The translations under genes were made by a program, and so were the position numbers. A DNA stretch of 64,000 nt. Source: an uncultured Gammaproteobacteria bacterium. GTDB lineage: Bacteria; Patescibacteriota; Microgenomatia; Levybacterales; GWA1-39-11. Numbering within the stretch: position 1 is the first letter of the stretch; every line of letters starts with the position of its first letter. This document shows, piece by piece, positions 1-64,000 of this stretch. The stretch spans positions 921 through 64,920 of the forward strand of contig CAZAJO010000008.1 of NCBI GenBank assembly GCA_964485575.1. The letters run 5' to 3'. Under the pieces are notes generated by a model. It worked only from the letters and a program-made list of their open reading frames with translations, made no database searches and had not been told where the DNA came from.

Positions 1-3000
1 CAACATTTCCATTTGTCCCAAGAGTTGAAACCTGAGTCAGGTTACTTAATAAGATTTGGCCGGATCCATTTGGCGCGATGGTAAGATTTTCATTTGTCCC
101 GGTTGTGATATCTGTTGATACTCCATTGAACGTTAGAGTACCTGTTGTCGTTATGGCACCAGAACTTACTGTTCCGATATTAGTAAGGTTACCTGATGCA
201 TCAATTCTTCTGACTCCATTTGTCTGGATATCTGTGACTCCATTTATTGAAGAGGCAGAAAGTGTTGCTGTTGTACCATTGTCAACGAGTGTAAGCAAAG
301 TATTTGGTGATCCTTCAGCATCCTTTATCGTTAAGGTTCCATTGTTCCCTAATGTTGAAAGCGTAATAGTTGGTGTCGTATTTGAAAGTGTCAGGGGTGA
401 GATGCCTGATAATGTGACAGTACCTGACGCGTCAAGCGTTGTTACCCCGCTTACAGCACCGGCATTTGTGATCCCACCATTATTGTTGTTAAATCCACCG
501 GTGATTGAAGCACCCCCTGCTGATACTGTTAGACCTCCGGTACTTACCGTCAAAAGCCCACCGATAGTTTGAGCAGTTGTAAAGTTATTATTTTGGCCTT
601 TGTACGCAACATTAGATAAGGTACCGGTTGTGTTTATATTGGCGCCATTAACCTGAAGTTGAGAGAGAGCATTAATTGTGTCTACTGAAAGTGTAGCAAC
701 TGTGCCGTTGTCAACGAGAGATAACAATGTATTTGGTGAACCGGCTGAGTCTTTTATAGTAAGGGTTCCAGCTGCATCTCCTGCGCCAACGGTAACAACT
801 GGATTCGTGTTTGAAAGGATGATTGGCGTAGCAGATGAGAACGTATTCGTGTTGGTGAACGTATTTGCCTGGTTAAGATACGCTACGTTTGTGAGAGTTC
901 CAGCAGTATTTATATTAAGTCCATTAAGCTGTATAGCGGTTATCGCATTGAGAACATCAGTCTGAACAGTACCAGAAGCTGTTATATTTGTAGCGCCAGC
1001 TATTGCACCCGTGTTAGTGATTCCACCTGTGTTGTTATTTATACCTCCTGTTATGTTGGCACCTCCCGCAGTCGCTACAAACCCATTAGCAGCAGTTATT
1101 GTTCCAGTTCCGGTTGTTACGATATTGCCTGAGGTCGTCAGATTGCCATTCTCATTTATGGCAAGAGTAGCCGAACCACTTGATTGGATCTGTAAAGCGT
1201 TTTGGATCGATGCATTCGTGTCATTAATGACAAGAGCTGCAGAGCCTGTTCCGGCGTTGGTTATTGTAAATTGTCTAGAGTTGAGGTTTGCAAGAGTAAA
1301 GTCAATGTTTCCTTCATTGTCTGTTGCTGAGATAGTGTTTCCGGCCTCATAAGCTTGTTGCAACGTAACATTGTTAACGTTTGCATTACACGAGGCAATT
1401 TGATTTGAAGCATTTCGACAAAGCCCTGAAGTCCCGTTAGTGCCTAAAGTAGGTACCTGTACAAGATTACTCAAAATTATTTCTCCTGTTCCATTTGGAG
1501 CAATTGTTAGATTCTCATTTGTTCCGGTCGTGATATCTGTACTCACGCCATTGAAGGTAAGCGTTCCGGTCGTAGTTATTGCACCAGAGGATACTGTACC
1601 GATATTAGTGAGGTTGCCTGAAGCGTCTATTCTTGTTGTACCATTTGTTTGTACATTTGATGAAGCATTGACTGTCCCTACAGTCAAAGTACCAACTGTT
1701 CCATTGTCTACTAATGTCAACAATGTATTAGGGGAACCGTTTGAATCATTAATCGTTAAAGTTCCAGCCGCGTTTCCGGCTCCCAAAGTTATAACCGGGT
1801 TAGTGTTTGAGAGAACAACCGGTGTTGCTGAAGAGAACGTATTCGTGTTTGTGAAAGTATTGGCTTGATTGAGATACGCAACGTTTGTGAGAGTTCCAGC
1901 TGTGTTGATGTTAGCCCCATTGAGTTGGATTGCAGTAATGGCATTTAGGATATCCGTTTGGGTAGTACCTGAAGCAGTTATATTAGTTGCACCGGTAATT
2001 GCACCAGTATTTGTTACTCCACCATTATTGTTATCGATTCCACCAGTAATTGAAGCCCCACCGGTTGTTACTGTTAAGGCTCCCCCAATGGTCTGACCAA
2101 CGGTGAAGTTATTGTTTTGACCCTTGTAAGCAACGTTTGTGAGCGTTCCAGTTGTATTGATATTAGTACCGTTGAACAAGAATCCGGTAACAGCATTTAC
2201 GCTTCCGGTAAGAGACAAGTTACCGACAGTACCTGCATCAGTCAATGAGAGCAGGGTATTTGCATCACCATCATTTATTGTAAGCGTGCTATCAACTCCA
2301 GCAGTTCCCAAAATTGCTGTTGGAGCGGCATTGGTAAGTGTTAACGGAGATGCTCCAGAAAGAGTGACTGTCCCTGAAGCGGTGATATTGGTCGCACCAG
2401 CAATAGCACCAGTATTTGTGATTCCACCGGTGTTATTGTTGATACCACCTGTTATGGATGCACCACCTGATGATACAGTCAAAAGGCCAGCGATTGTTTG
2501 ACCGACAGTGAAGTTATTGTTCTGACCCTTATAAGCAACATTTGAGAGGGTACCCGTTGTGTTGATATTTGTTCCGTTCAACAAGAATCCGGAAACTGCA
2601 TTTATTGTTCCTGAAAGCGATAGGTTTCCAACAGTCCCAGCATCTGTTAATGTCAGAAGAGTATTTGGTGAACCTTCAGCATCTTTTATTGTCAGTACCC
2701 CGTTGTTTCCGATTGTTGCAAGAGTAACAATCGGCGCGTTGTCAGAAAGTGTTACCGGATTTGCATTCGAGAATATATTATTTTGTGAGAAAGTATTTTG
2801 TTGATTCTGATAAGCGACGTTTGTGAGTGTACCAGCTGTATTGATATCTGTCCCGTTCAATTGTATGACAGACGTTGCATTGACTGTTGCTCCCTGAATC
2901 GTTCCTGAAGCAGTTATGTTGGTTGCACCAGTGATCGCCCCCGTGTTTGAGATACCACCAGTATTGTTATTAATTCCACCGGTTATTGATGCTCCACCTG

Positions 3001-6000
3001 ATGATACCGTCAAAAGACCTGCAATAGTCTGACCAACTGTGAAATTATTGTTCTGATTTCTATACGCAACGTTTGTAAGAGTACCTGCTGTGTTTATATC
3101 AACACCATTCAATTGAAGTGATGTTGTTGCACTTATTGATGATACAGATAGCGATCCACCATCACCATAGTCAGTTAATGTCAACAGATTATTTGGAGAA
3201 AGCTCAGCATCTCTTATTGTAAGGACTCCATTTGTACCCTGGGTTGCAAGTGTCACTATTGGTGATGCGTTTGAGAGTGTGAGAGGGGATACCCCTGACA
3301 ATGTGACAGTACCGGATGCAGCAATAGTTGTAGCACCTGAAATTGCACCTGCGTTTGTTAAGCCACCGGTGTTGTTATTTATCCCTCCTGTTATTGATGC
3401 ACCACCGGTCGACACAGTAAGAAGTCCAGCGATAGTTTGACCAACGGTAAAGTTATTATTCTGGTTCTTATATGCGACATTTGTGAGCGTGCCTGCGGTA
3501 TTTATACTTGTTCCGTTCAACTGGAACGCAGAAACAGCATTTATAATATCCCCCTCAATAGTTCCAGAGGCTGTGATATTGGTTGCCCCGGTTATTGCAC
3601 CGGCATTTGTTATACCACCCAAATTATTGTCAAGACCGGCAGAGATACTTGCTCCATTCGTCGCTGAAAGTAGTCCCGCAGCTGTTATTGCACCAGTTCC
3701 GGTTGTCACGATATTTCCTGAAGTCGTTAGATTTCCAAGCTCATCAATCGTCAAAGTAGAAGTTCCATTAGATTTGACATTGATAGCAATGCCTCCCGTT
3801 CCGGCAGCGGTGTCGTTGAGAATAAAGGCATTAGCTGTTCCAGCATTTGTAAGGGTGAATGATGTGGGAGAGCCAAGGCCACCTGCTAAAGTAAAGGCGA
3901 TATTTCTTCCCGTAGTTGTCGTTATAGTATTTCCATTGTCATATGCTGTCTGAAGCGTAGCGGTTGCAGCATTACAAGTAGCAATTTGGTTCAGAGCATT
4001 TCGACATAGCCCAATAGTGCCGTTCGTCCCCAAAGTTGGAACTTGTGTAAGATTGCTAAGCACAATTTGACCTGTGCCATTAGGGGTCAGTGTCAGATCT
4101 TCATTCGTACCGGTGGTTATGTCTGTCGAAACCCCATCAAAAGTAAGAGTACCGGTTGTGGTTATTGCACCCGATGAGATTGTTCCAATGTTGACCAAAT
4201 TGCCTGATGCATCAATCCTGTCTGTACCTGAGGTCTGGACTGAGGTTGTTGCATCAAGTGTCCCTCCTTGAATAGTGCCACTTGCTGTGATGTTTGTAGC
4301 TCCAGAGACGGCACCAGTGTTTGTGATTCCACCTGCATTATTATTTATTCCACCGGTAATATTAGCCCCGCCTGCACTCACCGTCAACAAACCTCCGATT
4401 GTCTGACCGACTGTGAAGTTGTTATTTTGACCCTTATAAGCGACATTTGATAGTGTTCCAGTTGTATTGATGTTTGTCCCGTTGAATTGTAGCGCTGTCG
4501 TTGCATTTACATTAGCAACAGTTAAAGTTCCGTTTGTTCCATTATCTGTTAAGGTGAGCAATGTATTTGGAGAGACTTCAGCATCTTTGATAGTGAAAAC
4601 GCCATTGTTTCCAGCTGTTGCAAGGGTAAGTACTGGCGCATTGTTTGACAACGTCAGAGGGGAAGCGCTAGATAAGGTAACAGTTCCTGAAGCATCAATT
4701 GTAGTTGCCCCGCTTATCGCCCCGGCACTTGTTATTCCGCCTGTATTGTTGTTTATTCCCCCAGTTATTGAAGCACCACCTGTTGTGACTGTAAGTGCTC
4801 CACCGATGGTCTGACCGACGGTGAAGTTATTATCCTGTCCTTTGTAGGCGACATTTGAAAGTGTTCCTGTAGTGTTAATGCTTGTTCCATTGAGAAGGAA
4901 AGCAGTAGTTGCGTTGATATTGGCTACGGCAAGAGTTGCAGTTGTACCATTATCGGTAAGAGTGAGAAGTGTATTTGGTGCTCCATTTGAATCTCTTATT
5001 GTCAGAACCCCGGCAGCATTTCCGGCTCCTAACGTCACAATAGGATTTGTATTACTAAAAGTAAGTGGACTTGCGCTTGAAAGAGTAACAGTACCTGATG
5101 CATCAATCGTGGTTGCCCCGGCAATAGCTCCGGTTCCGGTTATACCACCTGCATTATTTGCAATTCCACCGGTAATGTTTGCTCCACCGGCATTGATTGT
5201 AAGACCACCAGTTGTGATCGTCTGAAGAGCAGTGAAAGTATTGGCCTGATTTTGGTATGCAACATTTGTGAGTGTACCTGCAGTATTTATGTCTGTACCA
5301 GCAAGTTGAATAACGCTTGTTGCATTAAGAGTCGCACCTTGAATAGTGCCACTGGCTGTGATGTTAGTAGCACCTGTAATGGCGCCGGTATTGGTGATAC
5401 CACCGGTATTATTGTTGATACCCCCCGTTATTGATGCGCCACCTGATGATACAGTTAAAAGACCAGCAATTGTCTGACCTACAGTGAAATTATTGTTCTG
5501 GCCTTTGTAAGCAACGTTAGTAAGAGTACCTGTCGTATTTATATTTGCACCATTTATTTGAAGAGCAGAAAGAGCATTAACTGTCCCAACGGTAAGGGTT
5601 GCATCTGTTCCATTGTCAACCAAAGTCAACAACGTATTTGGTGAACCGGCAGAATCTTTAATAGAAAGCGTGCCATTGGCGTCTCCTGCCCCGAGTGTTA
5701 TATCTGGTGCCGAATTGGTTAACGTTATTGGCGCGGCTGATGAAAGGGTCACGGTTCCAGAAGCTGCAATTGTTGTCGCACCAGCAATTGCACCTGTGCT
5801 TGTTATGCCGCCTGCGTTATTATTGATACCACCATTGATTGATGCGCCACCAGCACTTACCGTAATACCACCAGTCGTAACAGTCAAAAGACCTCCAATT
5901 GTTTGTCCTACGGTAAAGTTATTATTTTGACCCTTGTAAGCAACGTTAGTAAGAGTACCTGTCGTATTTATATCTGTTCCTCCGAGTGTAAATCCTGTAC

Positions 6001-9000
6001 TTGCATTGACAGTTCCAACAGATAAGGTGCCGACAGTTCCATTGTCTGTGAGCGTAAGAAGTGTATTTGGAGACCCTTCAGCATCAGATATTGTCAGAGT
6101 TCCATCTGTACCTGCAGTTGCCAGCCTTATATTTGGATTTGCATTTGAAAGAGTGAGAGGTGATGACCCGGTAAGAGTTGCTGTTCCGCTTGCCGTTAGG
6201 TTTGTTATTCCTGTAATTGAACCTGTGTTTATTATTCCTCCTGAATTGTTATTAATACCACCCTTAAGGTATGCTCCTCCTGAATTAACAGTGAGAGCAC
6301 CTGCAGACGTGATTGTTCCGGTAGCAGTTGTAGTGATATTTCCGCTAGTTGAAATATTTCCAAGCTCTGAAATCGACAATTTTGAAACACCAGCAGATTG
6401 AACATCAAGAGCAACCCCTCCGGTTCCAGCATTGGTGTCATTGATGACAAATGCATTGGCAGACCCGGCATTCGTTAGAGTGAATTGAGTAGAAAGACCA
6501 GAGTCTAATGTGAAGTCAATGTTGCGTCCAGAGGTCGTAAGGATAGTGTTACCGGCATCATATGCTTGCTGTAATGTAACGGCACTTGCGTTTGCTGCAC
6601 AAGTAGAGAGTTGGTTGCTCGCGTTTCGGCAAACTGTTGTTAACCCGGTCGTTGCTGAAAGGGTAGCAACCTGGACGTAGTTGTTTAGGAGTATTTCGCC
6701 CGTTCCATTTGGTGCCAAAGTAAGGTTCTCATTTGGTCCTGTTGTGATATCGGTTGGAACTCCATTAAATGTTAAAACACCACTTGTTGTTATTGCACCT
6801 GAGCTTATTGTATTGATATTTGTCAGGTTACCGATTACATCTAATCTTGTTACTCCATTAGTTTGAATATTATTTGTAGCATTGAGGGTAGCTCCCTCAA
6901 TTGTGCCACTGGCTGTAATGTTTGTTGCACCTGTTATTGCACCGGTATTTGTGATTCCACCTGCGTTATTGTTGATGCCTCCTGTTATTGATGCACCTCC
7001 TGTTGTGACAGTAAGTGCTCCACCGATGGTTTGACCGACGGTGAAGTTGTTATCTTGACCCTTATAAGCAACGTTTGAAAGCGTACCGGTTGTATTAATG
7101 CTTGTTCCATTGAGAAGGAAAGCTGTAGTTGCGTTGATATTGGCTACGGCAAGAGTTGCAGTTGTACCATTATCGGTAAGAGTGAGAAGTGTATTTGGTG
7201 CTCCATTTGAATCTCTTATTGTCAGAACCCCGGCTGCATTTCCAGCTCCAAGTGTGATTATTGGAGTTGTATTTGAAAGGGTTAATGGCGAACCACTGGA
7301 AAGTGTTACCGTTCCAGAAGCAGCAATCGTTGTTGCACCGGCGATTGCACCGGTATTTGTTATACCACCTACATTATTGTCTATACCCCCAGTGATATTT
7401 GCTCCACCAGCACTGATGGTAAGACCGCCCGATGATATTGTTTGAAGAGCGGTGAAAGTATTGGCTTGATTTTGGTATGCAACGTTTGTGAGAGTTCCTG
7501 CTGTGTTGATATCAACTCCATTAAGTTGAATAACTGACGTACCATTAATGGTTGCTCCTTGAATAGTGCCACTGGCTGTGATGTTAGTAGCACCAGTAAT
7601 GGCGCCGGTATTGGTGATACCACCGGTATTATTGTTGATACCTCCAGTTATAGATGCTCCATCCGCACTGATAGTGAGTCCGCCGGTTGTGATCGTCTGA
7701 AGAGCCGTAAAGGTATTTGATTGATTTTGGTAAGCAACGTTTGTTAATGTACCTGCAGTGTTGATATCAACCCCACCGATCTGCAATGTCGTTCCAGCAT
7801 TTACTGATCCTGTAACAGAAAGATTCCCGACAGAACCAGCATCTGTCAAGGTTAGCAGAGTATTTGGAACACCTGCAGAATCTTTGATCGTAAATGTTCC
7901 ATTGGCATTTGCAGCACCCAATGTAACAATCGGATTCGTGTTACTAAATGTAAGAGGGGAGCCAGCAGAGAGTGTTACAAGTCCAGATGCTCCGATTGTT
8001 GTAGCACCTGAGATAGCACCAGTGTTTGTGATGCCACCTGTGTTATTGTTAATTCCTCCAGTTATTGATGCGCCACCCGTTGTAACCGTTAAAGCTCCAC
8101 CGATAGTCTGACCCACGGTGAAGTTGTTATCCTGTCCTTTGTAGGCGACATTACTAAGAGTGCCGGTTGTGTTGATGTTTGTTCCTCCTAGTAAGAATCC
8201 GTTCGCTGCATTTATTGTTCCTGTAACCGAAAGATTTCCAACTGTACCGGCATCGGTAAGAGTCAAAAGTGTATTTGGAGAACCTTCTGCATCTTTTATT
8301 GTTAATACTCCATCAACTCCAGCAGTTGCCAGAGAGATATTTGGAGTCCCGTTGGTAAGAGCAAGAGGATTTGCCCCTGACAATGTAACGACGCCTGATG
8401 CATCAATTGTTGTTGCTCCGGATATTGAAGCCGTGTTTATTATTCCGCCATTGTTGTTGTTGATACCACCAACGACTGAAAGACCACCAGCAGAAATAAT
8501 CTGTGCAGCCGTAAATGTATTTGATTGATTTTTGTATGCAACATTGGACAAAGTGCCTGCTGTGTTAATATTTGTTCCATTCAATTGAATTGCAGTAATT
8601 GCATTGAGTATATCGGTCTGAGTCGTTCCACTTGCTGTAATATTTGTAGCACCCGTAATTGCACCCGTATTTGTAATGCCTCCGGTATTATTATTAATAC
8701 CTCCAGTTATATCGGCTCCACCAGCTTGAATAGCAAGTCCCCCTGTTGTGATTGTTTGACCTGCTGTGAAAATATTAGCTTGGTTGAGATAGGCAACATT
8801 CGTAAGCGTACCTGCAGTATTTATGTTGGTTCCATTCAATAGATAACCGGTCCCAGCATTTATTGTTCCTGTGACTGAAAGATTGCCAACGGTACCGGCG
8901 TCGGTAAGTGTTAGAAGTGTGTTGGGGGAACCTGCAGAATCCCTTATTGTCAAAACACCATTCGCATTACCAGCTCCTAATGTCACTATCGGATTGGTAT

Positions 9001-12000
9001 TACTAAAAGTTAATGGAGATGCAGCAGATAAAGTAACAAGTCCTGATGCTCCAATTGTTGTTGCACCGGAGATAGCACCGGCATTTGTGATACCACCAGT
9101 ATTATTGTTGATGCCCCCGGTTATTGACGCTCCACCCGCACTTACGGTTAATGCTCCTGCTGATGTTATTGTTCCAGTTCCAGTTGTTGCGATGTTTCCA
9201 GATGTTGTGATGGTTCCAAGTTCTGTGATTGTCAAAGCTGAAGCGCTTGCAGACTGTATTTCAAATGCGATTCCACCTGATCCGGTACGTACGTCATTTA
9301 TGACAAACGCGTTCGCGCTTCCGGCATTCATGAGAGTGAAGGACGTTGGAGTTCCCGAATCCGTGTTTTCATCGTAAAGCGTAAAGTCGATATTTCGACC
9401 GGAGGTTGTAAGAATTGTATTCCCAGCATCATAAGCAAGTTGAAGCGTAACGCCATTTGAATTTGGTGCACATGCAGACAAGAAGTCACCTGCATTGCGG
9501 CACAAAGCCGTCGAGCCGTCAGGTGAAGCAAGAGTTGGAATCTGTATCGTATCATTGAGGTTGATAACTCCCGATCCATTAGCAACGAGTGTAAGATCTT
9601 CATTGCTTCCAGTTGTAATGTCTGTTGCAGCACCAGTTATAGTAACGGTTCCTGCGATATTTTGTGCAGTTGTGAAATTGTTGTTCTGGCCTTTGTAAGC
9701 AACATTTGTGAGAGTTCCGGTTGTGTTGATGCTTGTGCCATTCAATTGGAACACTGAGGTAGCATTGATAGTCGCACCTTGAATTGTGCCTGAAGCGGTG
9801 ATGTTTGTCGCTCCTGTTATTGCACCCGTGTTTGTGATACCACCGGTATTATTGTTGATGCCTCCGGTGATATTTGCACCACCAGCATTTATTGTAATAC
9901 CTCCTGTATTTATCGTCTGGCCGATGGCAAAAAGATTTGCCTGATCAAGATATGCAACGTTTGAAAGAGTTGTACCAACATTTATGTTGGTACCGTTCAG
10001 TAAAAATCCGGTTGTTGCATTGATGTTGGCAACTGCAAGTGTTGCATTTGTTCCATTATCGGTAAGTGTCAGAAGGGTATTTGGTGACCCTTGAGCATCT
10101 GCAATAGTGAGGACACCATCAACTCCGGTGGTTGCCAATGTTAGAACTGGTGCTGCATTTGAGAGAGTAAGCGGGGAAGCACCTGATAATGTCACGACAC
10201 CCGAAGCAGTGATATCTGTTACTCCAGAAATAGCTCCTGTGCTTGTTATTCCACCAGCGTTATTATTGATACCTCCGGTTATTGATGCGCCTCCGGTTGT
10301 GACGGTTAAAGCTCCACCGATGGTTTGGCCAACCGTGAAGTTGTTGTTTTGTCCTTTGTATGCGACGTTTGTGAGAGTTCCGGTTGTGTTGATGTTTGTT
10401 CCGTTCAATAGATATCCTCCAACTGCATTGATTGTTCCAGTCACTGAAAGATTTCCTACTGTACCAGTATCGGTTAATGTAAGAAGCGTGTTTGGAGAAC
10501 CCTCTCCATCTCTTATCGTGAGCGTACCATTGGATCCTGCTGCAGCCACAGTTATTGCAGAGGTGGTCGCAGTAAGTGCGAGTGGGGTACTACTTGAGAG
10601 TGTAACAAGGCCAGATGCATCAATCGTTGTTGCACTGCCAATAGCGCCGGTATTTGTTATACCTCCATTGTTGTTATTAATACCCCCAGTGACGGATAGC
10701 CCACCTGATGAGATTATTTGTGCTGCAGTGAATGTATTGGATTGATTCTTGTATGCAACATTTGTGAGAATACCTGCGGTATTTATATCAGTTCCGTTCA
10801 GCTGAAGAGCAGTAATAGCATTGATGATATCTCCCTGAATCGTTCCTGACGCAGTAATATTTGTAGCACCGGTTATAGCACCTGTGTTTGTGATACCACC
10901 AGTATTGTTGTTAATTCCACCGGTTATTGATGCGCCACCGGTTGTGACGGTTAAGGCTCCACCGATGGTTTGGCCAACTGTGAAGTTATTGTTTTGTCCT
11001 TTGTACGCAACGTTTGTGAGAGTTCCGGTTGTGTTGATGTTAGTTCCACCCAAAAGTATTCCTGTTCCTGCATTTATGGACCCTGTCACTGAAAGATTAC
11101 CTGTAGTACCGGTGTCTGTTAATGTTAGAAGGGTATTTGGAGCTCCTTCTGCATCTTTTATAGTAAGGACTCCATTCGTGCCAGCTGTAGCAAGAGTAAT
11201 TACTGGAGCACTATCTGAAAGAGTTAGAGGTGCGGCATTTGAAAGGGTCACAACTCCAGAGGCGTCAATTGAAGTTGCGCCACTTATCGCACCGGCATTT
11301 GTGATACCCCCTGCGTTGTTGTTGATACCACCGGTAACATCAAGCCCACCGGCTTGGATTGCAAGTCCCCCAGTCGTAATGATCTGACCGGCAGTGAAGG
11401 TATTTGATTGGTTTTTATATGCAACGTTTGTGAGGGTGTTTGCAGTATTTATATTTGCACCATTCAATTGAAGAGCACTTGTCGCATTGATCGTGCCAAC
11501 TGTCAAAGTTGCAACAGTTCCGTTGTCAACAAGAGTAAGAAGTGTATTTGGTGTTCCATTTGAATCTTTGATTGTAAGCGTACCGGCAGCATTTCCAGCA
11601 CCCAAAGTGATGATTGGAGTAGTGTTTGAAAGCGTAAGTGGGGAGGCTCCTGATAGCGTCACTACACCTGAAGCAGCAATTGTAGTTGCTCCGGCGATTG
11701 CACCTGTGTTTGTGATGCCACCATTATTATTGTTGATTCCACCAGAAATGTTTGCACCCCCCGCAACAACAGTTATTCCGCCGGTATTGATGGTTTGTCC
11801 CAAGGTGAATGTATTAGCAGTATCAAGGTACGCAACGTTTGATAATGTACCACCGGTATTTATATTTACACCGTTGAGTTGAATTGCTGTTATCGCATTT
11901 AATATATCTGTTTGCGTCGTTCCTGATGCAGTAATATTTGTAGCACCGGTTATGGCACCCGTGTTTGTGATGCCACCAGTGTTATTGTTAATTCCACCTG

Positions 12001-13350
12001 TTATTGAAGCGCCACCTGTTGTGACGGTTAAGGCTCCACCGATGGTTTGGCCAACAGTGAAGTTGTTGTTTTGTCCTTTGTACGCAACGTTTGTGAGAGT
12101 TCCGGTTGTGTTGATGTTTGTTCCGTTGAGTTGGAATCCACTAACAGCATTTATTGTGCCACTTATTGCAAGATTTCCAACGGTACCAGCGTCGGTAAGC
12201 GCAAGAAGGGTATTTGGTGACCCTTCTGCATCCCTGATCCTCAACACTCCATTATTTCCTGCGGTTGCAAGCGTAATATCAGGAGCACTGTTAGACAGAG
12301 TGAGTGGGGCAGCCGAGGAGAAGGTGTTGGTATTAGTAAATACGTTTGCTTGGTCTAGATAGGCAACATTTGATAGTGTTCCACCCACATTTATACTTGT
12401 TCCGTTGAGCTGGAATGCTGTCAATGCGTTGATTGTATCTCCCTGAATAGTTCCCGACGCAGTGATATTTGTTGCTCCTGTTATTGCACCGGTGTTTGTG
12501 ATTCCACCATTGTTGTTGTTGATTCCACCTGTTATTGAAGCGCCCCCCGCACTAACAGTAAGGGCACCTGCTGAGGTTATAGTTCCAGTTCCAGTTGTCG
12601 CGATGTTACCTGATGTTGATATAGTACCTAGCTCAGAAATTGTTAACGCAGAGACACTTGCAGACTGTACCTCAAAAACAATTCCACCCGATCCAACATT
12701 TGAGTCATTGATCACAAAAGCGTTTGCGCTTCCTGCATTTGTAAGTCTTAACTGAGTCGTAAGACCGGAATCAAGAGTGAAGTCGATGTTCTTTCCTGCA
12801 GTTGTAAGGATCGTATTTCCACCGTTATATGCTGATTGTAAGGTTACTCCAAATGCTGTAGGGTCACATTGTGAAAGTTCATTCGTTGCATTTTGACAAA
12901 GGACGGTAAAGCCTTGAACACCTGCAAGTATTGGAATTCCAACTGTATCGTTAAGTACAATCTTACCTGTACCATTTGCTAGCAGTGTAAGATCCTGATT
13001 TGATACTGTTGTTATATCTGTTGAAACTCCACTAAATGTAAGTGTACCTGTGGTGGTGATAGCCCCAGAAGCTATTGTTCCAATGTTGACAAGATTTCCT
13101 GATGCGTCAACCCTTTGCGTTCCATTCGTCTGTATCGAAGTTACTGCATTTAGTATATCCCCCTGGCTAGTGCCAGATGCTGTTATGTTTGTTGCTCCTG
13201 TAATTGAACCAGTGTTTGTTATACCACCTGTGTTATTGTTGATTCCACCGTTGATAGATGCCCCTCCAGCTGTAACAAATAGTCCATTAGCTGAAGTTAT
13301 CGTTCCTGAACCGATTGTCTGGATGCTATTTGAAGATGAAATGTAACCAC
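1..13350 (-). repeat. intragenic repeat zone 3: super-repeats of one Cys-loop module plus 2-9 short NVAY-type beta-strand units
   Basis: C-x9-C pairs lie at 12866/12896, 9470/9500, 6599/6629, 3974/4004 and 1388/1418. About 28 copies of the antisense signature of NVAY(K/L/Q)(G/N)QNN.FT are spaced about 250-285 or 390-430 nt apart. Each carries GGINNNTGGITNTGAI.GATNITASG. Segments 4875-5029 and 7095-7249 are 152/155 identical. Confidence 0.85.
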
Positions 13351-16300
13351 TCGTTGAGGCATTTCCGCTTTCATCAATGGTAAGTCTTCTATTTCCACCA
13401 GACTGGATTTCAAGAGCTACTTGGTTTGGAGCGGCATTATTATCATTGATAATAAATGCCGATGCTGTTCCTTCGTTTGTTAAAGTAAGTGAGGTTGCAG
13501 CATTGAGACCGGAAGCAAGAGTAAAGTCGATGTTTCTACCCGAGTTTGTAAGAATTGTATTTCCGTTGTCATAGGATGATTGCAAGGTGCCTGCTGATGA
13601 GCCAACGTCGCAGAGAACTACTTCATCATCTCCATTAGTACAAAGAGGACTTCCAACAACAGTAACTAAGTTCTCTATGGTTACCGTACTGTTTGCTGCA
13701 AGTGTAGTGAATTTTCCTGATGAGCGCGTAGTGTTTCCGATTGGTGTATTGTCTATAGATCCTCCCGTTATAACAGCGTTACTTGAAGAGAGATTGTTTG
13801 CAGTAACTGCACCAACGAGATTTACCGTATCTGTTCCGGATCCGATATTAATAAAGTCTGGACTCGTGTTGTCTGTTCCGATATTGACGGTGTTACCGGT
13901 CGACAACGTTCCAATATTGATTGAGCCATTGGCTGATGCTCCGGCTCCTGCATTAATTGTGACTGATCCACCGGTTGATCCTCCGGCAGTAGATGTCCCA
14001 GCAACTAGTCTGAGATTTCCACCCGTAGCATCAACAGTAGAGCTTGCCGGATTGATAGTGATATCAGTTCCACCAACGAGGGTAGTAATGTCTGATGTGT
14101 TGTCTCCGGCAAGATATATAACTCCTGCCTCAGACACCTTAAGGGTTGATGCGCCATTTGACTGAAGATCAAAGAATGTACCGCCTCCCCCAGCTGATGT
14201 GTCATTGAGAATGAATGCACTTGCAGTACTTTGATTTTCCAAAGTGAAAGATGTTGGAAGATTAAGACCCGGAGCCAATGTGAATGCAATATTTCGTCCG
14301 TCATTTGTAAGGATTGTATTTCCATTATTGTATGAGGACTGAAGGGTTCCGGTTCCTGATCCTATTGAACATTTGATTATGTTATCGAATGAATCTATAC
14401 ATAGCGCAGTTCCTGAGCTTGTCGTCAAATTTTCGATAAGGACAGTGCTATTGGCAGCAAGTGTTGTGAATGCACCAGAAGAGCGGACGGTAGCACCAAC
14501 GCTCGTTCCATTTATAGTTCCTCCAGTAACAGTCACTCCGCTTGAGTTGAAGTTGTTAGCTGTAACTGACCCGACAAGGTTTATGGTGTCTAACAAAGAC
14601 CCTATATTGACAATATCGGCCAAGGTATCATTTGTTGCTATATTTATGACATTTCCCCCGGTTCCGGTTCCTATATAGATAGTCTTTGCACTATTACCAA
14701 TACCTAGATTAATGTCTCCTGTCGTTCCTGTATCAAGAGTTAGGGAATTGGAACCTGTAGCAGATATCGTTCCGACTCCAGCAAAAGTTAGATCGGTTGC
14801 ACTAACGCCAATTGTGTCAAGACTAATGACGCCCGTTAATGCTCCAAGCGTTGTGACATTTAATCCTCCGTTTGATGTGACCGCAAAAGTACCGGTAGCA
14901 TTGCCAATTGCTACATTTCCTGTTCCGGTTGTTGCGATGTTTACATCGGATGCACCTGAAGTTCCAAGATTTGTCGTACCTGTTGATGAAAGAGTTGTAA
15001 AGGCTCCCGTTGATGGGGTTGTTGCACCAATTGCAGTACTATTTATACCTGTTGCGGTTGCTGTGAAGTTGCCTGAAGTGATCAGTAAATTGTTGACTCC
15101 GGCATTGATAGATGATGCAGACAAACCTGAAAGACTGAGTACCCCGGAAGTTGCGGTAAGATTGATTGCCCCGGTCGTCAGGGTCAACCCATTTGATGCT
15201 GTCAAAAGACCAGCAGATGTTATAGTACCGGTTCCGGTTGTTGCTATATTTCCACTTGTTGTAAGATTTCCAAGCTCATTTATGGTCAAAGTTGCAGATC
15301 CGGAGGACTGAATCTCAAGAGCAGTATTTGTATTCTCGTTATTGTCGTTGATGATAAATGCAGAAGCTGTCCCTTGGTTTGTGAGAGTCAATGAGGTCGT
15401 CTGATCTTGACCCAATGTAAAGTCAATACTTCTTCCAGGAGTCGTTGTTATAGAGTTCCCAGTGTTGTAAGCAGCCTGCAGTCCAAATGGTGCACCGTTA
15501 CAGTACGCAAGGTTGTTACTTACGTCCAAACAAAGGGTGTTCCCATTCTGAGTCTGTAGACCATTGATCTGGATTCTCTCATTAGATGTTGTATTGAACA
15601 CTACGTTGTTACCGGTTGATGGTGTAAATACAGCAGATCCTGAAGCATCAAATGAATTTCCATTTGTGATAATCACATTTCCGTTGAAAGTAGAGATCCC
15701 AGCAACATCTAGAGTACTTCCAAGAGTAGTAGCTCCAGTCCCAACGCTAAAGGTATTGCTACCGGTGACCGTTGTATTCCCGTTCAACGAAACGTTACCG
15801 GTACCCGTGGAGAACGTGTATGCTCCAACTTGGGTAATATTATTATTGAAAGTTCCAACTCCATTGACAGTCAATGCACCTCCAAGAGTCGTAAGACCGG
15901 TTCCTACGGTAAATGTATTTGCTCCCGTTACTGATGTATTTCCATTCAGAAGAGTCAGTGCATTAATGTTGAGGTTCCCAATCCCATTTAATGGGCTTAG
16001 TGTGATTTCACCTGTTGTGTCACCACCGATGGTGAGTGCACTAAGCTCTGTGGTCTGAATAGAACGTGGTGCTCCTGCAAGTGTCAAATTACCAGAGATA
16101 GATGCATTACTGGTCGTCGTAAGCAAAGTGAAATTACCGGTTGAAGGAGTAGTTACTCCAATTGCAGTACCGTTGATACCCGTTGCGGTAGTATTGAAAT
16201 TATTTGATGTGAAAGTCAAATTGTTTCCTCCGGTGTTGATACTTGATGCAGAAAGCCCAGAAAGATTTAATGTTCCCGAAGTTGCGGTTAGATTGAGTGC

Positions 16301-19300
16301 TCCTGTTGTTAATGTCAGTCCGTTTGATGCTGTCAAAAGACCTGCAGAGGTTATTGTTCCAGTGCCGGTTGTAGAAATATTGCCACTAGTTGTTAGATTT
16401 CCAAGCTCATTGATAGTGAGTGTAGCAGATCCCGAGGACTGGATCTCAAGGGACGTATTGGTATTTGCATTGTTATCGTTAATGATAAATGCACTAGCTG
16501 TACCAAGGTTTGTTAGTGTGAGTGAAGTTGTCTGATCCTGACCCAATGTGAATGCCAAATTTCGTCCAGGAGTTGTCGTTATCGTATTTCCTGTATTATA
16601 TGCAGCTTGAAGTCCGAAAGGTGCTCCGTTACAGTACGCAAGGTTGTTACTTACGTCAAGACATAGAGTATTACCATTCTGAGTCTGTAGACCATTTATC
16701 TGTATCCTCTCAGTACCAGTAGTATTGAATACTACATTGTTCCCAGACGAAGGAGCAAAAACAGCAGCGCCTGAAGCGTTGAATGAATTACCTGTTGTTA
16801 TAAATACGTTACTGTTAAATGTTGCAGTGCCCGCAACATCAAGAGTGCTTCCAAGAGTTGTAGCACCGGTTCCGACAGTAAAGGTATTGGATCCGGTAAC
16901 TGAAGTGTTTCCATTGAGTGAAACATTACCAGTTCCTGTTGAGAATGTGCCTGTCCCTGTTTGGGAAATGTTGTTGGTAAATGTGCCGACTCCATTAACT
17001 GTTAGTGCTCCCCCGAGTGTTGTAAGCCCGGTTCCAACAGTTAAAGTGTTCGTACCTGTAACTGATGTATTACCGTTTAGAGTGATTGCGCCAGTTCCAG
17101 TTGTGAATGTGCTAGCACCTACCTGGCTTATGTTGTCATTAAATGTGGATACACCTAAGACATTCAATGTACCGTTGAATGCTGAATTTCCATTGACCGT
17201 AAAGTTACCTGCACCTGAAAGAGGGGATACCACAATATTTCCTGTCGTATTTCCACCAATTGTAAGAGTGTTGTTCTCGGTTGTCTGGATCGAGCGGGGA
17301 GCACCGGCAAGAGTTAGATCTCCAGAGAATGATGCAGTACCAGTTGTTGTTAGATTTGTGAAATTACCCGTCGATGGAGTAGTAGCACCGATGGCAGTGT
17401 TGTTTATGCCAGTAGCAGTGACGGTAAAATTACCGGATCCGATGAGTAAATTATTTCCTCCAAACTGTAGTGATGAAGCAGATAGACCAGACAAATTGAG
17501 TGCTCCTGATGTACCGGTGATATTAACAGCACCAGTCGTTACGCTGAGTCCGTTTGACGCTGTCAATAGCGCATTAGATGTTATAGTGCCTGTTCCGGTA
17601 GTTGCTATATTTCCACTCGTTGTAAGATTTCCAAGCTCGTTTATAGACAAAGTTGCAGATCCCGAAGACTGGATTTCAAGAGATGTATTAGTATTGGCAT
17701 TATTGTCATTGATGATAAATGCTGAAGCAGTACCCAGATTAGTCAGGGTAAGAGATGTTGTCTGATCTTGACCCAATGTAAATGCAAGGTCACGACCCGG
17801 AGTTGTCGTTATCGTGTTTCCGGTGTTGTATGCTGCTTGAAGTCCAAATGGAGCACCGTTACAGTATGCAAGATTATTGCTTACATCCAAACAAAGGGTG
17901 TTCCCATTCTGAGTCTGTAACCCATTGATTTGAATTCTTTCATTTGAGGATGTATTAAATACGACATTATTGCCGGTAGAAGGTGTAAATACAGCTGATC
18001 CTGAAGCATTGAATGAGTTACCAGTTGTTACAAATACGTTGCCATTAAATGTTGCTGTACTAGCAACTGTAAGCGTACTGCCCAACGTTGTCGCACCAGT
18101 TCCGACTGAGAACGTATTGCTTCCTGTGACAGATGTATTTCCATTCAAAGAAACTGTTCCAGTCCCTGTTGAGAATGTACCGGTGCCAACTTGGCTAATA
18201 TTGTTGTTGAATGTTGCAGCCCCTTGTACACTCAAAAGGCCAGTGATGTCGGTGTTACCAGCAATCTGCACAAGTCCAGTCGTATTACCACCGATAGTCA
18301 GAGTGTTAAAGTCGGTCGTCTGAATTGAGCGTGGGGCACCTGCAAGAGTCAGATTCCCAGAGAATGAGGCATTCCCCGTAGTTGTGAGTGTAGTGAAATT
18401 ACCGGTGGAAGGGGTAGTGGCTCCTATTGCAGTATTGTTGATTCCGGTCGCAGTTGTATTGAAGTTTGATGAGGTGAATGTCAGAGCATTTGCACCTGAA
18501 TCAAATGTAGACGCACCAAGTCCAGTAAGAACAATTGCGCCTGAAGAACCAGTTATGTTTACAGCTCCAGCTGTGACTGTAAGGCCATTTGAAGCAGTTA
18601 ATAATCCGTTAGATGTTATTGTTCCCCCTGAGGTTGTGAGGATATTGTCAATAGTTGAAAGAGTTCCATTCTCACTTATTGTAAGCGTAGCCGAACCACT
18701 ACTTTGAATAGACAGTGCATTTTGGATAGAAGCATTGGTGTCATTGATAACAAATGCTGCACTTCCGGTTCCGGCATTGGTGAGCAGGAACTGACGTGAT
18801 GAAAGATCAGCAAGTGTAAAGTCAATATTCCCATGAAGATCGTTAGCAACTATGGTATTTCCTGAATTGTATGCCTGCTGTAGGGTAACATTAAGAGCGT
18901 TTGATGAACAAATAGAAAGCTCGTTTGCCCCATTTCGACAAACAACTGTCGCACCAACGGTTCCTGAAAGATTTGGAATCCTTGTTATAGTATTTAGTAC
19001 TATTTGTCCCGTTCCGTCAGGTGAAAGAGTAAGATCCTCATTTGAATTGGTTGTGATATCTGTTGCAGCACCTGAGAATATGAGCCCTGTAGATCCTATC
19101 GATTTATTTGAAAGAGTCTGGGTCTGATTAGCAAAAATGAATGTGTCATCTGCAGTGAGTGCTGGAATGGTGGCAAATCTTGACGCAGAGGGAGCAAGAG
19201 ATGTGATTGTCGTAGTATTAGTCGTTCCAAGTACTACCTGGTTTGTTGTGTTTGTGAGATTTAGAGACGCAAATGTTGGCGATGATGTCGCAGCGATACT

Positions 19301-22300
19301 TTGAGGTAATGAAAGAGAAATAGTACCAGACCCATTAGCCACGAGAACTTGATTTGAAGTACCCGTAATAGTATTCAAACTAAACCCTGACCCATTCCCT
19401 ATGAGAAGAGCTCCATTTGGAGCAGCAGAACTATCCACCCCGGTTCCACCTCTCAAAGGTGCGAGTTGTTGTTCTGAGGCAAGAACACCTGATGCGTTAT
19501 TGATGACAACTCCAGCTGTTGTAAACGGAGATATGGTGACAGATGTATTTGCCGTAACTGTTGTGAATGCTGCAGTTGACGGAGTAGTGGCTCCAATAGC
19601 AGTGCTATTGATTCCAGTTGCCGTGACGTTTAAGTTTGCTGCTCCGATGAGTAAATTATTTCCCCCAAACTGTAGAGATGAGGCAGATAGACCTGAAAGA
19701 CTGAGGGCTCCTGACGTGCCTGTGATATTGACTGCCCCTGTCGTTACGGTAAATCCATTTTGTGCTGTAAGAAGTCCTGCGGATGTTATGGCACCGGTAC
19801 CAGTAGTCAGGATATTTCCGCTAGTCGAAAGGTTACCAACAGACGTTAAGTTTCCGTTCTCAGAGATAGTAAGAGTTGCGCTACCACTTGATTGAGCTTG
19901 GAATACATCCTGAAGTGAGGCATTCGTGTCGTTTATGACAAAAGCAGCTGACCCAGTCCCTGCATTTGTAAGCAAAAATTGACGGGATGAAAGGTCAGCA
20001 AGAGTAATGTCGATATTACCTTCACCATCGGTTGCGCTAATAGTGTTTCCTGCTTCGTAAGCCAGTTGGAGCGAAATATTAGCAGCATTTGCAGGACACT
20101 CAGTTATCTCGTTTGTTATATCATCACGGCACAAGGTGGTCGCGCTTAGTCCAGCAGCTGGAAGATTAAGTAGTTTGGTTATATTTGAAAGGACGATCTG
20201 ACCCGTTCCATCAGGGGTAATAGTAAGGTCTTGATTCGATACGGTTGTGATATCGGTCCCTACACCATTAAAGGTTAGTGACCCTGTCGCTGTGATTGCT
20301 CCCGTTGACAAGCTATTGCTTGTGATCGAACCAGTTGTTATAAGATTTCCATTCTCAGAAATCGTGAGCGTTGCTGAACCGCTACTTTGAATAGATAGAG
20401 CATTTTGGATAGAGGCATTCGTGTCGTTTATGACAAATGCTGCTGACCCAGTACCGGCATTGGTAAGGAGGAATTGGCGAGATGAAAGGTCAGCAAGAGT
20501 GAAATCGATATTACCTTCACCATCGGTTGCGCTTATAGTGTTTCCTGCTTCGTATGCCAGTTGAAGCGAAATATTAGCAGCATTTGCCGGACACTCAGTG
20601 ATTTCATGAGAAGAATCATCACGGCAAAGTGTTGTTCCACTTACACCTGCTAATGGTAAGTTCTCTAATCGTGCAATATTTGAAAGTACGATTTGACCGG
20701 TTCCATTAGGTGTAAGCGTAAGATCTTCGTTACTGACCGTAATCAGGTCATTTGCAGCTCCAGAGAACACGAGTCCTGATGCTCCAATAGTTTTGTTAGT
20801 CAACGTTTGCGTTTGTGCCGCAAAAATAAAGGTGTCATCAAACGTGAGCGCTGGAAGTGTTGCAATACGTGGAGCACCCGGTGCTGGAGAATTTATTGTT
20901 GTAGTGTTTATTGTTCCTAATGACAATTGGTTTGTCGTTGCAGCAAGTCCGAGATTTCCTGCATATGAAAGTGTCGCAGCGTTGTCTCCCGCATTATTCA
21001 CGAATGCCAATTGGTATGTCGGTGCAGTTGTTAAGATCTGATTTTGGAGACTGAATGTCAGGTTATTTGACGAAGCCCCATTCCAGTAGGATCCTTGTAA
21101 TGACAATAGGTTTGAATTATTCAATGTTGCTCCACTCGTTGATGTGGCAAGTCTCAAAAGAGAGAGGGTATCAACTCCTGTCTGGTCGCCGACATTAAAA
21201 GCTGTCAGAGAAGTTATCGTCGTACCATCGTCTGTAAAATTAGAATCCCCGATATTTGATCCCGTTACGGTAAACTTGGCAAGTCTATTAAGAGTTCCAG
21301 CTCCTCCGACAACTCCACCGGCTCCAGCACAGTTTCCGACAGTAAGACAGACTGTCCCGTCATAGTCTGGAATACTTATTGTCCTCAAAGTTCCAGTTGT
21401 TATTTGACTAAGATCAAATAAGAATTGCTTTGTATTATCACCGTCATCCTGGAATGTGATTGAATTATCTGTAAGTAGTTTGTTTGTTAGAGTCTGGCTT
21501 TGGTTGGCAAAGATAAATGTGTCATTTGCACTAAGTCCTGGGATCGTAGCAATCCTTGAAGCTGCTGGCGCAACCGAGGAGATAGTCGTTGTGTTCCCAG
21601 TTCCCAAAACCAATTGATTTGTTGCCGCAAGGGAAGTAAGAACTCCTGCAGTCGTTAGATTCCCGTTCTCATTAATGGTAAGAGTAGCAGAGCCACTGCT
21701 TTGAATAGATAGGGCATTTTGTACGGACGCATTTGTATCATTTATGACAAATGCAGCACTTCCTGTACCTGCGTTTGTGAGCAGGAACTGTCGTGATGAA
21801 AGATCTGCAAGAGTTAGTGAAATATCACCAAACGAGTTAGAAGCGCTGATTGTGTTTCCAGCTTCGTACGCTAGCTGAAGGGAAATGTTTGCTGCATTTG
21901 CTGGACATTCGGTGACCTGATGAGATAAATCATCGCGGCAAAGTGTCGTTGCGGCAACACCTGCGACTGGCAGGTTCTCAAGACGCGTGATATTGGAAAG
22001 AACAATCTGGCCGGTTCCATTTGGAGTAATGGTAAAGTCCTCGTTGGCAAGCGTTGAGATGTCTGTTGCAGCACCAGAGAAAACAAGACCAGTCGTACCA
22101 ATGGTCTTATTGGTGAGGGTTTGAGTTTGCTGCGCGAAAATAAATGTATCATCGACGGTAAGTGCTGGTAATGTTGCAATTCGTGGGGCAGAAGGCGCAA
22201 CCGAACTTATTGTTGTCGTGTTTCCAGATCCCAAAACCAATTGATTGGTTGCCGCTTGCGCTGTCAAAGTTGTTGCTGAAAGGATAGACCCGGTTCCGGT

Positions 22301-25300
22301 GGTTAGGATATTTCCCGACGTTGATAGGAGCCCATTTTCATTGATGGTAAGAGTTGCGCTACCACTGCTTTGGATAACGAGTGAATTATTGACAGAACCG
22401 CTCGTATCATTGATTACAAAAGCACTTGCTGTTCCGACGTTTGTTAGAAGGAGGGAAGTCGAAAGACCTGATCCTAATGTAAAGTCGATATTCCTATTTG
22501 CTGTTGTAGTTATCGTATTTCCTGAATCATAAGCAAGCTGCAATGAGACGTTGCTAGCATTTGCCGGACATTGTGTAATCTCGTTACTGACGTTATCACG
22601 ACAAAGGGTAGTTGCGGCAACTCCGGCAGCAGGAAGACTACCAAGTCTTACTGTATTCGAAAGAACAATTTGCCCAATCCCTGAAGCAGACAAAGTCAGG
22701 TCTTCATTGCTTGCGGTCGTTATGTCTGTGGCAGCACCTGAAAAGATAAGACCTGTAGATCCGATTGTCTTGTTACTTAATGTCTGCGTTTCGTTTGCAA
22801 ATACAAAAGTGTCTGACGCATTTAAAGCAGGTATCGTTGCTGTCCTTGGGACTGACTGTGAGTTGGAGTTTATAACAAGCGTATTACCGGCAGCACCTAG
22901 CGTAAGCTGATTACTTGTGTTTGAAAGTGTTTGCGATGCGAATGTCGGTGACGAAGTAGCGGCAATATCTTGAGGCGTAGAAAGAACAATTGTTCCACTA
23001 CCGTTCACAACATTTACCTGATTTGATGTACCTGAAATGTAATTAAGACTAAGTCCGGTACCATTGCCTATTAAAATCTGCCCAGGCAAAGCTGCTGATG
23101 TATCAAGGCCTGTTCCTCCTCGAGCCGGATTGAGTTGAGCGATAGTTGAGAAAACTCCCGAAGAATTATTGATTACAACTCCATCTGTTATGAAGCTTGA
23201 AAGAGTAAAAGCACCATTTGCCGACAGGTTAGTAAAAGCACCCGTTGAAGGGGTAGTACTACCCACAGCAGTACTGTTGATTCCGGTAGCTGTTGTGTTG
23301 AGGTTTGCTGATGTAATGAGTAAGTTATTTACTCCAGTTGATATACTTGAACCAGATAGGCCTGACAAATTAAGCGTACCTGCAGTAGCGGTAAGGTTAA
23401 GAGTGCCGGTTGTTAATGTAAGACCGTTTGATGCAGTAAGTGTTCCGGCTGAAGTAATAGTACCTGCTCCGGTTGTTAAGATATTTCCACTCGTTGACAA
23501 AATACCGTTCTCGTTGATGGTAAGTGTCGTTGAACCACCTGATTGCACTTCCAATGCATTCTGGATAGCAGCATTTGTATCATTGATAACAAGTGCTGAA
23601 GAGGCGGTTCCTGCATTTGTTAGGGTTAATGCACGGGCACTATCAGATGCCAACGTAAAGTCTAAGTTGCCGATAGAATCTGAAACGCTTATCGTGTTTC
23701 CGGAATTGTAAGCAAGTTGCAGTGAAATGCCACCAGCGTTTGCTGGACATTGAGTTATCTCGTTGCTGACGTTATCGCGACAAAGAGTTGTAGCACTTAC
23801 CCCAGGCCCTGGAAGATTTAAAAGACGGGTAGTGTTGGAAAGAACGATTTGCCCTGTCCCATTTGGAGTAATGGTGAAGTCTTCATTGGCAAGCGTTGAA
23901 ACATCAGTCGCTGCTCCTGAAAAGGTAAGGCCGGTCGCACCGATAGTCTTGTTGGAAAGAGTCTGTGTTTCATTGGCAAAGACAAATGTGTCATCCGCAG
24001 AAAGTGCTGGTAGTGTCGCAATTCTGGCAGCTCCCGGAGCAGGAGAGGTAATAGTTGTCGTGTTACCGGTCCCCAAGACTATCTGGTTTGTAACAGCCTG
24101 AGCAGTCAATGTTGTTGCAGAGACAATTGTGCCGGCACCAGTCGTTAGGATATTGCCGGATGTTGATAAATTATCTCCAGCAGTTGTTGGGGCGATTGTA
24201 GAGGTTCCATTGTTGCGGGTGAAAAATCCGACAGTACCCGAAGTATTGGTTGTTGTTATATTTCCAGAACATACAAGATTGCCAGTTGCGTCATCAATTG
24301 TACATCCCGTTGTGCCTGATCCCCCTGCAAGAGAAACATCCCCATCAGACGCAATTAGGAGCGCTTGCGCTCCTGTAGTGGTGTTGTATATCGTGAATTG
24401 TGACGTATCCACATTCACGGAATAATCATCCTGACCCACATCACTATCCACGAAAAATACCGAAGGATCAGAATTGGCTATAGTGATATCTCCGCCTGCT
24501 GTAGTTGTACCGGTGAGATAAAGATTTCGATAACGCCTGAGCGCAGAACCGAGATCGTAGGTATCATCAGCACTTGGTCCGATACTTCCAGCAACCTCAA
24601 GCCTAAAAGGATTACCATCAGCATCGAGGTCATCTGGTGCAACACCAATACCGAGACGGCCATTCGGAATCGTGACGAGTCCCGCTCCAATCGTCGCAGT
24701 GTCTAGGGCAGAACCGATATTGATGATATCAGCGGCAGTGTTGTCCGTTGCAATATTTATGACGTTTCCAGCCGTACCTGTGCCGACATTGATGATTTTT
24801 GCATTGTTTCCGGTGCCAAGATTGACTGTGCCGGTCGTGCCACTGTCAAGCGTCAAAGAGCTAGCTCCAGCAGAGAGCACTGACCCTGCACCTGTAAAAC
24901 TAAGGATTGTACCGCCTAGGTTAAAGTTGTTAGCAACGCCTGTTACTGATGTCAAGGTAGAAGATAATTGGATGTTGGCTTCTCCTGATGGACTTTCTGT
25001 GACATCAAAATCTCCACCAAGAAAATCCAGAGCATTTATCACATTCGAGACGACTACATCATTCTCTTTGATAGTTGCAACAGCAAAAGATGTGATATTA
25101 GTCCAAGAAGGAATGCCTGATGGGTCAACTGTTAAAAACTGTCCAGTCGTTCCGATCGGCAGCCCTGCAAGAACGTCAGTGGAAGCTGCATAGATGATGT
25201 CACCGGTCGTGTATGTAGAAAGTCCAGTTCCACCTACACCAACACTTATAAGTCCCGTCTTTATTGCTTCTCCGGCTACCGATCCTCCAGACCCAATTGT

Positions 25301-26113
25301 TAAAGTATTTGCAATATCTGGATCAGTGAGACATGAAGAACAATGTCCACGTGCAACCAAAGTTTCGAGTGTCGTTATGTCGGAAATGGTGAGATCAGTT
25401 ATCTGTATGCCATCACCCGCAAGAAGCTCTATATCACCTGTCTGACCCTGGAGTGAAGTAACCCCACTGGCATCCACAGAAATCGTGGGGGACTGTGGAT
25501 CTCCACTCAAAGTCACATTGTCACCAGCGGTTAGACTGTAGACTACATTTGGAGCTGTGATATTCCCTTTGAAAAGACTCGTACCCTCAACGAGAAGATT
25601 TTTCTTTATCGTTAGGTTCTCACGAGCAACAACCGGCAGTCCAAAAATCACACTACCGGTTAGCTTCAATTTGCTTGTTTGGGTTCCAAGTACTTCCGGT
25701 GTTTCGGTTGCGACATCTGTAGATTTAATTATTTTTGGAGCTGAATTCTTTATTAGCTGTTGCCTTGCAAAAACACCAGTAACGAAAAGTGCTGAGGCTA
25801 AAACACCGAGAACCAGGGTTTTCTTTGTTGGTTTGAGGTATGCGAATTGAAAGAATAGCCTTGTAGCCTCAAAAAGGAGGCTCATACTGTTGATAAATGA
25901 CTGAAATGGGCTTATAGTTTTATCAGCTGATGGAACAGCATCCACCTTAGCTTTGCTAGCTTCTACGAGCTTGGTAAGATCATCTTGCCTGTACTGAAAT
26001 TCTCCTTTTTCGTTGGTAAATGGGGTAAGTGAGTGGCGGTCGCAGAGATACACAAGGGTTTCTACTGAAACACCAAGCTGACGAGCTGCCTGTTTTAACG
26101 TTAATAATTTCAT
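1..26113 (-). CDS. giant N-terminally membrane-anchored repeat (beta-strand-rich, adhesin/fibre-like) protein, partial: >=8,704 codons in window, C-terminus beyond position 1
   Basis: ATG at 26113-26111; hand translation gives MKLLTLKQAARQLGVSVETLVYLCDR... Seventeen Cys-loop motifs between 1388 and 24304 all lie in the ATG frame (lowest codon coordinate = 2 mod 3). The last in-window codons (40-2: LTQVSTLGTNGNV) are in the same frame. The track lists no minus ORF starting at 26113, as expected for an ORF running off the window (ppa at the right edge is omitted the same way). Confidence 0.88.
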   Translation of the reverse strand, partial: MKLLTLKQAARQLGVSVETLVYLCDRHSLTPFTNEKGEFQYRQDDLTKLVEASKAKVDAVPSADKTISPFQSFINSMSLLFEATRLFFQFAYLKPTKKTLVLGVLASALFVTGVFARQQLIKNSAPKIIKSTDVATETPEVLGTQTSKLKLTGSVIFGLPVVARENLTIKKNLLVEGTSLFKGNITAPNVVYSLTAGDNVTLSGDPQSPTISVDASGVTSLQGQTGDIELLAGDGIQITDLTISDITTLETLVARGHCSSCLTDPDIANTLTIGSGGSVAGEAIKTGLISVGVGGTGLSTYTTGDIIYAASTDVLAGLPIGTTGQFLTVDPSGIPSWTNITSFAVATIKENDVVVSNVINALDFLGGDFDVTESPSGEANIQLSSTLTSVTGVANNFNLGGTILSFTGAGSVLSAGASSLTLDSGTTGTVNLGTGNNAKIINVGTGTAGNVINIATDNTAADIINIGSALDTATIGAGLVTIPNGRLGIGVAPDDLDADGNPFRLEVAGSIGPSADDTYDLGSALRRYRNLYLTGTTTAGGDITIANSDPSVFFVDSDVGQDDYSVNVDTSQFTIYNTTTGAQALLIASDGDVSLAGGSGTTGCTIDDATGNLVCSGNITTTNTSGTVGFFTRNNGTSTIAPTTAGDNLSTSGNILTTGAGTIVSATTLTAQAVTNQIVLGTGNTTTITSPAPGAARIATLPALSADDTFVFANETQTLSNKTIGATGLTFSGAATDVSTLANEDFTITPNGTGQIVLSNTTRLLNLPGPGVSATTLCRDNVSNEITQCPANAGGISLQLAYNSGNTISVSDSIGNLDFTLASDSARALTLTNAGTASSALVINDTNAAIQNALEVQSGGSTTLTINENGILSTSGNILTTGAGTITSAGTLTASNGLTLTTGTLNLTATAGTLNLSGLSGSSISTGVNNLLITSANLNTTATGINSTAVGSTTPSTGAFTNLSANGAFTLSSFITDGVVINNSSGVFSTIAQLNPARGGTGLDTSAALPGQILIGNGTGLSLNYISGTSNQVNVVNGSGTIVLSTPQDIAATSSPTFASQTLSNTSNQLTLGAAGNTLVINSNSQSVPRTATIPALNASDTFVFANETQTLSNKTIGSTGLIFSGAATDITTASNEDLTLSASGIGQIVLSNTVRLGSLPAAGVAATTLCRDNVSNEITQCPANASNVSLQLAYDSGNTITTTANRNIDFTLGSGLSTSLLLTNVGTASAFVINDTSGSVNNSLVIQSSGSATLTINENGLLSTSGNILTTGTGSILSATTLTAQAATNQLVLGSGNTTTISSVAPSAPRIATLPALTVDDTFIFAQQTQTLTNKTIGTTGLVFSGAATDISTLANEDFTITPNGTGQIVLSNITRLENLPVAGVAATTLCRDDLSHQVTECPANAANISLQLAYEAGNTISASNSFGDISLTLADLSSRQFLLTNAGTGSAAFVINDTNASVQNALSIQSSGSATLTINENGNLTTAGVLTSLAATNQLVLGTGNTTTISSVAPAASRIATIPGLSANDTFIFANQSQTLTNKLLTDNSITFQDDGDNTKQFLFDLSQITTGTLRTISIPDYDGTVCLTVGNCAGAGGVVGGAGTLNRLAKFTVTGSNIGDSNFTDDGTTITSLTAFNVGDQTGVDTLSLLRLATSTSGATLNNSNLLSLQGSYWNGASSNNLTFSLQNQILTTAPTYQLAFVNNAGDNAATLSYAGNLGLAATTNQLSLGTINTTTINSPAPGAPRIATLPALTFDDTFIFAAQTQTLTNKTIGASGLVFSGAANDLITVSNEDLTLTPNGTGQIVLSNIARLENLPLAGVSGTTLCRDDSSHEITECPANAANISLQLAYEAGNTISATDGEGNIDFTLADLSSRQFLLTNAGTGSAAFVINDTNASIQNALSIQSSGSATLTISENGNLITTGSITSNSLSTGAITATGSLTFNGVGTDITTVSNQDLTITPDGTGQIVLSNITKLLNLPAAGLSATTLCRDDITNEITECPANAANISLQLAYEAGNTISATDGEGNIDITLADLSSRQFLLTNAGTGSAAFVINDTNASLQDVFQAQSSGSATLTISENGNLTSVGNLSTSGNILTTGTGAITSAGLLTAQNGFTVTTGAVNITGTSGALSLSGLSASSLQFGGNNLLIGAANLNVTATGINSTAIGATTPSTAAFTTVTANTSVTISPFTTAGVVINNASGVLASEQQLAPLRGGTGVDSSAAPNGALLIGNGSGFSLNTITGTSNQVLVANGSGTISLSLPQSIAATSSPTFASLNLTNTTNQVVLGTTNTTTITSLAPSASRFATIPALTADDTFIFANQTQTLSNKSIGSTGLIFSGAATDITTNSNEDLTLSPDGTGQIVLNTITRIPNLSGTVGATVVCRNGANELSICSSNALNVTLQQAYNSGNTIVANDLHGNIDFTLADLSSRQFLLTNAGTGSAAFVINDTNASIQNALSIQSSGSATLTISENGTLSTIDNILTTSGGTITSNGLLTASNGLTVTAGAVNITGSSGAIVLTGLGASTFDSGANALTFTSSNFNTTATGINNTAIGATTPSTGNFTTLTTTGNASFSGNLTLAGAPRSIQTTDFNTLTIGGNTTGLVQIAGNTDITGLLSVQGAATFNNNISQVGTGTFSTGTGTVSLNGNTSVTGSNTFSVGTGATTLGSTLTVASTATFNGNVFVTTGNSFNASGSAVFTPSTGNNVVFNTSSNERIQINGLQTQNGNTLCLDVSNNLAYCNGAPFGLQAAYNTGNTITTTPGRDLAFTLGQDQTTSLTLTNLGTASAFIINDNNANTNTSLEIQSSGSATLSINELGNLTTSGNIATTGTGTITSNALLTASNGLSVTTGAVNITGTSGALNLSGLSASSLQFGGNNLLIGSGNFTVTATGINNTAIGATTPSTGNFTNLTTTGTASFSGDLTLAGAPRSIQTTENNTLTIGGNTTGNIVVSPLSGAGNFTVNGNSAFNGTLNVLGVSTFNDNISQVGASTFTTGTGAITLNGNTSVTGTNTLTVGTGLTTLGGALTVNGVGTFTNNISQTGTGTFSTGTGNVSLNGNTSVTGSNTFTVGTGATTLGSTLDVAGTATFNSNVFITTGNSFNASGAAVFAPSSGNNVVFNTTGTERIQINGLQTQNGNTLCLDVSNNLAYCNGAPFGLQAAYNTGNTITTTPGRNLAFTLGQDQTTSLTLTNLGTASAFIINDNNANTNTSLEIQSSGSATLTINELGNLTTSGNISTTGTGTITSAGLLTASNGLTLTTGALNLTATSGTLNLSGLSASSINTGGNNLTFTSNNFNTTATGINGTAIGVTTPSTGNFTLLTTTSNASISGNLTLAGAPRSIQTTELSALTIGGDTTGEITLSPLNGIGNLNINALTLLNGNTSVTGANTFTVGTGLTTLGGALTVNGVGTFNNNITQVGAYTFSTGTGNVSLNGNTTVTGSNTFSVGTGATTLGSTLDVAGISTFNGNVIITNGNSFDASGSAVFTPSTGNNVVFNTTSNERIQINGLQTQNGNTLCLDVSNNLAYCNGAPFGLQAAYNTGNSITTTPGRSIDFTLGQDQTTSLTLTNQGTASAFIINDNNENTNTALEIQSSGSATLTINELGNLTTSGNIATTGTGTITSAGLLTASNGLTLTTGAINLTATSGVLSLSGLSASSINAGVNNLLITSGNFTATATGINSTAIGATTPSTGAFTTLSSTGTTNLGTSGASDVNIATTGTGNVAIGNATGTFAVTSNGGLNVTTLGALTGVISLDTIGVSATDLTFAGVGTISATGSNSLTLDTGTTGDINLGIGNSAKTIYIGTGTGGNVINIATNDTLADIVNIGSLLDTINLVGSVTANNFNSSGVTVTGGTINGTSVGATVRSSGAFTTLAANSTVLIENLTTSSGTALCIDSFDNIIKCSIGSGTGTLQSSYNNGNTILTNDGRNIAFTLAPGLNLPTSFTLENQSTASAFILNDTSAGGGGTFFDLQSNGASTLKVSEAGVIYLAGDNTSDITTLVGGTDITINPASSTVDATGGNLRLVAGTSTAGGSTGGSVTINAGAGASANGSINIGTLSTGNTVNIGTDNTSPDFINIGSGTDTVNLVGAVTANNLSSSNAVITGGSIDNTPIGNTTRSSGKFTTLAANSTVTIENLVTVVGSPLCTNGDDEVVLCDVGSSAGTLQSSYDNGNTILTNSGRNIDFTLASGLNAATSLTLTNEGTASAFIINDNNAAPNQVALEIQSGGNRRLTIDESGNASTSGYISSSNSIQTIGSGTITSANGLFVTAGGASINGGINNNTGGITNTGSITGATNITASGTSQGDILNAVTSIQTNGTQRVDASGNLVNIGTIASGAITTTGTLTFSGVSTDITTVSNQDLTLLANGTGKIVLNDTVGIPILAGVQGFTVLCQNATNELSQCDPTAFGVTLQSAYNGGNTILTTAGKNIDFTLDSGLTTQLRLTNAGSANAFVINDSNVGSGGIVFEVQSASVSALTISELGTISTSGNIATTGTGTITSAGALTVSAGGASITGGINNNNGGITNTGAITGATNITASGTIQGDTINALTAFQLNGTSINVGGTLSNVAYLDQANVFTNTNTFSSAAPLTLSNSAPDITLATAGNNGVLRIRDAEGSPNTLLALTDAGTVGNLAISGTINAVSGFQLNGTNINTTGTLTNVAYKGQNNNFTVGQTIGGALTVTTGGASITGGINNNTGGITNTGAITGATNITASGTTQTDILNAITAIQLNGVNINTGGTLSNVAYLDTANTFTLGQTINTGGITVVAGGANISGGINNNNGGITNTGAIAGATTIAASGVVTLSGASPLTLSNTTPIITLGAGNAAGTLTIKDSNGTPNTLLTLVDNGTVATLTVGTINATSALQLNGANINTANTLTNVAYKNQSNTFTAGQIITTGGLAIQAGGLDVTGGINNNAGGITNAGAISGATSIDASGVVTLSNAAPLTLSDSAPVITLATAGTNGVLTIKDAEGAPNTLLTLTDTGTTGNLSVTGSINAGTGILLGGTNINTTGTLTNVAYKGQNNNFTVGQTIGGALTVTTGGASITGGINNNTGGITNTGAITGATNITASGTIQGDIINAITALQLNGTDINTAGILTNVAYKNQSNTFTAAQIISSGGLSVTGGINNNNGGITNTGAIGSATTIDASGLVTLSSSTPLALTATTSAITVAAAGSNGTLTIRDGEGSPNTLLTLTDTGTVGNLSVTGTINAVGGYLLNGTNINTTGTLTNVAYKGQNNNFTVGQTIGGALTVTTGGASITGGINNNAGGITSTGAISGVTDITASGVVTLSGASPLTLSNAAPVLTLATTGVDGVLTIADAQGSPNTLLTLTDNGTNATLAVANINATTGFLLNGTNINVGTTLSNVAYLDQANLFAIGQTINTGGITINAGGANITGGINNNTGGITNTGAITGATNITASGTIQGATINATSVFQLNGTSINTTGTLTNVAYKGQNNNFTTAQNIAGTVTITGAATDITTGSNEDLTLVANGSGVINLNDTIQIPTLASPDGSTALCRNAGDFLSACAPNSNGVTLQLAYDAGNTILTTSGRNIDFTLYDENTDSGTPTSFTLMNAGSANAFVINDVRTGSGGIAFEIQSASASALTITELGTITTSGNIATTGTGTITSAGALTVSAGGASITGGINNNTGGITNAGAISGATTIGASGLVTLSAASPLTFSNTNPIVTLGAGNANGVLTIRDSAGSPNTLLTLTDAGTVGNLSVTGTINAGTGYLLNGTNINTAGTLTNVAYLNQANIFTAGQTITTGGLAIQAGGADITGGINNNTGGITNTGAITGATNITASGTTQTDILNAITAIQLNGTNINTAGTLSNVAYKNQSNTFTAAQIISAGGLSVVGGINNNNGGIINTASISGATTIDASGVVTLSGANPLALTNGTPNISLATAGVDGVLTIKDAEGSPNTLLTLTDAGTVGNLSVTGTINAANGFLLGGTNINTTGTLSNVAYKGQDNNFTVGQTIGGALTVTTGGASITGGINNNTGGITNTGAISGATTIGASGLVTLSAGSPLTFSNTNPIVTLGAANANGTFTIKDSAGVPNTLLTLTDAGSVGNLSVTGSVNAGTTLQIGGVDINTAGTLTNVAYQNQSNTFTALQTITTGGLTISADGASITGGINNNTGGITNTGAITGATNITASGTIQGATINGTSVIQLNGVDINTAGTLTNVAYQNQANTFTALQTISSGGLTISAGGANITGGIDNNVGGITNTGAIAGATTIAASGTVTLSSGSPLTLSNTTPIITLGAGNAAGVLTIRDSNGAPNTLLTLTDNGTTATLAVANINATTAFLLNGTSINTTGTLSNVAYKGQDNNFTVGQTIGGALTVTTGGASITGGINNNAGGITNTGAITGATNITASGTIEGATLNATNNIQTNGVTRLDVIGNLTNINTISSGAITTSGVLTFNGVPTDITTGPNENLTLAPNGTGEILLNNYVQVATLSATTGLTTVCRNASNQLSTCAANASAVTLQQAYDAGNTILTTSGRNIDFTLDSGLSTQFTLTNAGSANAFVINDTNAGTGGVALDVQSAGVSKLSISELGNISTSGNITTTATGTITSAGALTVNSGGAYLKGGINNNSGGIINTGSITGITNLTASGTATLTGSSPLTLSNANPNIRLATAGTDGTLTISDAEGSPNTLLTLTDNGTVGTLSVGTVNASTGFTLGGTDINTTGTLTNVAYKGQNNNFTVGQTIGGLLTVTTGGITVSAGGASINGGINNNAGGITSTGAIAGATTIAASGTVTLSSAAPITLTNSAPDITLGAGDANGTLSIKDSAGSPNTLLTLVDNGTDATLTVGTVNALSALQINGANINTTGTLTNVAYKGQNNNFTVGQTIAGLLTVSSGGASITGGINNNTGGITNTGAITGATNITASGTIQGATLNATSVIQLAGTDINTAGTLTNVAYQNQANTFTALQTITTGGLTINAGGANITGGIANNAGGITGTGAIAGATTIDASGTVTLSSASPLTFSNTNPIVTLGAGNAAGVLTIRDSNGAPNTLLTLTDNGTTATLAVANINATTAFLLNGTSINTTGTLSNVAYKGQDNNFTVGQTIGGALTVTTGGASITGGINNNTGGITSAGAISGATTIDASGTVTLSSASPLTLSNNAPVLTLATAGNNGVFTIKDAEVSPNTLLTLTDNGTNGTLTVANVNATTALQFNGTNINTTGTLSNVAYKGQNNNFTVGQTIGGLLTVSAGGANITGGINNNAGGITNTGAVSGATNITASGTIQGGTLDATTSVQTSGTDRIDASGNLVNIGTISSGAITTTGTLTFDGVSTDITTGTNEDLTLTPNGTGQIVLSNLTQVPTLGTNGTIGLCRNALNQIATCNAATATLQTAYDNGNTITTTTGRNIAFTLAGGLGSPTSFTLTNAGTANAFILNDTAAGTGGIAINVKSNGTSTLTIDELGNLTTSGNIVTTGTGAITAAGLLSATNGASISAGLDNNLGGITNAGAITGATNITASGTIEGDIINAVSAFQLNGTSINTAGTLTNVAYKNQNNNFTVGQTIAGLLTVSTGGASITGGINNNTGGLTNAGAISGATTIAASGTVTLSGVSPLTLSNASPIVTLATQGTNGVLTIRDAELSPNNLLTLTDYGDGGSLSVSSISATTSLQLNGVDINTAGTLTNVAYRNQNNNFTVGQTIAGLLTVSSGGASITGGINNNTGGISNTGAITGATNITASGTIQGATVNATSVIQLNGTDINTAGTLTNVAYQNQQNTFSQNNIFSNANPVTLSDNAPIVTLATIGNNGVLTIKDAEGSPNTLLTLTDAGTVGNLSLSGTINAVSGFLLNGTNINTTGTLSNVAYKGQNNNFTVGQTIAGLLTVSSGGASITGGINNNTGGITNTGAIAGATNITASGTVTLSGASPLTLTNAAPTAILGTAGVDSTLTINDGDANTLLSLTDAGTVGNLSLTGSVNAVTGFLFNGTNINTTGTLTNVAYKGQNNNFTVGQTIGGALTVTTGGASITGGIDNNNGGVTNTGAITGATNITASGTTQTDILNAITAIQLNGANINTAGTLTNVAYLNQANTFTNTNTFSSATPVVLSNTNPVITLGAGNAAGTLTINDSNGSPNTLLTLVDNGTVGTLTVGTVNASSNVQTNGTTRIDASGNLTNIGTVSSGAITTTGTLTFNGVSTDITTGTNENLTIAPNGTGEIILSNLVQVPTLGTNGTSGLCRNASNQIASCNANVNNVTLQQAYEAGNTISATDNEGNIDFTLANLNSRQFTITNAGTGSAALVINDTNASIQNALQIQSSGSATLAINENGNLTTSGNIVTTGTGTITAANGFVATAGGANITGGINNNTGGITNTGAIAGATNITASGTVQTDVLNAITAIQLNGLNINTAGTLTNVAYLNQANTFTNTNTFSSATPIILSNTNPVVTVGAGDAAGTLTIKDSAGSPNTLLSLVDNGTVATLSVDTINALSQLQVNGANINTTGTLSNVAYKGQNNNFTTAQTIGGLLTVSTGGLTVSAGGASITGGFNNNNGGITNAGAVSGVTTLDASGTVTLSGISPLTLSNTTPTITLSTLGNNGTLTIKDAEGSPNTLLTLVDNGTTATLSASSINGVTDIQTNGVRRIDASGNLTNIGTVSSGAITTTGTLTFNGVSTDITTGTNENLTIAPNGSGQILLSNLTQVSTLGTNGNV
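15300..18700 (-). repeat. intragenic repeat zone 2: three tandem units of about 1.13-1.23 kb
   Basis: The anchor motif LCLDVSNNLAYCNGAPFGLQAAYNTGN (Cys pairs 17861/17891, 16631/16661, 15500/15530) gives periods of 1230 and 1131 nt (both divisible by 3). Long DNA stretches around each anchor are near-identical. Confidence 0.85.
18700..24310 (-). repeat. intragenic repeat zone 1: seven Cys-loop modules (C-x10-C x6, then C-x9-C)
   Basis: Cys pairs at 24269/24302, 23747/23780, 22568/22601, 21905/21938, 20591/20624, 20096/20129 and 18908/18938. The last six are followed by the conserved (S/T)LQxAYxxGNTI..IDFTL..SRQFLLTNAGTGSAAFVINDTNAS.QNALSIQSSGSATLTI.ENGN; the first (24269/24302) is not. 19860-20115 and 20350-20610 are highly similar at DNA level; the minimal module is about 165 aa. 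Confidence 0.8.
25766..25819 (-). other. single transmembrane signal-anchor helix of the giant protein
   Basis: aa 99-116 TLVLGVLASALFVTGVFA is preceded by KPTKK (positive-inside). This implies an N-in/C-out topology with about 8,600 aa outside. Confidence 0.6.
25955..26113 (-). other. N-terminal helix-turn-helix segment (excisionase/MerR-like, HTH_17-type) of the giant protein
   Basis: aa 1-53 MKLLTLKQAARQLGVSVETLVYLCDRHSLTPFTNEKGEFQYRQDDLTKLVEAS fits the LTxxEAAxxLGVSxxT...LxP...GxxxFxxxDL pattern of HTH_17 domains (pattern from memory, not searched). Confidence 0.55.
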
Positions 26114-26158
26114 TGACGAGTTTTGACTATCGCGTATATATAAAACGGGTGTATATCT

Positions 26159-26188
26159 AATGTATCTATTTTCGATAAAACTAGTCAA
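26159..26188 (-). promoter_or_regulatory. candidate promoter of the giant gene
   Basis: Minus strand TTGACT (26188-26183) - N18 - TACATT (26164-26159), 45 nt upstream of the ATG. No obvious SD. Confidence 0.3.
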
Positions 26189-26600
26189 CGTATGTTAATG
26201 ATAGGTACTGTAACAAACTGTACTGTTTTTCATAAAAAAATATATAACGTGTAGAAGCGGTTAAAAAGCGAAAAAAAATGATGATGCATTATGTTATAGA
26301 AAGTAGTAGTCATCCTAAACCGTATCAAATCTTAAAAAACAGAATATATTTCACAAAAACTTTTCACGCACATTAATCTTATAGTAACTATTCAGCAAAT
26401 TTTAATATTTTTATTTTCTCAAAATTGCAGAAAAAAATATTTCATTTTTCGCAAAATTAAAATTGACTTTTCACAGAATTGCGATATTTGAAGCTAATTA
26501 TTTTACGGTATTATAAATTGCTTTGATATAACAGAATAAAATGCATTATTGAGTTTATTAGTAGTACATAATGTAATTTAGCTTGGATTCAAGGCCAAAT

Positions 26601-26873
26601 TTATTTATCCATGAAGAGAACTTCGATTCCTAAGAAGATATTAGCGCTGTCTTGTTTGACTTTCATGACAGCTTGTTCGAATTTCAACTCTTTTACTTTC
26701 TGACGGTTATCGTAAAGAACTAACTCTTGGCGTATGATAGAGATGAAGTTAGCATGCATCGGGTATATATCAAATGGTCCAACTTCATTGAAAGAACTTA
26801 TACGTTCAACCTCACCTTCATAGATAATGTTTTCAGTATCTCTGACTTTAACTTTGAATTTTTTCTCACTCAT
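26601..26873 (-). CDS. atpC: F1 ATP synthase epsilon subunit, N-terminal beta-sandwich only (90 aa)
   Basis: EVGPFDIYPMHANFISII matches the epsilon GxxGILPGHAPL region. It is the last gene of the atp cluster and has no C-terminal helical hairpin. Confidence 0.8.
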   Translation of the reverse strand: MSEKKFKVKVRDTENIIYEGEVERISSFNEVGPFDIYPMHANFISIIRQELVLYDNRQKVKELKFEQAVMKVKQDSANIFLGIEVLFMDK

Positions 26874-26883
26874 AAGATCCTAT

Positions 26884-29287
<2,404 letters not shown>

Positions 29288-29290
29288 ATG

Positions 29291-30925
29291 TTAATTTTTT
29301 GGACCTCCTTCTTGAGGTATGGGTGCAATTGGGGCTACAGATGGCATAGCGTGTTGAGGTGTAGACTCGTGGGGAACTGCGGATTGGGGTGGTGATGCAA
29401 CCTGATGAGTAGGTTGTAGTGGGGCTTGTGCTGCAAATTGTGGCTGGACTATTTCTGCTCCTTTTATCGACATGGCAAGAAGAGCATCTTTATTATCCAT
29501 TATCTTTTTATTGAATTCCTTCAGGTCATTCGTAGCAGTTACATCATACAATATTTTTTGCCTACCTCTGTCATAATAAGCTGTTATCAAGCCCCTCTTT
29601 ACATCTTCGAGATCCTCAACTTTTTCGATGAGGTTTTGTAGTATCAGGGATATGACTACTAACTGCACAATTCGTGGAACTGACTCCTGATAAGGCTGGT
29701 TGAAGAATTTTTGGATAAGCTCTCCAAGTCTTAAGTTTTTCTTCACATCCTCAGTTAACTCTTGCCCAAAGTGGGAAATATTTTGCAATTTATCATTTTG
29801 TGAGATGAATGCTGTCAATTCTTTATTGATTTCCCGTGTCAATTTATCCAATGTCTGACGGCCAACACGGGTAACTGAAAGTGGAATGTTAACAGCCGGC
29901 CTCATTCCTTGAAAATAGATATTGCTGTCCAAATAGATGTGACCATCAGTAATTCCCATAACATTTGTTGTTATATATCCGGTAAAATCACCTTCAACAA
30001 TTTCAATGACAGGAAGGCAAGTCAGGCTCACTTCTCCTTTTGTTTTATGTTTGAAATTTCCTCCACGCTCGAGTAATCTTGAATGTACATAAAAGATATC
30101 CCCAGGATATGAATCACGACCAGGAAATCTACGGGCAAGAAGAGAAATCTCGCGGTAAAATTTTGCATGAGATGAAAGATCATCCAGTATCAAAAGTGTG
30201 TCTGTTCCTTGTTCTTTAAAATATTCAGCAATGGTCATTGCAGCATAAGGTGTCTGATAAATGAGAGTCGGAGAGTCATAGGAGCTTGTCGCTACAATTA
30301 TTATTTTATTCATGATTTTCTCTTCGATAAAAAATTGTTGTAGCTTTTTGATATCGCTTTTCTTTTTGGCGATAGCTGCATAAATCACTGTATTACCCTC
30401 AAATATCTGGGTTTTTATGATATTCATGATAAGAGATGTCTTTCCGGTCTTTCTGTCCCCGATAAGAAGTTCCCGTTGACCTCGCCCTAAGGGAATCATA
30501 AGATCCAAAAGTGCAACTCCTGTCACCAATTGCTTTGTAATCTTTTGACGGCCAGATATTCCGACCGGTTTTGCCTCAATATCTCGCATTGTTGTTGGAG
30601 GAGTGAAAGGAATACTTGGATCTAGAGGTTCTCCCAATGGATTTATGGCATGTCCCAGAAGTTCCGGACCGACCGGAACAGATAAAAGTGTATCGGTTCT
30701 TGTTACCATCGTACCCACTCGGACAGGCTCATGGGAAAAAACACGAGCCTCGACTTTCCCCCTATTGATGGCAAACACCTCAGCCTTCTGACCGGTCTCA
30801 AAAAGTATGACCTCGTGAGTTCTGACTTTTGGTAGCCCCTCGATAAATGCGATAGGATGGCTAACCTGATAAACAACACCGTATTCTCCTGATTTTTGTA
30901 GTAAAGCGTCAAATTGAGCGTTCAT
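29291..30925 (-). CDS. atpA: F1 ATP synthase alpha subunit with a roughly 50-aa Pro/Gln-rich C-terminal tail
   Basis: Walker A GDRKTGKT. 544 aa; the tail reads QPQFAAQAPLQPTHQVASPPQSAVPHESTPQHAMPSVAPIAPIPQEGGPKN. The TAATG overlap with atpH suggests translational coupling. Confidence 0.95.
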   Translation of the reverse strand: MNAQFDALLQKSGEYGVVYQVSHPIAFIEGLPKVRTHEVILFETGQKAEVFAINRGKVEARVFSHEPVRVGTMVTRTDTLLSVPVGPELLGHAINPLGEPLDPSIPFTPPTTMRDIEAKPVGISGRQKITKQLVTGVALLDLMIPLGRGQRELLIGDRKTGKTSLIMNIIKTQIFEGNTVIYAAIAKKKSDIKKLQQFFIEEKIMNKIIIVATSSYDSPTLIYQTPYAAMTIAEYFKEQGTDTLLILDDLSSHAKFYREISLLARRFPGRDSYPGDIFYVHSRLLERGGNFKHKTKGEVSLTCLPVIEIVEGDFTGYITTNVMGITDGHIYLDSNIYFQGMRPAVNIPLSVTRVGRQTLDKLTREINKELTAFISQNDKLQNISHFGQELTEDVKKNLRLGELIQKFFNQPYQESVPRIVQLVVISLILQNLIEKVEDLEDVKRGLITAYYDRGRQKILYDVTATNDLKEFNKKIMDNKDALLAMSIKGAEIVQPQFAAQAPLQPTHQVASPPQSAVPHESTPQHAMPSVAPIAPIPQEGGPKN

Positions 30926-31425
30926 TATTGTTTTGGTGGCAATGTCACCATGCCTGACGAGACAAGCATTTCGCTTGTGACTTTTGTAAGGATAGGCCGT
31001 ATCGAAAAGTCCAGATATTTACCACCTGATTTGATAGCAGCGCCTGCAACAAGGGACTTATCTACACTTACTTCAAAAAGGACTTGCTTATTAACATTTA
31101 TGACAAACCATCTTGAGAAAGCTTGTAGTGTCTCTTCTTTAGGCTCAAAAGCGAGAATGAGCGAGATGATAGGAAGACCGGTTATTTTTATCTGTATCTT
31201 CTCTATAAAGTCTTTAATGGCAAGCCGAGACTCTGGATTTACGTTGTTGTTGCGAAGCAATGTCATAAAAGCATCCTTTTTCTTGATCCCAAAATTATCC
31301 AAAAGTGCAGCCTCCGGATTGAACTGAGTCGCAAATATCTTTTGAGAGATAAGGTTGAGGCGGTTTGAGAAATCCTCCGCTTGAGCCTTTGTGTTAAATA
31401 GTTCTGATAGGTCAAGTGTATCCAT
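30925..31425 (-). CDS. atpH: ATP synthase delta (OSCP) subunit
   Basis: Called from position and size. The ATG at 31425 (MDTLDLSELF...) sits 1 nt after the atpF stop (31427-31429), so it is preferred over the track start at 31461. Confidence 0.7.
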   Translation of the reverse strand: MDTLDLSELFNTKAQAEDFSNRLNLISQKIFATQFNPEAALLDNFGIKKKDAFMTLLRNNNVNPESRLAIKDFIEKIQIKITGLPIISLILAFEPKEETLQAFSRWFVINVNKQVLFEVSVDKSLVAGAAIKSGGKYLDFSIRPILTKVTSEMLVSSGMVTLPPKQ

Positions 31426-31426
31426 A

Positions 31427-32161
31427 TTAGTCGAATAATCCGTCTTTTTTAGCTCGTTCAAGTGACTTTATGACTAGATTTTGATGATCCTCAAGTGACA
31501 GTGATTTGTTGAGGATCTCTTGAGCCACTTTCTGAACAATCCCATTACTTGCTTGCTCGATCCTATGCATTTTTGCTGTCTTGTATGTTTCTATTTCCTT
31601 CTCAAGATTGTTCAGTAACGTCTGTCTAAAGTCTCTTATCTGCTGCTGTAGGGCAAGCTCTAATTCACTTGTGACATTCTGAAACCCGCTCAGAGACAGA
31701 GTTGTTATCTGCTTTAAAGAGGCTTGGTAGCTTGCTGTAAAAGCATTTCCCGTGTCATATGCCTCCTTGTGGACATCAACTACTATCTTTTGCAATGCTT
31801 GGTCTAAAGCCATTTTTGAACTCGAGCTCACATTGCCAACGTCAACTACCATCCGCTCCAAAGCATTGTCCAAAGATGCCTTTGAAGTCTGACTGATATA
31901 CTGCGCTCCTGCAAGAACTTGGTTGGCCTGATGGGTCGCAATCTGCATAATCTGATTGGACTGATTGACCGCGTTGTCTAGTATCTGACGCTCGCGGGCC
32001 ATCCCATTGCCGACTATCTCACTGTAGTCAGTTTCGAGCTTATTCTCACGCTTGTCGATGTTTTTTTCTTTATTTCTTACTCCAAGCAAGTAAAAAACAA
32101 CAAAAACGACGATTACCAGGTCAAACACAACACTAATAACCTGGAAGAGCAGGTTGGGCAT
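31427..32161 (-). CDS. atpF: ATP synthase b subunit, long form
   Basis: N-terminal TM helix (LLFQVISVVFDLVIVVFVVFYLL) plus a long coiled coil with an internal duplication (ALDNALERMVVDV / ALDQALQKIVVDV). The ATG at 32161 lies 8 nt after a -10 box. Confidence 0.75.
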   Translation of the reverse strand: MPNLLFQVISVVFDLVIVVFVVFYLLGVRNKEKNIDKRENKLETDYSEIVGNGMARERQILDNAVNQSNQIMQIATHQANQVLAGAQYISQTSKASLDNALERMVVDVGNVSSSSKMALDQALQKIVVDVHKEAYDTGNAFTASYQASLKQITTLSLSGFQNVTSELELALQQQIRDFRQTLLNNLEKEIETYKTAKMHRIEQASNGIVQKVAQEILNKSLSLEDHQNLVIKSLERAKKDGLFD

Positions 32162-32169
32162 ATACATCC

Positions 32170-32198
32170 ATAGTACGGTAAAACGTGAATTTTGTGAA
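32170..32198 (-). promoter_or_regulatory. atp operon promoter candidate
   Basis: Minus strand TTCACA (32198-32193) - N17 - TACTAT (32175-32170), then 8 nt to ATG 32161. Confidence 0.45.
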
Positions 32199-32313
32199 GA
32201 TGTCAGTATATATAACTGAAGGAAGAATTGAATTTTGAGGTCATTAGACCTATAACTTTTCGCGCCTTACAAATGTCACAAGCCTATAGGTTGCATGCTG
32301 TATAATTACTGTT

Positions 32314-32463
32314 ATGCAAGCAGAAGTAAAAGTCATTCACCTCTTAGAACCTATGGAGGAAGGGAAGGGTACTGTTGCGCTATTTTTAAATGATGAATAT
32401 GGATTTACGGTATTCGAGCTTTATTCTAAAATTCGAAGCTTTTTTACTAACAATCAGTTATAA
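32314..32463 (+). CDS. small hypothetical ORF (49 aa), below the track threshold
   Basis: ATG..TAA, MQAEVKVIHLLEPMEEGKGTVALFLNDEYGFTVFELYSKIRSFFTNNQL. A TATAAT lies 7 nt upstream. No homology recognised. Confidence 0.25.
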   Translation: MQAEVKVIHLLEPMEEGKGTVALFLNDEYGFTVFELYSKIRSFFTNNQL

Positions 32464-32492
32464 TTTCTTACACATGAAAGGGGGTGAACTAC

Positions 32493-32909
32493 ATGACAAA
32501 ACTTAATCCTTATATAAATTTTAAAGACAACACGCGAGAGGCAATGGAATTCTACAAATCAGTATTTGGAGGAGAACTTACCATGAGCACTTTTAAAGAG
32601 GGCATGGGCCAGGACGGACCTGAGGCAGATTTGATAATGCATGCCATGCTTATCGTCGGACCTGAAATGACACTTATGGCATCTGACACTCCATCTCATA
32701 TGGAATACAAACCAGCTGCTGGAATCGGGATGTCTTTGAGTGGTGAAAGCTCAGATGAAGAGCAACTTACCAATTATTGGAACAAACTGTCTGTTGGCGG
32801 TACACCATTTATGCCACTTGGAAAAGCTCCATGGGGAGATACATTTGGAATGTTGACTGATAAATTCGGTATCAACTGGATGGTAAATATAGCTGGCAAG
32901 AAAGAATAA
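32493..32909 (+). CDS. VOC/glyoxalase-fold protein, PhnB/YjdN-like
   Basis: The N-terminal NPYINF..AMEFYKSVFGG and C-terminal FGMLTDKFGINWMVN are typical of this family. The SD AAAGGGGGTGA precedes ATG 32493. Confidence 0.7.
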   Translation: MTKLNPYINFKDNTREAMEFYKSVFGGELTMSTFKEGMGQDGPEADLIMHAMLIVGPEMTLMASDTPSHMEYKPAAGIGMSLSGESSDEEQLTNYWNKLSVGGTPFMPLGKAPWGDTFGMLTDKFGINWMVNIAGKKE

Positions 32910-32933
32910 AATTTCTTGATTCTATAACTAAAA

Positions 32934-32960
32934 AGCTCACTTTACGTGAGCTTTTTTTTG
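32934..32960 (+). terminator. Rho-independent terminator (bidirectional shape)
   Basis: Stem AGCTCAC (32934-40), loop TTTAC, stem GTGAGCT (32946-52), then a T-run 32953-32960. An A-run precedes the stem. Confidence 0.75.
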
Positions 32961-32992
32961 AATCTGATAGCGGTCAGTAGTATAATCGCCGC

Positions 32993-33442
32993 ATGAGAGA
33001 AATTTTTCCTGATTACGAGCTTACCGAAGACCATTTCATGGAAGTGATTAAGGACAGGATATCCAAACTAAAGATAAAAAATGGTGAATTAAAGACAGGT
33101 AATGGATTTGAAGACCCCGCAGAAAAAGAGAAAGATTGCAAAGGTAGATCAAAACACTATATTGCCTTGAACGGAAAAGATACACCAAGACAACAGGCTG
33201 TGTCTCTTGTTCATGAAGCTATACATATAGATATTTCTGAAAGATTTTGGGAGCAACCCATGTATGGAACGTTCATAGAAATGAGATCTGATGAGGAAAG
33301 GTTAGTCGCATCTAGAACTGAAAAGTTTTTAGGTGAAAATTTGTCACTTGCTTTAGCTGGACTATATTTTACAAAGATGAAGCATGGCAATGGTATCCAA
33401 ATTCCCCTCATTCCCGAATCTATGCTACCAACTACAGCCTGA
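32993..33442 (+). CDS. hypothetical protein with an HExxH motif (possible small SprT/ImmA-like zinc metallopeptidase)
   Basis: SLVHEAIHID at about aa 71-80. There is no other recognisable signature. Confidence 0.4.
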   Translation: MREIFPDYELTEDHFMEVIKDRISKLKIKNGELKTGNGFEDPAEKEKDCKGRSKHYIALNGKDTPRQQAVSLVHEAIHIDISERFWEQPMYGTFIEMRSDEERLVASRTEKFLGENLSLALAGLYFTKMKHGNGIQIPLIPESMLPTTA

Positions 33443-34238
33443 GGATGAGAAATGCTACACCAAGACCTGCAAGGGCAATTGCTGCTACTATCGTGACATT
33501 AAAGATAATCCCGAGATGAATTATGCGTGACGCCGCGGGATTTCGACCCAACGCCTCAACACCTTTTGCAGCTGCACGTCCAAAACTCAAAAATCCAAGT
33601 ATCATAGAACCTAAGACCACAATTGCGGCCATTATGTATTTAAATATTGCTGAAGGTCCTTCTTTTGTAGGAGTCAGTACTAACTTGAATACATCAGAAA
33701 GTGTACCTGGAAAGGTTGGCTTAGAGTTGAAATAGTGAAGATCAAGACTTATCGCTATCTTGTCAGACGCTTTCTTATTTGAGTTTGTATAGTCCTCAGC
33801 CGCAGTTCCCAATACATATCCCTCTTTTGTCGCTTTGACAGCAACCCCTGGCATTGTTGATGAAGTGACCAGATCTCCCTTTTTTATATTCCCCTCCAGT
33901 GAAGAGACATAAACATATACTGTTCCTGTTGAAATGACAGGCACACCATTTGTGATATTTGTGGTGTTTATAATAATTGCAGCATCCCGCGCAACTACTC
34001 CAAGGACTTGAGAATCGTATGGTATTGTGGTTGCTACTGCACCCTTTGACCCTGCCGAAAGAATAATACCATCCTTCACATTTTTATCCTTCACATCAAC
34101 CATATGAGCAACCCCCAAAGTAGCCCCGGTGTCAGTCGTTGAATTAACCGCAGGGGTAGCAGTCTGAGCTTCAATTTTTACAACGTTCGTTACAAAAACC
34201 AAAAACATCAATACTACAAATAGGAATAATCTTTTCAT
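33432..34238 (-). CDS. secreted/membrane protein with a C-terminal two-helix hairpin resembling the F/V-ATPase c subunit (no carboxylate)
   Basis: Signal peptide MKRLFLFVVLMFLVFVTNVVKIEAQT from ATG 34238. The C-terminus YIMAAIVVLGSMILGFLSFGRAAAKGVEALGRNPAASRIIHLGIIFNVTIVAAIALAGLGVAFLILRL aligns without gaps to the E. coli c subunit (K..E...RxP loop). Confidence 0.6.
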   Translation of the reverse strand: MKRLFLFVVLMFLVFVTNVVKIEAQTATPAVNSTTDTGATLGVAHMVDVKDKNVKDGIILSAGSKGAVATTIPYDSQVLGVVARDAAIIINTTNITNGVPVISTGTVYVYVSSLEGNIKKGDLVTSSTMPGVAVKATKEGYVLGTAAEDYTNSNKKASDKIAISLDLHYFNSKPTFPGTLSDVFKLVLTPTKEGPSAIFKYIMAAIVVLGSMILGFLSFGRAAAKGVEALGRNPAASRIIHLGIIFNVTIVAAIALAGLGVAFLILRL

Positions 34239-34257
34239 ATATCTACTATAGCAATTT

Positions 34258-35211
34258 TTACCTTTGACCAGAAACAATTTCGGAAAGACTTTGGCTATTG
34301 TTAACCTTTTGCGTTACGTCATCCTTTTCCCGTTGAAGTTCATTCACTTTTATATTTAAGTCTTCTGATTTTATCTCTAGTTCAATATTGTTGACTCGAA
34401 GTGCCTCTCCAATGAGATACCTTTCCAGTTCAAATTTATATAATAATTTCGTGTTTAGCCAGTTCACTGTCAGAGACATCAAATTCAGAAAAATGATAAG
34501 AAGTGGAATCGTCAATTCTTTATCAAACAGTTTCATATAACCTGCAGTCAAAAGTGCAAAACTCATAACAGGTGGAACAACAATCAAATAGATAAGAAAC
34601 CTGAGAGACAATCTACTGCTAGGACTGTCTATCGTTAGCATACCTAAAAATCCTCTATCAGGCTTACTTAGCAACAAGGACTGGCAACTTATGATAAATA
34701 GTGCAGAAATCATGAGTTGATTAACTTTTGTATGAAGATCTTGCTTTGTTATGACAGCATAAACAGATTCATAAAAAGTAAGTGCAACCAGTAGTATCGT
34801 GAAAAAGAGTATTAGTTGACTGAAAAAATGCCTATGGACTAATTTAGTGTAAAGCAAAATCATGGTAATACCAAAAACACAAAGAGCGACACCATAATAG
34901 AAATTACTTTGAGAACTGAGAATAGATAACACTCCAAAAAGAATAATAAGAACCAATAAAACAACACTAATAATCTTGCGTACGTTAGAAAGTTGAATGG
35001 TACTATACTTTTTCTTCTGGATTAACAAAAACAATGCTGAAGAAATAACCCCTGCAAAAATAAATAGATGAATCAAACCAAATAAAAACATCACAAAAGC
35101 TGCTCCCGCCGATAAAACACCACTAACATCTGAAATCCTTCTAATGAGGGTAACAGCGCCTGTATTTGCAGGAACATTTATATTTGAAGCGGGGTATACG
35201 ACTTGAGTCAT
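34258..35211 (-). CDS. polytopic membrane protein with a C-terminal coiled coil (hypothetical)
   Basis: About 7-8 hydrophobic helices, then ELEIKSEDLNIKVNELQREKDDVTQK. The ATG at 35211 lies 6 nt after a TATACT box; the track start at 35250 is a TTG. Confidence 0.6.
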   Translation of the reverse strand: MTQVVYPASNINVPANTGAVTLIRRISDVSGVLSAGAAFVMFLFGLIHLFIFAGVISSALFLLIQKKKYSTIQLSNVRKIISVVLLVLIILFGVLSILSSQSNFYYGVALCVFGITMILLYTKLVHRHFFSQLILFFTILLVALTFYESVYAVITKQDLHTKVNQLMISALFIISCQSLLLSKPDRGFLGMLTIDSPSSRLSLRFLIYLIVVPPVMSFALLTAGYMKLFDKELTIPLLIIFLNLMSLTVNWLNTKLLYKFELERYLIGEALRVNNIELEIKSEDLNIKVNELQREKDDVTQKVNNSQSLSEIVSGQR

Positions 35212-35217
35212 ACTAAA

Positions 35218-35246
35218 AGTATAGGTAAAATTACTATGGAATACAA
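35218..35246 (-). promoter_or_regulatory. promoter candidate, leaderless geometry
   Basis: TTGTAT (35246-35241) - N17 - TATACT (35223-35218) - N6 - ATG 35211. Confidence 0.45.
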
Positions 35247-35255
35247 ACAATCAAG

Positions 35256-35285
35256 TTCATAATTATTCACATAAAGGAGTATAAT
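35256..35285 (+). promoter_or_regulatory. promoter candidate for the receiver gene
   Basis: TTCATA (35256-61) - N18 - TATAAT (35280-85) - N6 - GTG 35292. An AAGGAG inside the spacer offers an alternative SD reading. Confidence 0.3.
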
Positions 35286-35291
35286 TTTAGG

Positions 35292-35663
35292 GTGACAAAA
35301 ATACTCTTGATTGATGATGATCCACTAATACGTCGGCTTTATTTAAAGGCACTTCAATTTTCAGGGTTTGAGACAAAAATTGCATCAGATGGAGAATTGG
35401 GAATAACAATGGCACGTACTTATCTTCCGGATCTTATCCTACTTGATATCATGTTGCCTAAAAAAAATGGGTTTGAAGTCTTAAGAGAATTAAAGATTGA
35501 TCCACAAACAGCCTCAATCCCAGTAATAATCCTGTCTAATCTCTCACACGAAAGTGATGCAGAAACTGCGCTTGATAGTGGAGCTATCAACTACTTAATA
35601 AAGAGTGATCACGAACCAAATGAAGTTGTGCAATTGATTCAAAAAACTCTTAGCATAAGTTAG
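35292..35663 (+). CDS. single-domain response regulator receiver (CheY-like)
   Basis: ILLIDDD..., DLILLDIMLPKKNG (phospho-acceptor Asp), and the ...ILSNL... and ...YLIK motifs. Confidence 0.9.
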   Translation: MTKILLIDDDPLIRRLYLKALQFSGFETKIASDGELGITMARTYLPDLILLDIMLPKKNGFEVLRELKIDPQTASIPVIILSNLSHESDAETALDSGAINYLIKSDHEPNEVVQLIQKTLSIS

Positions 35664-36673
35664 TTAGGTTGAAGAACTTCAAGTAATCCTGACAAAGACA
35701 TCGTTGCAACACATATCACCGAATCACAACCACCATAGTAAAGATATATAGTGTCATCTCTCACAATAGCACCACATGAGAATACAAGATTTGGAATTGT
35801 TCCTTGCATCTCATAATCTTTTTCTGGCTCAAGAAGGGGAGCATTCGTTCTTGAAATTATTTTACGAGGGTCAGAAGGGTCAAGTAGCATAGCTCCAATC
35901 TTATAAACAAATCCTGGATTGCAAGCAGCATGGTAGAACAAAAGAAGTCCTTTTTCAGTCTCTATTGGTGGTCCTGCAATACCAATCTTTATGTTGTCCC
36001 AGTTGTCTAGTCTGGCTTGGGCCATAATGCCGCCGGTTAAGAATTTGACATCAGGAAATGATAAATCTCTCAACTTATCAAACCAAATAGAATGGCCAAG
36101 TCTATGGAAAGCATAATACCCATTTTCAAGTTTAAAAACGCTTGCATCTTTATCATCAACCCCCGGCGGTGAGATAAGCTTTGGACTGTCCCAATTCCAG
36201 TTTTTGGCGACAAAATCACTGACAGAGATGGAGGTAAATGCGACTCTTGGAGGATTGGTTCCATCATATGCTGTATAGGTCATATAAAATCTGTTCTCGA
36301 TCTTTGTAATGCGGGGATCTTCGCATCCTGAATTCCATCCCGGTTTTGTGCTCATCTCAAAATCCTGGGTAGGACGGTAGATAGGCTCATCGAGATTTTC
36401 ATTAATGGTTAATCCATCAACGGATGAAGCGTATCCCAGACAGCTTACACCATCATATCCTTGAGCTCTATATATAAGATGGACTCTCCCTTCCTCATAT
36501 ACTACAGCCGGGTTGAATGTCGCTTTTGCCCGCCATGAAAAATTAGGATCCGGAGTGATGATAGGATTTCCGTCAAACTTTGTAAACTTCGTCTGGATTA
36601 CATCCTGAGGCTCACTTTCATTAATGGATTTTTTTGTGTTGTTTGAGGATGAAAATCCTAAGAACTCGAACAT
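35660..36673 (-). CDS. GH130-like glycosidase/phosphorylase (DUF377 beta-propeller)
   Basis: FNPAVVYEEGRVHLIYRAQG, GCEDPRITKIENRFYMTYTAYDG and YLYYGGCD are typical of the family. Confidence 0.7.
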   Translation of the reverse strand: MFEFLGFSSSNNTKKSINESEPQDVIQTKFTKFDGNPIITPDPNFSWRAKATFNPAVVYEEGRVHLIYRAQGYDGVSCLGYASSVDGLTINENLDEPIYRPTQDFEMSTKPGWNSGCEDPRITKIENRFYMTYTAYDGTNPPRVAFTSISVSDFVAKNWNWDSPKLISPPGVDDKDASVFKLENGYYAFHRLGHSIWFDKLRDLSFPDVKFLTGGIMAQARLDNWDNIKIGIAGPPIETEKGLLLFYHAACNPGFVYKIGAMLLDPSDPRKIISRTNAPLLEPEKDYEMQGTIPNLVFSCGAIVRDDTIYLYYGGCDSVICVATMSLSGLLEVLQPN

Positions 36674-36679
36674 ATATTT

Positions 36680-36708
36680 ATAGTAGCACTAATTGACCAC
36701 CGTGGTAA
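36680..36708 (-). promoter_or_regulatory. promoter candidate, leaderless geometry (GH130 gene)
   Basis: TTACCA (36708-03) - N17 - TACTAT (36685-80) - N6 - ATG 36673. Confidence 0.45.
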
Positions 36709-36721
36709 AATCAACTACATA
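36693..36721 (+). promoter_or_regulatory. divergent promoter candidate (NUDIX gene)
   Basis: TTGACC (36693-98) - N17 - TACATA (36716-21). This box overlaps the track start ATG 36721, which favours the start at 36742 (SD-like AAGGAAA upstream). Confidence 0.4.
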
Positions 36722-36741
36722 TGCAAAAGGAAAAATTTAAG

Positions 36742-37161
36742 ATGATTGTCTCTGTTTATCTACTTCTTATGAAGGAAGGAAAAATTTATCTTCAAAAAAG
36801 AAAAGGTACAGGATTTAGGGATGGACAATGGGGGCTTATTGCCGGTCATCATGATGGAGGCCAAACTCTCAAAGAAGCGATGATTCGGGAGGCCAAAGAA
36901 GAAGCAAACATTGAAATTTTGCACTCGGATCTTCAATTTGTTCATGCTCTCCATAAAAGAGAAAATGACGAGAGACTCGAAATATTTTTCAGAACTGATA
37001 CTTGGGTAGGTGAACCGATCATTGCCGAACCGCATAAGGCAGAAAGCGCAGAGTGGTTTGACCCAAATCAACTTCCTGAAAGAACAATAGACTACATTGC
37101 AGATGTCATCAAGAATGTTACAGCTGGAACTAACTATAGTGATTATGGTTTTGAATCATGA
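36742..37161 (+). CDS. NUDIX hydrolase
   Basis: Nudix box GLIAGHHDGGQTLKEAMIREAKEEANI. The track start 36721 is also possible. Confidence 0.85.
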   Translation: MIVSVYLLLMKEGKIYLQKRKGTGFRDGQWGLIAGHHDGGQTLKEAMIREAKEEANIEILHSDLQFVHALHKRENDERLEIFFRTDTWVGEPIIAEPHKAESAEWFDPNQLPERTIDYIADVIKNVTAGTNYSDYGFES

Positions 37162-37622
37162 ATAAGCTTGCGACTCTTTGCTATCTTCAAAAAAATGGGC
37201 GCACACTTATGATATGCCCCCACAAAAAGAAAGTCACAGAATATAATGGGAAATGGAATGGATTGGGAGGAAAAGTGCAGAATGGAGAGACCCCTGAAGA
37301 ATGTGCGATACGTGAAGTGTATGAAGAATCCAATTTAAAGGTTAAAAAGCTCCAGTTTGCGGGTATCCTTACGTTCCCTAAGATTTTTGATGATCAAGAT
37401 TGGTATTGTGTAGTTTATAAAAGCTCAGATTTTTCCGGAAAGTTAATTGAGTCTGATGAGGGAAACCTGGAATGGATAAAGAATGAGAAAGTTTTGGAAA
37501 AAAACCTTTGGGAAGGTGATCATTTTTTTCTTCCGTATCTTTTTTCAGGTAAATTATTCAATGGGAAATTCTTTTACAAGAAGGGTACATTGTTAAAGCA
37601 TTCAATATCCCTTATGGAGTAG
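37158..37622 (+). CDS. NUDIX hydrolase (MutT-like)
   Basis: Nudix box GLGGKVQNGETPEECAIREVYEESNL. ATGA overlap with the previous gene. Confidence 0.85.
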   Translation: MNKLATLCYLQKNGRTLMICPHKKKVTEYNGKWNGLGGKVQNGETPEECAIREVYEESNLKVKKLQFAGILTFPKIFDDQDWYCVVYKSSDFSGKLIESDEGNLEWIKNEKVLEKNLWEGDHFFLPYLFSGKLFNGKFFYKKGTLLKHSISLME

Positions 37623-39957
37623 GTGTTGGACTTGGCGTCGGCGTATTTGTCGGACTATTATTGTCATAATGATAATTCGATTTGTCAGATGGCCTTTTGT
37701 ATTTGTTGTCATCTTTATAGTGCTCGTTAACCCACGCATCAATCGCTTCTTGCCATCTATTCTTTCCGTCAGTTGAGACCGGATCATCTTCGACAAAATT
37801 TATCACTTCAATTGTATCGTAATCATTGCGAGACACTTCTTCGTCAGATGCCAATTTTCCTTGATCGTGTTTTGACATTTTCAGCGTTTTAAATATTGGA
37901 GATTTTGTTGTTGGCTCAGTCCCTTTGATGAAATATTCAACCCTTGTTGGTTGTCCATCAATTGGAAGACCCCCTGAGAAAGCATCAATTTGCTTATCAA
38001 TAATGCTATCAGGCTTTTTGAATTCTTCTTTTGAGGTTCCCTTAAGGACTCGTGTCATAACTTTATTCCAGATAGGAGATGCACCTGTTACACCTGACGC
38101 AATACGGGGATCGAGTGGTGTGTTGTCATTATTTCCAACCCAGACACCCACTGCAAATGATGGAGTATATCCGATTGTCCAGTTATCTCTTTTCTGGTCA
38201 GTTGTACCGGTTTTGACTGCAACAGTTCTCCCAGAGACATTGAGCCATGAATTTGGTCCAAAGGCTTCAGTTCTAGCATTATTATCAAGAAGAATGTGGG
38301 ATATTAAAAATGCCACTGACTCCTCAAGAACCTGCTGTTGACCTTTATCTTGATGCTTATAAAGAGTCTTTCCATGAGTGTCTTTTACTTCTTCTATTCC
38401 AAATGTTTCCTTCTTTTGACCGCCTCTCGCAAACACCGAGTAAGCAGAGGTTATCTGCACAAGACTTGCTTCACGTCCACCCAAAACAAGAGACAATCCA
38501 ACACTCTTAAGATGATCTGCGGTTGGCTCCCAATTTGAGATTCCCATATCAAAACCTTTTTGCATTACAGGCTTTATTCCAACCCGGGCAAGCATTTTCA
38601 CAGCTGGAATGTTAAGAGAATTACCTAGTGAGAAGCGTAGTTGGACAGGTCCTCTAAATTTACCGTCGTAATTGACAGGGGTATACGCTGTGTTGTTTCC
38701 GCTTCCATCGTTGACTGGAAAATCTGTCTTTACATCCATAATAAGAGTTGAAGGGGTATAACCCTTTTCAAGGGCAACAGCATACATTATCGGCTTTAGA
38801 CTTGATCCCGGTTGACGAAGCGAAGTTGCTGCGTTGAATTGCCCGTCGATATCGTCATTAAAATAATCGCGACTCCCAAGCATTGCAAGAATTCCTCCCG
38901 TTTTGACATCCAATACCATAACCGCTGCATTCTGGACTTTAAAATTCTTAAATCCCTCAAATTCTTTTGTAACAATTCCCTCTGCATCATCCTGAATGTC
39001 AGAATCCAGAGTAGTTTTGATAGTTAAGTTTCCATTACTGACATAATTCTCTCCAAACATATCCACTAATTGTTGTCGTACCCACATAACAAAATGGGGG
39101 GCCTTAATAGCTTCTGTCTTATGCTCTTTGAATGTGAAATTTGATATTTCCTTTAACGATTCGTCGGCTTGTTTTTGGGAAATATACCCTTCATCCTTCA
39201 TGCGTCTTAAAACGTCTTTGGAACGTCCAATGTAATTCTTGTCACTGTTTGAGAAAGGAGAATAATATGAAGGTAACTGTGGAAGACCTCCTAAGAATGC
39301 GCTTTGGGCGAGTGTCAGGTCTTTTGCGTGCTTGTTAAAATATAAATTGCTCGCCGCCTCAATTCCTACAGATGTTCCTCCATAAGGAATGTTGTTAAGG
39401 TACATCTCCAAGATCTGATCTTTAGAATATTTACTGTCAACCTGAACGGCTAAAATGAGTTCTTTCAGTTTTCTTGTGATACTTCGCTCTGATGTCAGAA
39501 GGGCAATTTTTACTAATTGTTGCGTAATAGTAGATCCTCCAGTTGCACGCTTTCTTAATAGTGGATCTAAAATCACTCCCCGGAACATACCGGTCAGAGA
39601 AAATCCTTTATTGCGCATAAAGTCCTTATCTTCAGTTGCGATTGTGGCATTTCGTAAATCCTGTGGAATTTGGTCAAGTTTTACATAAATACGATTGTAG
39701 TCTTTGTAGAAAGAGTAGAGGAGCTTTCCATTTTTGTCCAAAATTCTTGTCGAATCCTTTATGTTTCCGTTTGCTAATTTTCCGGGAGTTGGAAGATCTC
39801 GGCTTACCCAAAGAACATAAACAAACCCAAATAAAATTAATCCCACTAAACCAAAGAAGAGGTATTTAGCAAGCTTTGCTTCTAAAAATGCCGTTTTTGA
39901 AGCGAAAAATGGACGTTTTCTTTGTGCGGTTCGGCGCAGACGACTATAATGCTGCAT
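37612..39957 (-). CDS. class A penicillin-binding protein (PBP1A-type transglycosylase/transpeptidase) with a Pro/Thr C-terminal tail
   Basis: GT51 motifs ATEDKDF and GGSTITQQL. Transpeptidase motifs SSLKP, SLN and KTGTT. The tail is SPTNTPTPSPTPTP. ATG 39957 is preferred over TTG 39975. Confidence 0.92.
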   Translation of the reverse strand: MQHYSRLRRTAQRKRPFFASKTAFLEAKLAKYLFFGLVGLILFGFVYVLWVSRDLPTPGKLANGNIKDSTRILDKNGKLLYSFYKDYNRIYVKLDQIPQDLRNATIATEDKDFMRNKGFSLTGMFRGVILDPLLRKRATGGSTITQQLVKIALLTSERSITRKLKELILAVQVDSKYSKDQILEMYLNNIPYGGTSVGIEAASNLYFNKHAKDLTLAQSAFLGGLPQLPSYYSPFSNSDKNYIGRSKDVLRRMKDEGYISQKQADESLKEISNFTFKEHKTEAIKAPHFVMWVRQQLVDMFGENYVSNGNLTIKTTLDSDIQDDAEGIVTKEFEGFKNFKVQNAAVMVLDVKTGGILAMLGSRDYFNDDIDGQFNAATSLRQPGSSLKPIMYAVALEKGYTPSTLIMDVKTDFPVNDGSGNNTAYTPVNYDGKFRGPVQLRFSLGNSLNIPAVKMLARVGIKPVMQKGFDMGISNWEPTADHLKSVGLSLVLGGREASLVQITSAYSVFARGGQKKETFGIEEVKDTHGKTLYKHQDKGQQQVLEESVAFLISHILLDNNARTEAFGPNSWLNVSGRTVAVKTGTTDQKRDNWTIGYTPSFAVGVWVGNNDNTPLDPRIASGVTGASPIWNKVMTRVLKGTSKEEFKKPDSIIDKQIDAFSGGLPIDGQPTRVEYFIKGTEPTTKSPIFKTLKMSKHDQGKLASDEEVSRNDYDTIEVINFVEDDPVSTDGKNRWQEAIDAWVNEHYKDDNKYKRPSDKSNYHYDNNSPTNTPTPSPTPTP

Positions 39958-39966
39958 GAGTAGTCT

Positions 39967-39995
39967 AGTATACAATTTTTGAGAGTAACAATCAA
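39967..39995 (-). promoter_or_regulatory. promoter candidate, leaderless geometry (PBP1A)
   Basis: TTGATT (39995-90) - N17 (contains CTCAAA) - TATACT (39972-67) - N9 - ATG 39957. Confidence 0.45.
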
Positions 39996-40004
39996 AAATG
40001 AAGC

Positions 40005-40460
40005 TTATTTCATGTATTTTTTGAGGTAATTTATTCTTTCAGTTTGGATGATGTATCTTCTGAAAGCGGAGTGGAGTGGGCGGGGCAAATTGTCGAGAGT
40101 GAACCATCCGATATCATCAATCTTATCCTTTTCCATGATTTTTACATTCCTTGGATCAACTTTAACGATAAATCCAATTGCTAGCCAGTGAGTCTTTATT
40201 CCTTTTTGAATACGTATCGCCGAGATTGCCGGAATCTGTTCCAGAATTTCTGCTTTACACCCCAATTCTTCTTTAACCTCTCGCAAAACTCCCTGCTCAG
40301 GCGTCTCTCCAAACTCTAATTGTCCACCCCCATTATCCCACCGTCCAACCTCATCTCTACAGGCTTTACCCCTTTTATGTAATAGGATGTTGCCTTTTCC
40401 ATCCATGCAATAAAAATTCATGGTAACTCCAATATAATCAATCCCAACTTTACGTTTCAT
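40005..40460 (-). CDS. NUDIX hydrolase
   Basis: Nudix box GGGQLEFGETPEQGVLREVKEELG. ATG 40460 (MKRKVGIDY...) is preferred over the TTG at 40478. Confidence 0.85.
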   Translation of the reverse strand: MKRKVGIDYIGVTMNFYCMDGKGNILLHKRGKACRDEVGRWDNGGGQLEFGETPEQGVLREVKEELGCKAEILEQIPAISAIRIQKGIKTHWLAIGFIVKVDPRNVKIMEKDKIDDIGWFTLDNLPRPLHSAFRRYIIQTERINYLKKYMK

Positions 40461-40468
40461 AGTACAGC

Positions 40469-40496
40469 AGTATACCAAATGAGAATGTTATGGCAA
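40469..40496 (-). promoter_or_regulatory. promoter candidate, leaderless geometry (NUDIX)
   Basis: TTGCCA (40496-91) - N16 - TATACT (40474-69) - N8 - ATG 40460. Confidence 0.45.
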
Positions 40497-40518
40497 AAAA
40501 ATCTAAATTGACTATAAT
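40490..40518 (+). promoter_or_regulatory. promoter candidate, leaderless geometry (tyrS)
   Basis: TATAAT (40513-18) - N6 - ATG 40525. The -35 is weak (ATGGCA 40490-95). Confidence 0.4.
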
Positions 40519-40524
40519 CTATAT

Positions 40525-41718
40525 ATGGACGAAATAGAGCAATTACTGACCCGTGGCGTTGACAAGGTATACCCCTCAAAGGACGCTTTGGAGAAAGAAC
40601 TCCGTTCTGGCAAAAAATTAAAACTTTATGAAGGGTTTGATCCAACAGGAACAGATCTTCACATTGGGCACATGATAGGCCTTCGCAAATTGGCGCAATG
40701 GCAAAAATTGGGACATCATGTCATTTTTCTCATCGGAACAGGAACAGGGCAAGCTGGGGATCCATCCGGAAAGCTATCATCTCGTGAAAAATTCTTTAAC
40801 GAAGAGGAGTTAAAGAAAAACGCTAAAGACTATGTAATGCAGGCAAAAAAGCTTCTTGAATTTGAAGGGCCCAATCCTGTTGAAATCCTTTATAACGGCG
40901 ACTGGTTGAACAAACTTACACTTACCCAAATCTTAGAGATTTTTGGACACATTACCCATCAACAACTCATCGAACGAGATATGTTCCAGGAGAGGATAAA
41001 AGCAAACAGTGATATTAATATGAGGGAATTCATCTATCCGGTTCTTCAAGGGTATGATTCTGTTGCCATGAATGTCGATCTTGAGTTAGGAGGAACCGAT
41101 CAAACATTTAATATGCTTGTTGGTCGAAAACTCCAACGATCTATTAATAACCGGGAGAAATTTGTGATGACAACGCCACTTCTTACCGACTCAAAAGGTA
41201 CAAAAATTGGAAAATCTGAAGGCAATGTAATCGGTCTTACTGACAAGCCGGAGGACCTTTTCGGTAAAATCATGAGCCTTTCAGATGATGTAATTGTTAA
41301 GGCAATGGAGTATCTGACAGACATTCCGATGAGTGAGATACGTGAGATTGAAGAGAAAATAAAGCATGAGAATCCAATTATTTTTAAGAAAAGGTTGGCA
41401 TTTGAGATTGTGAAGCAATTGAATACCGAGAGTGACGCAAAAAGTGCAGAAGAAACATTTAGAAGCGTGGTGCAAGAAAAAACTGTACCATCAGATATAC
41501 CTGAATTTGATTTTCCAAACGGTACAACGGTTTCGGCATCAGCCACTTCAAACAACCTTGTTGATTCAAATTCTGAGTGGAAAAGACTCGTTTCCCAAGG
41601 TGCAGTTTCAGTAGATGGAAAGCGGATAGAAAATCCATTCATGAAAAATGATGAACTGCCCGCTGGCGGAATTCTCAAAATAGGAAACAGAAATTATGCT
41701 AAAATAAAAAAAAGCTAA
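40525..41718 (+). CDS. tyrS: tyrosyl-tRNA synthetase
   Basis: HIGH motif (DLHIGH), a KMSKS-type KIGKS, and a C-terminal S4-like domain. Confidence 0.93.
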   Translation: MDEIEQLLTRGVDKVYPSKDALEKELRSGKKLKLYEGFDPTGTDLHIGHMIGLRKLAQWQKLGHHVIFLIGTGTGQAGDPSGKLSSREKFFNEEELKKNAKDYVMQAKKLLEFEGPNPVEILYNGDWLNKLTLTQILEIFGHITHQQLIERDMFQERIKANSDINMREFIYPVLQGYDSVAMNVDLELGGTDQTFNMLVGRKLQRSINNREKFVMTTPLLTDSKGTKIGKSEGNVIGLTDKPEDLFGKIMSLSDDVIVKAMEYLTDIPMSEIREIEEKIKHENPIIFKKRLAFEIVKQLNTESDAKSAEETFRSVVQEKTVPSDIPEFDFPNGTTVSASATSNNLVDSNSEWKRLVSQGAVSVDGKRIENPFMKNDELPAGGILKIGNRNYAKIKKS

Positions 41719-41719
41719 C

Positions 41720-41821
41720 ATGGAAACAATACGGAAGAAAAAATGGATTATGCGCACCCTTATGGTCATCGTGACACTGGCTATGGTCGCAACCATCATT
41801 TTACCCTACGTCATACAATAG
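41720..41821 (+). CDS. small hydrophobic ORF (33 aa), below the track threshold
   Basis: METIRKKKWIMRTLMVIVTLAMVATIILPYVIQ. It starts 1 nt after the tyrS stop, and its stop abuts the recG ATG. Confidence 0.35.
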   Translation: METIRKKKWIMRTLMVIVTLAMVATIILPYVIQ

Positions 41822-43864
41822 ATGAATCTTGATACTCCTGTTGGAGAACTCGGACTTACATTCCGACTTAAAAAATCAGCACTTGCTAGACTCAACATTT
41901 TCACTCTAGGAGATCTCCTTTTTCATCTCCCATTCAGGTACGAGGACTTCACAAATGCCGTTACCATTAGAAATCTTAAGATAGGGCAACAATCTGTGAT
42001 AAGAGGAAAGGTTCTTGATATAAAGAACGAGTACACAAAAAAAAGGTTTGTTCTTCAAAAAGCAAAAATCATGGATGACACGGGAACTGTCGAATGCACT
42101 TGGTTCAATCAAACATATATAACCCGAATTATCCATAAAGGTGACGAAATAGGACTTGTCGGAAAGCTTGATTTTTTTGGGAAAAAACCCACCTTTCAAG
42201 TAAAAGAATATGAAGTCATATCCAACGAATCTGGGCTTCATACAACTGGATTTGTACCTGTTTACAATGAAACGAAAGGACTTTCATCCAAATGGTTACG
42301 AAACAGAATAAATGACATCCTCACTAATAATAAAACGACTGTTCAGGAATATTTACCTCTACAAGAATTGAAAAAACTCAACTTCGCCGATTTGTATACT
42401 GCTCTTAAGACTTGTCATTTTCCCCAAGATATAAAATCAGCTGACCTTGCACGAGCGCGACTAGCTTTTGATGAATTATTACTTTCACACTTAGCAGCAA
42501 TTAAAAGAAGACGCGAATGGGAAGAAAAAAATAAAGGAGTACCATTCCAAACTGCAAATTACAAACTGCAAACTACAAAATTTATAAACTCCTTGCCATT
42601 TGAGCTAACAGGTGGACAGAAAAAAGCACTCTCAGATATTGAAAATGATTTACAAAGGGATATACCAATGAATAGACTCTTGGAGGGGGATGTAGGTAGT
42701 GGAAAAACAGTTGTTGCAGCGATTTCGATGTATATAGCACACCTCAATTCTTTCCAGTCAGTACTAATGGCACCCACGGAGATTCTTGCCAACCAACATT
42801 ACGATACTATTTCAAAACTCTTCGAACCCCTAGGTGTTTCAGTCGGCCTCCTCACCGGTTCGTCCAAAACAGGTTCTAAACTCTCAACTCTCAACTCTCA
42901 ATTCTCAATTCTTGTAGGTACTCACGCTCTTATTCAAAAAAATGTGAATTTTGAAAAACTAGGACTTGTTGTCATTGATGAGCAGCAGCGGTTTGGGGTA
43001 GAACAGCGCTCGATCTTACGAGAAAAAGGTACTAACCCTCATTTCTTGACGATGACTGCAACACCTATCCCAAGAACAATTCTCTTGGCTGTATATAAAG
43101 ACCTTGATATTTCATTATTAAATGAATTGCCGAAGGGAAGGCAAAAGATAAAGACTTGGCTTGTCCCCAACAAAAAAAGAGAGAAAGCATACGAATGGAT
43201 AAAAAAACAGATTGTCGAAAGTGAATTTGCCGATCAAGCATTTATTGTTTGTCCATTTATAGAAGATTCTGAAAGCATGGACACCATCAAAGCAGCAAAA
43301 TCAGAGTTTGAAAGGTTGCAGCATGAGGATCTGAAAGGACTCAAGCTTGGATTGTTACATGGAAAAATGACAGGAAAAGAAAAAGATCAGGTGCTTATGG
43401 ACTTTAAGGATAAAAAAACACACGTACTTGTCGCAACACCTGTTGTTGAGGTAGGAATTGATATACCAGGTGCCACAATCATGGTAATTGAGGCCGCCGA
43501 GCGATTTGGACTTTCCCAGCTACACCAGCTCCGAGGTAGGGTAGGCCGGGGTGACAAGCAGTCTTATTGTCTCTTATTCACCGAATCTGAATCTGAGATT
43601 GCTACAAAAAGACTATCATTTATGGAAACTTCCCATAGTGGTTTTGAACTTGCAGAGTTGGATCTAAAACTTCGTGGTGGAGGAGACCTTTTCGGTACAC
43701 GCCAACACGGAGCAGGCGGCATGAAAATTGCAGATTTTTCAAATTTTGAACTTGTTGAAAAAGCAAAAAACGAAGCTGAATATTTGATCAAAGATCTGGA
43801 AAATAATCCGAAGCTTTTAGAAAAAGTGGAAAGTGTCTCGCAAAAATTAGTCCACCCCGACTAG
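41822..43864 (+). CDS. recG: ATP-dependent DNA helicase RecG
   Basis: Wedge/OB N-terminus, GDVGSGKT, DEQQRFG, TATPIPRT and QLRGRVGRG motifs. Confidence 0.93.
   Translation: MNLDTPVGELGLTFRLKKSALARLNIFTLGDLLFHLPFRYEDFTNAVTIRNLKIGQQSVIRGKVLDIKNEYTKKRFVLQKAKIMDDTGTVECTWFNQTYITRIIHKGDEIGLVGKLDFFGKKPTFQVKEYEVISNESGLHTTGFVPVYNETKGLSSKWLRNRINDILTNNKTTVQEYLPLQELKKLNFADLYTALKTCHFPQDIKSADLARARLAFDELLLSHLAAIKRRREWEEKNKGVPFQTANYKLQTTKFINSLPFELTGGQKKALSDIENDLQRDIPMNRLLEGDVGSGKTVVAAISMYIAHLNSFQSVLMAPTEILANQHYDTISKLFEPLGVSVGLLTGSSKTGSKLSTLNSQFSILVGTHALIQKNVNFEKLGLVVIDEQQRFGVEQRSILREKGTNPHFLTMTATPIPRTILLAVYKDLDISLLNELPKGRQKIKTWLVPNKKREKAYEWIKKQIVESEFADQAFIVCPFIEDSESMDTIKAAKSEFERLQHEDLKGLKLGLLHGKMTGKEKDQVLMDFKDKKTHVLVATPVVEVGIDIPGATIMVIEAAERFGLSQLHQLRGRVGRGDKQSYCLLFTESESEIATKRLSFMETSHSGFELAELDLKLRGGGDLFGTRQHGAGGMKIADFSNFELVEKAKNEAEYLIKDLENNPKLLEKVESVSQKLVHPD
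42881..42908 (+). repeat. heptanucleotide array (CTCTCAA x3 + TTCTCAA) inside recG
   Basis: The sequence at 42878-42913 is aaaCTCTCAACTCTCAACTCTCAATTCTCAAttctt and encodes KLSTLNSQFSIL. It is about 80% identical to the pilin leader coding sequence at 51626-51664. Confidence 0.9.
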
Positions 43865-43866
43865 TA

Positions 43867-43895
43867 TTGCCATTAAGCCTCAAATTCTGTATAAT
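43867..43895 (+). promoter_or_regulatory. promoter candidate (rpmF)
   Basis: TTGCCA - N17 (ttaagcCTCAAAttctg) - TATAAT (43890-95) - N10 - ATG 43906. Confidence 0.5.
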
Positions 43896-43905
43896 ACTGA
43901 GAAGT

Positions 43906-44082
43906 ATGCCACAAGAGCCAAAGAGAAGACATTCTAGACAAAGAAAGGGGAAAAGACGAAGCTCTATTTCTCTTGATTCAATTGCAGCCTCAGTTTGCAA
44001 AAACTGTGGATCTGTAGTTGTACCTCACACTATCTGCAAAGCATGCGGATATTACAAAGGCCGCCAAGTACTTTCTAAATAA
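43906..44082 (+). CDS. rpmF: 50S ribosomal protein L32
   Basis: MPQEPKRRHSRQRKGKRR...CKNCG...H..CKACGYYKGRQV. The track ORF begins upstream at a non-ATG codon. Confidence 0.85.
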   Translation: MPQEPKRRHSRQRKGKRRSSISLDSIAASVCKNCGSVVVPHTICKACGYYKGRQVLSK

Positions 44083-44091
44083 TATAACTTC

Positions 44092-44445
44092 ATGAAAACT
44101 GCTCTTGATCCAAGGCATAAGAAGAGACAGGACATTGTTCAACTTCTTTTTTCCTACAGTTTTTTAGAACAAAAAATTTCTGATCCAAAAGCTCGAGAAG
44201 TAATATCAAAAATTCCGGAATTGGATCTACAAATAAATAATATAGCTCCCGAATTCCCAATAGACAAAATCAACAAAGTTGACCTGTCTATTTTACGTCT
44301 GGCTATTTATGAGTTACAATTTGAGAAGAGCACTCCACCGAAAGTAATCATTGATGAAGCAATTGAGTTAGCTAAAGAATTTGGAGGAGAATCGTCTCCA
44401 GGCTTTATAAATGGAGCTCTTGGGAAGTTGTTAAAAAGTCTATGA
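44092..44445 (+). CDS. nusB: transcription antitermination factor NusB
   Basis: DLSILRLAIYEL...VIIDEAIELAKEFGGESSPGFINGALGKL. Confidence 0.85.
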   Translation: MKTALDPRHKKRQDIVQLLFSYSFLEQKISDPKAREVISKIPELDLQINNIAPEFPIDKINKVDLSILRLAIYELQFEKSTPPKVIIDEAIELAKEFGGESSPGFINGALGKLLKSL

Positions 44446-45113
44446 ATGTTAAATTACCAGAATTCAAGGATGAAAAAATCCGAAAACTAGTTTTTACCCA
44501 TAGGTCATACCTTAACGAAAATAAAGAGGTACAAGAGTCAAATGAGCGTCTTGAATTTTTGGGGGATAGTATCCTTTCATTTGTCGTTTCATCCCACATC
44601 TACTCACAACACCCGGACATAAAAGAAGGGGATCTGACTAGTCTCAGATCAGTTCTAACAAATACGCAGACTCTGTATCTCGTCTCAGAAGCTTTAGGAC
44701 TTGGCAATCTACTTACTATGAGTAAAGGGGAGGAAGACGGCGGTGGAAGGACGAACAAGACTATTCTTGCAAATACTTACGAGGCTGTTGTGGGAGGTCT
44801 TTATCTTGATCAAGGGATAGATGCAGCTCGGGAATTCATTACTCAAACTATTATTGAGAATGCTAATGAATTCGTAGGATCTCAAGGACTAAAAGACGCA
44901 AAAAGCATGCTGCAAGAATATATGCAAGAAAAGTTTAAAGTCAGTCCTGATTATAGAATCTTGGATGAGCAAGGACCTGATCACGACAAAAATTATACTT
45001 CAGGCGTATTTTTGAATGGTGAATTGATAGCCAAAGGGGTAGGACATTCAAAACAAGAGGCTGAAAAAGACGCTGCACAAAAGGCTCTTGAGACAATGAA
45101 CGTTTCATATTAA
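44442..45113 (+). CDS. rnc: ribonuclease III
   Basis: Catalytic ERLEFLGDSIL and a C-terminal dsRBD (GPDHDKNYTSGVFLNGELIAKGVGHSKQEAEKDAA). Confidence 0.92.
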   Translation: MNVKLPEFKDEKIRKLVFTHRSYLNENKEVQESNERLEFLGDSILSFVVSSHIYSQHPDIKEGDLTSLRSVLTNTQTLYLVSEALGLGNLLTMSKGEEDGGGRTNKTILANTYEAVVGGLYLDQGIDAAREFITQTIIENANEFVGSQGLKDAKSMLQEYMQEKFKVSPDYRILDEQGPDHDKNYTSGVFLNGELIAKGVGHSKQEAEKDAAQKALETMNVSY

Positions 45114-45121
45114 TTAAATGC

Positions 45122-45150
45122 TTGTAATTGAGCCTCAAAAATAGTACAAT
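45122..45150 (+). promoter_or_regulatory. promoter candidate (rpsP operon)
   Basis: TTGTAA - N17 (ttgagcCTCAAAaatag) - TACAAT (45145-50) - N11 - ATG 45162. Confidence 0.5.
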
Positions 45151-45161
45151 TACACCTTACT

Positions 45162-45428
45162 ATGTTAGTTATTAGATTTACAAGAACAGGAAAAAGAGGA
45201 GAGAGAAAATACAGACTCGTCGTCAAAGAAAAGAGAAGTAAAAGAGACGGCAAGCCTGTAGATTTGCTTGGCTTCTACGAAAAAACAGTTAATTCCGTAA
45301 CGAAGGAATTCGATGCTGACAAAATAAAGTACTGGATTTCAAAAGGCGCACAAATGACACCTTCTGTTAAGGACGTTATTGAAGGTGTTAAAAGAGAAAA
45401 AAAGGTAAAGGCTCCAAAAACAAATTAA
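45162..45428 (+). CDS. rpsP: 30S ribosomal protein S16
   Basis: MLVIRFTRTGKRGERKYRLVV... Confidence 0.9.
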   Translation: MLVIRFTRTGKRGERKYRLVVKEKRSKRDGKPVDLLGFYEKTVNSVTKEFDADKIKYWISKGAQMTPSVKDVIEGVKREKKVKAPKTN

Positions 45429-45429
45429 C

Positions 45430-45678
45430 ATGAAAGAAACACTCGAATATATTCTTGCTGCAATCATTGACAATAAAGATGTTACTGTTACAGAAAGCGA
45501 GGAAGAGGGAAGCATTATCCTAACAATTCACGCTCCACAAGAAGAAATAGGAAGAATCATCGGAAAAGGCGGAAAAGTCATCAACGCTATGAAGCAGTTA
45601 GTAAAAATTCAGGCAATCCGCGAGAACAAAAGAGTTGAAATAAATGTAGAAGAGTCAGAATCAGAACCCCAAGAGTAA
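45430..45678 (+). CDS. KH-domain RNA-binding protein (YlqC-like)
   Basis: GRIIGKGGKVINAMKQL, plus the conserved rpsP-KH-trmD gene order. Confidence 0.85.
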   Translation: MKETLEYILAAIIDNKDVTVTESEEEGSIILTIHAPQEEIGRIIGKGGKVINAMKQLVKIQAIRENKRVEINVEESESEPQE

Positions 45679-45679
45679 C

Positions 45680-46366
45680 GTGAAAATCTCCGTTATAACA
45701 CTGTTCCCAGAAATATTTGAACCTATTCTCAATCATTCTATTCTAAAACGTGCCACTGAAAAAGGGCTGGTCGAATTTAATATCGTCAGTCACAGAGATT
45801 TTGGAATAGGAGCTCACAAAACGGTTGATGATAGACCATATGGAGGGGGAGCTGGGATGGTTTTACGAGTTGACGTCTTAAGTCAAGCAATTGATTCCGT
45901 AAAAATGAACCTAGAAGGCGAAGTTGTGGCTCTTATGGATCCACAAGGAGAAGTCTATTCTCAAGAAAAGTCAGAAGATTTTTCAAAACTCAATCATCTT
46001 ATTTTAGTTTGTGGACACTATGAAGGATTTGATGAGAGAGTACGGGATCTGGTAGACGTTGAGATATCTGTAGGAGACTATGTCCTTACCGGAGGCGAAA
46101 TTCCTGCAATGATCATTCTAGACAGCGTGACAAGACTTGTTGATGGGGTACTTAAAGACAAAAATGCAACCAGATTTGAATCACATTCAAAAACAGAAGA
46201 GGGTAGAATCCTTGAAGGTCCAACGTACACAAGACCGGAAGAATACAATTCAAAGAAGGTACCGGAGGTATTATTGTCAGGCGATCCAAAGAAAATAGCT
46301 GAATTTAAAAAAAACGAGGCCATCAAAACTACGAAGAGCAAGAGACCCGATCTTCTCAAAGACTAA
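45680..46366 (+). CDS. trmD: tRNA (guanine37-N1)-methyltransferase
   Basis: VDDRPYGGGAGMVL, CGHYEGFDERV and GDYVLTGGE motifs. GTG start. Confidence 0.92.
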   Translation: MKISVITLFPEIFEPILNHSILKRATEKGLVEFNIVSHRDFGIGAHKTVDDRPYGGGAGMVLRVDVLSQAIDSVKMNLEGEVVALMDPQGEVYSQEKSEDFSKLNHLILVCGHYEGFDERVRDLVDVEISVGDYVLTGGEIPAMIILDSVTRLVDGVLKDKNATRFESHSKTEEGRILEGPTYTRPEEYNSKKVPEVLLSGDPKKIAEFKKNEAIKTTKSKRPDLLKD

Positions 46367-47019
46367 CGCCAACTCTTAAGAGTGTTAAGTTGAGATTCTT
46401 CTGCTTTCGTTAAGTTTTTAACAGCAGTAGTATCGGCGTTTAAGGGTCTTATCGTTACCGGTTTATAATAGAAATTAACGTCAAGTCTTGCATCAGATTT
46501 TGCCAAATCAATAGCCTTTATATCCACCAACGGAATACTTTTATACAATTCTTGAGCAAATTTGCGTAGATTAACATTTTCTCCTGAAGCATTCACTAGA
46601 ATATTAAGAAATGGTATGCCATTCACTACTTTAGCAGTAGGCTGCACCTTCTTATCAGTTTCTGAAGCATAAATTCCACCTACTTTAATACTAAAACCAC
46701 CGAGCTTTACTCCTGCTCTTTCTGCTGCCTTATTGAGCTCAGTGTATATCAAAACTACGTCTTTTTGTAAAGGGAGCGCTGTAGTTACTACTTCATAATT
46801 CTCGTCAACGACTGCTTGCGGAAGAGAATTGAGTAGGGTTACGCTTTGGTCTTTTGCATCGACTGTCGAAGATTTTGTGGTCAATAATGATTGCACGTCT
46901 TGGATGTCGGACCACTGGGGCATTACAATCCGGAAAAACACGAAAAAGGAAGCAAAGCCAAATATCAAAGGCAACAATTGTTTCTTTCTTTTTCTGTAAA
47001 TCAATTCTAACTCGTGCAT
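46363..47019 (-). CDS. pilO: PilO-like type IV pilus assembly protein
   Basis: N-terminal TM plus a periplasmic domain, positioned after pilM-pilN. Called on context only. Confidence 0.5.
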   Translation of the reverse strand: MHELELIYRKRKKQLLPLIFGFASFFVFFRIVMPQWSDIQDVQSLLTTKSSTVDAKDQSVTLLNSLPQAVVDENYEVVTTALPLQKDVVLIYTELNKAAERAGVKLGGFSIKVGGIYASETDKKVQPTAKVVNGIPFLNILVNASGENVNLRKFAQELYKSIPLVDIKAIDLAKSDARLDVNFYYKPVTIRPLNADTTAVKNLTKAEESQLNTLKSWR

Positions 47020-47022
47020 ATA

Positions 47023-47559
47023 TTATTTGAATGTTATCCCGAATGTCAGACTGTATCTTAAGGTCTTTGGATTTAAGCCAAACGATCTCATATCGATTTT
47101 CTTGATCCCTCTTTTTTTGTCTGACGCAAGCTGGGCAATTTTACTTTCAATAAGATCATTGAGAGAAGAGAGGCTTTCAGATTCCAATGTAACCTGCATC
47201 TCCGTATCTGTACCATTGATTGCATCGACTTCTGAATCTTGTGGTATAACACCGGATATTGAATCAAGTCTTGCGACAACTGGAGATCTCTTGCTCAAAA
47301 CTTTTTGTACATCTATTATTCTGCTTTTTATTTCTATCAACTTGTCTTTCTTATCTTGCATAGCAAGTAGTTGAGCATTAAGTTTTTGCTCCTTTTGATC
47401 AAGACTGTCGTAAACTCCCCTCAGAACAAGTCTGTAGACGATTAGTCCCAATGAGATAACAACCGTGAAGCAAAAAACTCCGGCAGTGATATAGAAGAAT
47501 TTCTTTAAAGCGTTATCTACACGTTTACGACCTAATGAGAGATTGATTCCTTGTTTCAT
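47023..47559 (-). CDS. pilN: PilN-like type IV pilus assembly protein
   Basis: Short cytoplasmic INLS... N-terminus, a TM helix and a coiled coil, directly after pilM. Confidence 0.55.
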   Translation of the reverse strand: MKQGINLSLGRKRVDNALKKFFYITAGVFCFTVVISLGLIVYRLVLRGVYDSLDQKEQKLNAQLLAMQDKKDKLIEIKSRIIDVQKVLSKRSPVVARLDSISGVIPQDSEVDAINGTDTEMQVTLESESLSSLNDLIESKIAQLASDKKRGIKKIDMRSFGLNPKTLRYSLTFGITFK

Positions 47560-47564
47560 AGAGG

Positions 47565-48590
47565 CTAAATTGCGTCCTTTAATGCAAGTCCTGAGACTAC
47601 ATTAAAACTCAATGAGTCGGCACCGATTTCCGGAGGAACATTTTTCATATCATAAACCTGAAATGAACTTCCGAGAACTACCTGAATATTTAGTTGGTTT
47701 GTAAAATATATGTCAACACCAGGCAACTGAGCAGAGCCACCTGAAAGGATCATCTGGGTTATCGGTTGATTTGGATTCTTTTCTTTATACAATAACATTG
47801 TCTTTCTTATGTCTCCCAATATAGACTCCAAAATAGGGAAGAGTGATTTTCCTATTTTACCCTCAAATGCATCTTTATTGAGACCATAGGCTTTTTTGTA
47901 TGAATCTGCCTGGGTAACATCAATACCAAGATCCAATGATATTGCACGTGTTATCGCAATACCTCCCTTATCAACCGTAAATACCATTATCAGTTCCCCA
48001 TTCTCAACAACAGCAATGTTTGTGGTTGCTGCCCCCATGTGAACAATCATATTAGAGGTACCGGTATTTACGAGTGGAAAGATGGATCTATGGACTGAGA
48101 GCATTTCAGTCTCAATAGTAGAAGGTACTAGACCAAGTTCATCAAGTACTGTTTCGTATTTCTTGATGAGCGAAAGTGACGCAGCTACCAGAAGTATTCT
48201 AGATGTTTTGTTTTGCGCAGTTGAAGGACTAAGTACTTGCCAATCAGTCTTGACTTGATCCAATGGAAGAGGAATGTATTGCTCCATTTCATATTTAAGA
48301 GCCGCTGCCAATTCCTTTTCGGAAAGCGCAGGCATCTCAATAATTTTTGTATATACCTGGCTTTCAGGCAGAGCAACATTTACCTCTTTCTGTTTTATAT
48401 TTGCACTTGCAATGATTTGCTTTACTGCTTCAGCAAACTTATGAAGATCCTCTGGGGATTCGGACATGATTCCCTTTTGTGGAGCTGGACCCAGGCCCAT
48501 CGACTCTATAGCAAAAGAGTTTCCTCCTTTTTTAAGAGAAAGCGCCTTGATAGACGTCGTTCCAATGTCTAACCCAAATGTATCGCTCAT
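47565..48590 (-). CDS. pilM: type IV pilus assembly ATPase-fold protein PilM
   Basis: Actin-like FGLDIGTTSIKAL and ...VHMGAATTNIAV... motifs. Confidence 0.85.
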   Translation of the reverse strand: MSDTFGLDIGTTSIKALSLKKGGNSFAIESMGLGPAPQKGIMSESPEDLHKFAEAVKQIIASANIKQKEVNVALPESQVYTKIIEMPALSEKELAAALKYEMEQYIPLPLDQVKTDWQVLSPSTAQNKTSRILLVAASLSLIKKYETVLDELGLVPSTIETEMLSVHRSIFPLVNTGTSNMIVHMGAATTNIAVVENGELIMVFTVDKGGIAITRAISLDLGIDVTQADSYKKAYGLNKDAFEGKIGKSLFPILESILGDIRKTMLLYKEKNPNQPITQMILSGGSAQLPGVDIYFTNQLNIQVVLGSSFQVYDMKNVPPEIGADSLSFNVVSGLALKDAI

Positions 48591-49468
48591 TGTGACAGTA
48601 ATGAATAGGGAAATATCTCAAGTGGCAGTTGGGGATATGACTGGAAATAAACAACTTTTCTGACCGTGTCCCCGGATGTACCCGTTGAAGTTACCACGGA
48701 TCCTTGAGCTGGAAAGACTACCCCTGAAGACTGAAAACCAACAAGACTTGAGTTAAATATTGGGATGACTTTCATGATAAGACCATTTGATAGACTTGCT
48801 CCTCCAAAAGTGAGTGAGGCTGAATTTCTAAATGTTACTCCTTTTAGAGTGAATGGCCCACCCGAGGTGGTGCCAGTTGCCGCACCGGAAATTCTTGAAC
48901 ATCCGGATGCTTCATACACATTTTTTTGAATTGTAGGATTGGCAACCGTTCCTCTCAACAAAACTACTTCGATTGCAGGAGCGACACTGTCACCACTTGA
49001 AGCTGAACAAGAAGTCTGTGACACATTGCCCCAATATAGAGTGATACCCACGGGATTTCCTGCTCCCATTTGATTGAGGAAAAGGTTTGCTGGATTTGCT
49101 GAATAATCAGATAGCCATACATCTGCTCCTGAAGCTTGATCAACCTCCTGTCCATTGTTTATGACAATAGCAGTTCCATTGTCTGTCGTAAAAGTAGTTG
49201 AGAAAGAGGCGTTATTATCTAGATTTATTGGGGAATTTAAAGTACCGATACCACTTTGTCTCTCGATTGTTTGTTGAATGCCTGATTCAGCAGCCTGAAA
49301 AGCTCTTTGAGATTCTTCATTTTGCTTTGAAAGTTTTAATTCAGTTACAACCCGGGCTGCAATGGATAATCCAACTGTTAATGCAACGATCATGGTCAAT
49401 ACCACAATGAGGAGGATTTGTCCTTTCTGACCACCACGAATAATCCCATTTCTAAAAGACATAGACAT
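48587..49468 (-). CDS. PilX-N-domain minor pilin-like protein
   Basis: A hydrophobic N-terminus GQILLIVVLTMIVALTVGLSIA is followed by SQRAFQAAESGIQ (the PilX_N A.yaAEaG signature). Confidence 0.65.
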   Translation of the reverse strand: MSMSFRNGIIRGGQKGQILLIVVLTMIVALTVGLSIAARVVTELKLSKQNEESQRAFQAAESGIQQTIERQSGIGTLNSPINLDNNASFSTTFTTDNGTAIVINNGQEVDQASGADVWLSDYSANPANLFLNQMGAGNPVGITLYWGNVSQTSCSASSGDSVAPAIEVVLLRGTVANPTIQKNVYEASGCSRISGAATGTTSGGPFTLKGVTFRNSASLTFGGASLSNGLIMKVIPIFNSSLVGFQSSGVVFPAQGSVVTSTGTSGDTVRKVVYFQSYPQLPLEIFPYSLLSQ

Positions 49469-49472
49469 ATCA

Positions 49473-49502
49473 ATAATACGGTCAAAGCGGAGACGATGTC
49501 AA
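49473..49502 (-). promoter_or_regulatory. internal promoter candidate
   Basis: TTGACA (49502-497) - N18 - TATTAT (49478-73) - N4 - ATG 49468 (N10 to the second ATG). Confidence 0.3.
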
Positions 49503-49556
49503 GCTACGACCTGCTATTCAGGTTGCGCTACGACCTGCTATGCAGGTTGCGCTATG
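49503..49556. repeat. 24-nt tandem direct repeat (2.2 copies), each copy hairpin-forming
   Basis: GCTACGACCTGCTATTCAGGTTGC (49503-26) and GCTACGACCTGCTATGCAGGTTGC (49527-50) are 23/24 identical, followed by a partial GCTATGGAC. Copy 2 contains the palindrome ACCTGC-TAT-GCAGGT. The array overlaps the stop codon at 49552-54. Confidence 0.85.
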
Positions 49557-50136
49557 GACTAAAGTTTCTCATCGTAACTGATGTATTGAATGGACTATTT
49601 GCTGTATTTTCACTTGTAGTATTTGCTCTTTGTGAAACGGTGAAAGATACGCTTATGATAGGCTGAGAATAAGGGTTTGCATTATTTTGTAAACACGAAA
49701 AAGTACAGCTAGCAGGATCAACTTTTACTGAATTATTGTCTATTAGATAGGTAGTTATAGAACCACTGGAGGAAGCTATGCTTGCTGATTGAATATCGCA
49801 AGAAAACGCTACGAGTGAGTTATCGGATTGCTTGAATTCGATTGACGTGCCTGACTTAAGAGTAGTGCAATCTGAGATGGCAACACCTCCAACTTTTGTC
49901 ACTGACTCAGCCAATCTTGCAGTATTTGAAATAATTGAAAGAGCATAATTACCATTTTGAGAAACATCATTTGTTACTTTAGTCTTATTACCACCACGAA
50001 GAGTAGAGTAGAGAATACCGACTATTAGCCCCGACACAATCACAATGATACTTGTAACAGCCAAAAGCTCAACAAGAGTGTAGCCCTTTTGGCCATTTTT
50101 TAGTTTGTAGTTTATAGTTTTTAGTTTGGTAATCAT
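49552..50136 (-). CDS. minor pilin / pseudopilin (prepilin-type N-terminus)
   Basis: ...NGQKG|YTLVELLAVTSIIVIVSGLIVGIL. Confidence 0.7.
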   Translation of the reverse strand: MITKLKTINYKLKNGQKGYTLVELLAVTSIIVIVSGLIVGILYSTLRGGNKTKVTNDVSQNGNYALSIISNTARLAESVTKVGGVAISDCTTLKSGTSIEFKQSDNSLVAFSCDIQSASIASSSGSITTYLIDNNSVKVDPASCTFSCLQNNANPYSQPIISVSFTVSQRANTTSENTANSPFNTSVTMRNFSP

Positions 50137-50615
50137 GGATTACTGGCAGGATACGCATATGGCATACATGCAATAAGTTCTGACTTGTGACAAAATGTGT
50201 TTGTCGAGGGACATTTCGTCGAAATCCATTTGACTCGTACAGTTACTTTTATTTCAGTGTTTGGACATTGCCCCCCACTTGGGGAAAAAACAACTGTCCT
50301 GTTAAAAGTTGTTCCCAGGTTGATTCCAGTATCGCTACAAGATGTAGTTGTTAAAGTATTGTTATCTTCATCAATACAGTATGTTGCATTTTGGTTAAAT
50401 GAAGCAAAGGTTGAAAGATCGTTTTTCTGTATGTTCCTTACGAATTCGATTCCTTGTTGCGCATACTTATTGGCTTGGTTTTGTTTTTTTATGAAAGTAG
50501 AATTATATAGTCCATTCACAATCACAATAGCTATAGCTGTAATGATAAGAAGGATAGTCATAAGCGCAACTATCGCTTCAATAATTGTTTGACCCCTTTG
50601 AAGTTTGTGTTTCAT
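50133..50615 (-). CDS. minor pilin / pseudopilin
   Basis: MKHKLQRG|QTIIEAIVALMTILLIITAIAIV. ATG 50615 lies 1 nt after the upstream stop; the track start 50678 is a TTG. Confidence 0.6.
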   Translation of the reverse strand: MKHKLQRGQTIIEAIVALMTILLIITAIAIVIVNGLYNSTFIKKQNQANKYAQQGIEFVRNIQKNDLSTFASFNQNATYCIDEDNNTLTTTSCSDTGINLGTTFNRTVVFSPSGGQCPNTEIKVTVRVKWISTKCPSTNTFCHKSELIACMPYAYPASNP

Positions 50616-50616
50616 A

Positions 50617-51168
50617 TCATTGAACAGAAATATTTCCACCGGAATCAATAGTGATAGTTTTTGTCTGACCGTATCCAATCACTACGATATTACATGGAGC
50701 CCCACCAACCGTTGACGACAAAGGACTAAAATGAACCTGAGTACAAGTAGTTGCAGCAGAAAAAGTTAAATTGTTGGGTAAAACAAGAAGTCTTATGCGT
50801 GAGGGGCTTACATTCTCGCACAATTGATTGAGTTCCATCTGAGAATTACCAAGCATATTTATTGTGTATCCCCCAAGAGAATCAGAACCACAAGAGATGG
50901 TATTGCCATTGAGGTCTTGATTGGTCTTGACTGCAGATAGTGCGTTGAATCGAGCCTGACTAACAAGAAGTTTTATATTATTGCCGGTTTGATTGACTTG
51001 TTGGGAGTGACTATACGTAACGAAAGACACAATTCCTATGCCAGAAAGTACAGCAATTATGCTAAACACAACAAGAAGCTCAATTAGGGTGAAACCACGA
51101 GAATTTGAGAGTTGAGATTTGAGAATTAAGAATTTTAAATTTGTGATCTTCTGGGTAAAACATTTCAT
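50617..51168 (-). CDS. pilin-like protein (GspH/FimT-like), long leader
   Basis: ...LKFLILKSQLSNSRG|FTLIELLVVFSIIAVLSGIGIV. The leader is encoded by a heptamer array. Confidence 0.75.
   Translation of the reverse strand: MKCFTQKITNLKFLILKSQLSNSRGFTLIELLVVFSIIAVLSGIGIVSFVTYSHSQQVNQTGNNIKLLVSQARFNALSAVKTNQDLNGNTISCGSDSLGGYTINMLGNSQMELNQLCENVSPSRIRLLVLPNNLTFSAATTCTQVHFSPLSSTVGGAPCNIVVIGYGQTKTITIDSGGNISVQ
51104..51136 (-). repeat. heptamer array (NTCTCAA on the coding strand) in the pilin leader
   Basis: The + strand reads tttgagaGTTGAGATTTGAGAATTAAGAatttt. Confidence 0.85.
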
Positions 51169-51176
51169 ACTTAAAT

Positions 51177-51205
51177 ATCAATTCTCAATTTTCAATTATC
51201 AATTT
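51177..51205. repeat. intergenic heptamer array, inverted relative to the leader arrays
   Basis: The + strand reads ATCAATT CTCAATT TTCAATT ATCAATT, directly after the pilin stop (51206-08). Confidence 0.85.
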
Positions 51206-51667
51206 TTATGGGCTGGTTAATTTGAAAGGTACATTCGGGGAAGTACAAACGTTAGCGTCGGCTTGATCAGTATCCTTCTCAGAGTCATTTGAATTCTCAA
51301 GGCAACCAAATAGTGTGTAGGTAGATCCGTCAACTGCTGCAGTATATATATAAGGGTCACCCGTAACTGGATCACATGGTACTTTCTGCATATATACGGT
51401 CCCATTTACTGAAATCCCATTACCACAAGTAGATAGATTTGCAGTAGCAGGGTAGTCACCATTATCTGCTCTGTAAAGCTCTAAAGCAGACTGCATTTGG
51501 TACATATTTGACTTTCTTTGCCCGTCTCTTCCTCGTTGTCTTGCACCAATGAAATTTGCTGTCAAAAGAGCTGTGAGAATAGCAATTATAGAGATTGAAA
51601 CCAATAATTCGATGAGCGTGAAACCTCGAGGGTTTGAGAGTTGAGATTTGAGAGTTGAGAATTTCAT
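51206..51667 (-). CDS. type IV pilin / T2SS-G-like pilin
   Basis: MKFSTLKSQLSNPRG|FTLIELLVSISIIAILTALLTANFIGARQRGRDGQRKS. Confidence 0.85.
   Translation of the reverse strand: MKFSTLKSQLSNPRGFTLIELLVSISIIAILTALLTANFIGARQRGRDGQRKSNMYQMQSALELYRADNGDYPATANLSTCGNGISVNGTVYMQKVPCDPVTGDPYIYTAAVDGSTYTLFGCLENSNDSEKDTDQADANVCTSPNVPFKLTSP
51634..51663 (-). repeat. heptamer array (TCTCAAC TCTCAAA x2) in the pilin leader
   Basis: The coding strand reads atgaaatTCTCAACTCTCAAATCTCAACTCTCAAAccc. Confidence 0.9.
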
Positions 51668-52029
51668 GATTGATTCTTAAGTTTATTAATTATAGAAACC
51701 AGTATGGCTACAATCTCATTTGATTCACTTTTAAGTTTAGATAGTTCTTTTGCCGAAAGCAAGCCTGATACCTCAATGACTTCAAGCCAATAGTATGTCT
51801 CCTTAGCTTCTCGAAGAGAAATGAGCATTTTTTGCCTAAAATCCTTAGGTGATGATGCATCTTGCGCCTCGTAAACATTCGCCCCAATTGAAGTAGCAGA
51901 CCTAACAATTTGAGATGCTAACGCGTAACCTGCAGGAGTTTTTGGAAACATATTAGACAACCTTATAGTATCTGAAGAAAAAGAAATCAAACGTTGCATA
52001 AATTCTTTTTTCCATTGATTTCTGTCCAT
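51664..52029 (-). CDS. four-helix-bundle protein (23S rRNA intervening-sequence protein / Avd family)
   Basis: IVRSATSIGANVYEAQDASSPKDFRQKMLISLREAKETYYWLEV matches the family signature (IGANIAEG...S..DF...L.IA.GS..E). ATGA overlap with the pilin start. Confidence 0.75.
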   Translation of the reverse strand: MDRNQWKKEFMQRLISFSSDTIRLSNMFPKTPAGYALASQIVRSATSIGANVYEAQDASSPKDFRQKMLISLREAKETYYWLEVIEVSGLLSAKELSKLKSESNEIVAILVSIINKLKNQS

Positions 52030-52050
52030 AATGTGAACATTTTTAAATTT

Positions 52051-52070
52051 TCAAATCTCAATTCTCAATT
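52051..52070. repeat. intergenic heptamer array, inverted copy of the pilin-leader sequence
   Basis: The + strand TCAAATCTCAATTCTCAA (52051-68) matches the reverse complement of 51634-51651 at 17/18 positions. Confidence 0.9.
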
Positions 52071-52717
52071 CATGGCGATATATTTGGGCTTGTAACTCCA
52101 TAGGTGCAGGGCACATTTGTTCCGCAGGTTATATCTGTTCCGCCAATTCCGGTCCCAATCGTACTTTGGCAAGCACTTCCGCCATTGCAAGCCTGAGGAT
52201 CATTGCCACCTCTGTCTAAAGATGCATAAAGTGCATACGACTGCCCGGTAGAATCTGACCAGTACGCATAATTCTTAGCAACCTTTGGATCTATTGGGAG
52301 TACATCCATATATGGACTCCATGTGTGTCCCCATGCAACTGCGGTACCGCTTGTCCCATCTGTGGATATCTCATTTATGTTTGCAGCTTGGTAGGCTGGA
52401 GGATATCTATGGAAGTCGTTATAATAGACCTCAAGTGCTCTTTGGACCTGTGCAAGGTCTCCTTTTCTTTTTGAGTCCTGGCTTTTATTGAACTGCTCAA
52501 CTGGATTGACAACGGCAAGGATGAGTGCGGACAAAACTCCAAGAACACCGATGACCGTAATTAGCTCGATGAGAGTAAATCCACCACTTACCCCTACAAG
52601 AAGTTGTTGACGAAGATATTGAGGATTTGTTCTCCCCAAAAAAGGGATATCACGACTGAAACAACCAAAAAAGGTCCGAACGGAATTGTGCTTCCAAAAA
52701 AGTGCAATTTGCGCCAT
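52070..52717 (-). CDS. pilin-like protein, start uncertain
   Basis: ...LLVGVSGG|FTLIELITVIGVLGVLSALILAVV. The only in-frame starts are ATG 52717 (46-aa leader) and TTG 52639 (20-aa leader), and both overlap the 3' end of pilD. Confidence 0.7.
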   Translation of the reverse strand: MAQIALFWKHNSVRTFFGCFSRDIPFLGRTNPQYLRQQLLVGVSGGFTLIELITVIGVLGVLSALILAVVNPVEQFNKSQDSKRKGDLAQVQRALEVYYNDFHRYPPAYQAANINEISTDGTSGTAVAWGHTWSPYMDVLPIDPKVAKNYAYWSDSTGQSYALYASLDRGGNDPQACNGGSACQSTIGTGIGGTDITCGTNVPCTYGVTSPNISP

Positions 52718-53355
52718 ACAACCAGTATGATTGAGACCAAAGCACCTGTCAAGAAAGCCATATATAAGGCTACGATGACTGATGGAAATCCCAATAAAAA
52801 CCCTAATACGAAGGAAAATTTAACATCCCCAAACCCCATTCCCCTCCCCTTTGTAATTGCGAAAAGTATAAGAAAAAACAGCAGTGCACCGATTCCTGCA
52901 TATAGATGATTTGTTAGCGGCACATGCTTCTCGTAAAGATAAAAGATGCTTGCTATCGTTGACACTATGACTAATAAGTCAGGTATAATCCCGTATTCGA
53001 TATCGGCAAAAAAGATTCCTATAAGACTCCACAATATCACAGCTAAAAACAAGGCAGAAAACATAGTAATTGTCTGCGCCATAAATAGTGTGGCAACAAG
53101 CGTAAATGTTATACCAGTCAAAACTTCAACAATGATGAGCCTTCGCGGAATTTTTTTCTTACAAAATCTACATTTTCCACCCAAGATAAGATAAGAGACT
53201 ATAGGGATAAGATCTTGTGGGGAGAGTATTCTTTTACAGTGTTCACAGTACGATCTTCCACCAACAATACCACGCCCCGTTGAAAGTCTATCAATAACAA
53301 CGTTTAGAAAACTCCCCAAGACGCTACCAATTATAAAAGAGAGTAGTAGAACCAT
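52594..53355 (-). CDS. pilD: prepilin peptidase (A24 family)
   Basis: Zn-finger CEHC...CRFC. The catalytic Asp lies in GFGDVKF. Multiple TM helices. Confidence 0.9.
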   Translation of the reverse strand: MVLLLSFIIGSVLGSFLNVVIDRLSTGRGIVGGRSYCEHCKRILSPQDLIPIVSYLILGGKCRFCKKKIPRRLIIVEVLTGITFTLVATLFMAQTITMFSALFLAVILWSLIGIFFADIEYGIIPDLLVIVSTIASIFYLYEKHVPLTNHLYAGIGALLFFLILFAITKGRGMGFGDVKFSFVLGFLLGFPSVIVALYMAFLTGALVSIILVVWRKLHFFGSTIPFGPFLVVSVVISLFWGEQILNIFVNNFL

Positions 53356-53368
53356 TCCTTAAGTATAC

Positions 53369-55393
53369 CTATTTTTGTACTTCTTTTGTTATGGCTTTCT
53401 TTATATCTTCATTGAAAATACTCTTGTAGTATTTAGCAACCTCATCTACCTTCTTTTTATCTTTGTAACAATTTAATGCGTTGAAGTACCAGAAATAATA
53501 ATAACTTTTCTCGATAGGGTACAGATCTATTGCTTTTTTCATATCCGTATCTGCATCCGAGCAGTTACCGTATTGGCTTTCAACTCTGGATTTGCCTGCA
53601 TATCCTTTAGAAAACTCAGGATCAATAACAGTTGCGTATTTATAGTATTTAGCCGCGGCGCTAAAATCAGCATACTCACTAAAAAAAACATCCCCAATTT
53701 TGACGAATGCATCAGCATAATATGTAGGAATGTCTGACGTTGTAAGATTCCTCTCACTTGGTAGTAGTTTTGCCCGTTCTGGGATGTCGATACTGGCAAA
53801 ATCGTGTGGGAACATCCTCCTATAATCTTCAACGGAGGGTAAATTTTTTCTTTCAATAAGTTGATAACCTATTCCCCTCGGTAACCACATAAATTCGCTA
53901 TTGTTGAGTTTGATCTGCGTTGTCGCAAAAACGGGACGACTCTTTGATATTTTTTCGATAGTCCTAAAAAAGGCGTACAGATCGTCTTTTTTGTATTCTT
54001 TCTTTGATTGCTCAAAGAGAGGTGTGAAATAGTCATTTCTTATGGCAAAATTTCCTATTTCAACAAGCTCTATGTCTGGCCTTGTCTTCTTCACAAAGTG
54101 CATGTACCACGTATTGAATGATTTCGTATCCCCCTCTGCAACAAGTATTGATCCTTTAGGTAAATTTCTCATGAAATTGGCTCCAAATTCATTTCCAATC
54201 GACATGCTTGAGAGGTTTGTTTTTTGATAATTTTTAGTGAACTGCAGTAGTGGAATCAATATAAAAACCGCCAAAAGAATCATTGAATATATCTTTTTTG
54301 AAAAGACTCTTGCAAAAAAAGTGTAGATAAATAGTAATCCCCACGGAAAAAATATGACCAACATGACCTCAGAAAGAAGATAAAAACGTTCAACTGTTGC
54401 AAGAACAAAATTGTTGGTTATAGGAAAAGCTGCATAAAGGATAAATACTGGACCTAGAAGTAGGATAGACCCCATCATCAAAAACCCTAAATATTTTTCT
54501 TTACGAATCATGTTATATATTCCAAGTAGTGAAATAATTACAACTGGTATAGTTAATGAAGAACTGAGTGATTCAAAATAGTTTTTCAATAGGAAACTCC
54601 TCAATTCAAATGCAGGTCTAGGAAATATTCCTGCTGAAAATGTACCATAATCTCTTCTTAATACAAGGTTGATGAAATTCGGAAGGTTTTTTGCGTCATC
54701 CCAGTTTACGACCGGATTTCTAACAGCTGCTATTGGGATGTAAAGATATGGAAGCAGCCCTAAAAGAAAAACAGGGGGTAACCATAGTAATTTTTTGCGG
54801 AAAGAAAAAATTTCCCGTCTTTTGTTTATAGCCAAAAAGACAACTAGTGGGACCAGCATGAGAATAGTCATGTGGTTTGCCAACCCAAGGCCCAAAAATA
54901 ATACTGTCAAAGCTAAGTTTTTAAATCTCACCTTCTTATAAAAAATGAAAATATTGTAAACCATGCAAAGGGAAAGAAATATATTGAGCATAAAAACCTC
55001 AGGTATTTCGCTAAAAAGCCAGAAATGATAGGAAAATGCCAGCGCTCCGATACTTATGATTTGGATCATCTTATCCGATATGAAGATTTTTGTGATTTTC
55101 CAAAAAACGAAAAGTGAACCTATCGCTGCAAAAGCAGAGATCAGTCCAACTTTAGTAACAGGCTCAAGATTTAGTTGCAAATGACTTAAAGCAAAACCAA
55201 GCACTGTAAAGAGTGGGTATCCCGGAGGGTGAGCAACACCACCAACTACAGCAGCAGTAACGAGATCTCCAACATCCCCACCATAAATATCACTTGTCAA
55301 TCCAGATATATAGAAAAATAAGATTATGGACAGAAAAATAGAGACGAAGAAGGAAAAAAAGCCGATTGTTATTTTTATTCCACCAATAGACAT
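53369..55393 (-). CDS. DUF2723/TMEM260-like GT-C glycosyltransferase with C-terminal TPR repeats
   Basis: GGDVGDLVTAAVVGGVAHPPGYPLFTVLG signature, about 11 TM helices, and a TPR-like C-terminus (AAKYYKYATVIDPEF...). Confidence 0.7.
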   Translation of the reverse strand: MSIGGIKITIGFFSFFVSIFLSIILFFYISGLTSDIYGGDVGDLVTAAVVGGVAHPPGYPLFTVLGFALSHLQLNLEPVTKVGLISAFAAIGSLFVFWKITKIFISDKMIQIISIGALAFSYHFWLFSEIPEVFMLNIFLSLCMVYNIFIFYKKVRFKNLALTVLFLGLGLANHMTILMLVPLVVFLAINKRREIFSFRKKLLWLPPVFLLGLLPYLYIPIAAVRNPVVNWDDAKNLPNFINLVLRRDYGTFSAGIFPRPAFELRSFLLKNYFESLSSSLTIPVVIISLLGIYNMIRKEKYLGFLMMGSILLLGPVFILYAAFPITNNFVLATVERFYLLSEVMLVIFFPWGLLFIYTFFARVFSKKIYSMILLAVFILIPLLQFTKNYQKTNLSSMSIGNEFGANFMRNLPKGSILVAEGDTKSFNTWYMHFVKKTRPDIELVEIGNFAIRNDYFTPLFEQSKKEYKKDDLYAFFRTIEKISKSRPVFATTQIKLNNSEFMWLPRGIGYQLIERKNLPSVEDYRRMFPHDFASIDIPERAKLLPSERNLTTSDIPTYYADAFVKIGDVFFSEYADFSAAAKYYKYATVIDPEFSKGYAGKSRVESQYGNCSDADTDMKKAIDLYPIEKSYYYFWYFNALNCYKDKKKVDEVAKYYKSIFNEDIKKAITKEVQK

Positions 55394-55443
55394 TATTGAA
55401 AGTTATATCAAAAAAAAGAAATTAAGAGAAGACTAAAGATGAA

Positions 55444-56010
55444 TTACTGTGTACACCAGTAGCAGTTGGCATTATTAGGAGCTACTGGATTGTTTGGACC
55501 TCCTACGCAAGCTGCATTTGAGCTTGGAGTAGTACCATCCTGGTTATACTTTGTATTAATATCACGCTCTTGAGATTTTGATTTTGGCTGATAGCACATT
55601 GTTATATTCCCACCTGTCTCACTAGCATATAGATTGGCAAGTATTCCGGTAGCTGTTGTGAAGGCTGGTTTGAGTTCTCCCTCAGTTATAAGAACTCCGA
55701 GACATGTTGTGAACATAGCAGAATCGGTAAATAAATTGACTGCTGACAACGTATTGTTGCCTACGCCCATACATTCAGCACCTGCTGCCCCCCAAGGCAT
55801 AGCACTATGAGTAGTGTAGTAGCGAATGTTTGCATTCAGAAACTCAACCGCAGTATTTTTAGAATTTGAATCTTGTGCTTTATTCAACTGCTCGAAAGGG
55901 TCAATAGTCGCAACCAAAGCAGCAGCGAGGATACCGAGAATACCAATAACAACGAGAAGCTCGATGAGGGTGAAACCTTTCTGTAACTGTCGGACAGGTG
56001 ACAATTTCAT
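55444..56010 (-). CDS. type IV pilin (major-pilin candidate)
   Basis: MKLSPVRQLQKG|FTLIELLVVIGILGILAAALVATIDP. It has its own strong promoter and C-terminal Cys pairs. Confidence 0.85.
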   Translation of the reverse strand: MKLSPVRQLQKGFTLIELLVVIGILGILAAALVATIDPFEQLNKAQDSNSKNTAVEFLNANIRYYTTHSAMPWGAAGAECMGVGNNTLSAVNLFTDSAMFTTCLGVLITEGELKPAFTTATGILANLYASETGGNITMCYQPKSKSQERDINTKYNQDGTTPSSNAACVGGPNNPVAPNNANCYWCTQ

Positions 56011-56019
56011 ATTAAGTCA

Positions 56020-56049
56020 ATCATAACCACAATGAATTTCCCTTGTCAA
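56020..56049 (-). promoter_or_regulatory. promoter candidate (major pilin)
   Basis: TTGACA (56049-44, inside the palindrome CCCTTGTCAAGGG) - N18 - TATGAT (56025-20) - N9 - ATG 56010. Confidence 0.5.
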
Positions 56050-56064
56050 GGGGTACTTTCACGC

Positions 56065-56673
56065 TTAAAGGAAGATAGATTCAATGGCAATTTTTCTATT
56101 TATGTTATTGGTTTTGGTAAGACTCAAAAGAGGTAAAGCTTTCTTACAATAATGAAAATAACTGACTACGTTTTCATCATCGATGCTTTCAAGAAGTAGT
56201 GTCCTTAAAACAGGGATAATTTCATCTAAAGAATAATCCTCTAGAAAAATTGCTGCATCATCTATCGTTCCCCAATCTCCTTTTGTCTTGCATATGTTCC
56301 TTATCAGGCTAGGGAGCTCTTTAATAATAGTTGTTTCAAATCCCACTCTGACAACCGAACATCTGGAACGAATCGTCGGCAACAAATAATCTTCGTTCAT
56401 TGATACAAAAATGAAATAAATATTCTCATTTGCTTCTTCAATATTTTTAAGAAGAGCATTCTGTGCCTCAATAGTAAGAGTACCTCTAAAAACGATCAGT
56501 TTTTTTGTTGGCGTTTTGTAGTTGAGGGATTTTTTTATATTTCTTGCATCTTCAATCTTGATGATTTCATCAATATATTCAGTCTCGAAAGGGGAGAAGA
56601 GATTTTCTATCTGGTATCTCTCTAAATATTCATCCGTAAGTCTTTTGTCACCGATTAATAAGATGCTATTCAT
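56065..56673 (-). CDS. holB: DNA polymerase III delta'-like subunit (no Walker A)
   Basis: EAQNALLKNIEE and LPTIRSRC motifs. Confidence 0.7.
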   Translation of the reverse strand: MNSILLIGDKRLTDEYLERYQIENLFSPFETEYIDEIIKIEDARNIKKSLNYKTPTKKLIVFRGTLTIEAQNALLKNIEEANENIYFIFVSMNEDYLLPTIRSRCSVVRVGFETTIIKELPSLIRNICKTKGDWGTIDDAAIFLEDYSLDEIIPVLRTLLLESIDDENVVSYFHYCKKALPLLSLTKTNNINRKIAIESIFL

Positions 56674-56707
56674 TCAATTTATTTTATACCATATATAGAA
56701 AGTGTTG

Positions 56708-56760
56708 TTGACGGCAATGGCAATTTCAACTACGATAAATGTACCGCTTTTAGGAAGCGG
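56708..56760 (+). promoter_or_regulatory. pilB promoter candidate plus 5'-UTR hairpin
   Basis: TTGACG (56708-13) - N17 - TACGAT (56731-36). The hairpin is CCGCTT-TTAGG-AAGCGG (56744-60). The SD is GAGGAAAA. Confidence 0.4.
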
Positions 56761-56781
56761 GGTTTGTAGTGAGGAAAAACT

Positions 56782-58527
56782 ATGCCTACTGTCCAAAATC
56801 AATTTAACGCCCCTGTTGATAGTGCTGGGCCAAGTATTGGAAGTATCCTTGTCCAAGAAAAACTCTTAAGCCCAGAACAATTCGCAAATCTTAAGGTTGA
56901 GGCAGCAAAGCAAAATATTGATATTGATAAGCTTATCCACGATCTTCAGATCATCCCCGAAGAGAAATATTTCGAAGCACAAGCAAAAATGCTCAATGTC
57001 CCCTTTACAAGCGTAACTACTCTTCCTTTTTCACCTGAAGCTCTTGGATTTATTCCAAAATCTGTGGCAGAAAGGTTTAATCTCATTCCGTTCGCATTTG
57101 ATAGGGAGGCAAAAGTTCTATCTGTTGTCATGAGCAACACAAATGATGTTGAGGCTATTGAATTTATTAAGCAAAAAACTGGCGCAACTATCAAGGTGTT
57201 CCAGGGAATTCCTACCGAAGTTACACAGGCTATACAGACCCAATACAGTTTCGGGCTGGTTGGTGAAGTTAAAGCAGCTCTCAAAGAAAGCGAGAAAATC
57301 CAAAAAGTTAAAACTTTTGATTTACAAAGCATTTCAGAGGTTATTAAAGAAGCACCTATAGCCAAAATAGTTTCTACAATTCTTGAGTATGCTGTTAAGA
57401 GTAGAGCTTCTGATATACATCTTGAGCCTCAAGAGGATAGAGTGAGAGTGAGATACAGGATAGATGGCATCCTTTATGAGAGGCTATCTTTGCCGTTAGG
57501 AGTAAGTGAAGCCGTTATTTCTCGTGTCAAAATTTTATCGGGTCTTAAAATTGACGAGCATAGAACTCCCCAGGATGGTCGTTTTAATTTTAAGGTTGCA
57601 GAAGAGGAGGTTGATCTTCGTGTAAGTTCACTTCCGACTGTTTTTGGTGAAAAAATTGTCATGAGGTTGCTTCGAAAATCCGGGGGAGTACCGACTCTTA
57701 ATGACCTTGGCCTGGGAGGAACATCCCTAAGGACACTTGAAGCTGCCATGCTTCGTCCTCATGGAATCATTCTTGTCTGCGGACCTACCGGATCTGGTAA
57801 AACAACGACTCTTTATGCAGTCCTGTCAAAACTCAATACGACAAGAGTAAATATTCTCACCCTAGAAGATCCTGTCGAATACCAAATTCCTGGCGCCAAT
57901 CAAGTTCAGATCAATGATGATGTAGGCCTTACTTTTGCCACAGGTCTCCGGGCATTTTTGAGGCAAGATCCGAATATCATACTCGTAGGAGAGATTCGTG
58001 ACAAAGAGACGACAGAACTTGCCATACAGGCTTCATTGACCGGACATTTAGTGTTCTCGACACTTCACACTGATAGCGCATCAGGAGCTCTTCCTCGTCT
58101 TATCGATATGGGTGCAGAAACTTTTCTTCTTGCCTCAACGATCAATGCGACGATGGGACAACGTATCGCAAGAAAGATATGCTCTCATTGCAAGATTGAA
58201 TACACCCCGCCACCTGAGATCATTGAAGAGATGAGAAAAGTTCTCGGCCCACTGATGCCAAAAGGTAATGGTGCACCTATAAAACTATTTAAAGGTTCAG
58301 GATGCGAGGTTTGTGGCCACTCAGGATTCTTGGGTCGGGTCGGAATCTATGAAGTAATGGCTATCAGTGAAGGGATTGCAAAACTCATCTTAGAGAGAAA
58401 AGACAGTACGACAATTGAGACAAAAGCCAAGGAAGAGGGAATGATTACAATGAAACAAGATGGATACCTCAAGGTTCTTTCCGGAGTAACAACAATCGAT
58501 GAGATTCTAAGAGTTGCGCAGGAATAA
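56782..58527 (+). CDS. pilB: type IV pilus assembly ATPase PilB (GspE family)
   Basis: T2SSE N-domain, Walker A GPTGSGKTTT, and a tetra-Cys CSHC...CEVC. Confidence 0.93.
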   Translation: MPTVQNQFNAPVDSAGPSIGSILVQEKLLSPEQFANLKVEAAKQNIDIDKLIHDLQIIPEEKYFEAQAKMLNVPFTSVTTLPFSPEALGFIPKSVAERFNLIPFAFDREAKVLSVVMSNTNDVEAIEFIKQKTGATIKVFQGIPTEVTQAIQTQYSFGLVGEVKAALKESEKIQKVKTFDLQSISEVIKEAPIAKIVSTILEYAVKSRASDIHLEPQEDRVRVRYRIDGILYERLSLPLGVSEAVISRVKILSGLKIDEHRTPQDGRFNFKVAEEEVDLRVSSLPTVFGEKIVMRLLRKSGGVPTLNDLGLGGTSLRTLEAAMLRPHGIILVCGPTGSGKTTTLYAVLSKLNTTRVNILTLEDPVEYQIPGANQVQINDDVGLTFATGLRAFLRQDPNIILVGEIRDKETTELAIQASLTGHLVFSTLHTDSASGALPRLIDMGAETFLLASTINATMGQRIARKICSHCKIEYTPPPEIIEEMRKVLGPLMPKGNGAPIKLFKGSGCEVCGHSGFLGRVGIYEVMAISEGIAKLILERKDSTTIETKAKEEGMITMKQDGYLKVLSGVTTIDEILRVAQE

Positions 58528-58529
58528 AT

Positions 58530-59597
58530 ATGGACATCAATCAATTATTAGAAAAGGCCATCACAACAAATGCTTCAGACCTTCATCTTATGGTCGGTGT
58601 ACCTCCCGTGTACAGAATAAATGGAGCACTCCAGCAGCTATCTACTGTACCACCACTTACGGATCAACAACTTGAGCAAATGGTCATGTCTTTGCTCTCC
58701 CCAGCACAAAAAGATATGTTTGTCACCAACCGCGCTCTGGATTTCTCGTATGGGTATGGGGGTGGAAATTTTGGAGATAAAGGTAGATTTAGGGTCAACG
58801 TTTATTACCAAAGAAATTCAGTTGCTGCAGCATTTAGACTACTTCCTCCGAAAGTAAAGACAATAGAAGAACTTCGCCTCCCCCCTATTTGTCACAAGCT
58901 AGCTACTCTAAAGCATGGATTTGTATTGATCACAGGACCGACCGGACATGGTAAGACAACTACAATTGCCTCAATAGTTAATGAAATAAATATGACAAGA
59001 GCCGCAAACATTCTAACAGTTGAGGATCCAATAGAATATGTCTTTCCCAAGGGAAGAAGCATAATATCTCAAAGAGAACTTGGACACGACACATTATCCT
59101 GGGCTGAAAGTCTTAAAAGCGCACTACGGGAAGACCCCGATGTTGTTATTGTAGGCGAAATGAGGGACCCCGAAAGCATAGCAAGTGCTATAACTATTGC
59201 CGAAACTGGCCACTTAGTACTGTCAACGCTTCACACAAATTCGGCTGCACAAACAATAGACAGAATAATCGACTCATTTCCAGAAGCCCAACAAAATCAG
59301 GTAAAGATCCAACTCGCGGCAACACTTGAAGCAGTAGTATCCCAAAGACTGATTCCAACGATTGATGGTCTAAGGATTGTTGCAACTGAAGTTCTTCTTG
59401 CCACAAATGCAGTCAGGGCCAACATCCGAGAAGGTAAGACTCACTTGATAGATTCGACGATCGAGACGTCTTCAGAAGAGGGAATGAACTCACTTGAAGC
59501 ATCTCTCGCACAACTCGTTAAGGAAGGCATCATAACCCTTGATGTTGCACAAGCTTATGCATTAAGACCTGATAGCCTTGCCCGCATGATGGGATAG
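58530..59597 (+). CDS. pilT: type IV pilus retraction ATPase PilT
   Basis: ASDLHL, Walker A GPTGHGKTTT, and the GHLVLSTLHT and AIRNLIRE-like AVRANIRE motifs. Confidence 0.9.
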   Translation: MDINQLLEKAITTNASDLHLMVGVPPVYRINGALQQLSTVPPLTDQQLEQMVMSLLSPAQKDMFVTNRALDFSYGYGGGNFGDKGRFRVNVYYQRNSVAAAFRLLPPKVKTIEELRLPPICHKLATLKHGFVLITGPTGHGKTTTIASIVNEINMTRAANILTVEDPIEYVFPKGRSIISQRELGHDTLSWAESLKSALREDPDVVIVGEMRDPESIASAITIAETGHLVLSTLHTNSAAQTIDRIIDSFPEAQQNQVKIQLAATLEAVVSQRLIPTIDGLRIVATEVLLATNAVRANIREGKTHLIDSTIETSSEEGMNSLEASLAQLVKEGIITLDVAQAYALRPDSLARMMG

Positions 59598-59601
59598 AAC
59601 T

Positions 59602-60804
59602 ATGGATTATTCATTCGTTGCAGCTGACAAGCAAGGACTCAAACAAAAAGGAAAACTTGAGGCCAATGATCAAAAAGAGGTAGTTGATTACCTTCGGTCG
59701 AAAGAGTTAACCCCACTTGAAGTAAAGAGTCTTGAGAAGAGGGAAAGTAGTCTCATGGGTTATTTTTCCCGTGTCAAAGGGAATGACATCGTTCTTTTTA
59801 CCAGACAACTTGCTTCAATGATCCTAACCGGTCTTACCGTTATTGAGAGCTTGAATATTCTAAAGCAACAGAACAATAAACCACAGATGCAAAAGATTGT
59901 CGATGATCTTATAGCAAATCTTTCAGAAGGAAAACCATTATCAACTGCTCTTGCAAATTATCCGGCAGTTTTTTCGACCACCTATATTGCCCTTATAAAA
60001 TCGGCAGAAGAGGGTGGTATCTTGGATAAAGTGCTTGCCCGTCTTGCCGACAATCTTGAAAAGTCAGAAGAAATCCACAAACGGGTAAAATCAGCTCTCT
60101 TTTACCCAGGGATCATTATCTCCGGTGTAGTAATTGTTATCGTCATGATGAATGTTTTTGTTATCCCACAAATGGGTGCATTATACGAAAGTCTTGATCT
60201 TCAGTTGCCTATCATGACTAGGATTGTTCTTGCTGGATCAAAATTGACGACAACACTTCTTCCTTTCTCTATCTTTTTTATTATTGGCGGGTATTTTGGT
60301 TTTAAGAGATTTGCAAAAACAGTAACAGGCATTCGGATTATCGATAAAATAAAGTTAAGAGCTCCAGTTTTTGGGGACATCATGAGGTTATCTATCTTAA
60401 GTGAGGTATCAAGAACCATCTCATTGCTGGTAAATTCCGGCGCATCCCTTATTGGAGCATTAAATATTGCCGCAGATGTTTCAGGAAATGTCTATTACAA
60501 AAGCGCTCTCAAAGGAACGAGCTCTCTTGTTGAAAAAGGAGCTGGACTGTCGGTCGCTTTACAAAATCAGATGATATTTCCACCTTTAATGATACAAATG
60601 GTAAAAGTTGGAGAATCTACCGGAAAAATTGACGAATCCCTTCTGAAAGTAAGTGAATATTTTGAAAGAGATCTTGATATTAAGGTAAAGACTCTTACGA
60701 CCTCCATAGAACCTATCCTTATCATCATTCTAGGAGTCTCTGTAGCATTCCTTATTATCTCAGTTATTACCCCTATATATTCACTGGTATCTCAAATCCA
60801 GTAG
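59602..60804 (+). CDS. pilC: type IV pilus platform protein PilC (GspF family)
   Basis: Duplicated T2SSF domains and 3 TM segments. Confidence 0.9.
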   Translation: MDYSFVAADKQGLKQKGKLEANDQKEVVDYLRSKELTPLEVKSLEKRESSLMGYFSRVKGNDIVLFTRQLASMILTGLTVIESLNILKQQNNKPQMQKIVDDLIANLSEGKPLSTALANYPAVFSTTYIALIKSAEEGGILDKVLARLADNLEKSEEIHKRVKSALFYPGIIISGVVIVIVMMNVFVIPQMGALYESLDLQLPIMTRIVLAGSKLTTTLLPFSIFFIIGGYFGFKRFAKTVTGIRIIDKIKLRAPVFGDIMRLSILSEVSRTISLLVNSGASLIGALNIAADVSGNVYYKSALKGTSSLVEKGAGLSVALQNQMIFPPLMIQMVKVGESTGKIDESLLKVSEYFERDLDIKVKTLTTSIEPILIIILGVSVAFLIISVITPIYSLVSQIQ

Positions 60805-61342
60805 GAAGCGGGTAGGTATAAAGAGTCGCATTTTTAACATCATATCCATCTCTGCGCTCATCAGTTGACGGGAGTACACCATCCAAAACCCCTATCACCC
60901 AACCATGACAGACAAATAAAGGTTTTTCATTAGGATACTCCTCTAGAATATCCCTAAATTCTCCAATAATACGAGTCCTAAAATCCTCGTGCGATTCGCC
61001 GTTTGGAGGCGTTAGTAGGTGCCATTGCCTTCCATGGGTTTCTTCCATTTCAGAAACATATCTCGTCTCGAAATCTCCTAGATTTCTTTCTGATAAGTTG
61101 GGGCGTACTACTATCGGTAGGTTGTCGAATGCAAAAGAAATCATCTGGGCGGACGTAAGGGCTCTTCTGAGAGGGGACGTAAAGATTTTCGTTATTTCAA
61201 CATCTTTAAGCTCTCTGATAAGTTGTTCTACCTGTTCTATGCCAGTAGGAGACAAGGGTCTATCCTGACTTCCCTGAACACGCTTGATCTTATTCCATTC
61301 AGTTTCACCGTGCCTGACTAAATGTATAACTCGTTCACTCAT
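60773..61342 (-). CDS. histidine phosphatase family protein (phosphoglycerate-mutase-like)
   Basis: LVRHGETEWN and a downstream ...VCHG... motif. Its 3' end converges on and overlaps pilC by 32 nt. Confidence 0.85.
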   Translation of the reverse strand: MSERVIHLVRHGETEWNKIKRVQGSQDRPLSPTGIEQVEQLIRELKDVEITKIFTSPLRRALTSAQMISFAFDNLPIVVRPNLSERNLGDFETRYVSEMEETHGRQWHLLTPPNGESHEDFRTRIIGEFRDILEEYPNEKPLFVCHGWVIGVLDGVLPSTDERRDGYDVKNATLYTYPLPTGFEIPVNI

Positions 61343-61350
61343 AAGGGAAT

Positions 61351-61379
61351 ATTATACATCGCTATGAGCTCAAAACCAA
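61351..61379 (-). promoter_or_regulatory. promoter candidate, leaderless geometry
   Basis: TTGGTT (61379-74) - N17 - TATAAT (61356-51) - N8 - ATG 61342. Confidence 0.45.
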
Positions 61380-61390
61380 TACCGTGAAGT

Positions 61391-61504
61391 TTGCCATATC
61401 GCTTCAAATCTGATACAATATTTTATATTCTTATAATCTTTTGAATTCATTTTGAAACTAAAAACACTTCCCAACTTGCAACATCCAAATCATTTCTATA
61501 CAAT
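61391..61504 (+). promoter_or_regulatory. two tandem promoter candidates upstream of gyrB
   Basis: P1 is TTGCCA (61391-96) - N17 (tatcgcTTCAAAtctga) - TACAAT (61414-19). P2 is TTGCAA (61476-81) - N17 - TACAAT (61499-504), 16 nt before ATG 61521. Confidence 0.4.
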
Positions 61505-61517
61505 TGTTTTTTGTTGA

Positions 61518-63473
<1,956 letters not shown>

Positions 63474-63491
63474 GGGGGTGACAATTAAATT

Positions 63492-64000
63492 ATGAAATTA
63501 ACAACAGGAGACAAAGCGCCAGAGTTAGTAAACGTACTAATTGAGGTGCCTTTAGACAGCAAAGTAAAATACGAGTTTGATAAAGAAACAGAGATGGTTA
63601 CCGTTGACCGGTTCCTTTATTTTGACAAAGGTTATCCAGCAAACTATGGTTTCATTCCAAACACATTGTCAGGAGATGGTGACCCAGTTGATGTTTTGGT
63701 CCTTGCACCTTACTCTTTAGCGCCAGGGGTTGTCATTGTTGCAAAACCGATTGGGATGCTTGAGACTGAGGATGAAAAAGGAATGGACGCCAAGCTTGTT
63801 GCAGTACCAACAGAAAAAGCAAACCCAGAATTTGGAAAGTATAATGACATTTCCGAACTTCCGGCAGAAATTACAGAATCAATCAAATACTTTTTTGAGA
63901 ACTACAAGAAAAATGAACCTGGTAAATGGGTGAAAGTAAGTGGATGGAAGGGTAGAGAAGACGCTTTAAAGGAAATTACTGACGGCATAACCAATGCCGC
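63492..64000 (+). CDS. ppa: inorganic pyrophosphatase (family I), 3'-truncated by the window
   Basis: Hand translation MKLTTGDKAPELVNVLIEVPLDSKVKYEFDKE...DGDPVDVLVL. The SD AAGGGGGTGA is upstream. It is absent from the track because it runs off the edge. Confidence 0.9.
   Translation, partial: MKLTTGDKAPELVNVLIEVPLDSKVKYEFDKETEMVTVDRFLYFDKGYPANYGFIPNTLSGDGDPVDVLVLAPYSLAPGVVIVAKPIGMLETEDEKGMDAKLVAVPTEKANPEFGKYNDISELPAEITESIKYFFENYKKNEPGKWVKVSGWKGREDALKEITDGITNA

Follow-up and report, generated by a model that had tools for sequence, protein, structure and literature searches.

A candidate giant surface fibre with a predicted membrane anchor and a MerR-type helix-turn-helix in Levybacteria

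The first 26 kb of the window, by which is meant the whole 64,000-nucleotide stretch of DNA analysed here, are taken up by a single minus-strand reading frame whose product is best explained, with a probability of roughly 0.6, as a giant surface fibre, anchored at its N-terminus, of a Levybacteria-type CPR bacterium, oriented N-in/C-out, probably trimeric and with a presumed role in attachment. The evidence supports the view that the frame is one genuine gene, neither a product of chance nor an obvious assembly artefact, and here an earlier sequence-only reading, which had proposed just such a gene, is upheld by the stop-free frame, the open orthologues, the divergence of the repeats and the low dN/dS. 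The MerR-type helix-turn-helix (HTH), the membrane anchor, the synteny with ATP synthase and the conserved promoter are features that go beyond that reading.

The open reading frame and its promoter

The frame and the elements in front of it are as follows.

2..26113, minus strand: giant open reading frame, 5'-complete and 3'-truncated at the window edge, 8,704 codons; stop-free, under selection relative to the orthologue L002 (dN/dS 0.07) and with orthologues in 21 genomes
26114..26233, minus strand: conserved promoter and short leader, recognised by a promoter-like site and by conservation in relatives
26188-26183 and 26164-26159, minus strand: promoter-like boxes TTGACT and TACATT with an 18-nt spacer
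26226-26220 and 26211-26205, minus strand: direct repeat ACAGTAC, two copies, in the conserved promoter
26154-26141, minus strand: box ATACACCCGTTTTA, in the conserved promoter

Translation of the reverse complement of 2..26113 in the frame of the ATG at 26113 meets no stop in 8,704 codons with tables 1, 4, 11 or 25, so that the uninterrupted frame from this ATG to the window edge, earlier followed by hand over part of its length, has passed a complete check. The closest in-frame stop 5' of the ATG is a TAA at 26195-26197. With a stop probability of 0.056 per codon, as given by the base composition of the region, the probability that the frame is open by chance is about 1e-216. The open reading frame track shows only short plus-strand frames over 1-26113, as had been remarked, and these are shadow frames; the giant frame itself is missing from the list because the list omits frames that run off the window. 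The last codons within the window had been said to continue a repeat, and indeed ...TLGTNGNV opens an 18th Cys module, which a metagenome fragment (L026, 93% identical) extends, together with more repeats, by another 326 codons. The protein is incomplete at the window edge, and its full length is probably about 10,000 aa. A search of genome and metagenome contigs for the exact 60-mer at the left end of the window gave no match.

Comparison with relatives shows that the gene has its own conserved, sigma-70-like predicted promoter, immediately 3' of the F-type ATP synthase genes. The stretch 26114..26233 shares 97-99% identity with L001 and L002 and 87.5% with L003, against 60-80% for the remaining spacer, and the boxes are retained in L004-6, L009, L010, L019 and L022. 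A search of the conserved promoter spacer for a MerR-style operator found no palindrome or inverted repeat.

Orthologues, synteny and selection

An orthologue immediately follows the F-type ATP synthase genes in 21 species-level genomes of Levybacteria/Patescibacteria, all of them GTDB species representatives. Every one of the 21 runs past its contig end or the 10-kb flank, so their lengths are lower bounds, and wherever 10 kb can be read they are stop-free for at least 3,733-3,813 aa, including that of L013 on the 679-kb contig CAVRKE010000002.1; L002, L005 and L009 likewise lie on long contigs. Fragments of the gene in JGI metagenomes stay open for 4,049-5,297 aa, and the junction between atpC and the giant gene is also found on an independent 3.3-kb Logan contig with 87% nucleotide identity. 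Against the 92%-identical orthologue of L002, which lies on the minus strand of contig CAZDED010000003.1, the frame is collinear along 3,600 aa, with a difference of one unit of about 349 aa in super-repeat copy number, and dN/dS is 0.07 across 3,542 codons (dS about 1.5). The ratio generally lies between 0.03 and 0.07; it is 0.028 in the ectodomain (aa 130-620) and has its highest values within the protein, 0.24-0.29, in the HTH segment. These values show that the giant frame is under strong purifying selection.

The genes flanking the giant gene encode ATP synthase, PBP1, TyrRS and RecG, and no phage genes were found near it in the flanks within the window. The assignment to a CPR organism made in the sequence-only reading agrees with the related loci, which are from Levybacteria/Patescibacteria, and with window content typical of CPR bacteria that includes a type IV pilus cluster; the pilus genes are encoded 20 kb from the giant gene. 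A neighbouring frame at 33432-34277 encodes a membrane protein with a hairpin like the c subunit of ATP synthase and with an extracytoplasmic domain that is also found in the C-terminal region of relatives of the fibre.

A Levybacteria HTH-anchored giant fibre family is defined here by a MerR HTH, one transmembrane (TM) helix, the ectodomain of alignment A2, a position directly 3' of atpHAGDC and an open reading frame of more than 3,700 aa. The window and the 21 GTDB species representatives have every one of these features, and a search of the literature found no publication describing this protein family.

The N-terminal region

Three elements make up the N-terminal part of the predicted protein.

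25958..26107, minus strand: MerR/HTH_17-type winged helix-turn-helix, aa 3-52, from Pfam and PDB profiles; predicted cytoplasmic
25766..25822, minus strand: single transmembrane helix (predicted signal anchor), aa 98-116, from a hydropathy scan, with the basic cluster KPTKK just before it
24254..25726, minus strand: conserved juxtamembrane ectodomain, aa 130-620, with 47-92% identity in alignments A1 and A2
aa 258-261, 284-337 and 519-533: ectodomain motifs CSSC, GGTG...GD.IYA...G.TGQ.L.V...P.W and YDLGS..RYRNLYL, respectively
aa 400-484 and 604-615: S74-shared beta motif and first Cys loop of the ectodomain

When aa 1-58 are scanned alone they score 30.1 bits with HTH_17 (cut-off 27) and 25.2 bits with MerR_1 (cut-off 21.6), and the PDB profiles that match the HTH are those of the MerR-family proteins Alr3614, SkgA, BrlR and MtaN. 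MerR_1 also matches in 17 of 18 orthologues. The positions that are invariant among orthologues are L13, S16, P31 and Y41, and few basic residues are kept. The dimerisation coiled coil and effector-binding domain of MerR proteins are absent, the HTH leading instead into a 45-residue linker and then the hydrophobic helix. A hydropathy scan places one such helix within aa 98-192 in all 21 orthologues, with 3-6 K/R immediately before it; in the window protein there are three K/R before the helix and four after, a modest positive-inside signal, and no signal peptide was found upstream of it. The single signal-anchor helix, the paired cysteines and the acidic, low-charge composition support the prediction that most of the protein lies outside the cytoplasm. 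The same plan of MerR HTH (43.4 bits), TM helix and Cys-hairpin modules is seen in a complete smaller relative of 3,646 aa, P0096, to which the N-termini of P0100 and P0102 are similar as judged by eye.

The repetitive body

Beyond the ectodomain the protein consists of two repeat zones.

12704..24304, minus strand: Cys-hairpin ('C') module zone, aa 604-4470, with 13 C-x9-10-C loops and associated repeats
aa 2741, 3151 and 3528, minus strand: Cys loops of three super-repeats of about 380-410 aa within the C zone
aa ~3690-3880 and ~4030-4120, minus strand: two extra copies of the S74-shared motif within the C zone
2..12703, minus strand: 'F' repeat zone, aa 4471-8704, with about 28 units of 85 or 137 aa
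F-repeat motifs, minus strand: GGINNNxGGITNxGAI and NVAYKGQNNNFT
aa 5538, 6495, 7370 and 8232: Cys loops of four C modules that interrupt the F zone, with the 18th module beginning at the window edge

The seventeen Cys loops claimed from the letters are all there, in the frame of the ATG and with the same limits, the first Cys codon lying at 24302-24304 and the last at 1388-1390. The other cysteines are C258-x2-C261, C1589-x5-C1595 and a lone Cys24, such that 38 of the 39 cysteines occur in close pairs. The composition had likewise been described correctly, Thr (18.3%), Gly (13.4%), Asn (11.5%), Ala (10.4%) and Ser (9.1%) being dominant in an acidic protein with 6.2% D+E+K+R. The abundance of N-x-S/T triplets does not stand out in the same way, for the 305 observed compare with about 275 expected from composition and are thus not specifically enriched. 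The 14 long F units have a mean column identity of 74%. The longest stretch of DNA repeated exactly measures only 110 nt (4905-5014 = 7125-7234, in frame), with none of 127 nt or more, and the repeats are therefore diverged rather than collapsed.

What, then, is the body related to? Profile searches with the C modules and F repeats returned no Pfam, NCBIfam, PHROG or PDB relative, the only PHROG match of the protein being to the MerR-like HTH, and a tblastn search of the F repeats against 50,697 phage records found nothing. Matches to DUF4251, Cu_amine_oxidN1, AnkUBD and FtsX_actino were dismissed as spurious sums of sub-threshold stretches with no significant stretch among them. In sets of 5.8 and 1.84 billion proteins all the matches are fragments no longer than 3,646 aa; the giant gene is nearly invisible in protein databases because assemblies break in the repeats. 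Peptidase_S74 (PF13884) is absent from the 8,704 aa that the window encodes, the true C-terminus lying outside, and from the closest relatives that have a C-terminus (L031 and L023), although it is present in the more distant L038 and P0028. A PDB sequence search with the C-terminal region of relatives had no match, and an assignment of their 'ADxAEY' domain to the Peptidase_G2 or S74 type was dropped when neither Pfam nor PHROGs confirmed it.

The description of the protein as fibre-like, made in the sequence-only reading, gains some weak support from motifs shared with Peptidase_S74 proteins and with a single probable tail fibre of a phage, and from the fibre-type segments of relatives, namely a collagen G-X-Y run in P0164 and stretches with weak coiled-coil Pfam matches. 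The AlphaFold2 monomer models of the C module (16 internal copies, pLDDT 61) and of the N-terminal ectodomain (24 sequences, pLDDT 52) are too poor to show any fold and speak neither for nor against the beta-helix suggested in that reading, the former model placing the Cys loop in a beta hairpin. Monomer models of intertwined fibres are often left unfolded, as these were.

A model for an anchored giant fibre

The hydrophobic helix would act as an uncleaved signal anchor with N-in/C-out topology, and the HTH would therefore stay in the cytoplasm with the remainder exported co-translationally through Sec. The ectodomain (aa 130-620) may then form the base that crosses the wall. Altogether some 8,590 residues of acidic Thr/Gly/Asn-rich repeats with paired cysteines follow the helix, and the Cys-hairpin modules, as presumed disulfide-stapled beta hairpins, could combine with the 85/137-aa repeats in a long shaft that is probably homotrimeric and resembles a tail fibre, with a length of a few hundred nm if packed like the long tail fibres of phage T4. 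In this model trimerisation, export and surface exposure are inferences. Extrapolation from the relatives L031, L023, P0100 and P0102, putative orthologues at most, suggests that the missing C-terminus carries a non-repetitive distal region comprising an 'ADxAEY...GRVPVxV' domain as well as a coiled coil and a C-terminal beta domain. Such a fibre would contact or attach to a host, a partner cell or a surface and act beside the type IV pili. For the cytoplasmic HTH, binding to DNA is one possibility, with the gene's own promoter as a candidate site, and a simple role in cytoplasmic retention or assembly is another.

Alternative explanations

One alternative is that the protein is a structural component of the envelope, such as a coat, sheath, spacer or S-layer-like element that serves spacing, a fuzzy coat or linkage of sister cells, rather than a partner-specific adhesin. 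Vertical inheritance at one fixed housekeeping locus in 21 species, the purifying selection and the strong conserved promoter fit a core part of the envelope better than they fit the fast-evolving receptor binders that are typical among adhesins. Against this, repeat copy number varies among close relatives, as the 349-aa indel relative to L002 illustrates, a layer of single membrane-anchored chains of about 9,000 aa would be a costly design, and no S-layer or SLH domain was detected by Pfam or NCBIfam in the 8,704 aa; such a role is rather unlikely. Another idea adds to the fibre model instead of replacing it, namely a membrane-tethered contact sensor in which contact with the fibre, or tension on it, would be signalled to the HTH and the HTH would bind DNA such as the gene's own promoter, either in the manner of ToxR/CadC or through proteolytic release. 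The HTH, predicted to be cytoplasmic, is kept in 21 of 21 orthologues as well as in the smaller relatives, and the promoter with its direct repeats is near-invariant, but the absence of the dimerisation helix and effector domain of MerR proteins, the few conserved basic residues in a segment where dN/dS is highest and the want of a palindromic operator leave DNA binding putative only and make a sensor rather doubtful. More speculative still is an extension by which the fibre couples the outside to the chromosome, with the HTH bound to the invariant promoter or to other DNA and tension on a half-micrometre trimeric fibre converted to gene expression as in a ToxR/Notch-like mechanosensor, perhaps tied to the ATP synthase locus.

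The remaining explanations are far less probable. That shorter repeat genes were joined or collapsed in assembly, or that the gene is unexpressed and decaying, is suggested by the fact that most public contigs break inside it, by the 110-nt exact repeat pair that could permit a mis-join, by one in-frame stop in L026 and by Nanopore contigs in which relatives are split by frameshifts. Yet 26 kb without a stop, composed of diverged repeats, collinear with L002 at low dN/dS and matched by independent assemblies that are open for 3,700-5,300 aa, are hard to reconcile with such an origin, and a mis-join at the 110-nt repeat would in any case stay in frame; an artefact or pseudogene is accordingly very improbable. 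Equally improbable are a tail-fibre gene that derives from a phage or is mobile, and a fibre that delivers polymorphic toxins by means of a variable toxic C-terminus. The motifs held in common with S74 tail-fibre-domain proteins and with a probable phage tail fibre point in that direction, but the flanks are not those of a phage, synteny is fixed in 21 species, phage records offer no match and PHROGs only that of the HTH, and relatives show conservation, not polymorphism, in their C-terminal regions.

Comparison with known systems

In ToxR and CadC a cytoplasmic HTH, one transmembrane helix and an extracytoplasmic domain follow one another, and the giant protein matches this order, although its HTH is MerR-type rather than OmpR-type, its topology is predicted only, any regulatory function is putative and its extracytoplasmic part would be a fibre of at least about 8,600 aa. 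With MerR regulators it has just the N-terminal winged HTH in common. The 'tail fiber domain-containing' proteins of Paceibacterota and other CPR bacteria (P0027, from a MAG of Candidatus Paceibacterota, P0028 and P0031), which end in a Peptidase_S74 chaperone domain, are similarly Thr/Gly/Asn-rich and share the motif block LDSGTTGxVNLGTGNNAKxINxGTGTAGNxINIGTDNTxADxINIGSALD with 50-75% identity over 60-110 aa, a block that occurs three times in the giant protein. They differ in length, with 500-1,100 aa against more than 8,700, and in having neither the MerR HTH nor the C modules and F repeats. A 1,166-aa open reading frame on a viral contig (L071), three genes after a baseplate wedge gene and probably encoding a phage tail fibre, shares the motifs GGTG...GD.LYA...G.P.W and LQxAYxxGNTI, a likeness at motif level only that is insignificant database-wide. 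The long tail fibres of phages (T4 gp34/gp37) offer an analogy for how the protein might work, as a long, probably trimeric, repetitive, low-charge and beta-rich thread that reaches out and binds, but the giant protein is chromosomal, vertically inherited, membrane-anchored by its predicted N-terminal helix and about ten times longer.

Among large surface proteins, those of the CPR predator Vampirococcus lugosii are membrane-associated and have been proposed to form a fibrous surface for host recognition and attachment; they reach up to 4,163 aa and contain WD40, TPR, PKD or saposin domains (PMC8080830). The giant protein, likened to them by description, is more than twice as long, has repeats without a Pfam domain and comes from a different CPR phylum. 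The giant proteins described from Omnitrophota have 30,000-85,804 aa, with many TM regions and SecA-DEAD-like and enzymatic domains; they are encoded in ultra-small bacteria by genes that were hidden by assembly fragmentation, and a role in cell contact has been proposed for them (bioRxiv 10.1101/2023.11.21.568195). Here there are instead one TM helix, simple fibre-type repeats and at least 8,704 aa in which Pfam and NCBIfam detect no SecA or enzymatic domain. Giant1-5 of Apilactobacillus kunkeei, which are extracellular, elongated and repetitive, measure 3,000-8,000 aa, occupy several per cent of a small genome and carry N-terminal beta-solenoid binding domains like those of serine-rich-repeat proteins (PMC12863079). 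The giant protein differs from these, and from Gram-positive and RTX adhesins, in its N-terminal HTH and TM anchor, and its 8,704 aa show no beta-solenoid binding domain and no Ig-like (BIg), RTX nonapeptide or LPXTG-type features in Pfam and NCBIfam. In the same way the RTX, Bap or Ig repeats of LapA, SiiE and MpIBP are missing from the 8,704 aa, and no T1SS genes lie near the giant gene. Finally, in contrast to trimeric autotransporter adhesins, with their C-terminal YadA-type beta-barrel anchor in an outer membrane and their YadA head, stalk and neck motifs, the predicted anchor is the N-terminal TM helix; no YadA-family Pfam match was found in the 8,704 aa, and the C-termini of relatives are not membrane anchors.

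Significance

CPR bacteria are generally regarded as living in attachment to other cells, and to our knowledge their contact molecules other than type IV pili are largely unknown. With a genome of about 1 Mb, some 3% would be given over to this one gene. The repeat modules have no database relative and no known fold, and a MerR-type HTH fused across the membrane to a giant extracellular fibre would be an unusual architecture that can be tested experimentally. Since its position and sequence are conserved in at least 21 species-level Levybacteria genomes, the protein is a concrete, clade-wide candidate for part of the cell-contact apparatus of a CPR phylum.

An open reading frame of 8,704 codons

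The giant gene reads open from the ATG at 26113 to the window edge, as the sequence-only reading had proposed. Translation of the reverse complement of 2..26113 gives 0 stops in 8,704 codons under genetic codes 1, 4, 11 and 25, with the closest in-frame stop upstream of the ATG being a TAA at 26195-26197. At the local base composition stops are expected in 5.6% of codons, and the probability of the frame being open by chance is about 1e-216. The frame is indeed hidden from the ORF track, where only short plus-strand ORFs appear over 1-26113, because the ORF lister omits ORFs that run off the window. The 17 Cys-x9-10-Cys loops share the frame of the ATG, their Cys codons running from 24302-24304 to 1388-1390, the limits originally given, and the composition is also as described (T 18%, G 13%, N 11.5%, A 10%, S 9%; 6.2% charged residues). 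The one claim to fall was that the protein is full of N-x-S/T triplets: composition alone predicts 275, and the 305 observed exceed this so slightly that they are uninformative.

Could such a frame be an assembly artefact or a pseudogene? No exact DNA repeat of at least 127 nt is found within 1-26113. The lone long exact pair (4905-5014 and 7125-7234, 110 nt) is offset by 2,220 nt and is therefore in frame, and the repeats of the gene are diverged at the DNA level. The protein is collinear over ~3,600 aa with that of L002, a 92%-identical orthologue, apart from a difference of one repeat unit (~349 aa). Against L002 the overall dN/dS ratio is 0.07, falling to 0.03-0.04 across aa 131-2700, with a dS of ~1.5 that places synonymous sites near saturation. 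Purifying selection is thus strong across the whole reading frame. Given the diverged repeats, the low dN/dS and the open syntenic orthologues described below, it is very unlikely that the gene is collapsed, chimeric or decaying, the exact repeat copy number aside.

Architecture of the protein

Regions of the giant protein (minus strand, residues counted from ATG 26113)
aa 3-52: winged helix-turn-helix (HTH) of the MerR/HTH_17 type, from profile scans
aa 98-116: single hydrophobic helix, preceded by a variable linker and a basic cluster, kept in all orthologues
aa 130-620: conserved ectodomain, 47-92% identical between species, with the lowest dN/dS (0.028)
aa ~620-4470: C-module zone, with Cys-x9-10-Cys loops, three ~400-aa super-repeats and further repeat types
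aa ~4290-8704: F-repeat zone, with ~28 F units of 85 or 137 aa

In a whole-protein scan the HTH scores 20.8 bits, below the cut-off, but when scanned alone it reaches 30.1 bits for HTH_17 (cut-off 27) and 25.2 bits for MerR_1 (cut-off 21.6), the latter profile also being matched by 17 of 18 orthologues. Its profile finds MerR-family structures in the PDB, namely Alr3614 (8.6e-6), SkgA, BrlR and MtaN. The N-terminus is without a signal peptide, so the simplest predicted topology is that of an N-in/C-out signal anchor.

The C module has the consensus of a Cys-x9-10-Cys loop followed by LQxAYxxGNTI...FTL...LTNxG...INDxN...IQSxG...LxIxExG. Four more of these modules interrupt the F-repeat zone, where the 14 long F units have a mean column identity of 74%, and an 18th starts at the window edge. 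Nineteen close pairs account for 38 of the 39 cysteines, and in a poor-quality AlphaFold model the Cys loop sits in a beta hairpin; the pairing and the modelled hairpin together would fit disulfide-stapled hairpins outside the cell. AlphaFold2 monomer models of the C module and the N-terminal ectodomain (pLDDT 61 and 52) are unusable for the fold.

Beyond the window edge, a 1,549-nt metagenome contig (L026, WBZP01129947.1) matches the final 189 in-window residues at 93% identity and carries the same frame 326 codons further, through the whole of the 18th C module and additional F repeats. Its single in-frame stop (873-878, SGNI*TTGTG), inside that module, may in so short a fragment reflect either an error of sequencing or a real lesion in that strain; the frame then continues for 224 codons.

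A common C-terminal plan is shared by the relatives that reach a stop: L031, whose F repeats are 50-64% identical; L023, a nanopore contig; and P0100, P0102 and P0164, smaller proteins that are complete. Behind their final repeats follow ~1,400 aa of non-repetitive sequence with GNVGIGTxxP motifs, an FN3-like stretch, a domain with the signature ADxAEY...GRVPVxVSxxNGxIxxGD...PGxAMKAT, coiled-coil segments and a beta C-terminal domain, and this region has no match in Pfam, PHROGs or PDB sequences. By extrapolation, if the gene ends like theirs, with a C-terminal head of this kind, its product would be ~10,000 aa or more.

Orthologues and their representation in databases

A profile of the conserved ectodomain searched against GTDB species representatives recovered 21 loci. 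In every one the orthologous ORF begins with the same N-terminus, lies directly downstream of atpH-atpA-atpG-atpD-atpC and has met no stop where the contig or the stretch examined ends; in all cases with 10 kb of readable sequence, a 679-kb contig included, its open length is 3,733-3,813 aa. Fragments from JGI metagenomes that carry these repeats show no stop over 4,049, 4,889 and 5,297 aa, with neither end of the frame reached, and many public contigs terminate inside the gene. In protein databases, the C-module profile gives 194 matches among 1.84 billion representatives, the longest of 3,646 aa, and the F repeat finds 17 short pieces. One reason why the family appears there only as fragments is that nanopore contigs break its members: on L023 (ERZ25039491 contig_38314, 1-17400) and L024 frameshifts, probably due to indel errors, cut the relatives into numerous short gene calls spread over the three frames.

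Record titles assign the related loci to Candidatus Levybacteria, Levyibacteriota (placed by NCBI in the Microgenomates group of Patescibacteria) or Patescibacteria. The titles of L002-L007, L009, L010, L015, L018 and L021, and also of L008, L012 and L020, conflict with gene content, bulk MAG records among them reading 'uncultured Gammaproteobacteria', 'Limnocylindrales', 'Eisenbacteria' or 'Sulfotelmatobacter'. As these loci show the same Levybacteria-type atp-to-giant synteny, with neighbours 60-97% identical to those of Levy(i)bacteri(ot)a-titled loci, such submissions are probably mislabelled.

The control region

The spacer between atpC and the giant gene is 487 nt long and AT-rich. Its last 120 nt (26114-26233, minus strand) share 97-99% identity with L001 and L002 and 87.5% with L003, while the rest is only 60-80% identical. 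Such conservation beside a diverged spacer and saturated synonymous sites indicates, at the level of sequence, that the gene has its own conserved control region. Within it lie a sigma-70-like promoter (TTGACT-18-TACATT), a direct repeat upstream of this (ACAGTAC, twice) and a box, ATACACCCGTTTTA, that is kept in ten loci (L001-L006, L009, L010, L019 and L022, by comparison of upstream regions). In L004-L006 and L019 the ATG immediately follows CCCGTTTT, the start in the window's clade being 33 nt further downstream; with the box abutting the start codon in these four loci, a very short leader is implied. The giant's own HTH may be a candidate for binding the promoter block, which holds no palindrome typical of MerR operators.

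The more distant L007, L008, L012, L013, L017, L018 and L021 have a different, AGGTCYACACAGGTC-like direct repeat ~100-120 nt upstream of the start. In them atpC is separated from the giant gene by a further 1.8-2.7 kb, which probably holds an additional gene.

Genomic neighbourhood

Upstream of the giant gene on the same strand are atpC, atpD, atpG, atpA, atpH and a b-subunit-like ORF, and rightward lie genes for PBP1A, three NUDIX proteins, TyrRS, RecG, NusB, RNase III and TrmD, then a type IV pilus cluster, a PMT_2/TMEM260-like glycosyltransferase and GyrB.

Features of the neighbourhood (strand where noted)
30925-32167 (-) and 34258-35250 (-): parts of the ATP synthase region, whose cluster shows delta, alpha, gamma, beta and epsilon
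31427-32167 (-): b-subunit-like ORF, one transmembrane helix and a long helix, no Pfam match
33432-34277 (-): 281-aa ORF, its place next to the atp genes conserved in 13 or more related loci
34258-35250 (-): 330-aa multi-transmembrane ORF near the ATP synthase cluster, no Pfam match
35292-35663 (+): stand-alone response-regulator receiver domain, 123 aa, without output domain
35660-36673 (-): GH130 mannoside phosphorylase, convergent with the receiver-domain gene
36721-37622 (+), 40005-40478 (-), 37612-39975 (-): three NUDIX hydrolase genes flanking a class A penicillin-binding protein gene
47565-48590: PilM
48587-52717, 55444-56010: PilX-like protein and pseudopilins with N_methyl motifs
51664-52029 (-): 23S rRNA intervening-sequence protein (PF05635), among the pseudopilin genes
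52594-53355: PilD prepilin peptidase
53369-55393 (-): PMT_2/TMEM260-like gene of protein O-mannosyltransferase type, inside the pilus cluster
56782-58527: PilB
58530-59597: PilT
59602-60804: PilC

No ATP synthase a or c subunit gene is recognisable adjoining the cluster. Behind a signal or transmembrane segment, the 281-aa ORF encodes an extracytoplasmic domain (aa ~50-185) with homology to the 'ADxAEY...GRVPVxV...PGxAMKAT' domain of the giant's relatives (BLASTP 2e-11 to 9e-5 against P0100, L023, P0164, L031, L037 and P0102). Its very conserved C-terminal hairpin bears a weak likeness to ATP synthase c subunits (PDB 2wie, E = 0.18), with no acidic residue in helix 2. Through this homology a functional link between the fibre family and the atp locus is possible.

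The pilus cluster (47565-60804), the other classical CPR contact apparatus, is complete and lies 20 kb from the fibre gene. A PMT_2 gene also stands just downstream of the giant-fibre relative on L023 (19320-21005), and enzymes of this type could be candidate glycosylators of Thr/Ser-rich surface proteins. Several related loci also have GH130 in their conserved neighbourhood.

Relation to known families and proposed role

Giant surface proteins are already known as a kind, those of CPR bacteria, up to 4,163 aa, having been discussed (PMC8080830), and Omnitrophota genes being far larger than the CPR examples (10.1101/2023.11.21.568195). What is new is a syntenic family that spans a phylum, with proteins of at least 8,700 aa, its repeat modules without known relatives, and a MerR-type HTH linked via one transmembrane helix to a fibre. 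A literature search found no paper on this Levybacteria family.

The repeats have no credible match in Pfam, NCBIfam or PHROG and no sequence relative in the PDB. Two brief motif blocks recur in other proteins. The first, of which the giant has three copies (...LDSGTTGxVNLGTGNNAKxINxGTGTAGNxINIxTDNTxADxINIGSALD), occurs at 50-75% identity in CPR proteins named 'tail fiber domain-containing protein' by NCBI, which are 500-1,100 aa long and end in Peptidase_S74. The second, GGTG...GDxIYA...LxxGxxGQxLxV...PxW, recurs in many uncharacterised proteins of 400-970 aa. A 1,166-aa ORF on a 122-kb viral contig, three genes past a baseplate-wedge gene, has both GGTG...W and LQxAYxxGNTI, matches of only ~1e-6 pairwise that are not significant database-wide. 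The F repeats found no match by tblastn in 50,697 phage records, and the window neighbourhood shows neither phage nor mobile-element genes, nor any tRNA or Rfam match. With only short motif blocks shared, and neither family nor phage matches, the likeness to tail fibres is one of style and of a few motifs, and the protein fits into no tail-fibre family. An envelope or spacer structure is a rival reading, favoured by the core-gene-like conservation of the gene; a phage-derived or toxin-delivery fibre is another, much less likely one. A contact-sensing, membrane-tethered regulator would add to a fibre role without replacing it.

The preferred reading, to which a probability of roughly 0.6 is given, is that of a fibre which would be exported co-translationally and anchored by its N-terminus. 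It would probably be trimeric, the hints of this being found in relatives only (P0164 has a collagen G-X-Y run, while L031, L023 and P0100 have coiled coils). The long tail fibres of phage T4 extend about 0.05-0.06 nm per residue, and by that analogy 9,000-10,000 residues would span roughly 0.5 um, longer than the cell. On this reading the fibre would project far from the small CPR cell and mediate contact or attachment.

Follow-up and report, generated by a model that had tools for sequence, protein, structure and literature searches.

Repetitive surface proteins are usually seen as fast-evolving, prone to changes in copy number and unreliable in assemblies. In the streptococcal alpha C/Rib proteins, staphylococcal SasG/Aap and region II of the Marinomonas ice-binding adhesin, whole repeats are near-identical in DNA and their number varies from strain to strain. 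Titin is a giant protein with super-repeats, and its domains are conserved position by position. Giants of Omnitrophota and other bacteria include Archaeovorins, dockerin-type and RCC1-type proteins (West-Roberts et al., bioRxiv 10.1101/2023.11.21.568195); that paper refers to the CPR solely as a lineage known for predation, and the terms "Patescibacteria", "Levybacteria" and "tail fiber" are absent from it. Giant1-5 of Apilactobacillus kunkeei, whose genome is about 1.5 Mb, are very large extracellular proteins that undergo short intragenic recombination, with purifying selection invoked for some variants; extracellular proteins in general are described there as accessory and fast-evolving (PMC12863079).

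The repeat interval considered here, positions 1-13350 of the window (the whole 64,000-nucleotide stretch analysed), is an internal part of a single giant gene on the minus strand. It resembles alpha C/Rib, SasG/Aap and the Marinomonas adhesin in encoding what appears to be a large surface protein with repeats of about 80-140 aa and intragenic exchange, and differs from them in that identity between units is about 64%, with saturated synonymous sites, and unit number is the same in three species. With titin it shares hierarchical blocks, units closer to their same-position counterparts than to their neighbours (72 of 84 units) and fixed length, although fold and organism are unrelated, the present protein being bacterial, predicted to be membrane-anchored and presumably extracellular. 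The likeness to the Omnitrophota giants lies in a gene of tens of kb, a predicted membrane-anchored and mostly extracellular product, a small, probably host-dependent cell, and assemblies that fragment in the repeats; unlike those giants, the protein gave no HEAT, TPR, glycosyltransferase, dockerin, thrombospondin or RCC1 domain in a Pfam search over 8,704 aa, and its predicted N-terminal helix-turn-helix (HTH) and atp-operon synteny are particular to this protein family. Very large size and short intragenic recombination recall Giant1-5 of A. kunkeei, but the present gene keeps its synteny throughout an entire bacterial group and is constrained nearly to the level of atpD.

The giant gene and its family

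A minus-strand frame without a stop runs from 26194 to 2 (8,731 codons). From the likely start, ATG 26113, it encodes at least 8,704 aa before the left window edge cuts it, a lower bound to which, judged from the orthologue in the metagenome-assembled genome (MAG) CAZEGF, at least 16.7 kb is to be added beyond that edge. The giant-gene orthologues have ORFs of at least 10,376 and at least 9,913 aa, and a composite reference, the window plus the CAZEGF continuation, comes to 14,312 aa.

2..26113, minus strand: giant ORF (no stop in frame; orthologous ORFs; composite reference)
25958..26113, minus strand: probable N-terminal HTH of MerR/excisionase type, aa 1-52 (Pfam, PHROG, homologues)
25766..25822, minus strand: sole predicted transmembrane helix, aa 98-116, KTLVLGVLASALFVTGVFA (Kyte-Doolittle)

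The match of aa 1-52 to Pfam HTH_17 (E 4.4e-4) scores 20.9 bits, below the curated cutoff of 27; the same segment matches the MerR-like phrog_2474 (E 3.5e-5), the homologues P0006 and P0007 bear precomputed PF12728 and PF13411, and the motif is kept in about 20 relatives. The HTH is presumably cytoplasmic. The helix at aa 98-116 is the single 19-aa window among 8,704 aa with a Kyte-Doolittle hydropathy of at least 1.6, and is predicted to be an N-terminal membrane anchor. It is followed by thousands of repeat residues rich in Thr, Gly, Asn, Ala and Ser and predicted to be beta throughout, with paired cysteines: all Cys outside the predicted cytoplasmic part are paired, 19 pairs in the predicted extracellular part with spacings of 3-11 residues, mostly 10-11. 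Thr makes up 18% of the protein, Gly 14% and Asn 12%. The higher GC of the gene is an excess at codon position 2, due to Thr, Gly and Ala codons; GC3 matches that of atpD (0.316 against 0.312), as in a native gene, and on both counts horizontal origin was rejected as the source of its GC.

The gene adjoins the atp operon across Patescibacteria, with synteny to atpA-atpG-atpD in at least 17 genomes, which defines a so far unannotated syntenic family, an HTH, a transmembrane helix and a giant repeat region encoded downstream of atpD. Neither the Cys-loop module nor the units, the proximal region or the relative L017's C-terminus matches a family in Pfam, PHROGs or NCBIfam; in Pfam the segment following the Cys-loop gives only a summed DUF4251 signal, each domain being below threshold. 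A protein database returned five partial matches to a whole block and two short fragments to the N-terminus, and profile searches of PDB sequences with the repeat modules gave none. AlphaFold2 monomer models of the Cys-loop module (11 paralogues; pLDDT 57.7) and of a three-unit stretch (4 paralogues; pLDDT 50.2) are all-beta, at low confidence.

Array architecture in three species

The C-x9-C motifs of the Cys-loops stand at nt 12898, 9502, 6631, 4006 and 1420, each in a module of about 230 aa that is followed by a set number of NVAY units; the NVAY motifs after the five successive modules number 9, 6, 5, 6 and 2. Motif positions and unit counts thus agree with the hierarchy of a Cys-loop module plus n short units proposed in an initial annotation of this DNA, and with its counts of 9, 6, 5 and 6; the last block, given there as "at least 2", has exactly two units, because a sixth Cys-loop module starts inside the window edge. 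That module opens a tandem series of 1,425-nt blocks, each a module plus two units, which continues past the edge in CAZEGF and in a second MAG, CAZDED. Where two unit lengths had been described there are three types, built from sub-modules G and P: G-only (84-85 aa), P-only (92-93 aa) and G+P (131-143 aa). Nor does every unit carry the GGINNN motif, as had been stated; it is absent from those at 12080-12358, 2531-2809 and 602-877. The first GGINNN of the array is at 13249, just upstream of Cys-loop module 1.

12478..13171, minus strand: Cys-loop module 1, Cys pair 12898/12868 (motif positions and alignment, as for modules 2 to 5)
9695..12565, minus strand: block 1, nine NVAY units in the order G-first, P, G, GP, GP, G, GP, GP, G (unit parse; same in CAZEGF and CAZDED)
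9082..9775, minus strand: Cys-loop module 2, Cys pair 9502/9472
7064..9154, minus strand: block 2, six NVAY units (unit parse and comparison with CAZEGF and CAZDED, as for blocks 3 to 5)
6211..6904, minus strand: Cys-loop module 3, Cys pair 6631/6601
4436..6298, minus strand: block 3, five NVAY units
3586..4279, minus strand: Cys-loop module 4, Cys pair 4006/3976
1874..3676, minus strand: block 4, six NVAY units
1000..1693, minus strand: Cys-loop module 5, Cys pair 1420/1390
602..1084, minus strand: block 5, two NVAY units, complete
2..208, minus strand: sixth Cys-loop module, start only (1-208 is 74% identical to 1426-1633)

The orthologous giant genes of CAZEGF and CAZDED, two other species-level MAGs, served for comparison. 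Both have the same 9, 6, 5, 6, 2 architecture in the same order, with unit lengths within 1 aa and no more than 1-3 gap columns among 4,532 alignment positions; single gap-free HSPs cover window 1-14374 against CAZEGF and 9-16957 against CAZDED. Array protein identity between the window and the two relatives is 88-92%, with dN/dS of 0.036 and 0.041 at dS of 1.70 and 2.26 (atpD dN/dS, 0.025), and the best DNA match of a unit is its positional orthologue in 72 of 84 cases. Every unit is individually constrained, nearly to the level of the ATP synthase beta subunit. Since the architecture is the same in three lineages, unit number is fixed across those species, not variable. Judged by the marks of copy-number-variable tandem-repeat adhesins, whole units are not at least about 95% identical in DNA (the mean is 64%), and repeat number within 1-13350 does not differ among the three species-level genomes. 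The variable unit number, copy-number hot zone and variable fibre length that the initial annotation foresaw for this interval, and the unequal crossover it invoked, are thus not supported: the related genomes hold no unit-number differences in blocks 1-5, and a fixed architecture is in effect the outcome which that annotation had itself named as speaking against it.

Outside 1-13350 lengths do differ. Within the window, comparison with CAZDED shows a single large indel:

17006..18394, minus strand: about 410 aa present in the window and missing from CAZDED, equivalent to a single ~1.2 kb super-unit (the diagonal shifts by 1,235 nt; gaps of 345+50+15 aa)

Beyond the left window edge CAZDED has one 1,425-nt block more than CAZEGF, and it is among these tandem blocks that changes in copy number and assembly collapse would be expected. 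Positional orthology is resolvable in these three lineages only; unit-for-unit placement of the more distant L011, L006 and L017 (38-49% identity) was not achieved, and a metagenome scan for strains of the same species found none, the best match being 57% identical.

A motif of about 30 aa that ends every unit, "LNG..INT.GTL.NVAY.NQ.N.F", is shared with phage tail-fibre proteins (P0003, P0004, L058-L065), its carriers including PHROG tail-fibre families. The NVAY element occurs in eight viral contigs (IMG/VR loci L058-L065); an ORF of L064 matches phrog_5668, "tail fiber" (E 8.5e-26), and the P0003 gene adjoins an SU10 adaptor gene. What the array has in common with bona fide tail-fibre proteins is this short element only, though two phage cases match a whole P-type unit at 37-48% identity; the window's own units have no PHROG match. 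Unlike the array, the phage proteins are of 480-2,400 aa, hold 1-5 copies, and have neither Cys-loop modules nor the HTH and transmembrane anchor.

Near-identical tracts and gene conversion

Mean identity between units is 64% in nucleotides and 68% in amino acids, and at four-fold sites it is 0.37, where codon usage would give 0.32; synonymous changes between units have reached saturation, and the array is ancient. Among the self-HSPs of the gene, 249 of 278 are at 60-80% identity and none of useful length reaches 90%. Near-identical DNA is limited to five in-frame diagonals of short extent, their tracts some 150-600 nt long; all 100-nt windows at 90% identity or more lie on these. The claim that distant copies remain almost identical in DNA therefore holds for five short tracts and not for the units at large, which average 64%.

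DNA identity does exceed that given by protein conservation: exact repeats of 30 nt or more number 10, compared with 0.07 in synonymous-codon shuffles, and the longest is 110 nt, against a maximum of about 26 nt in the shuffles. The 152/155 match of 4875-5029 to 7095-7249 at an offset of exactly 2220, already noted in the annotation, was recovered, 110-nt exact run included; it is part of a mosaic match some 600-740 nt long. The similarity noted among 10290-10390, 10930-11040 and 12000-12120 was recovered too, the best 100-nt windows of the trio scoring 95-98/100. The tracts are these:

7062..7668, minus strand: copy A of the mosaic conversion region, units 14-15, block 2 (self-match, orthologue comparison, permutation)
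4842..5448, minus strand: copy B of the mosaic conversion region, units 18-19, block 3 (orthologue comparison)
10259..10423, minus strand: tract T1 of the trio, at a unit junction (...INTTGTLTNVAYKGQNNNFTVGQTIGGALTVTTGGASITGGINNN) (self-comparison and relatives, as for T2 and T3)
10904..11068, minus strand: tract T2 of the trio
11981..12145, minus strand: tract T3 of the trio

Identical codons fall in clusters, up to a run of 36 codons at offset 2220, a length reached in 0 of 100,000 permutations. Identity between the paralogous segments 7121-7210 and 4901-4990 is 98-100% in the window; in CAZDED it is 80-91% and in CAZEGF 71-73%, while the window copies are only 73-93% identical to their own positional orthologues; paralogues closer than positional orthologues, together with mosaic differences, are thus seen, restricted to a few units. 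The relatives have long exact tracts of their own between other unit pairs, of 108 nt in CAZEGF and of 202 and 179 nt in CAZDED. That near-identical tracts are specific to each lineage fits sporadic short-tract gene conversion, so the intragenic conversion proposed in the annotation is supported, by clustered identical codons as well as by tracts peculiar to one lineage. At 4946-4990 copy B of the window is nearer to copy A of CAZEGF (0.93) than to copy B of CAZEGF (0.73); on the basis of such 45-nt windows, the core 7095-7249 was probably the donor and the core 4875-5029 the recipient. As a phenomenon, gene conversion between intragenic repeats is ordinary.

A probable conserved scaffold and its alternatives

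We consider it likely, with good confidence, that 1-13350 is a fixed-length conserved scaffold with sporadic conversion, in a membrane-anchored giant protein of an ultra-small bacterium of the Patescibacteria (Microgenomates group), and not a copy-number hot zone; old repeats, the same count in three species and few short conversion patches speak for this together. From its sequence we infer location and function alike: the protein is most likely a membrane-anchored extracellular fibre or surface scaffold, and that phage tail-fibre proteins contain the NVAY motif is in keeping with a fibre-like building block. A short HTH and a single membrane-spanning helix would be followed by thousands of predicted all-beta repeat residues outside the cell; in the array each Cys-loop module carries its set number of units (9, 6, 5, 6, 2). 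Occasional non-reciprocal conversion over about 40-200 nt between the units most alike leaves near-identical patches of DNA, which vary by lineage while unit number stays unchanged.

That ongoing unequal crossover alters unit number, so that fibre length varies within populations, is unlikely. Units alike in length and motif, with a few near-identical tracts among them, could be its substrates, number does differ between species elsewhere (the ~1.2 kb at 17006-18394 and the extra 1,425-nt block of CAZDED), and the assemblies of the relatives break within the gene; yet blocks 1-5 keep number, order and length in three lineages at dS 1.7-2.3, and most unit pairs, at about 64% DNA identity, are a poor substrate for homologous crossover. 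Rare within-population length variants, purged by selection, may exist. It is less probable still that collapse or chimeric joining of short reads made the array or its patches, even though the gene lies in pieces on separate contigs in CAZEGF, CAZDED and the Levyibacteriota MAG318: three independent assemblies (k141_ and NODE_ name styles) show the same order along 14-17 kb, their reading frames unbroken and dN/dS about 0.04; no exact repeat in the window is longer than 110 nt; and relatives with "contig_"-style names, one contig being of 679 kb, have unbroken ORFs exceeding 6,000 aa. The short-read collapse of which the annotation had warned is thus unlikely in 1-13350, and the assembly there can be trusted.

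Two further accounts of the near-identical tracts are more improbable again, and about equally so. A recent segmental duplication without conversion, for instance of units 14-15 to give 18-19, would suit the length of the offset-2220 match (~600-740 nt, over two or three consecutive units), but both copies stand at the same positions in 3/3 genomes, so that the duplication is older than their split, and the high identity is particular to the window's lineage and limited to short patches whose flanks have saturated third positions. Nucleotide-level selection or codon preference, keeping the tracts identical without exchange of DNA, might be read from the trio, which coincides with a peptide 100% conserved among those units at a junction affected in all three lineages. 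Shuffles preserving protein and codon usage, however, reach at most about 26 nt against the 110 observed, positional orthologues differ at those sites (70-86% identity), the most alike pair differs in each lineage, the sequence being unconserved across orthologues, and an Rfam scan of the window found no RNA element. A tRNA scan of the window also gave nothing.

The fixed, sporadically converted scaffold is the opposite of the usual repetitive surface protein: a 4,500-aa array whose count, order and sequence are kept across species with saturated synonymous sites, in a very small genome that nevertheless gives several percent of itself to one gene. Each unit is apparently needed, which argues for a function dependent on length or register. 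More speculatively, and with the odds rather against it, this may be a core organelle protein, so far undescribed, of the Microgenomates group of Patescibacteria: a fibre exceeding 14,000 aa (more than 42 kb, ~3% of a 1.3-1.6 Mb genome) with a cytoplasmic DNA-binding HTH, one transmembrane tether and units like those of phage tail fibres, its unit number held constant since length or register matters, as in a molecular ruler or host-attachment scaffold, and its building blocks perhaps exchanged with phages. The family is in any case a concrete candidate for Patescibacteria cell-surface biology.

Layout of the giant gene and its repeats

On the minus strand one frame runs without stops from 26194 to 2, and the giant ORF within it is open at the left edge of the window, so the interval 1-13350 singled out by the initial annotation is an internal portion of the gene and not its end. 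Composite with CAZEGF, which together with CAZDED makes up two other species-level MAGs carrying orthologous giant genes, brings the protein to more than 14,000 aa. Its features are:

26113..2, minus strand: giant ORF, open at the left edge; first ATG at 26113, at least 8,704 aa visible
25766-26113, minus strand: putative helix-turn-helix (HTH), linker and single predicted transmembrane helix; N-terminus kept in about 20 relatives
nt 12898, 9502, 6631, 4006 and 1420, minus strand: Cys-loop motifs (C-x9-C), by motif search
After successive Cys-loop motifs, minus strand: 9, 6, 5, 6 and 2 NVAY motifs, by motif count
Unit types, minus strand: G-only, 84-85 aa; P-only, 92-93 aa; G+P, 131-143 aa

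Units are combinations of sub-modules G (consensus GGINNNTGGITNTGAI.GATNITASG) and P (VTLS..SPLTLSN...PNTLLTLTD), and fall into three types rather than the two lengths first described. A GGINNN-type motif, ascribed to every unit, is present in most and missing from three. The NVAY counts of 9, 6, 5 and 6 in blocks 1-4 stand; the last block, given as "at least 2", is complete at 2, because a sixth Cys-loop module opens before the window edge (1-208 and 1426-1633 are 74% identical).

The neighbours are ordinary cellular genes: atpA, atpG, atpD, the delta subunit, a class A penicillin-binding protein, a class I (Trp/Tyr-type) tRNA synthetase, RecG, RNase III, PilM/B/T/C and GyrB. A tRNA scan and Rfam search of the whole window found no tRNA and no Rfam match. 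The type IV pilus genes (PilM with adjoining small ORFs, then PilB-like, PilT-like and PilC-like) occupy 47565-51667 and 56782-60804, and a TMEM260/PMT-like glycosyltransferase 53369-55393; two ORFs of 281 and 330 aa at 33432-35250 have no firm family match, only a weak resemblance to the XM1 gp53 minor capsid family (E 0.005). GC is 0.44 in the giant gene and about 0.38 in the rest of the window; GC3 is alike (0.316, against 0.312 in atpD) and the surplus, which sits at codon position 2, is an effect of amino-acid composition and no mark of foreign origin.

Array architecture in three genomes

Scanning genomes with a Cys-loop module alignment yielded 55 loci, two of them close relatives: CAZEGF010000012.1, stitched from loci L022, L003, L007 and L024, and CAZDED010000003.1, stitched from L009 and L010. 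Their giant ORFs measure at least 10,376 and at least 9,913 aa respectively. Window 1-14374 aligns with CAZEGF in one HSP (74.5% identity), as does 9-16957 with CAZDED (77.7%). All three genomes have 9, 6, 5, 6 and 2 units per block—one CAZDED block seemingly of 4 units contains a mutated NVAY motif—with unit lengths matching within 1 aa and 1-3 gap columns over about 4,530 aligned residues. The best DNA match is the positional orthologue in 72 of 84 units from the three genomes, and a same-genome paralogue in only 10. The equal counts, lengths and position-wise matches mean that array architecture has remained unchanged over a long evolutionary distance. Protein identity to the two relatives is 88.5% and 92.1%, 4-fold sites are nearly saturated (0.375 and 0.414), and the Nei-Gojobori method gives dS of 1.70 and 2.26 with dN/dS of 0.036 and 0.041; for atpD and atpG, window versus CAZDED, dN/dS is 0.025 and 0.009.

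The proposal of a copy-number hot zone with variable fibre length is thus contradicted between species: comparison with related genomes, suggested as a way of finding unit-number differences, reveals none in blocks 1-5. Nor is the warning of a collapsed assembly supported, since agreement among three independent assemblies of differing DNA sequence makes collapse in 1-13350 very unlikely.

Unit number does vary between species, at a few sites in the gene but not in blocks 1-5. About 410 residues at window 17006-18394, corresponding to a single proximal super-unit (about 1.2 kb), are absent from CAZDED; CLDVSNNLAYC-type modules number three in the window. Past the window's left edge CAZEGF continues with blocks of 2, 1, 2, 5, 2, 10 and at least 5 units, and the CAZDED continuation, on a separate contig (L004) and only 73% identical in protein, has one more block of a module plus 2 units. 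In CAZDED, moreover, adjoining 1,425-nt blocks share an exact repeat of 202 nt, at the stitched equivalents of window 1634/209, and the CAZDED contig ends there. A tandem series of 1,425-nt blocks, each a Cys-loop module plus 2 units, starts at the window's left edge (2-1693 and beyond); this series is the likelier site of copy-number change or collapse. With remoter relatives (38-49% identity) no unit-for-unit alignment was obtainable.

The giant gene is split over at least two contigs in CAZEGF (L025/L008/L003), CAZDED (L010/L004) and Levyibacteriota MAG318 (L028/L017), so assemblies routinely break within it; these breaks fall outside the orthologue of window 1-13350. A remoter homologue, L001 (ENA ERZ25039461 contig_104736), is broken into short ORFs on one strand, matched by tblastn in all three frames; it probably represents a related giant gene assembled from long reads with many frameshifts.

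Near-identical tracts and gene conversion

Near-identity of distant copies at the DNA level, as claimed initially, is real in five diagonals. Tracts 4875-5029 (block 3, 4436..6298) and 7095-7249 (block 2, 7064..9154) do agree at 152/155 positions, including an unbroken exact stretch of 110 nt, within a mosaic match at offset 2220, and the junction trio near 10290, 10930 and 12000 is similar as reported (best windows 95-98/100). In shuffles of synonymous codons that hold protein and codon usage constant, exact repeats of at least 30 nt number 0.07, against 10 observed, and the longest is about 26 nt, against 110; the DNA identity of the tracts is therefore real. It is, however, rare: only five in-frame diagonals include a 100-nt window of at least 90% identity, and 249 of the 278 self-HSPs in the giant gene lie at 60-80% identity. 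Unit pairs average 68% amino acid and 64% nucleotide identity, and 4-fold sites between units 0.37, against 0.32 expected by codon usage alone. The repeats are old, and their resemblance is due to conserved protein sequence.

Recent duplication as the source of the offset-2220 match is excluded, because both copies are present in the window, CAZEGF and CAZDED. Intragenic gene conversion, proposed initially, is upheld by lineage-specific tracts and by the clustering of identical codons, whose run of 36 was reached in 0 of 100,000 permutations (fractions for the remaining three diagonals, 2.6e-4 to 1.8e-3). Between 7121-7210 and 4901-4990 the window's two paralogous copies agree at 98-100%, those of CAZDED at 80-91% and those of CAZEGF at 71-73%; compared with its own orthologue, either window copy reaches only 73-93%. 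Over 4946-4990 the window's downstream copy matches the CAZEGF upstream copy at 0.93 and its own orthologue at 0.73; the sequence comparison suggests block 2 as donor and block 3 as recipient. The relatives have their own exact tracts between other unit pairs, of 108 and 64 nt in CAZEGF and of 202, 179, 77 and 74 nt in CAZDED, and the junction trio is affected in all three lineages, the most similar pair differing in each. The near-identical patches are lineage-specific. The pattern fits conversion that is sporadic, short and non-reciprocal, acting between the most similar units and leaving unit number unchanged.

Protein family, carrier genomes and phage proteins

Matches of the first 52 aa to MerR/excisionase-type HTH domains are weak but consistent, homologues carry precomputed HTH_17 and MerR_1 domains, and one hydrophobic helix follows at aa 98-116; it is unusual for a putative DNA-binding domain to be fused to a giant protein that is presumably extracellular. 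T, G, N, A, L, S and I make up 80% of the remainder, where charged residues are nearly absent and His, Trp and Met do not occur. The 38 cysteines of this part fall into 19 pairs at spacings of 3-11 residues (mostly 10-11), a pattern that suggests disulfide loops of an extracellular protein. Searches of family libraries found none for the giant-protein modules, and a sequence search of solved structures gave no match; the unit profile matches only 102 of 1.84 billion representative proteins, and both AlphaFold models are of low confidence. Pfam DUF4251 sums to 41.6 bits over the whole protein, no single domain passing alone, and its signal sits after a Cys loop in the 20400-20700 region (aa 1848-1923). 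At the C-terminus of a Levyibacteriota homologue (L017, 10900-13022) are two copies of a ~190-aa domain (GD.V..D...IPVAL.GRVPVKV...KGD.L..S..GVAMKA), together with a coiled coil and a beta-rich tail; Pfam and PHROGs match none of them.

In at least 17 genomes of several Patescibacteria lineages (L010, L012, L014-L016, L018, L020, L025, L027-L033, L035, L036, L039, L040) the giant gene comes immediately after atpA-atpG-atpD (window 26884-32167), and thus behaves as a syntenic core gene. MAGs with this synteny include Levyibacteriota, a member of the Microgenomates group of Patescibacteria (AtpD identity 80%), Amesbacteria (82%) and 'Patescibacteria group' (78%), and, at lower identity, Daviesbacteria (48%) and Saccharibacteria (46%). 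The Patescibacteria-type locus is also found in many MAGs from ENA bulk submissions whose title is 'uncultured Gammaproteobacteria bacterium' (L003-L016 and others). Their AtpD shares about 80-96% identity with that of the window, and the named Levyibacteriota and Amesbacteria MAGs fall within this span. One Sulfotelmatobacter-labelled and one Limnocylindrales-labelled MAG carry the locus too. The 'Gammaproteobacteria' titles are not credible, and the other two labels look wrong.

The ~30-residue element that closes each unit (LNG..INT.GTL.NVAY.NQ.N.F) occurs also in phage proteins, recognised tail-fibre families among them, and a few have the whole P-type unit; this sharing lends some basis to the term 'fibre', and phages and these bacteria may exchange fibre modules. 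Phage contigs encoding NVAY tail-fibre-like proteins are L002 (10001-12202, 14524-16725) and L058-L065; the gene of P0003, one such phage protein, adjoins an SU10-adaptor gene.

In position-wise conservation and fixed length the array resembles a titin-type super-repeat, and it differs from many adhesins, whose repeats are DNA-identical and variable in copy number. The protein lacks the domains of Omnitrophota giant proteins. Extracellular proteins are generally described as accessory and fast-evolving (PMC12863079), a description with which the constrained array contrasts. Overall, most of the initial observation stands, and its interpretation holds in part. The repeat phenomenon is itself ordinary; of greater interest are the giant gene family and how extremely it is constrained.

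Follow-up and report, generated by a model that had tools for sequence, protein, structure and literature searches.

The locus studied here raises the question of whether its genes are transcribed from promoters that directly adjoin their start codons, as a preliminary description of this 64,000-nt stretch of DNA (the window) had proposed for at least twelve genes, together with a few genes led by a strong Shine–Dalgarno (SD) sequence. The genome belongs to Candidatus Levybacteria (Microgenomates, CPR/Patescibacteria); its intergenic gaps are very short, its GC content is ~38–39% and it uses genetic code 11. We put at about 0.8 the probability that sigma-70-type promoters adjoin the start codons of most units, with mRNAs that would be of the leaderless type and a few that would be SD-led, and every sequence-level test that was run supported this reading. 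The promoter-at-start-codon pattern itself is real and conserved in Levybacteria.

Promoter boxes next to start codons

Most units carried a housekeeping sigma-70-type promoter (-35 TTGnnn, a spacer of 16–18 nt, -10 TAnnnT and often an extended -10 TGn), with the -10 hexamer ending 4–11 nt, most commonly exactly 6 nt, before the start codon. When each gene start was read directly, all twelve -10 hexamers described earlier were found with the gaps given for them, and none of these genes had a complementarity of at least 4 nt to the 16S 3′ end located 4–12 nt upstream. The TTGnnA-like -35 elements ascribed to them varied in quality, several halves being weak, as for the membrane protein at 35211, GH130 and tyrS. 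Twelve was also an undercount, with 6–8 further boxes of the same kind being found, and the exact anatomy could be read for 18–20 promoter–start junctions in all (Table 1). A weaker box of this kind lies upstream of the glycosyltransferase gene at 55393.

Table 1. Boxed and SD-led gene starts in the window (listed, boxed start in the preliminary description; added, further boxed start; N, nt between box and start codon; L numbers, related genomes or loci)
Gene	Position (strand)	Layout	Group	Context and relatives
atpF-like (position suggests an ATP synthase b-like protein; no Pfam match)	32159..32198 (-)	TTCACA-17-TACTAT-N8-ATG(32161)	listed	TTCACA-17-TACTAT kept in L009, L010, L012; spacer diverged
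Membrane protein	35209..35247 (-)	TATACT-N6-ATG(35211); weak -35 TTTGTA, spacer 18	listed
Response-regulator receiver	35256..35294 (+)	TTCATA-18-TATAAT-N6-GTG(35292)	listed	Strain L001 keeps box and GTG, and a point change there creates an ATG within the box; AAGGAG lies upstream of the -10 box
GH130	36671..36709 (-)	TGcTACTAT-N6-ATG(36673)	listed	Box at N6–N9 in relatives
PBP1A	39955..39995 (-)	TTGATT-17-TATACT-N9-ATG(39957)	listed	TATAAT at N6–N7 in L012, L013, L014, L016
NUDIX	40458..40496 (-)	TTGCCA-16-TGgTATACT-N8-ATG(40460)	listed	TATACT at N6–N12 in L011–L013
tyrS	40490..40527 (+)	ATGGCA-17-TATAAT-N6-ATG(40525)	listed	Back to back with the NUDIX (40460) promoter in a 64-nt gap
rpmF (bL32)	43867..43908 (+)	TTGCCA-17-TATAAT-N10-ATG(43906); spacer contains GCCTCAAA	listed	N6 in L018–L020; 30–50-nt leaders in L008, L011, L012, L014, L016
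rpsP (bS16)	45122..45164 (+)	TTGTAA-17-TACAAT-N11-ATG(45162); spacer contains GCCTCAAA	listed	N7–N8 in L013, L014, L016, L017, L018, L020; leaders ~37–42 nt in L008, L009
PilX-like	49466..49502 (-)	TTGACA-18-TATTAT-N4-ATG(49468)	listed	11 relatives keep TTGACA, and their -10-like box is 4–11 nt from the start
Major pilin	56008..56049 (-)	TTGACA-18-TATGAT-N9-ATG(56010)	listed	Layout common to L009 and L029
Histidine phosphatase	61340..61379 (-)	TTGGTT-17-TATAAT-N8-ATG(61342)	listed
orf32993 (149 aa, no family)	32958..32995 (+)	TTGAAT-17-TATAAT-N6-ATG	added
orf34238 (secreted or membrane protein)	34236..34253 (-)	TGcTATAGT-N6-ATG	added	Promoter in 3′ end of upstream gene; TATAGT or TAAAAT at N6 in L007, L009, L010, L011
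NUDIX	36703..36723 (+)	TGgTAAAAT-N9-ATG(36721)	added
Pilin-like gene (52717)	52715..52752 (-)	TTGACA-17-CATACT-N6-ATG	added	Inside pilD coding sequence
Prepilin peptidase (pilD)	53353..53367 (-)	TATACT-N6-ATG(53355)	added	N6 in L007, L009, L013, L016
DNA pol III delta′-like (holB-like)	56671..56691 (-)	TGgTATAAA-N9-ATG(56673)	added	TATAAA at N9 or TATAAT at N6 in L009, L011, L016
gyrB	61476..61523 (+)	TTGCAA-17-TACAAT, 16 nt, ATG(61521); ~9-nt leader without SD	added	Box at N5–N12 in relatives
VOC/glyoxalase	32478..32495 (+)	AAGGGGGTGA, 5 nt, ATG(32493)	SD-led
pilB	56771..56784 (+)	GAGGA, 6 nt, ATG(56782)	SD-led	Leader with hairpin before
Inorganic pyrophosphatase (ppa)	63472..63494 (+)	AAGGGGGTGA, 10 nt, ATG(63492)	SD-led	SD overlaps gyrB stop codon; conserved as GAAGGAGGTGA in L028

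Six start codons had been corrected from the boxes, and five of these corrections (32161, 35211, 39957, 40460 and 43906) were supported. For the atpF-like gene the box conserved among relatives 8 nt from the second ATG argues for 32161 over 32167, and for the membrane protein the start at 35211 matches a Logan gene call of 317 aa. The sixth, 36742 for NUDIX, could not be upheld, the box geometry TGgTAAAAT-N9 and the fit to the Pfam NUDIX domain both favouring 36721. A TATAAT at N6 lies in frame as TAT-AAT, so that ORFs continue through the promoter and gene callers are tempted by an upstream TTG or GTG, with mis-set starts as the result; gene finders that assume a ribosome-binding site likewise mis-set starts in GeneMarkS-2 'group C' genomes (PMC6028130).

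To count boxes, start codons were picked blind to promoters, by taking in each ORF the first ATG no more than 15 codons from the earliest possible start, and a strict box was defined as TAnnnT with at least 5/6 matches to TATAAT at N4–11. The distance statistic from -10 to ATG that had been suggested earlier for the whole genome, here run on the window and on the loci of its relatives, gave enrichment at N4–11 with a sharp peak at N6. In the window, 13 of the 22 unit-first genes had a strict box. Dinucleotide shuffles gave 1.7±1.2, with none of 500 exceeding 6, and 1–2 boxes fell into other 8-nt bins of these upstream regions. Among 14 related Levybacteria loci (L007–L020) the box was present in 53/143 first genes compared with 10.6±3.0 in shuffles, and at exactly N6 in 29 compared with 1.3±1.1 expected, whereas operon-internal genes were depleted (16/128). 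Non-CPR control loci had it in 1/72, and held-out metagenome loci around gyrB in 19/62 versus 40/661 in other bacteria (Fisher p=3.8e-8). Counts across the related loci, which are for the most part orthologous, are not independent, a problem that is lessened but not removed by the held-out loci and by the conservation of N6 amid diverged flanks. The offsets of the 83 boxed genes included N6 in 43, N7 in 9, N9 in 11 and N11 in 7, and within 38 kb the three promoters closest to consensus (11/12) all adjoin real gene starts.

Orthologue footprints kept the position of the box although flanking bases had diverged, as seen for rpsP (9/11), pilD (6/8), orf34238 (6/7) and above all tyrS, where 13/13 genomes have TATAAT or TATACT at exactly N6 even though protein identity falls to 38% and all flanking bases have diverged.

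Alternative explanations for the boxes

TAnnnT is frequent in DNA of 38% GC, shuffles gave 4.6/22 at a loose threshold, and promoter counts over the whole region were barely above those in shuffles (64 versus 52.5; 65 versus 53.1), all of which could speak for random matches in intergenic sequence that is AT-rich or for an artefact of in-frame TAA/TAG stops before ORFs. That explanation is effectively refuted, however, by strict-threshold counts lying 5–20 standard deviations above shuffles, by a peak seen only at N6 and absent at other in-frame offsets (30 at offset 6 against 1, 1, 5 and 2 at offsets 0, 3, 9 and 12), by control bacteria lacking such a peak and by the third base of the hexamer, which is T in 73% of the boxes and thereby makes the codon TAT, not a stop. 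It is very unlikely that TAnnnT instead serves as an AT-rich non-SD ribosome-binding or standby site of the Bacteroidetes type ('group B'), with transcription from further upstream, even though the lineage is SD-poor and some genes classed as operon-internal have an N6 box (9/128 versus 0.8 expected). The group B motif is placed before internal genes as well as first ones (PMC6028130), whereas here first genes were boxed far more often, and the boxed 'internal' cases pilD, orf34238 and the pilin at 52717 look like internal promoters; one motif before both kinds of gene and free of promoter features was thus not the pattern found. Furthermore, TTG was located at a spacer of 17 nt in 19 and of 18 nt in 10 of the 83 boxed genes, with ~2 at each other spacer, and TGn was present in 24/83, features not needed by a ribosome-binding site, which argues for promoters. 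The divergent pairs GH130/NUDIX, NUDIX/tyrS and membrane protein/receiver are, finally, only 47–80 nt apart, leaving no room for two promoters and two leaders.

The boxes could also be real promoters with the true start codons lying downstream, giving mRNAs with normal leaders, SD-less or not. A second in-frame ATG is indeed close by at NUDIX (36721/36742) and at the PilX-like gene (49468/49462, the latter giving N10), and the first ATG is shifted in the PilX-like genes of L009 and L011 and in the PBP1A gene of L007. We nevertheless regard such downstream starts as unlikely, since orthologous proteins align from residue 1 in both sequences (tyrS, rpmF, rpsP, GH130, pilD and others), since the ATG stays 6 nt from the box despite variation in the six intervening bases, which is unexpected if the ATG is irrelevant, and since the N-termini of rpmF (MPQEPKRR), the receiver (VTKILLIDDD) and the pilins (leader-G|FTLIEL) are typical of their families.

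Translation initiation and Shine–Dalgarno use

RNA polymerase normally starts ~7 nt past the -10 hexamer, and transcripts from N6 boxes would thus begin at the A (or G) of the start codon, while N7–N11 boxes would give a 5′ stub of 1–5 nt. We infer that the boxed genes are leaderless, having mRNAs without room for an SD sequence, which would be translated by direct recognition of the 5′-terminal AUG, presumably by the 70S ribosome or by 30S with initiator tRNA. The N9–N11 genes (PBP1A, pilin, holB-like, rpmF and rpsP) may not be strictly leaderless, with predicted leaders of 2–5 nt. Such leaders are expected unless the distance from the -10 box to the point where RNA polymerase starts is unusually long. 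Leaderless translation in E. coli is lowered by a few additional nucleotides at the 5′ end. For rpmF and rpsP, the 30–50-nt leaders of some close relatives indicate that the arrangement is not fixed.

The strong SD sequences previously reported for VOC (32493) and ppa (63492) were confirmed as AAGGGGGTGA at 32478–32487 and 63472–63481; these were the only strong 10-nt SDs in the window, weak ones being confined to pilB and pilT. Because these few genes keep a classical SD, the anti-SD of this genome is probably still functional. Two initiation modes had been said to coexist and both types were seen, but this understates the situation, as SD use is rare and most operon-downstream genes have neither box nor SD. 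These genes abut tightly or overlap, an arrangement suggestive of termination–reinitiation coupling. SD cores 3–12 nt upstream were not enriched in first genes (13/164) or internal genes (11/147, versus 29 in the control bin), and no Rfam leader element or riboswitch was found in 26–64 kb.

Comparison with known systems

The organisation of the window is of a known kind, group C of GeneMarkS-2, here in a little-studied lineage for which our literature search found no description; the only CPR transcription-start set found in that search was that of Nanosynbacter lyticus. As in group C (Mycobacterium tuberculosis/Actinobacteria, Deinococcus deserti/Deinococcus-Thermus and some Mycoplasma), where a Pribnow box lies ~6–8 nt before operon-first starts, boxed genes lack an SD, and one genome combines SD-led genes with leaderless ones, here presumably so. 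The -10 was localised at first genes, had a promoter partner (-35 or TGn) and was depleted at internal genes. Group C operon-internal genes normally keep an SD, whereas no SD use was detectable at the internal genes of the window and its relatives, so that the dual model with SD at internal or leadered genes did not apply. The MetaGeneMark-2 preprint reports a high GC content for nearly all group C genomes with code 11, in contrast to this low-GC (~39%) code-11 CPR lineage. The share of transcription units with a box in the window, predicted from sequence at ~60–75%, is above the 25–50% predicted for group C and near the 167/262 measured in D. deserti.

Among other CPR, SD-scarce groups are known (Parcubacteria subgroups, Absconditabacteria, Wolfebacteria, Campbellbacteria and Peregrinibacteria) in which 16S–mRNA pairing adds little to start selection (PMC10783764; PMC9297842). 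Those papers concern loss or alteration of the anti-SD, the loss in PMC9297842 being confined to a Parcubacteria subgroup, and neither describes promoter-abutted (leaderless) starts, whereas the window keeps strong SDs, as does L028, complementary to the canonical anti-SD. Archaea with leaderless transcripts (haloarchaea and Sulfolobus; group D) resemble the window in that a majority of units are leaderless, in the window presumably so, and operon-internal genes are handled differently, but their TATA/BRE elements lie ~23–26 nt upstream of the start, in contrast to the bacterial -35/-10 promoter with its -10 at ~6 nt seen here. Coding regions at the 5′ end had less structure than internal ones whether or not the gene was boxed, so that this comparison does not discriminate.

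Promoter boxes adjoining gene starts

In the 70–80 nt upstream of each gene start in the window, inspected with every hexamer placed by coordinate, we found all of the twelve promoter-start junctions claimed in the preliminary description, with gaps exactly as given there. With Nx denoting x nucleotides between the end of the -10 hexamer and the start codon, these gaps were N4 at the PilX-like gene, N6 at tyrS, GH130, the membrane protein gene at 35211 and the receiver gene (with GTG as start codon), N8 at the atpF-like, histidine phosphatase and 40460 NUDIX genes, N9 at PBP1A and the major pilin, N10 at rpmF and N11 at rpsP. The quality of the -35 hexamers varied, being perfect (TTGACA) at the PilX-like and major pilin genes and poor at tyrS (ATGGCA) and GH130 (TTTACC), with several of the promoters having a poor -35 carrying an extended -10 TGn instead. 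A generic promoter scan of the whole region came out only slightly above shuffled sequence (64 versus 52.5 and 65 versus 53.1), its three best matches (11/12) being the promoters of rpmF, the pilin and the PilX-like gene, and six of the about 20 matches at 10/12 also adjoined gene starts. Three divergent gene pairs, GH130/NUDIX, NUDIX/tyrS and membrane protein/receiver, spaced by 47, 64 and 80 nt, respectively, had interleaved back-to-back promoters without room for leaders. An Rfam search of 26–64 kb found no family (T-box, riboswitch or r-protein leader). The clearest leadered gene was pilB, whose promoter, TTGACG-17-TACGAT, is followed by some 40 nt of leader, in which a hairpin flagged as terminator-like is followed by a GAGGA Shine-Dalgarno (SD) site; this may be an attenuator or regulatory hairpin.

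For the statistical analyses, genes were called greedily by ORF length, and the start was set, blind to promoters as a guard against circularity, at the earliest ATG lying no more than 15 codons from the first possible start of the ORF. Genes with an upstream gap of at least 25 nt or a divergent neighbour were taken as first in their unit, and a strict box was a TAnnnT matching TATAAT in at least five of six positions and ending 4–11 nt before the start. Past 26.5 kb in the window, 13 of the 22 unit-first genes had such a box, compared with 1.7±1.2 in dinucleotide shuffles (at most 6 in 500), and the other 8-nt bins of the same upstream regions held one or two boxes. In 14 related loci it was found at 53/143 unit-first genes (10.6±3.0 in shuffles), with 29 at exactly 6 nt (1.3±1.1 in shuffles), at 16/128 operon-internal genes, and at 1/72 genes in seven non-CPR loci recovered by the same RNase III probe. 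As a held-out test we used metagenome loci around gyrB. The eight closest, with GyrB proteins 57–79% identical and 36–51% GC, had boxes at N4–N11 for 19/62 first genes and 4/62 in their N20–N27 control bin, while the other 72 loci, which came from various bacteria, gave 40/661 (Fisher p = 3.8e-8 versus the closest eight). Leaderless-type starts had been said to fall if a genome-wide scan lacked TAnnnT enrichment at 6–11 nt from start codons; the present scan of the window, its relatives and the held-out loci found enrichment.

Several junctions could be followed across genomes. At tyrS, TATAAT or TATACT preceded the ATG by exactly 6 nt in 13/13 genomes, down to 38% protein identity, with the spacer and the six bases between box and ATG wholly changed. 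Boxes were likewise found at N7–N11 before rpsP (9/11 genomes) and at N6 before pilD, encoding the prepilin peptidase (5/8), and the secreted protein gene at 34238 (5/7). The atpF-like gene kept TTCACA-17-TACTAT 8 nt before its second ATG, and the PilX-like gene had an invariant TTGACA in 11 relatives together with a -10-like box 4–11 nt from the start. These sequences also show that the arrangement is not immutable: rpmF had N6 in the distant loci L018–L020, N10 in the window and leaders of 30–50 nt in five other relatives (L008, L011, L012, L014 and L016), rpsP sat behind about 40 nt of leader in L008 and L009, and gyrB had N16 in the window and N5–N12 in relatives. The leaders upstream of rpmF and rpsP in close relatives (L008, L009, L011–L016), partly with hairpins or short repeats, suggest that leaders come and go over short evolutionary times. 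An element in the -35/-10 spacer of both promoters, GCCTCAAA, always 5 nt before the -10, was also kept in the rpsP promoters of relatives (L007–L009, L011–L014) and at L010:9350, even with a leader inserted, and may be a shared regulatory element of ribosomal-protein promoters.

An AT-rich ribosome-binding motif would, by definition, be equally frequent at first and internal genes (PMC6028130). We consider that possibility unlikely, since the box was concentrated at unit-first genes and was accompanied by features of promoters: upon alignment of 83 boxed genes from the window and relatives on the hexamer, TTG occurred at a spacer of 17 nt in 19 and of 18 nt in 10, compared with about two at other spacers, and TGn directly preceded the hexamer in 24. 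The boxes consequently read as bearing the marks of sigma-70 promoters. Their offsets were N6 in 43 of these genes, N7 in 9, N9 in 11 and N11 in 7, and a peak at N6 could also arise from in-frame TAA or TAG stop codons directly upstream of ORFs; this artefact was excluded because offset 6 alone peaked among the in-frame offsets and the third base of the hexamer was T in 73% of boxed genes. Two further properties add no weight to either side, namely the folding of the first 40 nt, weaker than in internal segments for boxed and unboxed genes alike, and the pyrimidine at -1 according to the Y-1/R+1 start-site rule, at 72% of boxed versus 63% of unboxed genes, a marginal preference.

Coordinates of features in the window
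Feature	Position (strand)	Description
Giant reading frame	1–26113 (-)	>8,731 aa, unbroken, continuing past the left window end
Gap upstream of giant frame	26114–26600	AT-rich, ~480 nt
ATP synthase genes (alpha, beta, b-like)	26884–30925, 31427–32167 (-)	P/Q-rich C-terminal tails of ~40–50 aa on alpha and beta
VOC gene	start 32493	SD site AAGGGGGTGA
Strain polymorphism	35274–35276	AAAGGAG (window), AATGGAG (L001/L005; L001:848)
33-aa hydrophobic ORF	41720–41821 (+)	METIRKKKWIMRTLMVIVTLAMVATIILPYVIQ, then stop
recG	start 41822	
GCCTCAAA, rpmF promoter	43877–43884 (+)	
GCCTCAAA, rpsP promoter	45132–45139 (+)	
Tandem-unit gaps	51169–51205, 52030–52069 (-)	TTGAGAA/TTGATAA, 'tagttaat', 'actaata'
23S_rRNA_IVP-family gene	51664–52029	
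Pilin-like gene	52070–52717 (-)	overlaps pilD by 124 nt; overlap and promoter within 52594–52752
pilB promoter and leader	56708–56784 (+)	
pilB leader hairpin	56744–56760 (+)	CCGCTTTTAGGAAGCGG
gyrB	start 61521	
ppa	start 63492	SD site AAGGGGGTGA

Start codons and Shine-Dalgarno sites

Five of the six corrected starts proposed earlier were upheld. That at 32161 was supported by a conserved N8 box, those at 35211, 39957 and 40460 agreed with products of 317, 781 and 151 aa called independently on Logan contigs, and that at 43906 gave rpmF the bL32-typical N-terminus MPQEPKRR, with ATGCCACAA kept in relatives; rpmF was absent from the gene calls there. The sixth, 36742, was not upheld and is probably wrong, although AAGGA lies 9 nt upstream of it; the ATG at 36721 has TGgTAAAAT at N9 and yields a longer protein fitted by the NUDIX Pfam domain from residue 9. 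The GTG start of the receiver gene was supported by the near-identical contig L001, in which TATAAT-N6-GTG was unchanged and a strain polymorphism, a point change, makes an ATG inside this -10 box, which the gene caller used for a 129-aa product, illustrating that these promoters mislead start prediction.

A box at N2 made recG look like the first gene of a unit, which we rejected, as it is preceded by an abutting conserved 33-aa ORF. This ORF begins 1 nt past the stop codon of tyrS and ends directly against the ATG of recG (TAGATG), and recG is therefore operon-internal in a tyrS-smallORF-recG unit; the C-terminal part of the ORF is kept as coding sequence in L007–L018. The promoter of the pilin-like gene overlapping pilD, TTGACA-17-CATACT-N6-ATG, lies within pilD codons (F-L-T-G ... 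I-I-L), its DNA being invariant in at least ten genomes and its ATG preserved even where pilD has a Trp-to-Cys change. The prepilin leader would be unusually long, about 45 aa, the alternative being an in-frame TTG with a 20-aa leader.

Both SD sites claimed earlier, at the VOC gene and ppa, were present upon inspection and were the only long ones in the window, with AGGA/GAGGA at pilB and pilT. Four-base SD cores 3–12 nt upstream showed no enrichment at either first (13/164) or internal genes (11/147). Because the ppa site was kept as the canonical GAAGGAGGTGA in the held-out locus L028, the anti-SD is probably intact, consistent with a survey that found the anti-SD lost from a subgroup of Parcubacteria and made no such report for Microgenomates (PMC9297842). 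A search of the fetched loci for the 16S 3' end (GGATCACCTCCTT) found no rRNA gene. The coexistence of two initiation modes, as put forward earlier, was borne out for leaderless-type genes, the majority of first genes, and for the rare SD-led genes, but there are really three with the SD-less internal genes, which lie directly against the preceding gene or overlap it and whose translation presumably depends on coupling.

Translation initiation and known leaderless systems

Canonical promoters do end 4–11 nt, modally 6 nt, upstream of start codons lacking an SD, a finding that is statistically robust and conserved in evolution. Transcription begins about 7 nt past the -10 hexamer, and with this geometry an mRNA from an N6 promoter would begin with the start codon itself and one from N7–N11 with a stub of 1–5 nt. 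Leaderless mRNAs are known in mycobacteria, Deinococcus and E. coli, and by analogy the ribosome would here recognise the 5'-terminal AUG or GUG directly. Leaderless-type starts, as first proposed, are the best interpretation. For Actinobacteria, Deinococcus-Thermus, Mycoplasma and archaea there is ample documentation of such organisation, which is in itself no new principle.

A Pribnow box near the starts of first genes is the published signature of group C, the GeneMarkS-2 class for bacterial leaderless genomes, in which 25–50% of units are predicted as leaderless, with 167/262 measured in D. deserti (PMC6028130). Nearly all group C genomes using code 11 are reported to be high in GC (MetaGeneMark-2 preprint), whereas the present lineage is CPR and combines low GC with code 11, apparently lacks SD sites at internal genes and has boxes at about 60–75% of the units in this window. 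SD scarcity and anti-SD loss or alteration have been reported in other CPR lineages (PMC10783764; PMC9297842). Within the paper library searched, none of the literature connects CPR, Patescibacteria, Saccharibacteria or Microgenomates with leaderless transcripts, an absence that is no proof.

We give somewhat less than even odds (about 0.45) to the reading that Levybacteria, and perhaps Microgenomates, are low-GC, standard-code organisms with some two-thirds or more of their units leaderless, which have all but abandoned SD pairing, also at internal genes, while keeping the anti-SD. Their initiation landscape would then be nearer to that of haloarchaea or Deinococcus than of typical bacteria. 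The sequence evidence suggests that initiation in at least this CPR branch relies mainly on recognition of 5'-terminal AUG together with coupling and owes little to SD pairing, which bears on the function of reduced CPR ribosomes. These ribosomes have a shortened bS1 and are missing uL30/bL9, and the leaderless, SD-poor state could be linked to this reduction and to extreme intergenic compaction. RBS-based finders set most of the starts in CPR MAGs; here, they extend ORFs through the ORFs' own promoters and miss small genes such as rpmF. In uncultured Microgenomates, TAnnnT-N6-ATG offers a simple means of predicting promoters, the boundaries of operons and authentic N-termini. The finding is of use for annotation of CPR genomes and of moderate interest for CPR translation biology.

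Gene content and relatives of the host

As read from ORFs and Pfam matches, the window (GC about 39%) encodes an ATP synthase operon, GH130, three NUDIX genes, PBP1A, tyrS, recG, rpmF-nusB-rnc-rpsP-KH-trmD, a large type IV pilus cluster, gyrB and ppa. The closest genomes recovered by an RNase III search were metagenome-assembled Candidatus Levybacteria/Microgenomates (L007–L020, 96–49% identity), and the host is therefore a CPR/Patescibacteria bacterium with the standard code; L001–L006 were near-identical contigs from several sequencing runs. Several syntenic Levybacteria-like MAGs (among L007–L014 and L015), with RNase III 63–96% identical, are titled 'uncultured Gammaproteobacteria bacterium', apparently through taxonomic mislabelling. 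For the GyrB protein of the window, an exact look-up gave no recorded match.

The ATP synthase operon begins with a b-like subunit gene without a Pfam match, and upstream of it there are no a or c subunit genes. The giant reading frame has a weak HTH_17/MerR-like N-terminus (MKLLTLKQAARQLG...) and its ATG has no adjoining box. About 45 short plus-strand ORFs in 1–26 kb had suggested stop-codon reassignment, which we rejected, as they are the antisense shadow of this frame. The two gaps filled with short AT-rich tandem units lie upstream of pseudopilin genes and the 23S_rRNA_IVP-family gene, and equivalent gaps are found in L007, L008 and L016–L019, with units that vary among the relatives.

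Follow-up and report, generated by a model that had tools for sequence, protein, structure and literature searches.

The helicase core of RecG in this Levybacteria-type genome contains a translated tandem array of a 7-nt unit, which is probably a tolerated heptanucleotide SSR maintained by slippage and short-patch recombination. The array was found in the window, by which we mean the whole 64,000-nt stretch of DNA that was analysed. The features of the host gene are the following.

41822..43864, + strand: recG, intact, 680 aa (ORF list; 100% match to P0001, which carries the RecG Pfam domains)
42544..42579, + strand: second recG array (site 1), period 7/14, units of the CAAACTG/CAAACTA type, encoding FQTANYKLQTTKF in the wedge-helicase linker
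42856..42916, + strand: cassette patch, allele A, 61 nt, wholly unlike the 49-nt allele B of L006
42875..42912, + strand: heptanucleotide array of recG (site 2), 5.4 units of CTCTCAA/TTCTCAA, encoding (S)KLSTLNSQFSIL, residues 352-363

The host gene is a RecG helicase by every feature used to assign membership. The protein aligns to the structure of T. maritima RecG (1GM5) at E = 9e-141, and the Pfam domains RecG_wedge, DEAD, Helicase_C and RecG_dom3_C were found on identical or near-identical proteins. The wedge and the two RecA-like helicase domains are present, as are GSGKT, PTEILA, DEQ(H/Q)RFGV and QLHQLRGRVGR, which coincide with invariant columns of the alignment.

Tandem Repeats Finder describes site 2 (42875-42912) as 5.4 copies of a period-7 unit with 93% matches. 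The tract consists of three perfect CTCTCAA units, as counted in the earlier note and located at 42881-42901, and two imperfect ones. The letters quoted in that note for 42878-42913 are exact and translate in the recG frame to KLSTLNSQFSIL, which directly precedes VGTHAL. In the alignment with 1GM5 the array takes the place of TPSEKEKIKSGLRNGQIDVV and is four residues shorter, in agreement with the proposal that it replaces the segment before the (I/V)GTHAL motif.

The site-2 array sits on the surface of helicase domain 1, in a flexible and weakly constrained segment that lies after the TGS motif and before the strand that runs on to VGTHAL and DEQQ. In the AF2 model, pLDDT falls below 50 for residues 349-358, which lie between strand 341-344 and strand 363-366. 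The counterpart of the segment in T. maritima RecG is a helix-loop, which many Levybacteria have lost. The native FDIL codons at this position (TTC GAT ATT CTN) already contain a TTC-7-TTC proto-repeat, from which the array could have developed in situ. A search for an inverted partner or hairpin of the array returned noise-level pairs only within 700 nt; the best candidate, 42359-42374 paired with 42902-42917 (15/16 complementary), was judged borderline. An antisense or internal promoter created by the TTGAGA repeats was considered and rejected, as no promoter-like site overlaps the recG array.

The array at site 1 had been overlooked in the first reading of this DNA. It is identical at 20 of 24 positions to the leader of the third pilin (49552..50136, -). 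At the same position of recG, L001 carries a TTTTAAA-type array of equal length.

Every array in the 64-kb window belongs either to recG or to the pilin cluster, which contains the following features.

50097..50127, - strand: prepilin leader array, CTACAAA/CTAAAAA on the sense strand, encoding MITKLKTINYKLKNGQKG followed by YTLVELL in prepilin 49552..50136 (Pfam N_methyl)
51105..51134, - strand: prepilin leader array, encoding a leader that ends in NLKFLILKSQLSNSRG followed by FTLIELL in prepilin 50617..51168 (Pfam N_methyl)
51178..51204, - strand: oppositely oriented intergenic array with sense-strand units TTGAGAA/TTGATAA, lying 9 nt upstream of the pilin start at 51168
51634..51660, - strand: prepilin leader array with sense-strand units CTCTCAA/ATCTCAA, which specifies MKFSTLKSQLSNPRG, the leader of prepilin 51206..51667 (Pfam N_methyl, T2SSG)
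51664..52029, - strand: four-helix-bundle gene (Pfam 23S_rRNA_IVP, E = 5e-23), bracketed by inverted heptamer arrays
52041..52071, - strand: oppositely oriented array lying upstream of the 23S_rRNA_IVP gene

The earlier note put the likeness between the recG array and a pilin 5′ coding sequence at about 80%. We find 51664..51630 (-) identical at 29 of 35 positions, and the recG array and the pilin leader are indeed read alike, each being in frame 0 relative to its own start codon. With up to two mismatches, the window contains 11 occurrences of CTCTCAACTCTCAA, where 0.82 would be expected; none of 100 shuffles reaches 11. The shuffle tests and the 29/35 match establish that the shared sequence is real and non-random; chance similarity of the recG and pilin arrays is ruled out by the shuffles. 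Convergence, in which relatives would encode the same peptide in non-repetitive DNA and the genome would hold no other copies, fails as well, since L001, L009 and L015 have the same peptide and encode it in DNA that is repetitive too, and further copies exist.

The CTCTCAA family of the window has members at 42875, 51105, 51178, 51634 and 52041, and those of recG and the pilins all have the same sense on the mRNA. The array at 51178-51204 forms an inverted pair with the array at 51102-51134, and the RNA spanning 51215..51095 folds at -20.8 kcal/mol (z = -2.9). The array at 52041-52071 is the inverted partner of the leader array at 51634-51661, with 28-nt arms that are 82% complementary and 379 nt apart. 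The 23S_rRNA_IVP gene between them is found in the window and in L011. It is missing from L009 and L010, whose RecG is the same. In the latter two strains, the leader array orthologous to 50097-50127 reads (TACAAAC)x5 in L009, in frame, and x4 in L010, out of frame. Between these two strains, whose RecG is identical, a ±1-unit difference turns the pilin off. The five units of this varying tract are perfect.

The arrays are part of a lineage-wide excess that is specific to period 7. Six arrays of the window have period 7, with no array at the other periods of 4 to 13, and 50 dinucleotide shuffles yield none. In about 225 kb from nine Levybacteria-type genomes we counted 42 period-7 arrays, compared with 0-4 at periods 4-6 and 8-13; shuffled Levybacteria-type loci give approximately none, and no period-7 array was detected in two Clostridiales recG loci. 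The arrays occupy prepilin leaders, stretches no more than 20 nt before start codons and, in frame, loops of recG, pheS and pheT. The rpmF leader has arrays in L001, L009 and L012 but not in the window. The units are diverse (CTCTCAA, CAAACTA, ACTAATC, TAGTGAA, CTAAACC, AACTGGC, ATCCAGT, AGCTACC and others). Two arrays share a unit in 29% of pairs within a genome and in 12% of pairs between genomes (permutation p = 0.0002), and this persists for pairs more than 1 kb apart (26% versus 12%, p = 7e-4). The recG array is thus a heptanucleotide repeat of the long SSR/STRR-like type, with tandem units, an excess of its period, a dispersed unit and variation among relatives. The suggestion that it is a discrete pilin-leader element is not supported, as it belongs to a class with many units in several contexts.

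The site is hypervariable across RecG proteins. The RecG search of genome contigs provided three relevant loci, and in 120 orthologues the segment from TGSKK to xxI(L/V)(V/I)GTHA ranges from ~6 to ~70 residues. Among the recurring peptides at this position are translated heptamer arrays in either orientation (NSQFSIL, KLKIENLKLKI) or inverted pairs; both arms of such a pair are found at site 2 in some orthologues, with L016 and the peptides RIMNQES…HDSLFIIHNS as examples. The RecG of P0120 has a predicted two-armed insert.

The units at site 2 differ between lineages. The length of the array is equal in the window, L001, L009 and P0058, despite 15-25% DNA divergence, and relatives with 75-80% DNA identity have this length too. 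Within the lineage the array retains its frame as well. At this constant length, the first three units of the window are perfect and those of L001 and L009 are point-diverged, which indicates homogenisation.

Exchange of the whole site is observed between very close relatives. Outside the patch at 42856-42916, the recG genes of the window and L006 are 99.6% identical, with eight differences; all other differences fall within these 61 nt, where the two genes carry different arrays. Two cassette alleles, A and B, hence segregate across lineages. The same dimorphism is repeated within a second lineage (P0005 versus P0240/L140). Across lineages, patch alleles are 89-96% identical while the backbones are 75-84% identical. 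Such conservation above the surrounding coding sequence is odd for neutral DNA and could reflect either a constraint on the DNA or RNA itself or a very recent spread. No duplication of a target site marks the patch boundaries, and neither the 64-kb window nor L006-L011 contain a silent donor of the other allele.

Our preferred explanation is that this Levybacteria lineage generates and retains tandem 7-nt arrays at a high rate, essentially at that period alone. The arrays would persist where they do little harm, that is, in the leader peptides of prepilins, in 5′ untranslated leaders and in housekeeping-protein loops. At the recG site, slippage would homogenise the units, and purifying selection would hold the reading frame. 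Since slippage alone cannot alter the unit, a second process, recombination or conversion, is required; we infer that short-patch recombination exchanges entire 50-60-nt cassette alleles between lineages. The likeness to the pilin leader would then stem from a family of units common to the arrays of one genome, rather than from the invasion of recG by a pilin element, and the array would have no adaptive role. The sharing of units among distant arrays of one genome counts against this explanation, as do the need for a second process, the conservation of the patch alleles and the fact that the arrays of the 64-kb window all belong to recG or the pilin cluster.

A different reading is that the array is an adaptive contingency switch, in which the gain or loss of units reversibly truncates RecG and alters recombination or repair, perhaps alongside switching of the pilins and thereby of DNA uptake. 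The 7-nt unit is not divisible by three, and a change of ±1 or 2 units brings in stops at residues 363-380 (removal of three units retains the frame). In two other lineages recG is split by an out-of-frame site-2 array into two otherwise intact ORFs: L017 carries (ACACCTC)x3, with 25 nt between the frames, and L019 has 22 nt between the frames and one unit in excess. The recG of L018 has an in-frame TAG within the array. In all three the array lesion is the sole lesion, which is also expected of a reversible switch, but these genes were chosen for ending at site 2 and give no measure of frequency. The greater perfection of the window array relative to those of its relatives and the L009/L010 pilin pair also favour switching.

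Against it, the recG array has only three perfect units, and its length is constant among the four sequences compared above. Slippage-based switching of recG, as proposed in the earlier note, may occur, in that a change of 1-2 units would truncate RecG. However, no truncated recG allele was found at ≥90% identity, and OFF-type alleles were seen only in the distant L017 and L019. No ON and OFF recG alleles that differ only in repeat number were found in this lineage. Truncated RecG C-termini are not enriched at site 2 overall, because most truncations are contig ends. The essential genes pheS and pheT carry comparable arrays, in which on/off switching cannot be the purpose. We therefore regard an adaptive switch in recG as rather unlikely.

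A known counterpart of such a switch is in Neisseria, where opa genes carry CTCTT coding repeats in the signal-peptide region. Phase variation of opa is described in PMC3745409. As in opa, the pilin leader arrays are pyrimidine-rich SSRs whose unit is not a multiple of three and which lie in sequence coding for the leader of a surface protein, and their copy number determines the frame, as it does in the L009/L010 pilin pair. In recG, by contrast, the repeat is part of a cytoplasmic repair helicase; it has only three perfect units, and ON/OFF polymorphism is not seen in this lineage.

The arrays could also be functional cis-elements, putative RNA or DNA binding sites of a genome-specific factor such as a translational regulator, which would place recG in a pilin regulon. 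Many arrays are indeed found in the first codons of genes or no more than 20 nt before a start codon. Pilin starts are flanked by inverted pairs, with the RNA fold described above, and the common mRNA sense of the CTCTCAA-family arrays, the units common within genomes and the conserved patch alleles point in the same direction. A regulator has been proposed for the TAACTGA repeats (PMC4679880), which provides a precedent. However, units vary widely among close relatives and even within one genome, so that there is no single recognition motif. The recG array has neither a nearby inverted partner nor a promoter-like site, Rfam families have no match anywhere in the window, and the recG of L012, at 90% identity, is intact with no array at site 2. 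Taken together, we consider a binding site quite unlikely.

It is very unlikely that the heptamers form a genome-wide system, in which arrays in pilin leaders, in 5′ leaders and in the loops of genome-maintenance genes are kept alike in trans as coordinated contingency loci, recG and the pilus genes (for DNA uptake or host attachment) switch or swap cassette alleles together, and A/B at site 2 is a maintained polymorphism and not debris. The likeness in trans could in that case come from ectopic conversion, templated synthesis or a co-evolving binding factor.

Rickettsia palindromic elements are 100-150-bp stretches of selfish DNA that lie in frame in protein-coding genes and have a consensus and a palindromic structure. 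A miniature mobile element of this kind, copied from the pilin region into recG, would account for repetitive DNA in frame inside a conserved gene, for the presence of both inverted-pair arms at the site in L016 and for the occurrence of one unit at several loci. As with the Rickettsia elements, repetitive DNA is translated here as an added surface segment of conserved proteins that keep their function. Unlike them, the arrays consist of a tandem 7-nt unit only, with variable length and no ends. The array lacks conserved termini, target-site duplications, a fixed length and any consensus beyond the unit, and the homology between recG and the pilin stops where the array stops. Moreover, the site-2 units differ by lineage, and no transposase is associated with any syntenic locus. 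The idea that a short mobile or recombinogenic element invaded recG is thus not supported by an array without defined ends, flanking homology or constant length, and we consider it highly improbable.

Inversion of the intervening 8-kb segment by a recombinase acting on the recG array (+) and the pilin leader arrays (-) is disfavoured and extremely improbable: although the arrays are inverted relative to each other and share a reading frame, in every relative examined the genes from recG to the pilin cluster have the same order and orientation, with no inverted arrangement, no recombinase ORF lies in 42-53 kb, and the products would be RecG-pilin chimeras.

A tolerated SSR, the explanation that we favour, has parallels among known repeats. 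Mazel reportedly described STRR heptamers of cyanobacteria in 1990. As summarised in two later papers, heptanucleotide repeats are the most abundant class of long SSR in most prokaryotic genomes (Mrazek, Guo and Shah 2007, via PMC4679880; PMC4692102). The same two papers report polymerase-footprint slippage as a proposed cause of this excess and describe genome-specific dispersed heptamers (PMC4679880, PMC4692102). The arrays described here resemble long SSRs and STRRs in their tandem 7-nt units, their period-7 excess, the use of a few genome-specific units over many loci, the variation in length and sequence between close relatives and the inverted pairs. Long SSRs and STRRs are mostly intergenic, and coding SSR units are usually multiples of three, whereas the present heptamers are in frame. 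They also differ in being at conserved hot spots of housekeeping genes and in prepilin leaders, and in having a CPR bacterium as host. A search of the literature on CPR or pilin-leader heptamers gave nothing specific.

The TAACTGA repeats of marine Beggiatoaceae and cyanobacteria (PMC4679880) likewise form arrays a few nucleotides upstream of start codons, with a minority inside ORFs, mostly at the protein periphery, and they may be mobile or regulatory. They comprise one unit per genome, with stops in all frames of the forward orientation (PMC4679880). In contrast, the genomes studied here have many units each, chosen or retained so as to keep the used frame open. The GGGAATC repeats of Xanthomonas and GGGGAYT repeats of Nostoc (PMC4692102) are also genome-specific heptamers at conserved positions, with extensive variation in length and sequence and occasional inverted pairs. 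They are G-rich, quadruplex-forming and intergenic (PMC4692102), while our arrays are G-poor, AT-rich and often coding.

The unit itself is not confined to this lineage. A metagenome scan for (YTCTCAA)3 returned at least 120 contigs of highly diverse GC content, and none of the matches listed lies in a recG or prepilin context. Heptamer SSRs built on YTCTCAA are common in many organisms, and period 7 is dominant there too among the matches listed.

CPR bacteria are episymbionts that have not been cultured, and their attachment and DNA uptake are believed to depend on type IV pili. To our knowledge, almost nothing is known of variation in their surfaces or genomes. Here, a CPR lineage carries dense microsatellites of period 7 alone, which are translated inside conserved proteins, and the natural ON/OFF pilin alleles would offer an initial clue to phase variation in this group. 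The cassette alleles of the RecG loop move between lineages faster than the remaining gene diverges. The arrays offer a sequence-level handle on the long-noted, unexplained excess of heptameric repeats in bacteria and on the length of recombination tracts in CPR populations. Heptamer arrays also explain the occasional split or missing calls of recG and pilin genes in the annotation of these organisms.

The RecG protein encoded in the window is intact (680 aa, 41822..43864, + strand) and contains a translated heptamer array. The bases 42878-42913 quoted in an earlier note match the window sequence exactly. They are translated as KLSTLNSQFSIL, directly before VGTHAL, and include three perfect CTCTCAA units at 42881-42901. 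A second recG array was overlooked in that note. The observation of an in-frame array stands as quoted, and its interpretation, either a mobile element or a slippage switch, is borne out only in part.

Array-associated features of recG and the pilin cluster
42875-42912, + strand: recG site-2 array, period 7, 5.4 copies, 93% matches (Tandem Repeats Finder)
42544-42579: second recG array (site 1), CAAACTG/A units
42856-42916: allele A of the site-2 patch, 61 nt, TCTCAA-type array, in the window
Same patch in the relative L006: allele B, 49 nt, CTAAACC-type array
51664-52029, - strand: 23S_rRNA_IVP gene (four-helix-bundle, Avd-like), flanked by 28-nt inverted arrays at 51634-51661 and 52041-52068

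The best explanation, which we hold with moderate confidence, is a translated heptanucleotide microsatellite from a genome-specific array family typical of this CPR lineage. The array would be tolerated and translated within a permissive RecG loop and maintained by slippage and short-patch recombination, with selection keeping the recG frame open.

The window contains six period-7 arrays and no array with a period of 4-6 or 8-13; shuffled sequences contain none. The arrays are confined to recG and the pilin cluster (49.5-52.7 kb), whose genes match Pfam N_methyl and T2SSG. The sequence similarity between recG and pilins described earlier is real: the recG array and the leader-coding sequence of the prepilin 51206..51667 (- strand) are identical at 29 of 35 positions, both in frame 0 counted from their own starts, and a two-unit 14-nt probe matches the window at 11 sites where 0.82 would be expected. 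The 42544-42579 array resembles the leader of the third prepilin (20/24 positions). At the site-2 array we found no inverted partner, promoter-like site or Rfam match. A 16-nt inverted match of borderline significance pairs the array end (42902-42917) with an AATTGAA-rich stretch 527 nt upstream (42359-42374; 15/16 complementary).

Array units are shared (at most one mismatch, any rotation or strand) by 29% of same-genome array pairs and 12% of different-genome pairs (nine genomes, permutation p = 0.0002). Restricting the count to pairs separated by more than 1 kb gives 26% and 12% (p = 7e-4). A recG array and a pilin-leader array have a unit in common in the window, in the relatives L002 and L009 and in the distant L005, with a different unit in each genome. 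Because of this within-genome excess and the recG-pilin sharing, the shared unit genuinely characterises these genomes. It constitutes a unit family and no bounded element, since the similarity ends at the array ends. Ectopic conversion, repeated seeding and selection by a factor are candidate causes.

RecG homologues assign the window to Candidatus Levybacteria, and the recG-to-pilin-cluster synteny is conserved among the relatives examined. Across nine distinct genomes, 225 kb of sequence contains 42 period-7 arrays of diverse units, compared with 0–4 arrays for each other period and about none in shuffles. Two Clostridiales recG loci contain no period-7 array. The arrays lie early in prepilin genes (first 3-43 codons), no more than about 20 nt before start codons (rpmF, rpsP, trmD, pilins), or in frame within the housekeeping genes recG (four sites), pheS and pheT (two sites). 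In L005, perfect arrays at 603-632, 1954-1989, 2716-2739 and 10419-10476 are in frame in pheS, pheT and the recG wedge domain (AGCTACC x4, ATCCAGT x5, AACTGGC-type x8), with peptides including LPATSYQLPV and QPATGNWKLATGNWQL.

In most bacterial genomes, heptanucleotide repeats form the most abundant class of long SSRs, with genome-specific heptamers dispersed across many loci and a slippage bias proposed to stem from the polymerase footprint (PMC4679880, PMC4692102). The Levybacteria arrays agree with this pattern in both their heptamer excess and their dispersed, genome-specific units. The matches listed in a metagenome scan for (YTCTCAA)3 are contigs of GC 0.32-0.71, none with recG or pilin context, so the unit is specific neither to pilins nor to Levybacteria. 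These contigs hold at least 270 period-7 arrays, against at least 2-19 for each other period.

Among 120 aligned orthologues, RecG has a hypervariable segment (~6 to ~70 residues) bounded by L-x-T-G-S-K-K and x-x-I-(L/V)-(V/I)-G-T-H-A. Several recurring peptides of this segment are translated heptamer DNA: (AATTCTC)n gives NSQFSIL, AAAATTG-type units in the opposite orientation give KLKIENLKLKI, and longer inserts hold both arms of inverted pairs. The DNA of relatives confirms this origin, with near-perfect (AATTCTC)x4.5 at site 2 of L015 (RecG 56% identical), an AAAAATT-type array in L014 and an inverted pair in L016. No array is present at site 2 of L012 (90% identical). The array segment stands where TPSEKEKIKSGLRNGQIDVV is in T. 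maritima RecG (1GM5), and an AlphaFold model built with 54 orthologues has pLDDT < 50 at residues 349-358, between two confident strands. The array is therefore placed in a predicted flexible and dispensable portion of helicase domain 1. L015 carries a third TCTCAA-family recG array (2729-2762, codon ~454), where the window has none.

Outside the patch, only 8 positions distinguish the window's recG from that of L006 (99.6% identity), whereas the patch itself is wholly different. The dimorphism recurs within a second lineage (RecG proteins P0005, allele A, and P0240, allele B; the latter's locus is L140). Patch alleles are 89-96% identical across lineages that share no more than 75-84% identity in the recG backbone, which suggests either that short tracts are exchanged between lineages or that the DNA itself is constrained. 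The available DNA yielded no silent copy of the alternative allele. Allele A arrays are equally long in the window, L001 and L009; their first three units are perfect in the window and point-diverged in the other two, suggesting homogenisation by slippage or conversion. The differences between the recG genes of L009 and L140 (93% identical overall) cluster at gene nt 106-300 and 1491-1632, which suggests frequent short-patch recombination along recG, beyond the array site.

L009 and L010 encode identical RecG, while the orthologue of the window's 50097-50127 pilin leader array has five TACAAAC units in L009 (18304-18340, in frame) and four in L010 (18304-18333, out of frame). The five-unit leader yields a 193-aa pilin; the four-unit leader meets a stop after ~23 codons and the gene is uncalled. 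Judging from these alleles, the array clearly switches the pilin, making this pilin a candidate for phase variation in a CPR bacterium. Such natural ON/OFF alleles are unusual, as are period-7-only arrays in frame inside housekeeping genes and a cassette dimorphism that crosses lineages. The arrays are significant less for recG as such than for the variation and recombination that they reveal in CPR bacteria.

It is possible that unit gain or loss also switches recG on and off, as the earlier note proposed. Gaining or losing one or two units would end RecG early, at residues 363-380 and ahead of motif II. The recG genes of three more distant lineages are called as pairs of ORFs, otherwise intact, that break exactly at site 2, through (ACACCTC)x3 with 25 nt between the frames (L017), an AAAAATT-type array with one unit in excess (L019) or an in-frame TAG within the array (L018); these genes were picked for ending there and give no frequency. 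Because of the split alleles and the pilin unit-number switching, site 2 is, on sequence grounds, fragile, and the idea is not idle. Several results speak against an adaptive recG switch in this genome: the window tract has only three perfect units, array length is kept over 15-25% DNA divergence, and the same kind of array is present in the essential pheS and pheT. Moreover, the protein collection contains no truncated allele of at least 90% identity, and truncated RecG proteins overall do not pile up at site 2. Loose clusters of their C-termini occur near residues 420-460 and 500-540. In the MAG L001, recG (5482-7524) is interrupted at codon 325 by a stop that no array overlaps and that could reflect a pseudogene or an assembly error; the 324-aa fragment is P0244.

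Arrays adjoining start codons may have a regulatory role like the one proposed for TAACTGA repeats (PMC4679880), but this reading does not transfer to the recG copy. In the pilin cluster, opposite-orientation arrays form an inverted pair with arms of 33 nt that flank a pilin start codon (RNA fold z = -2.9). The mobile element suggested earlier does not hold: the array has neither the termini nor the duplication of a transposable element. An inversion system was likewise rejected, the gene order being collinear in every relative examined.

A second inverted array pair in the pilin cluster surrounds the 23S_rRNA_IVP gene, which the window and L011 carry; L009 and L010, which encode the same RecG, lack it. 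In L005, a further copy (9523-9918) immediately precedes recG, and a link between these genes and heptamer arrays is possible. Tandem Repeats Finder also reports many imperfect 12-, 18- and 21-nt repeats on one strand at 1012-15349, probably marking a very large repetitive protein gene. The rpmF (L32) leader of the window (43865-43908) has a clear TTGCCA-17-TATAAT promoter (43867-43895), with the likely start at the ATG at 43906. It contains no array, as in L006; in other relatives, heptamer arrays lie between the -10 box and the ATG (L001 7585-7619; L009, L011 and L012 just downstream of recG), with ACTAATC-type units or, in L002 (12093-12110), TTAGGGT and an inverted partner.
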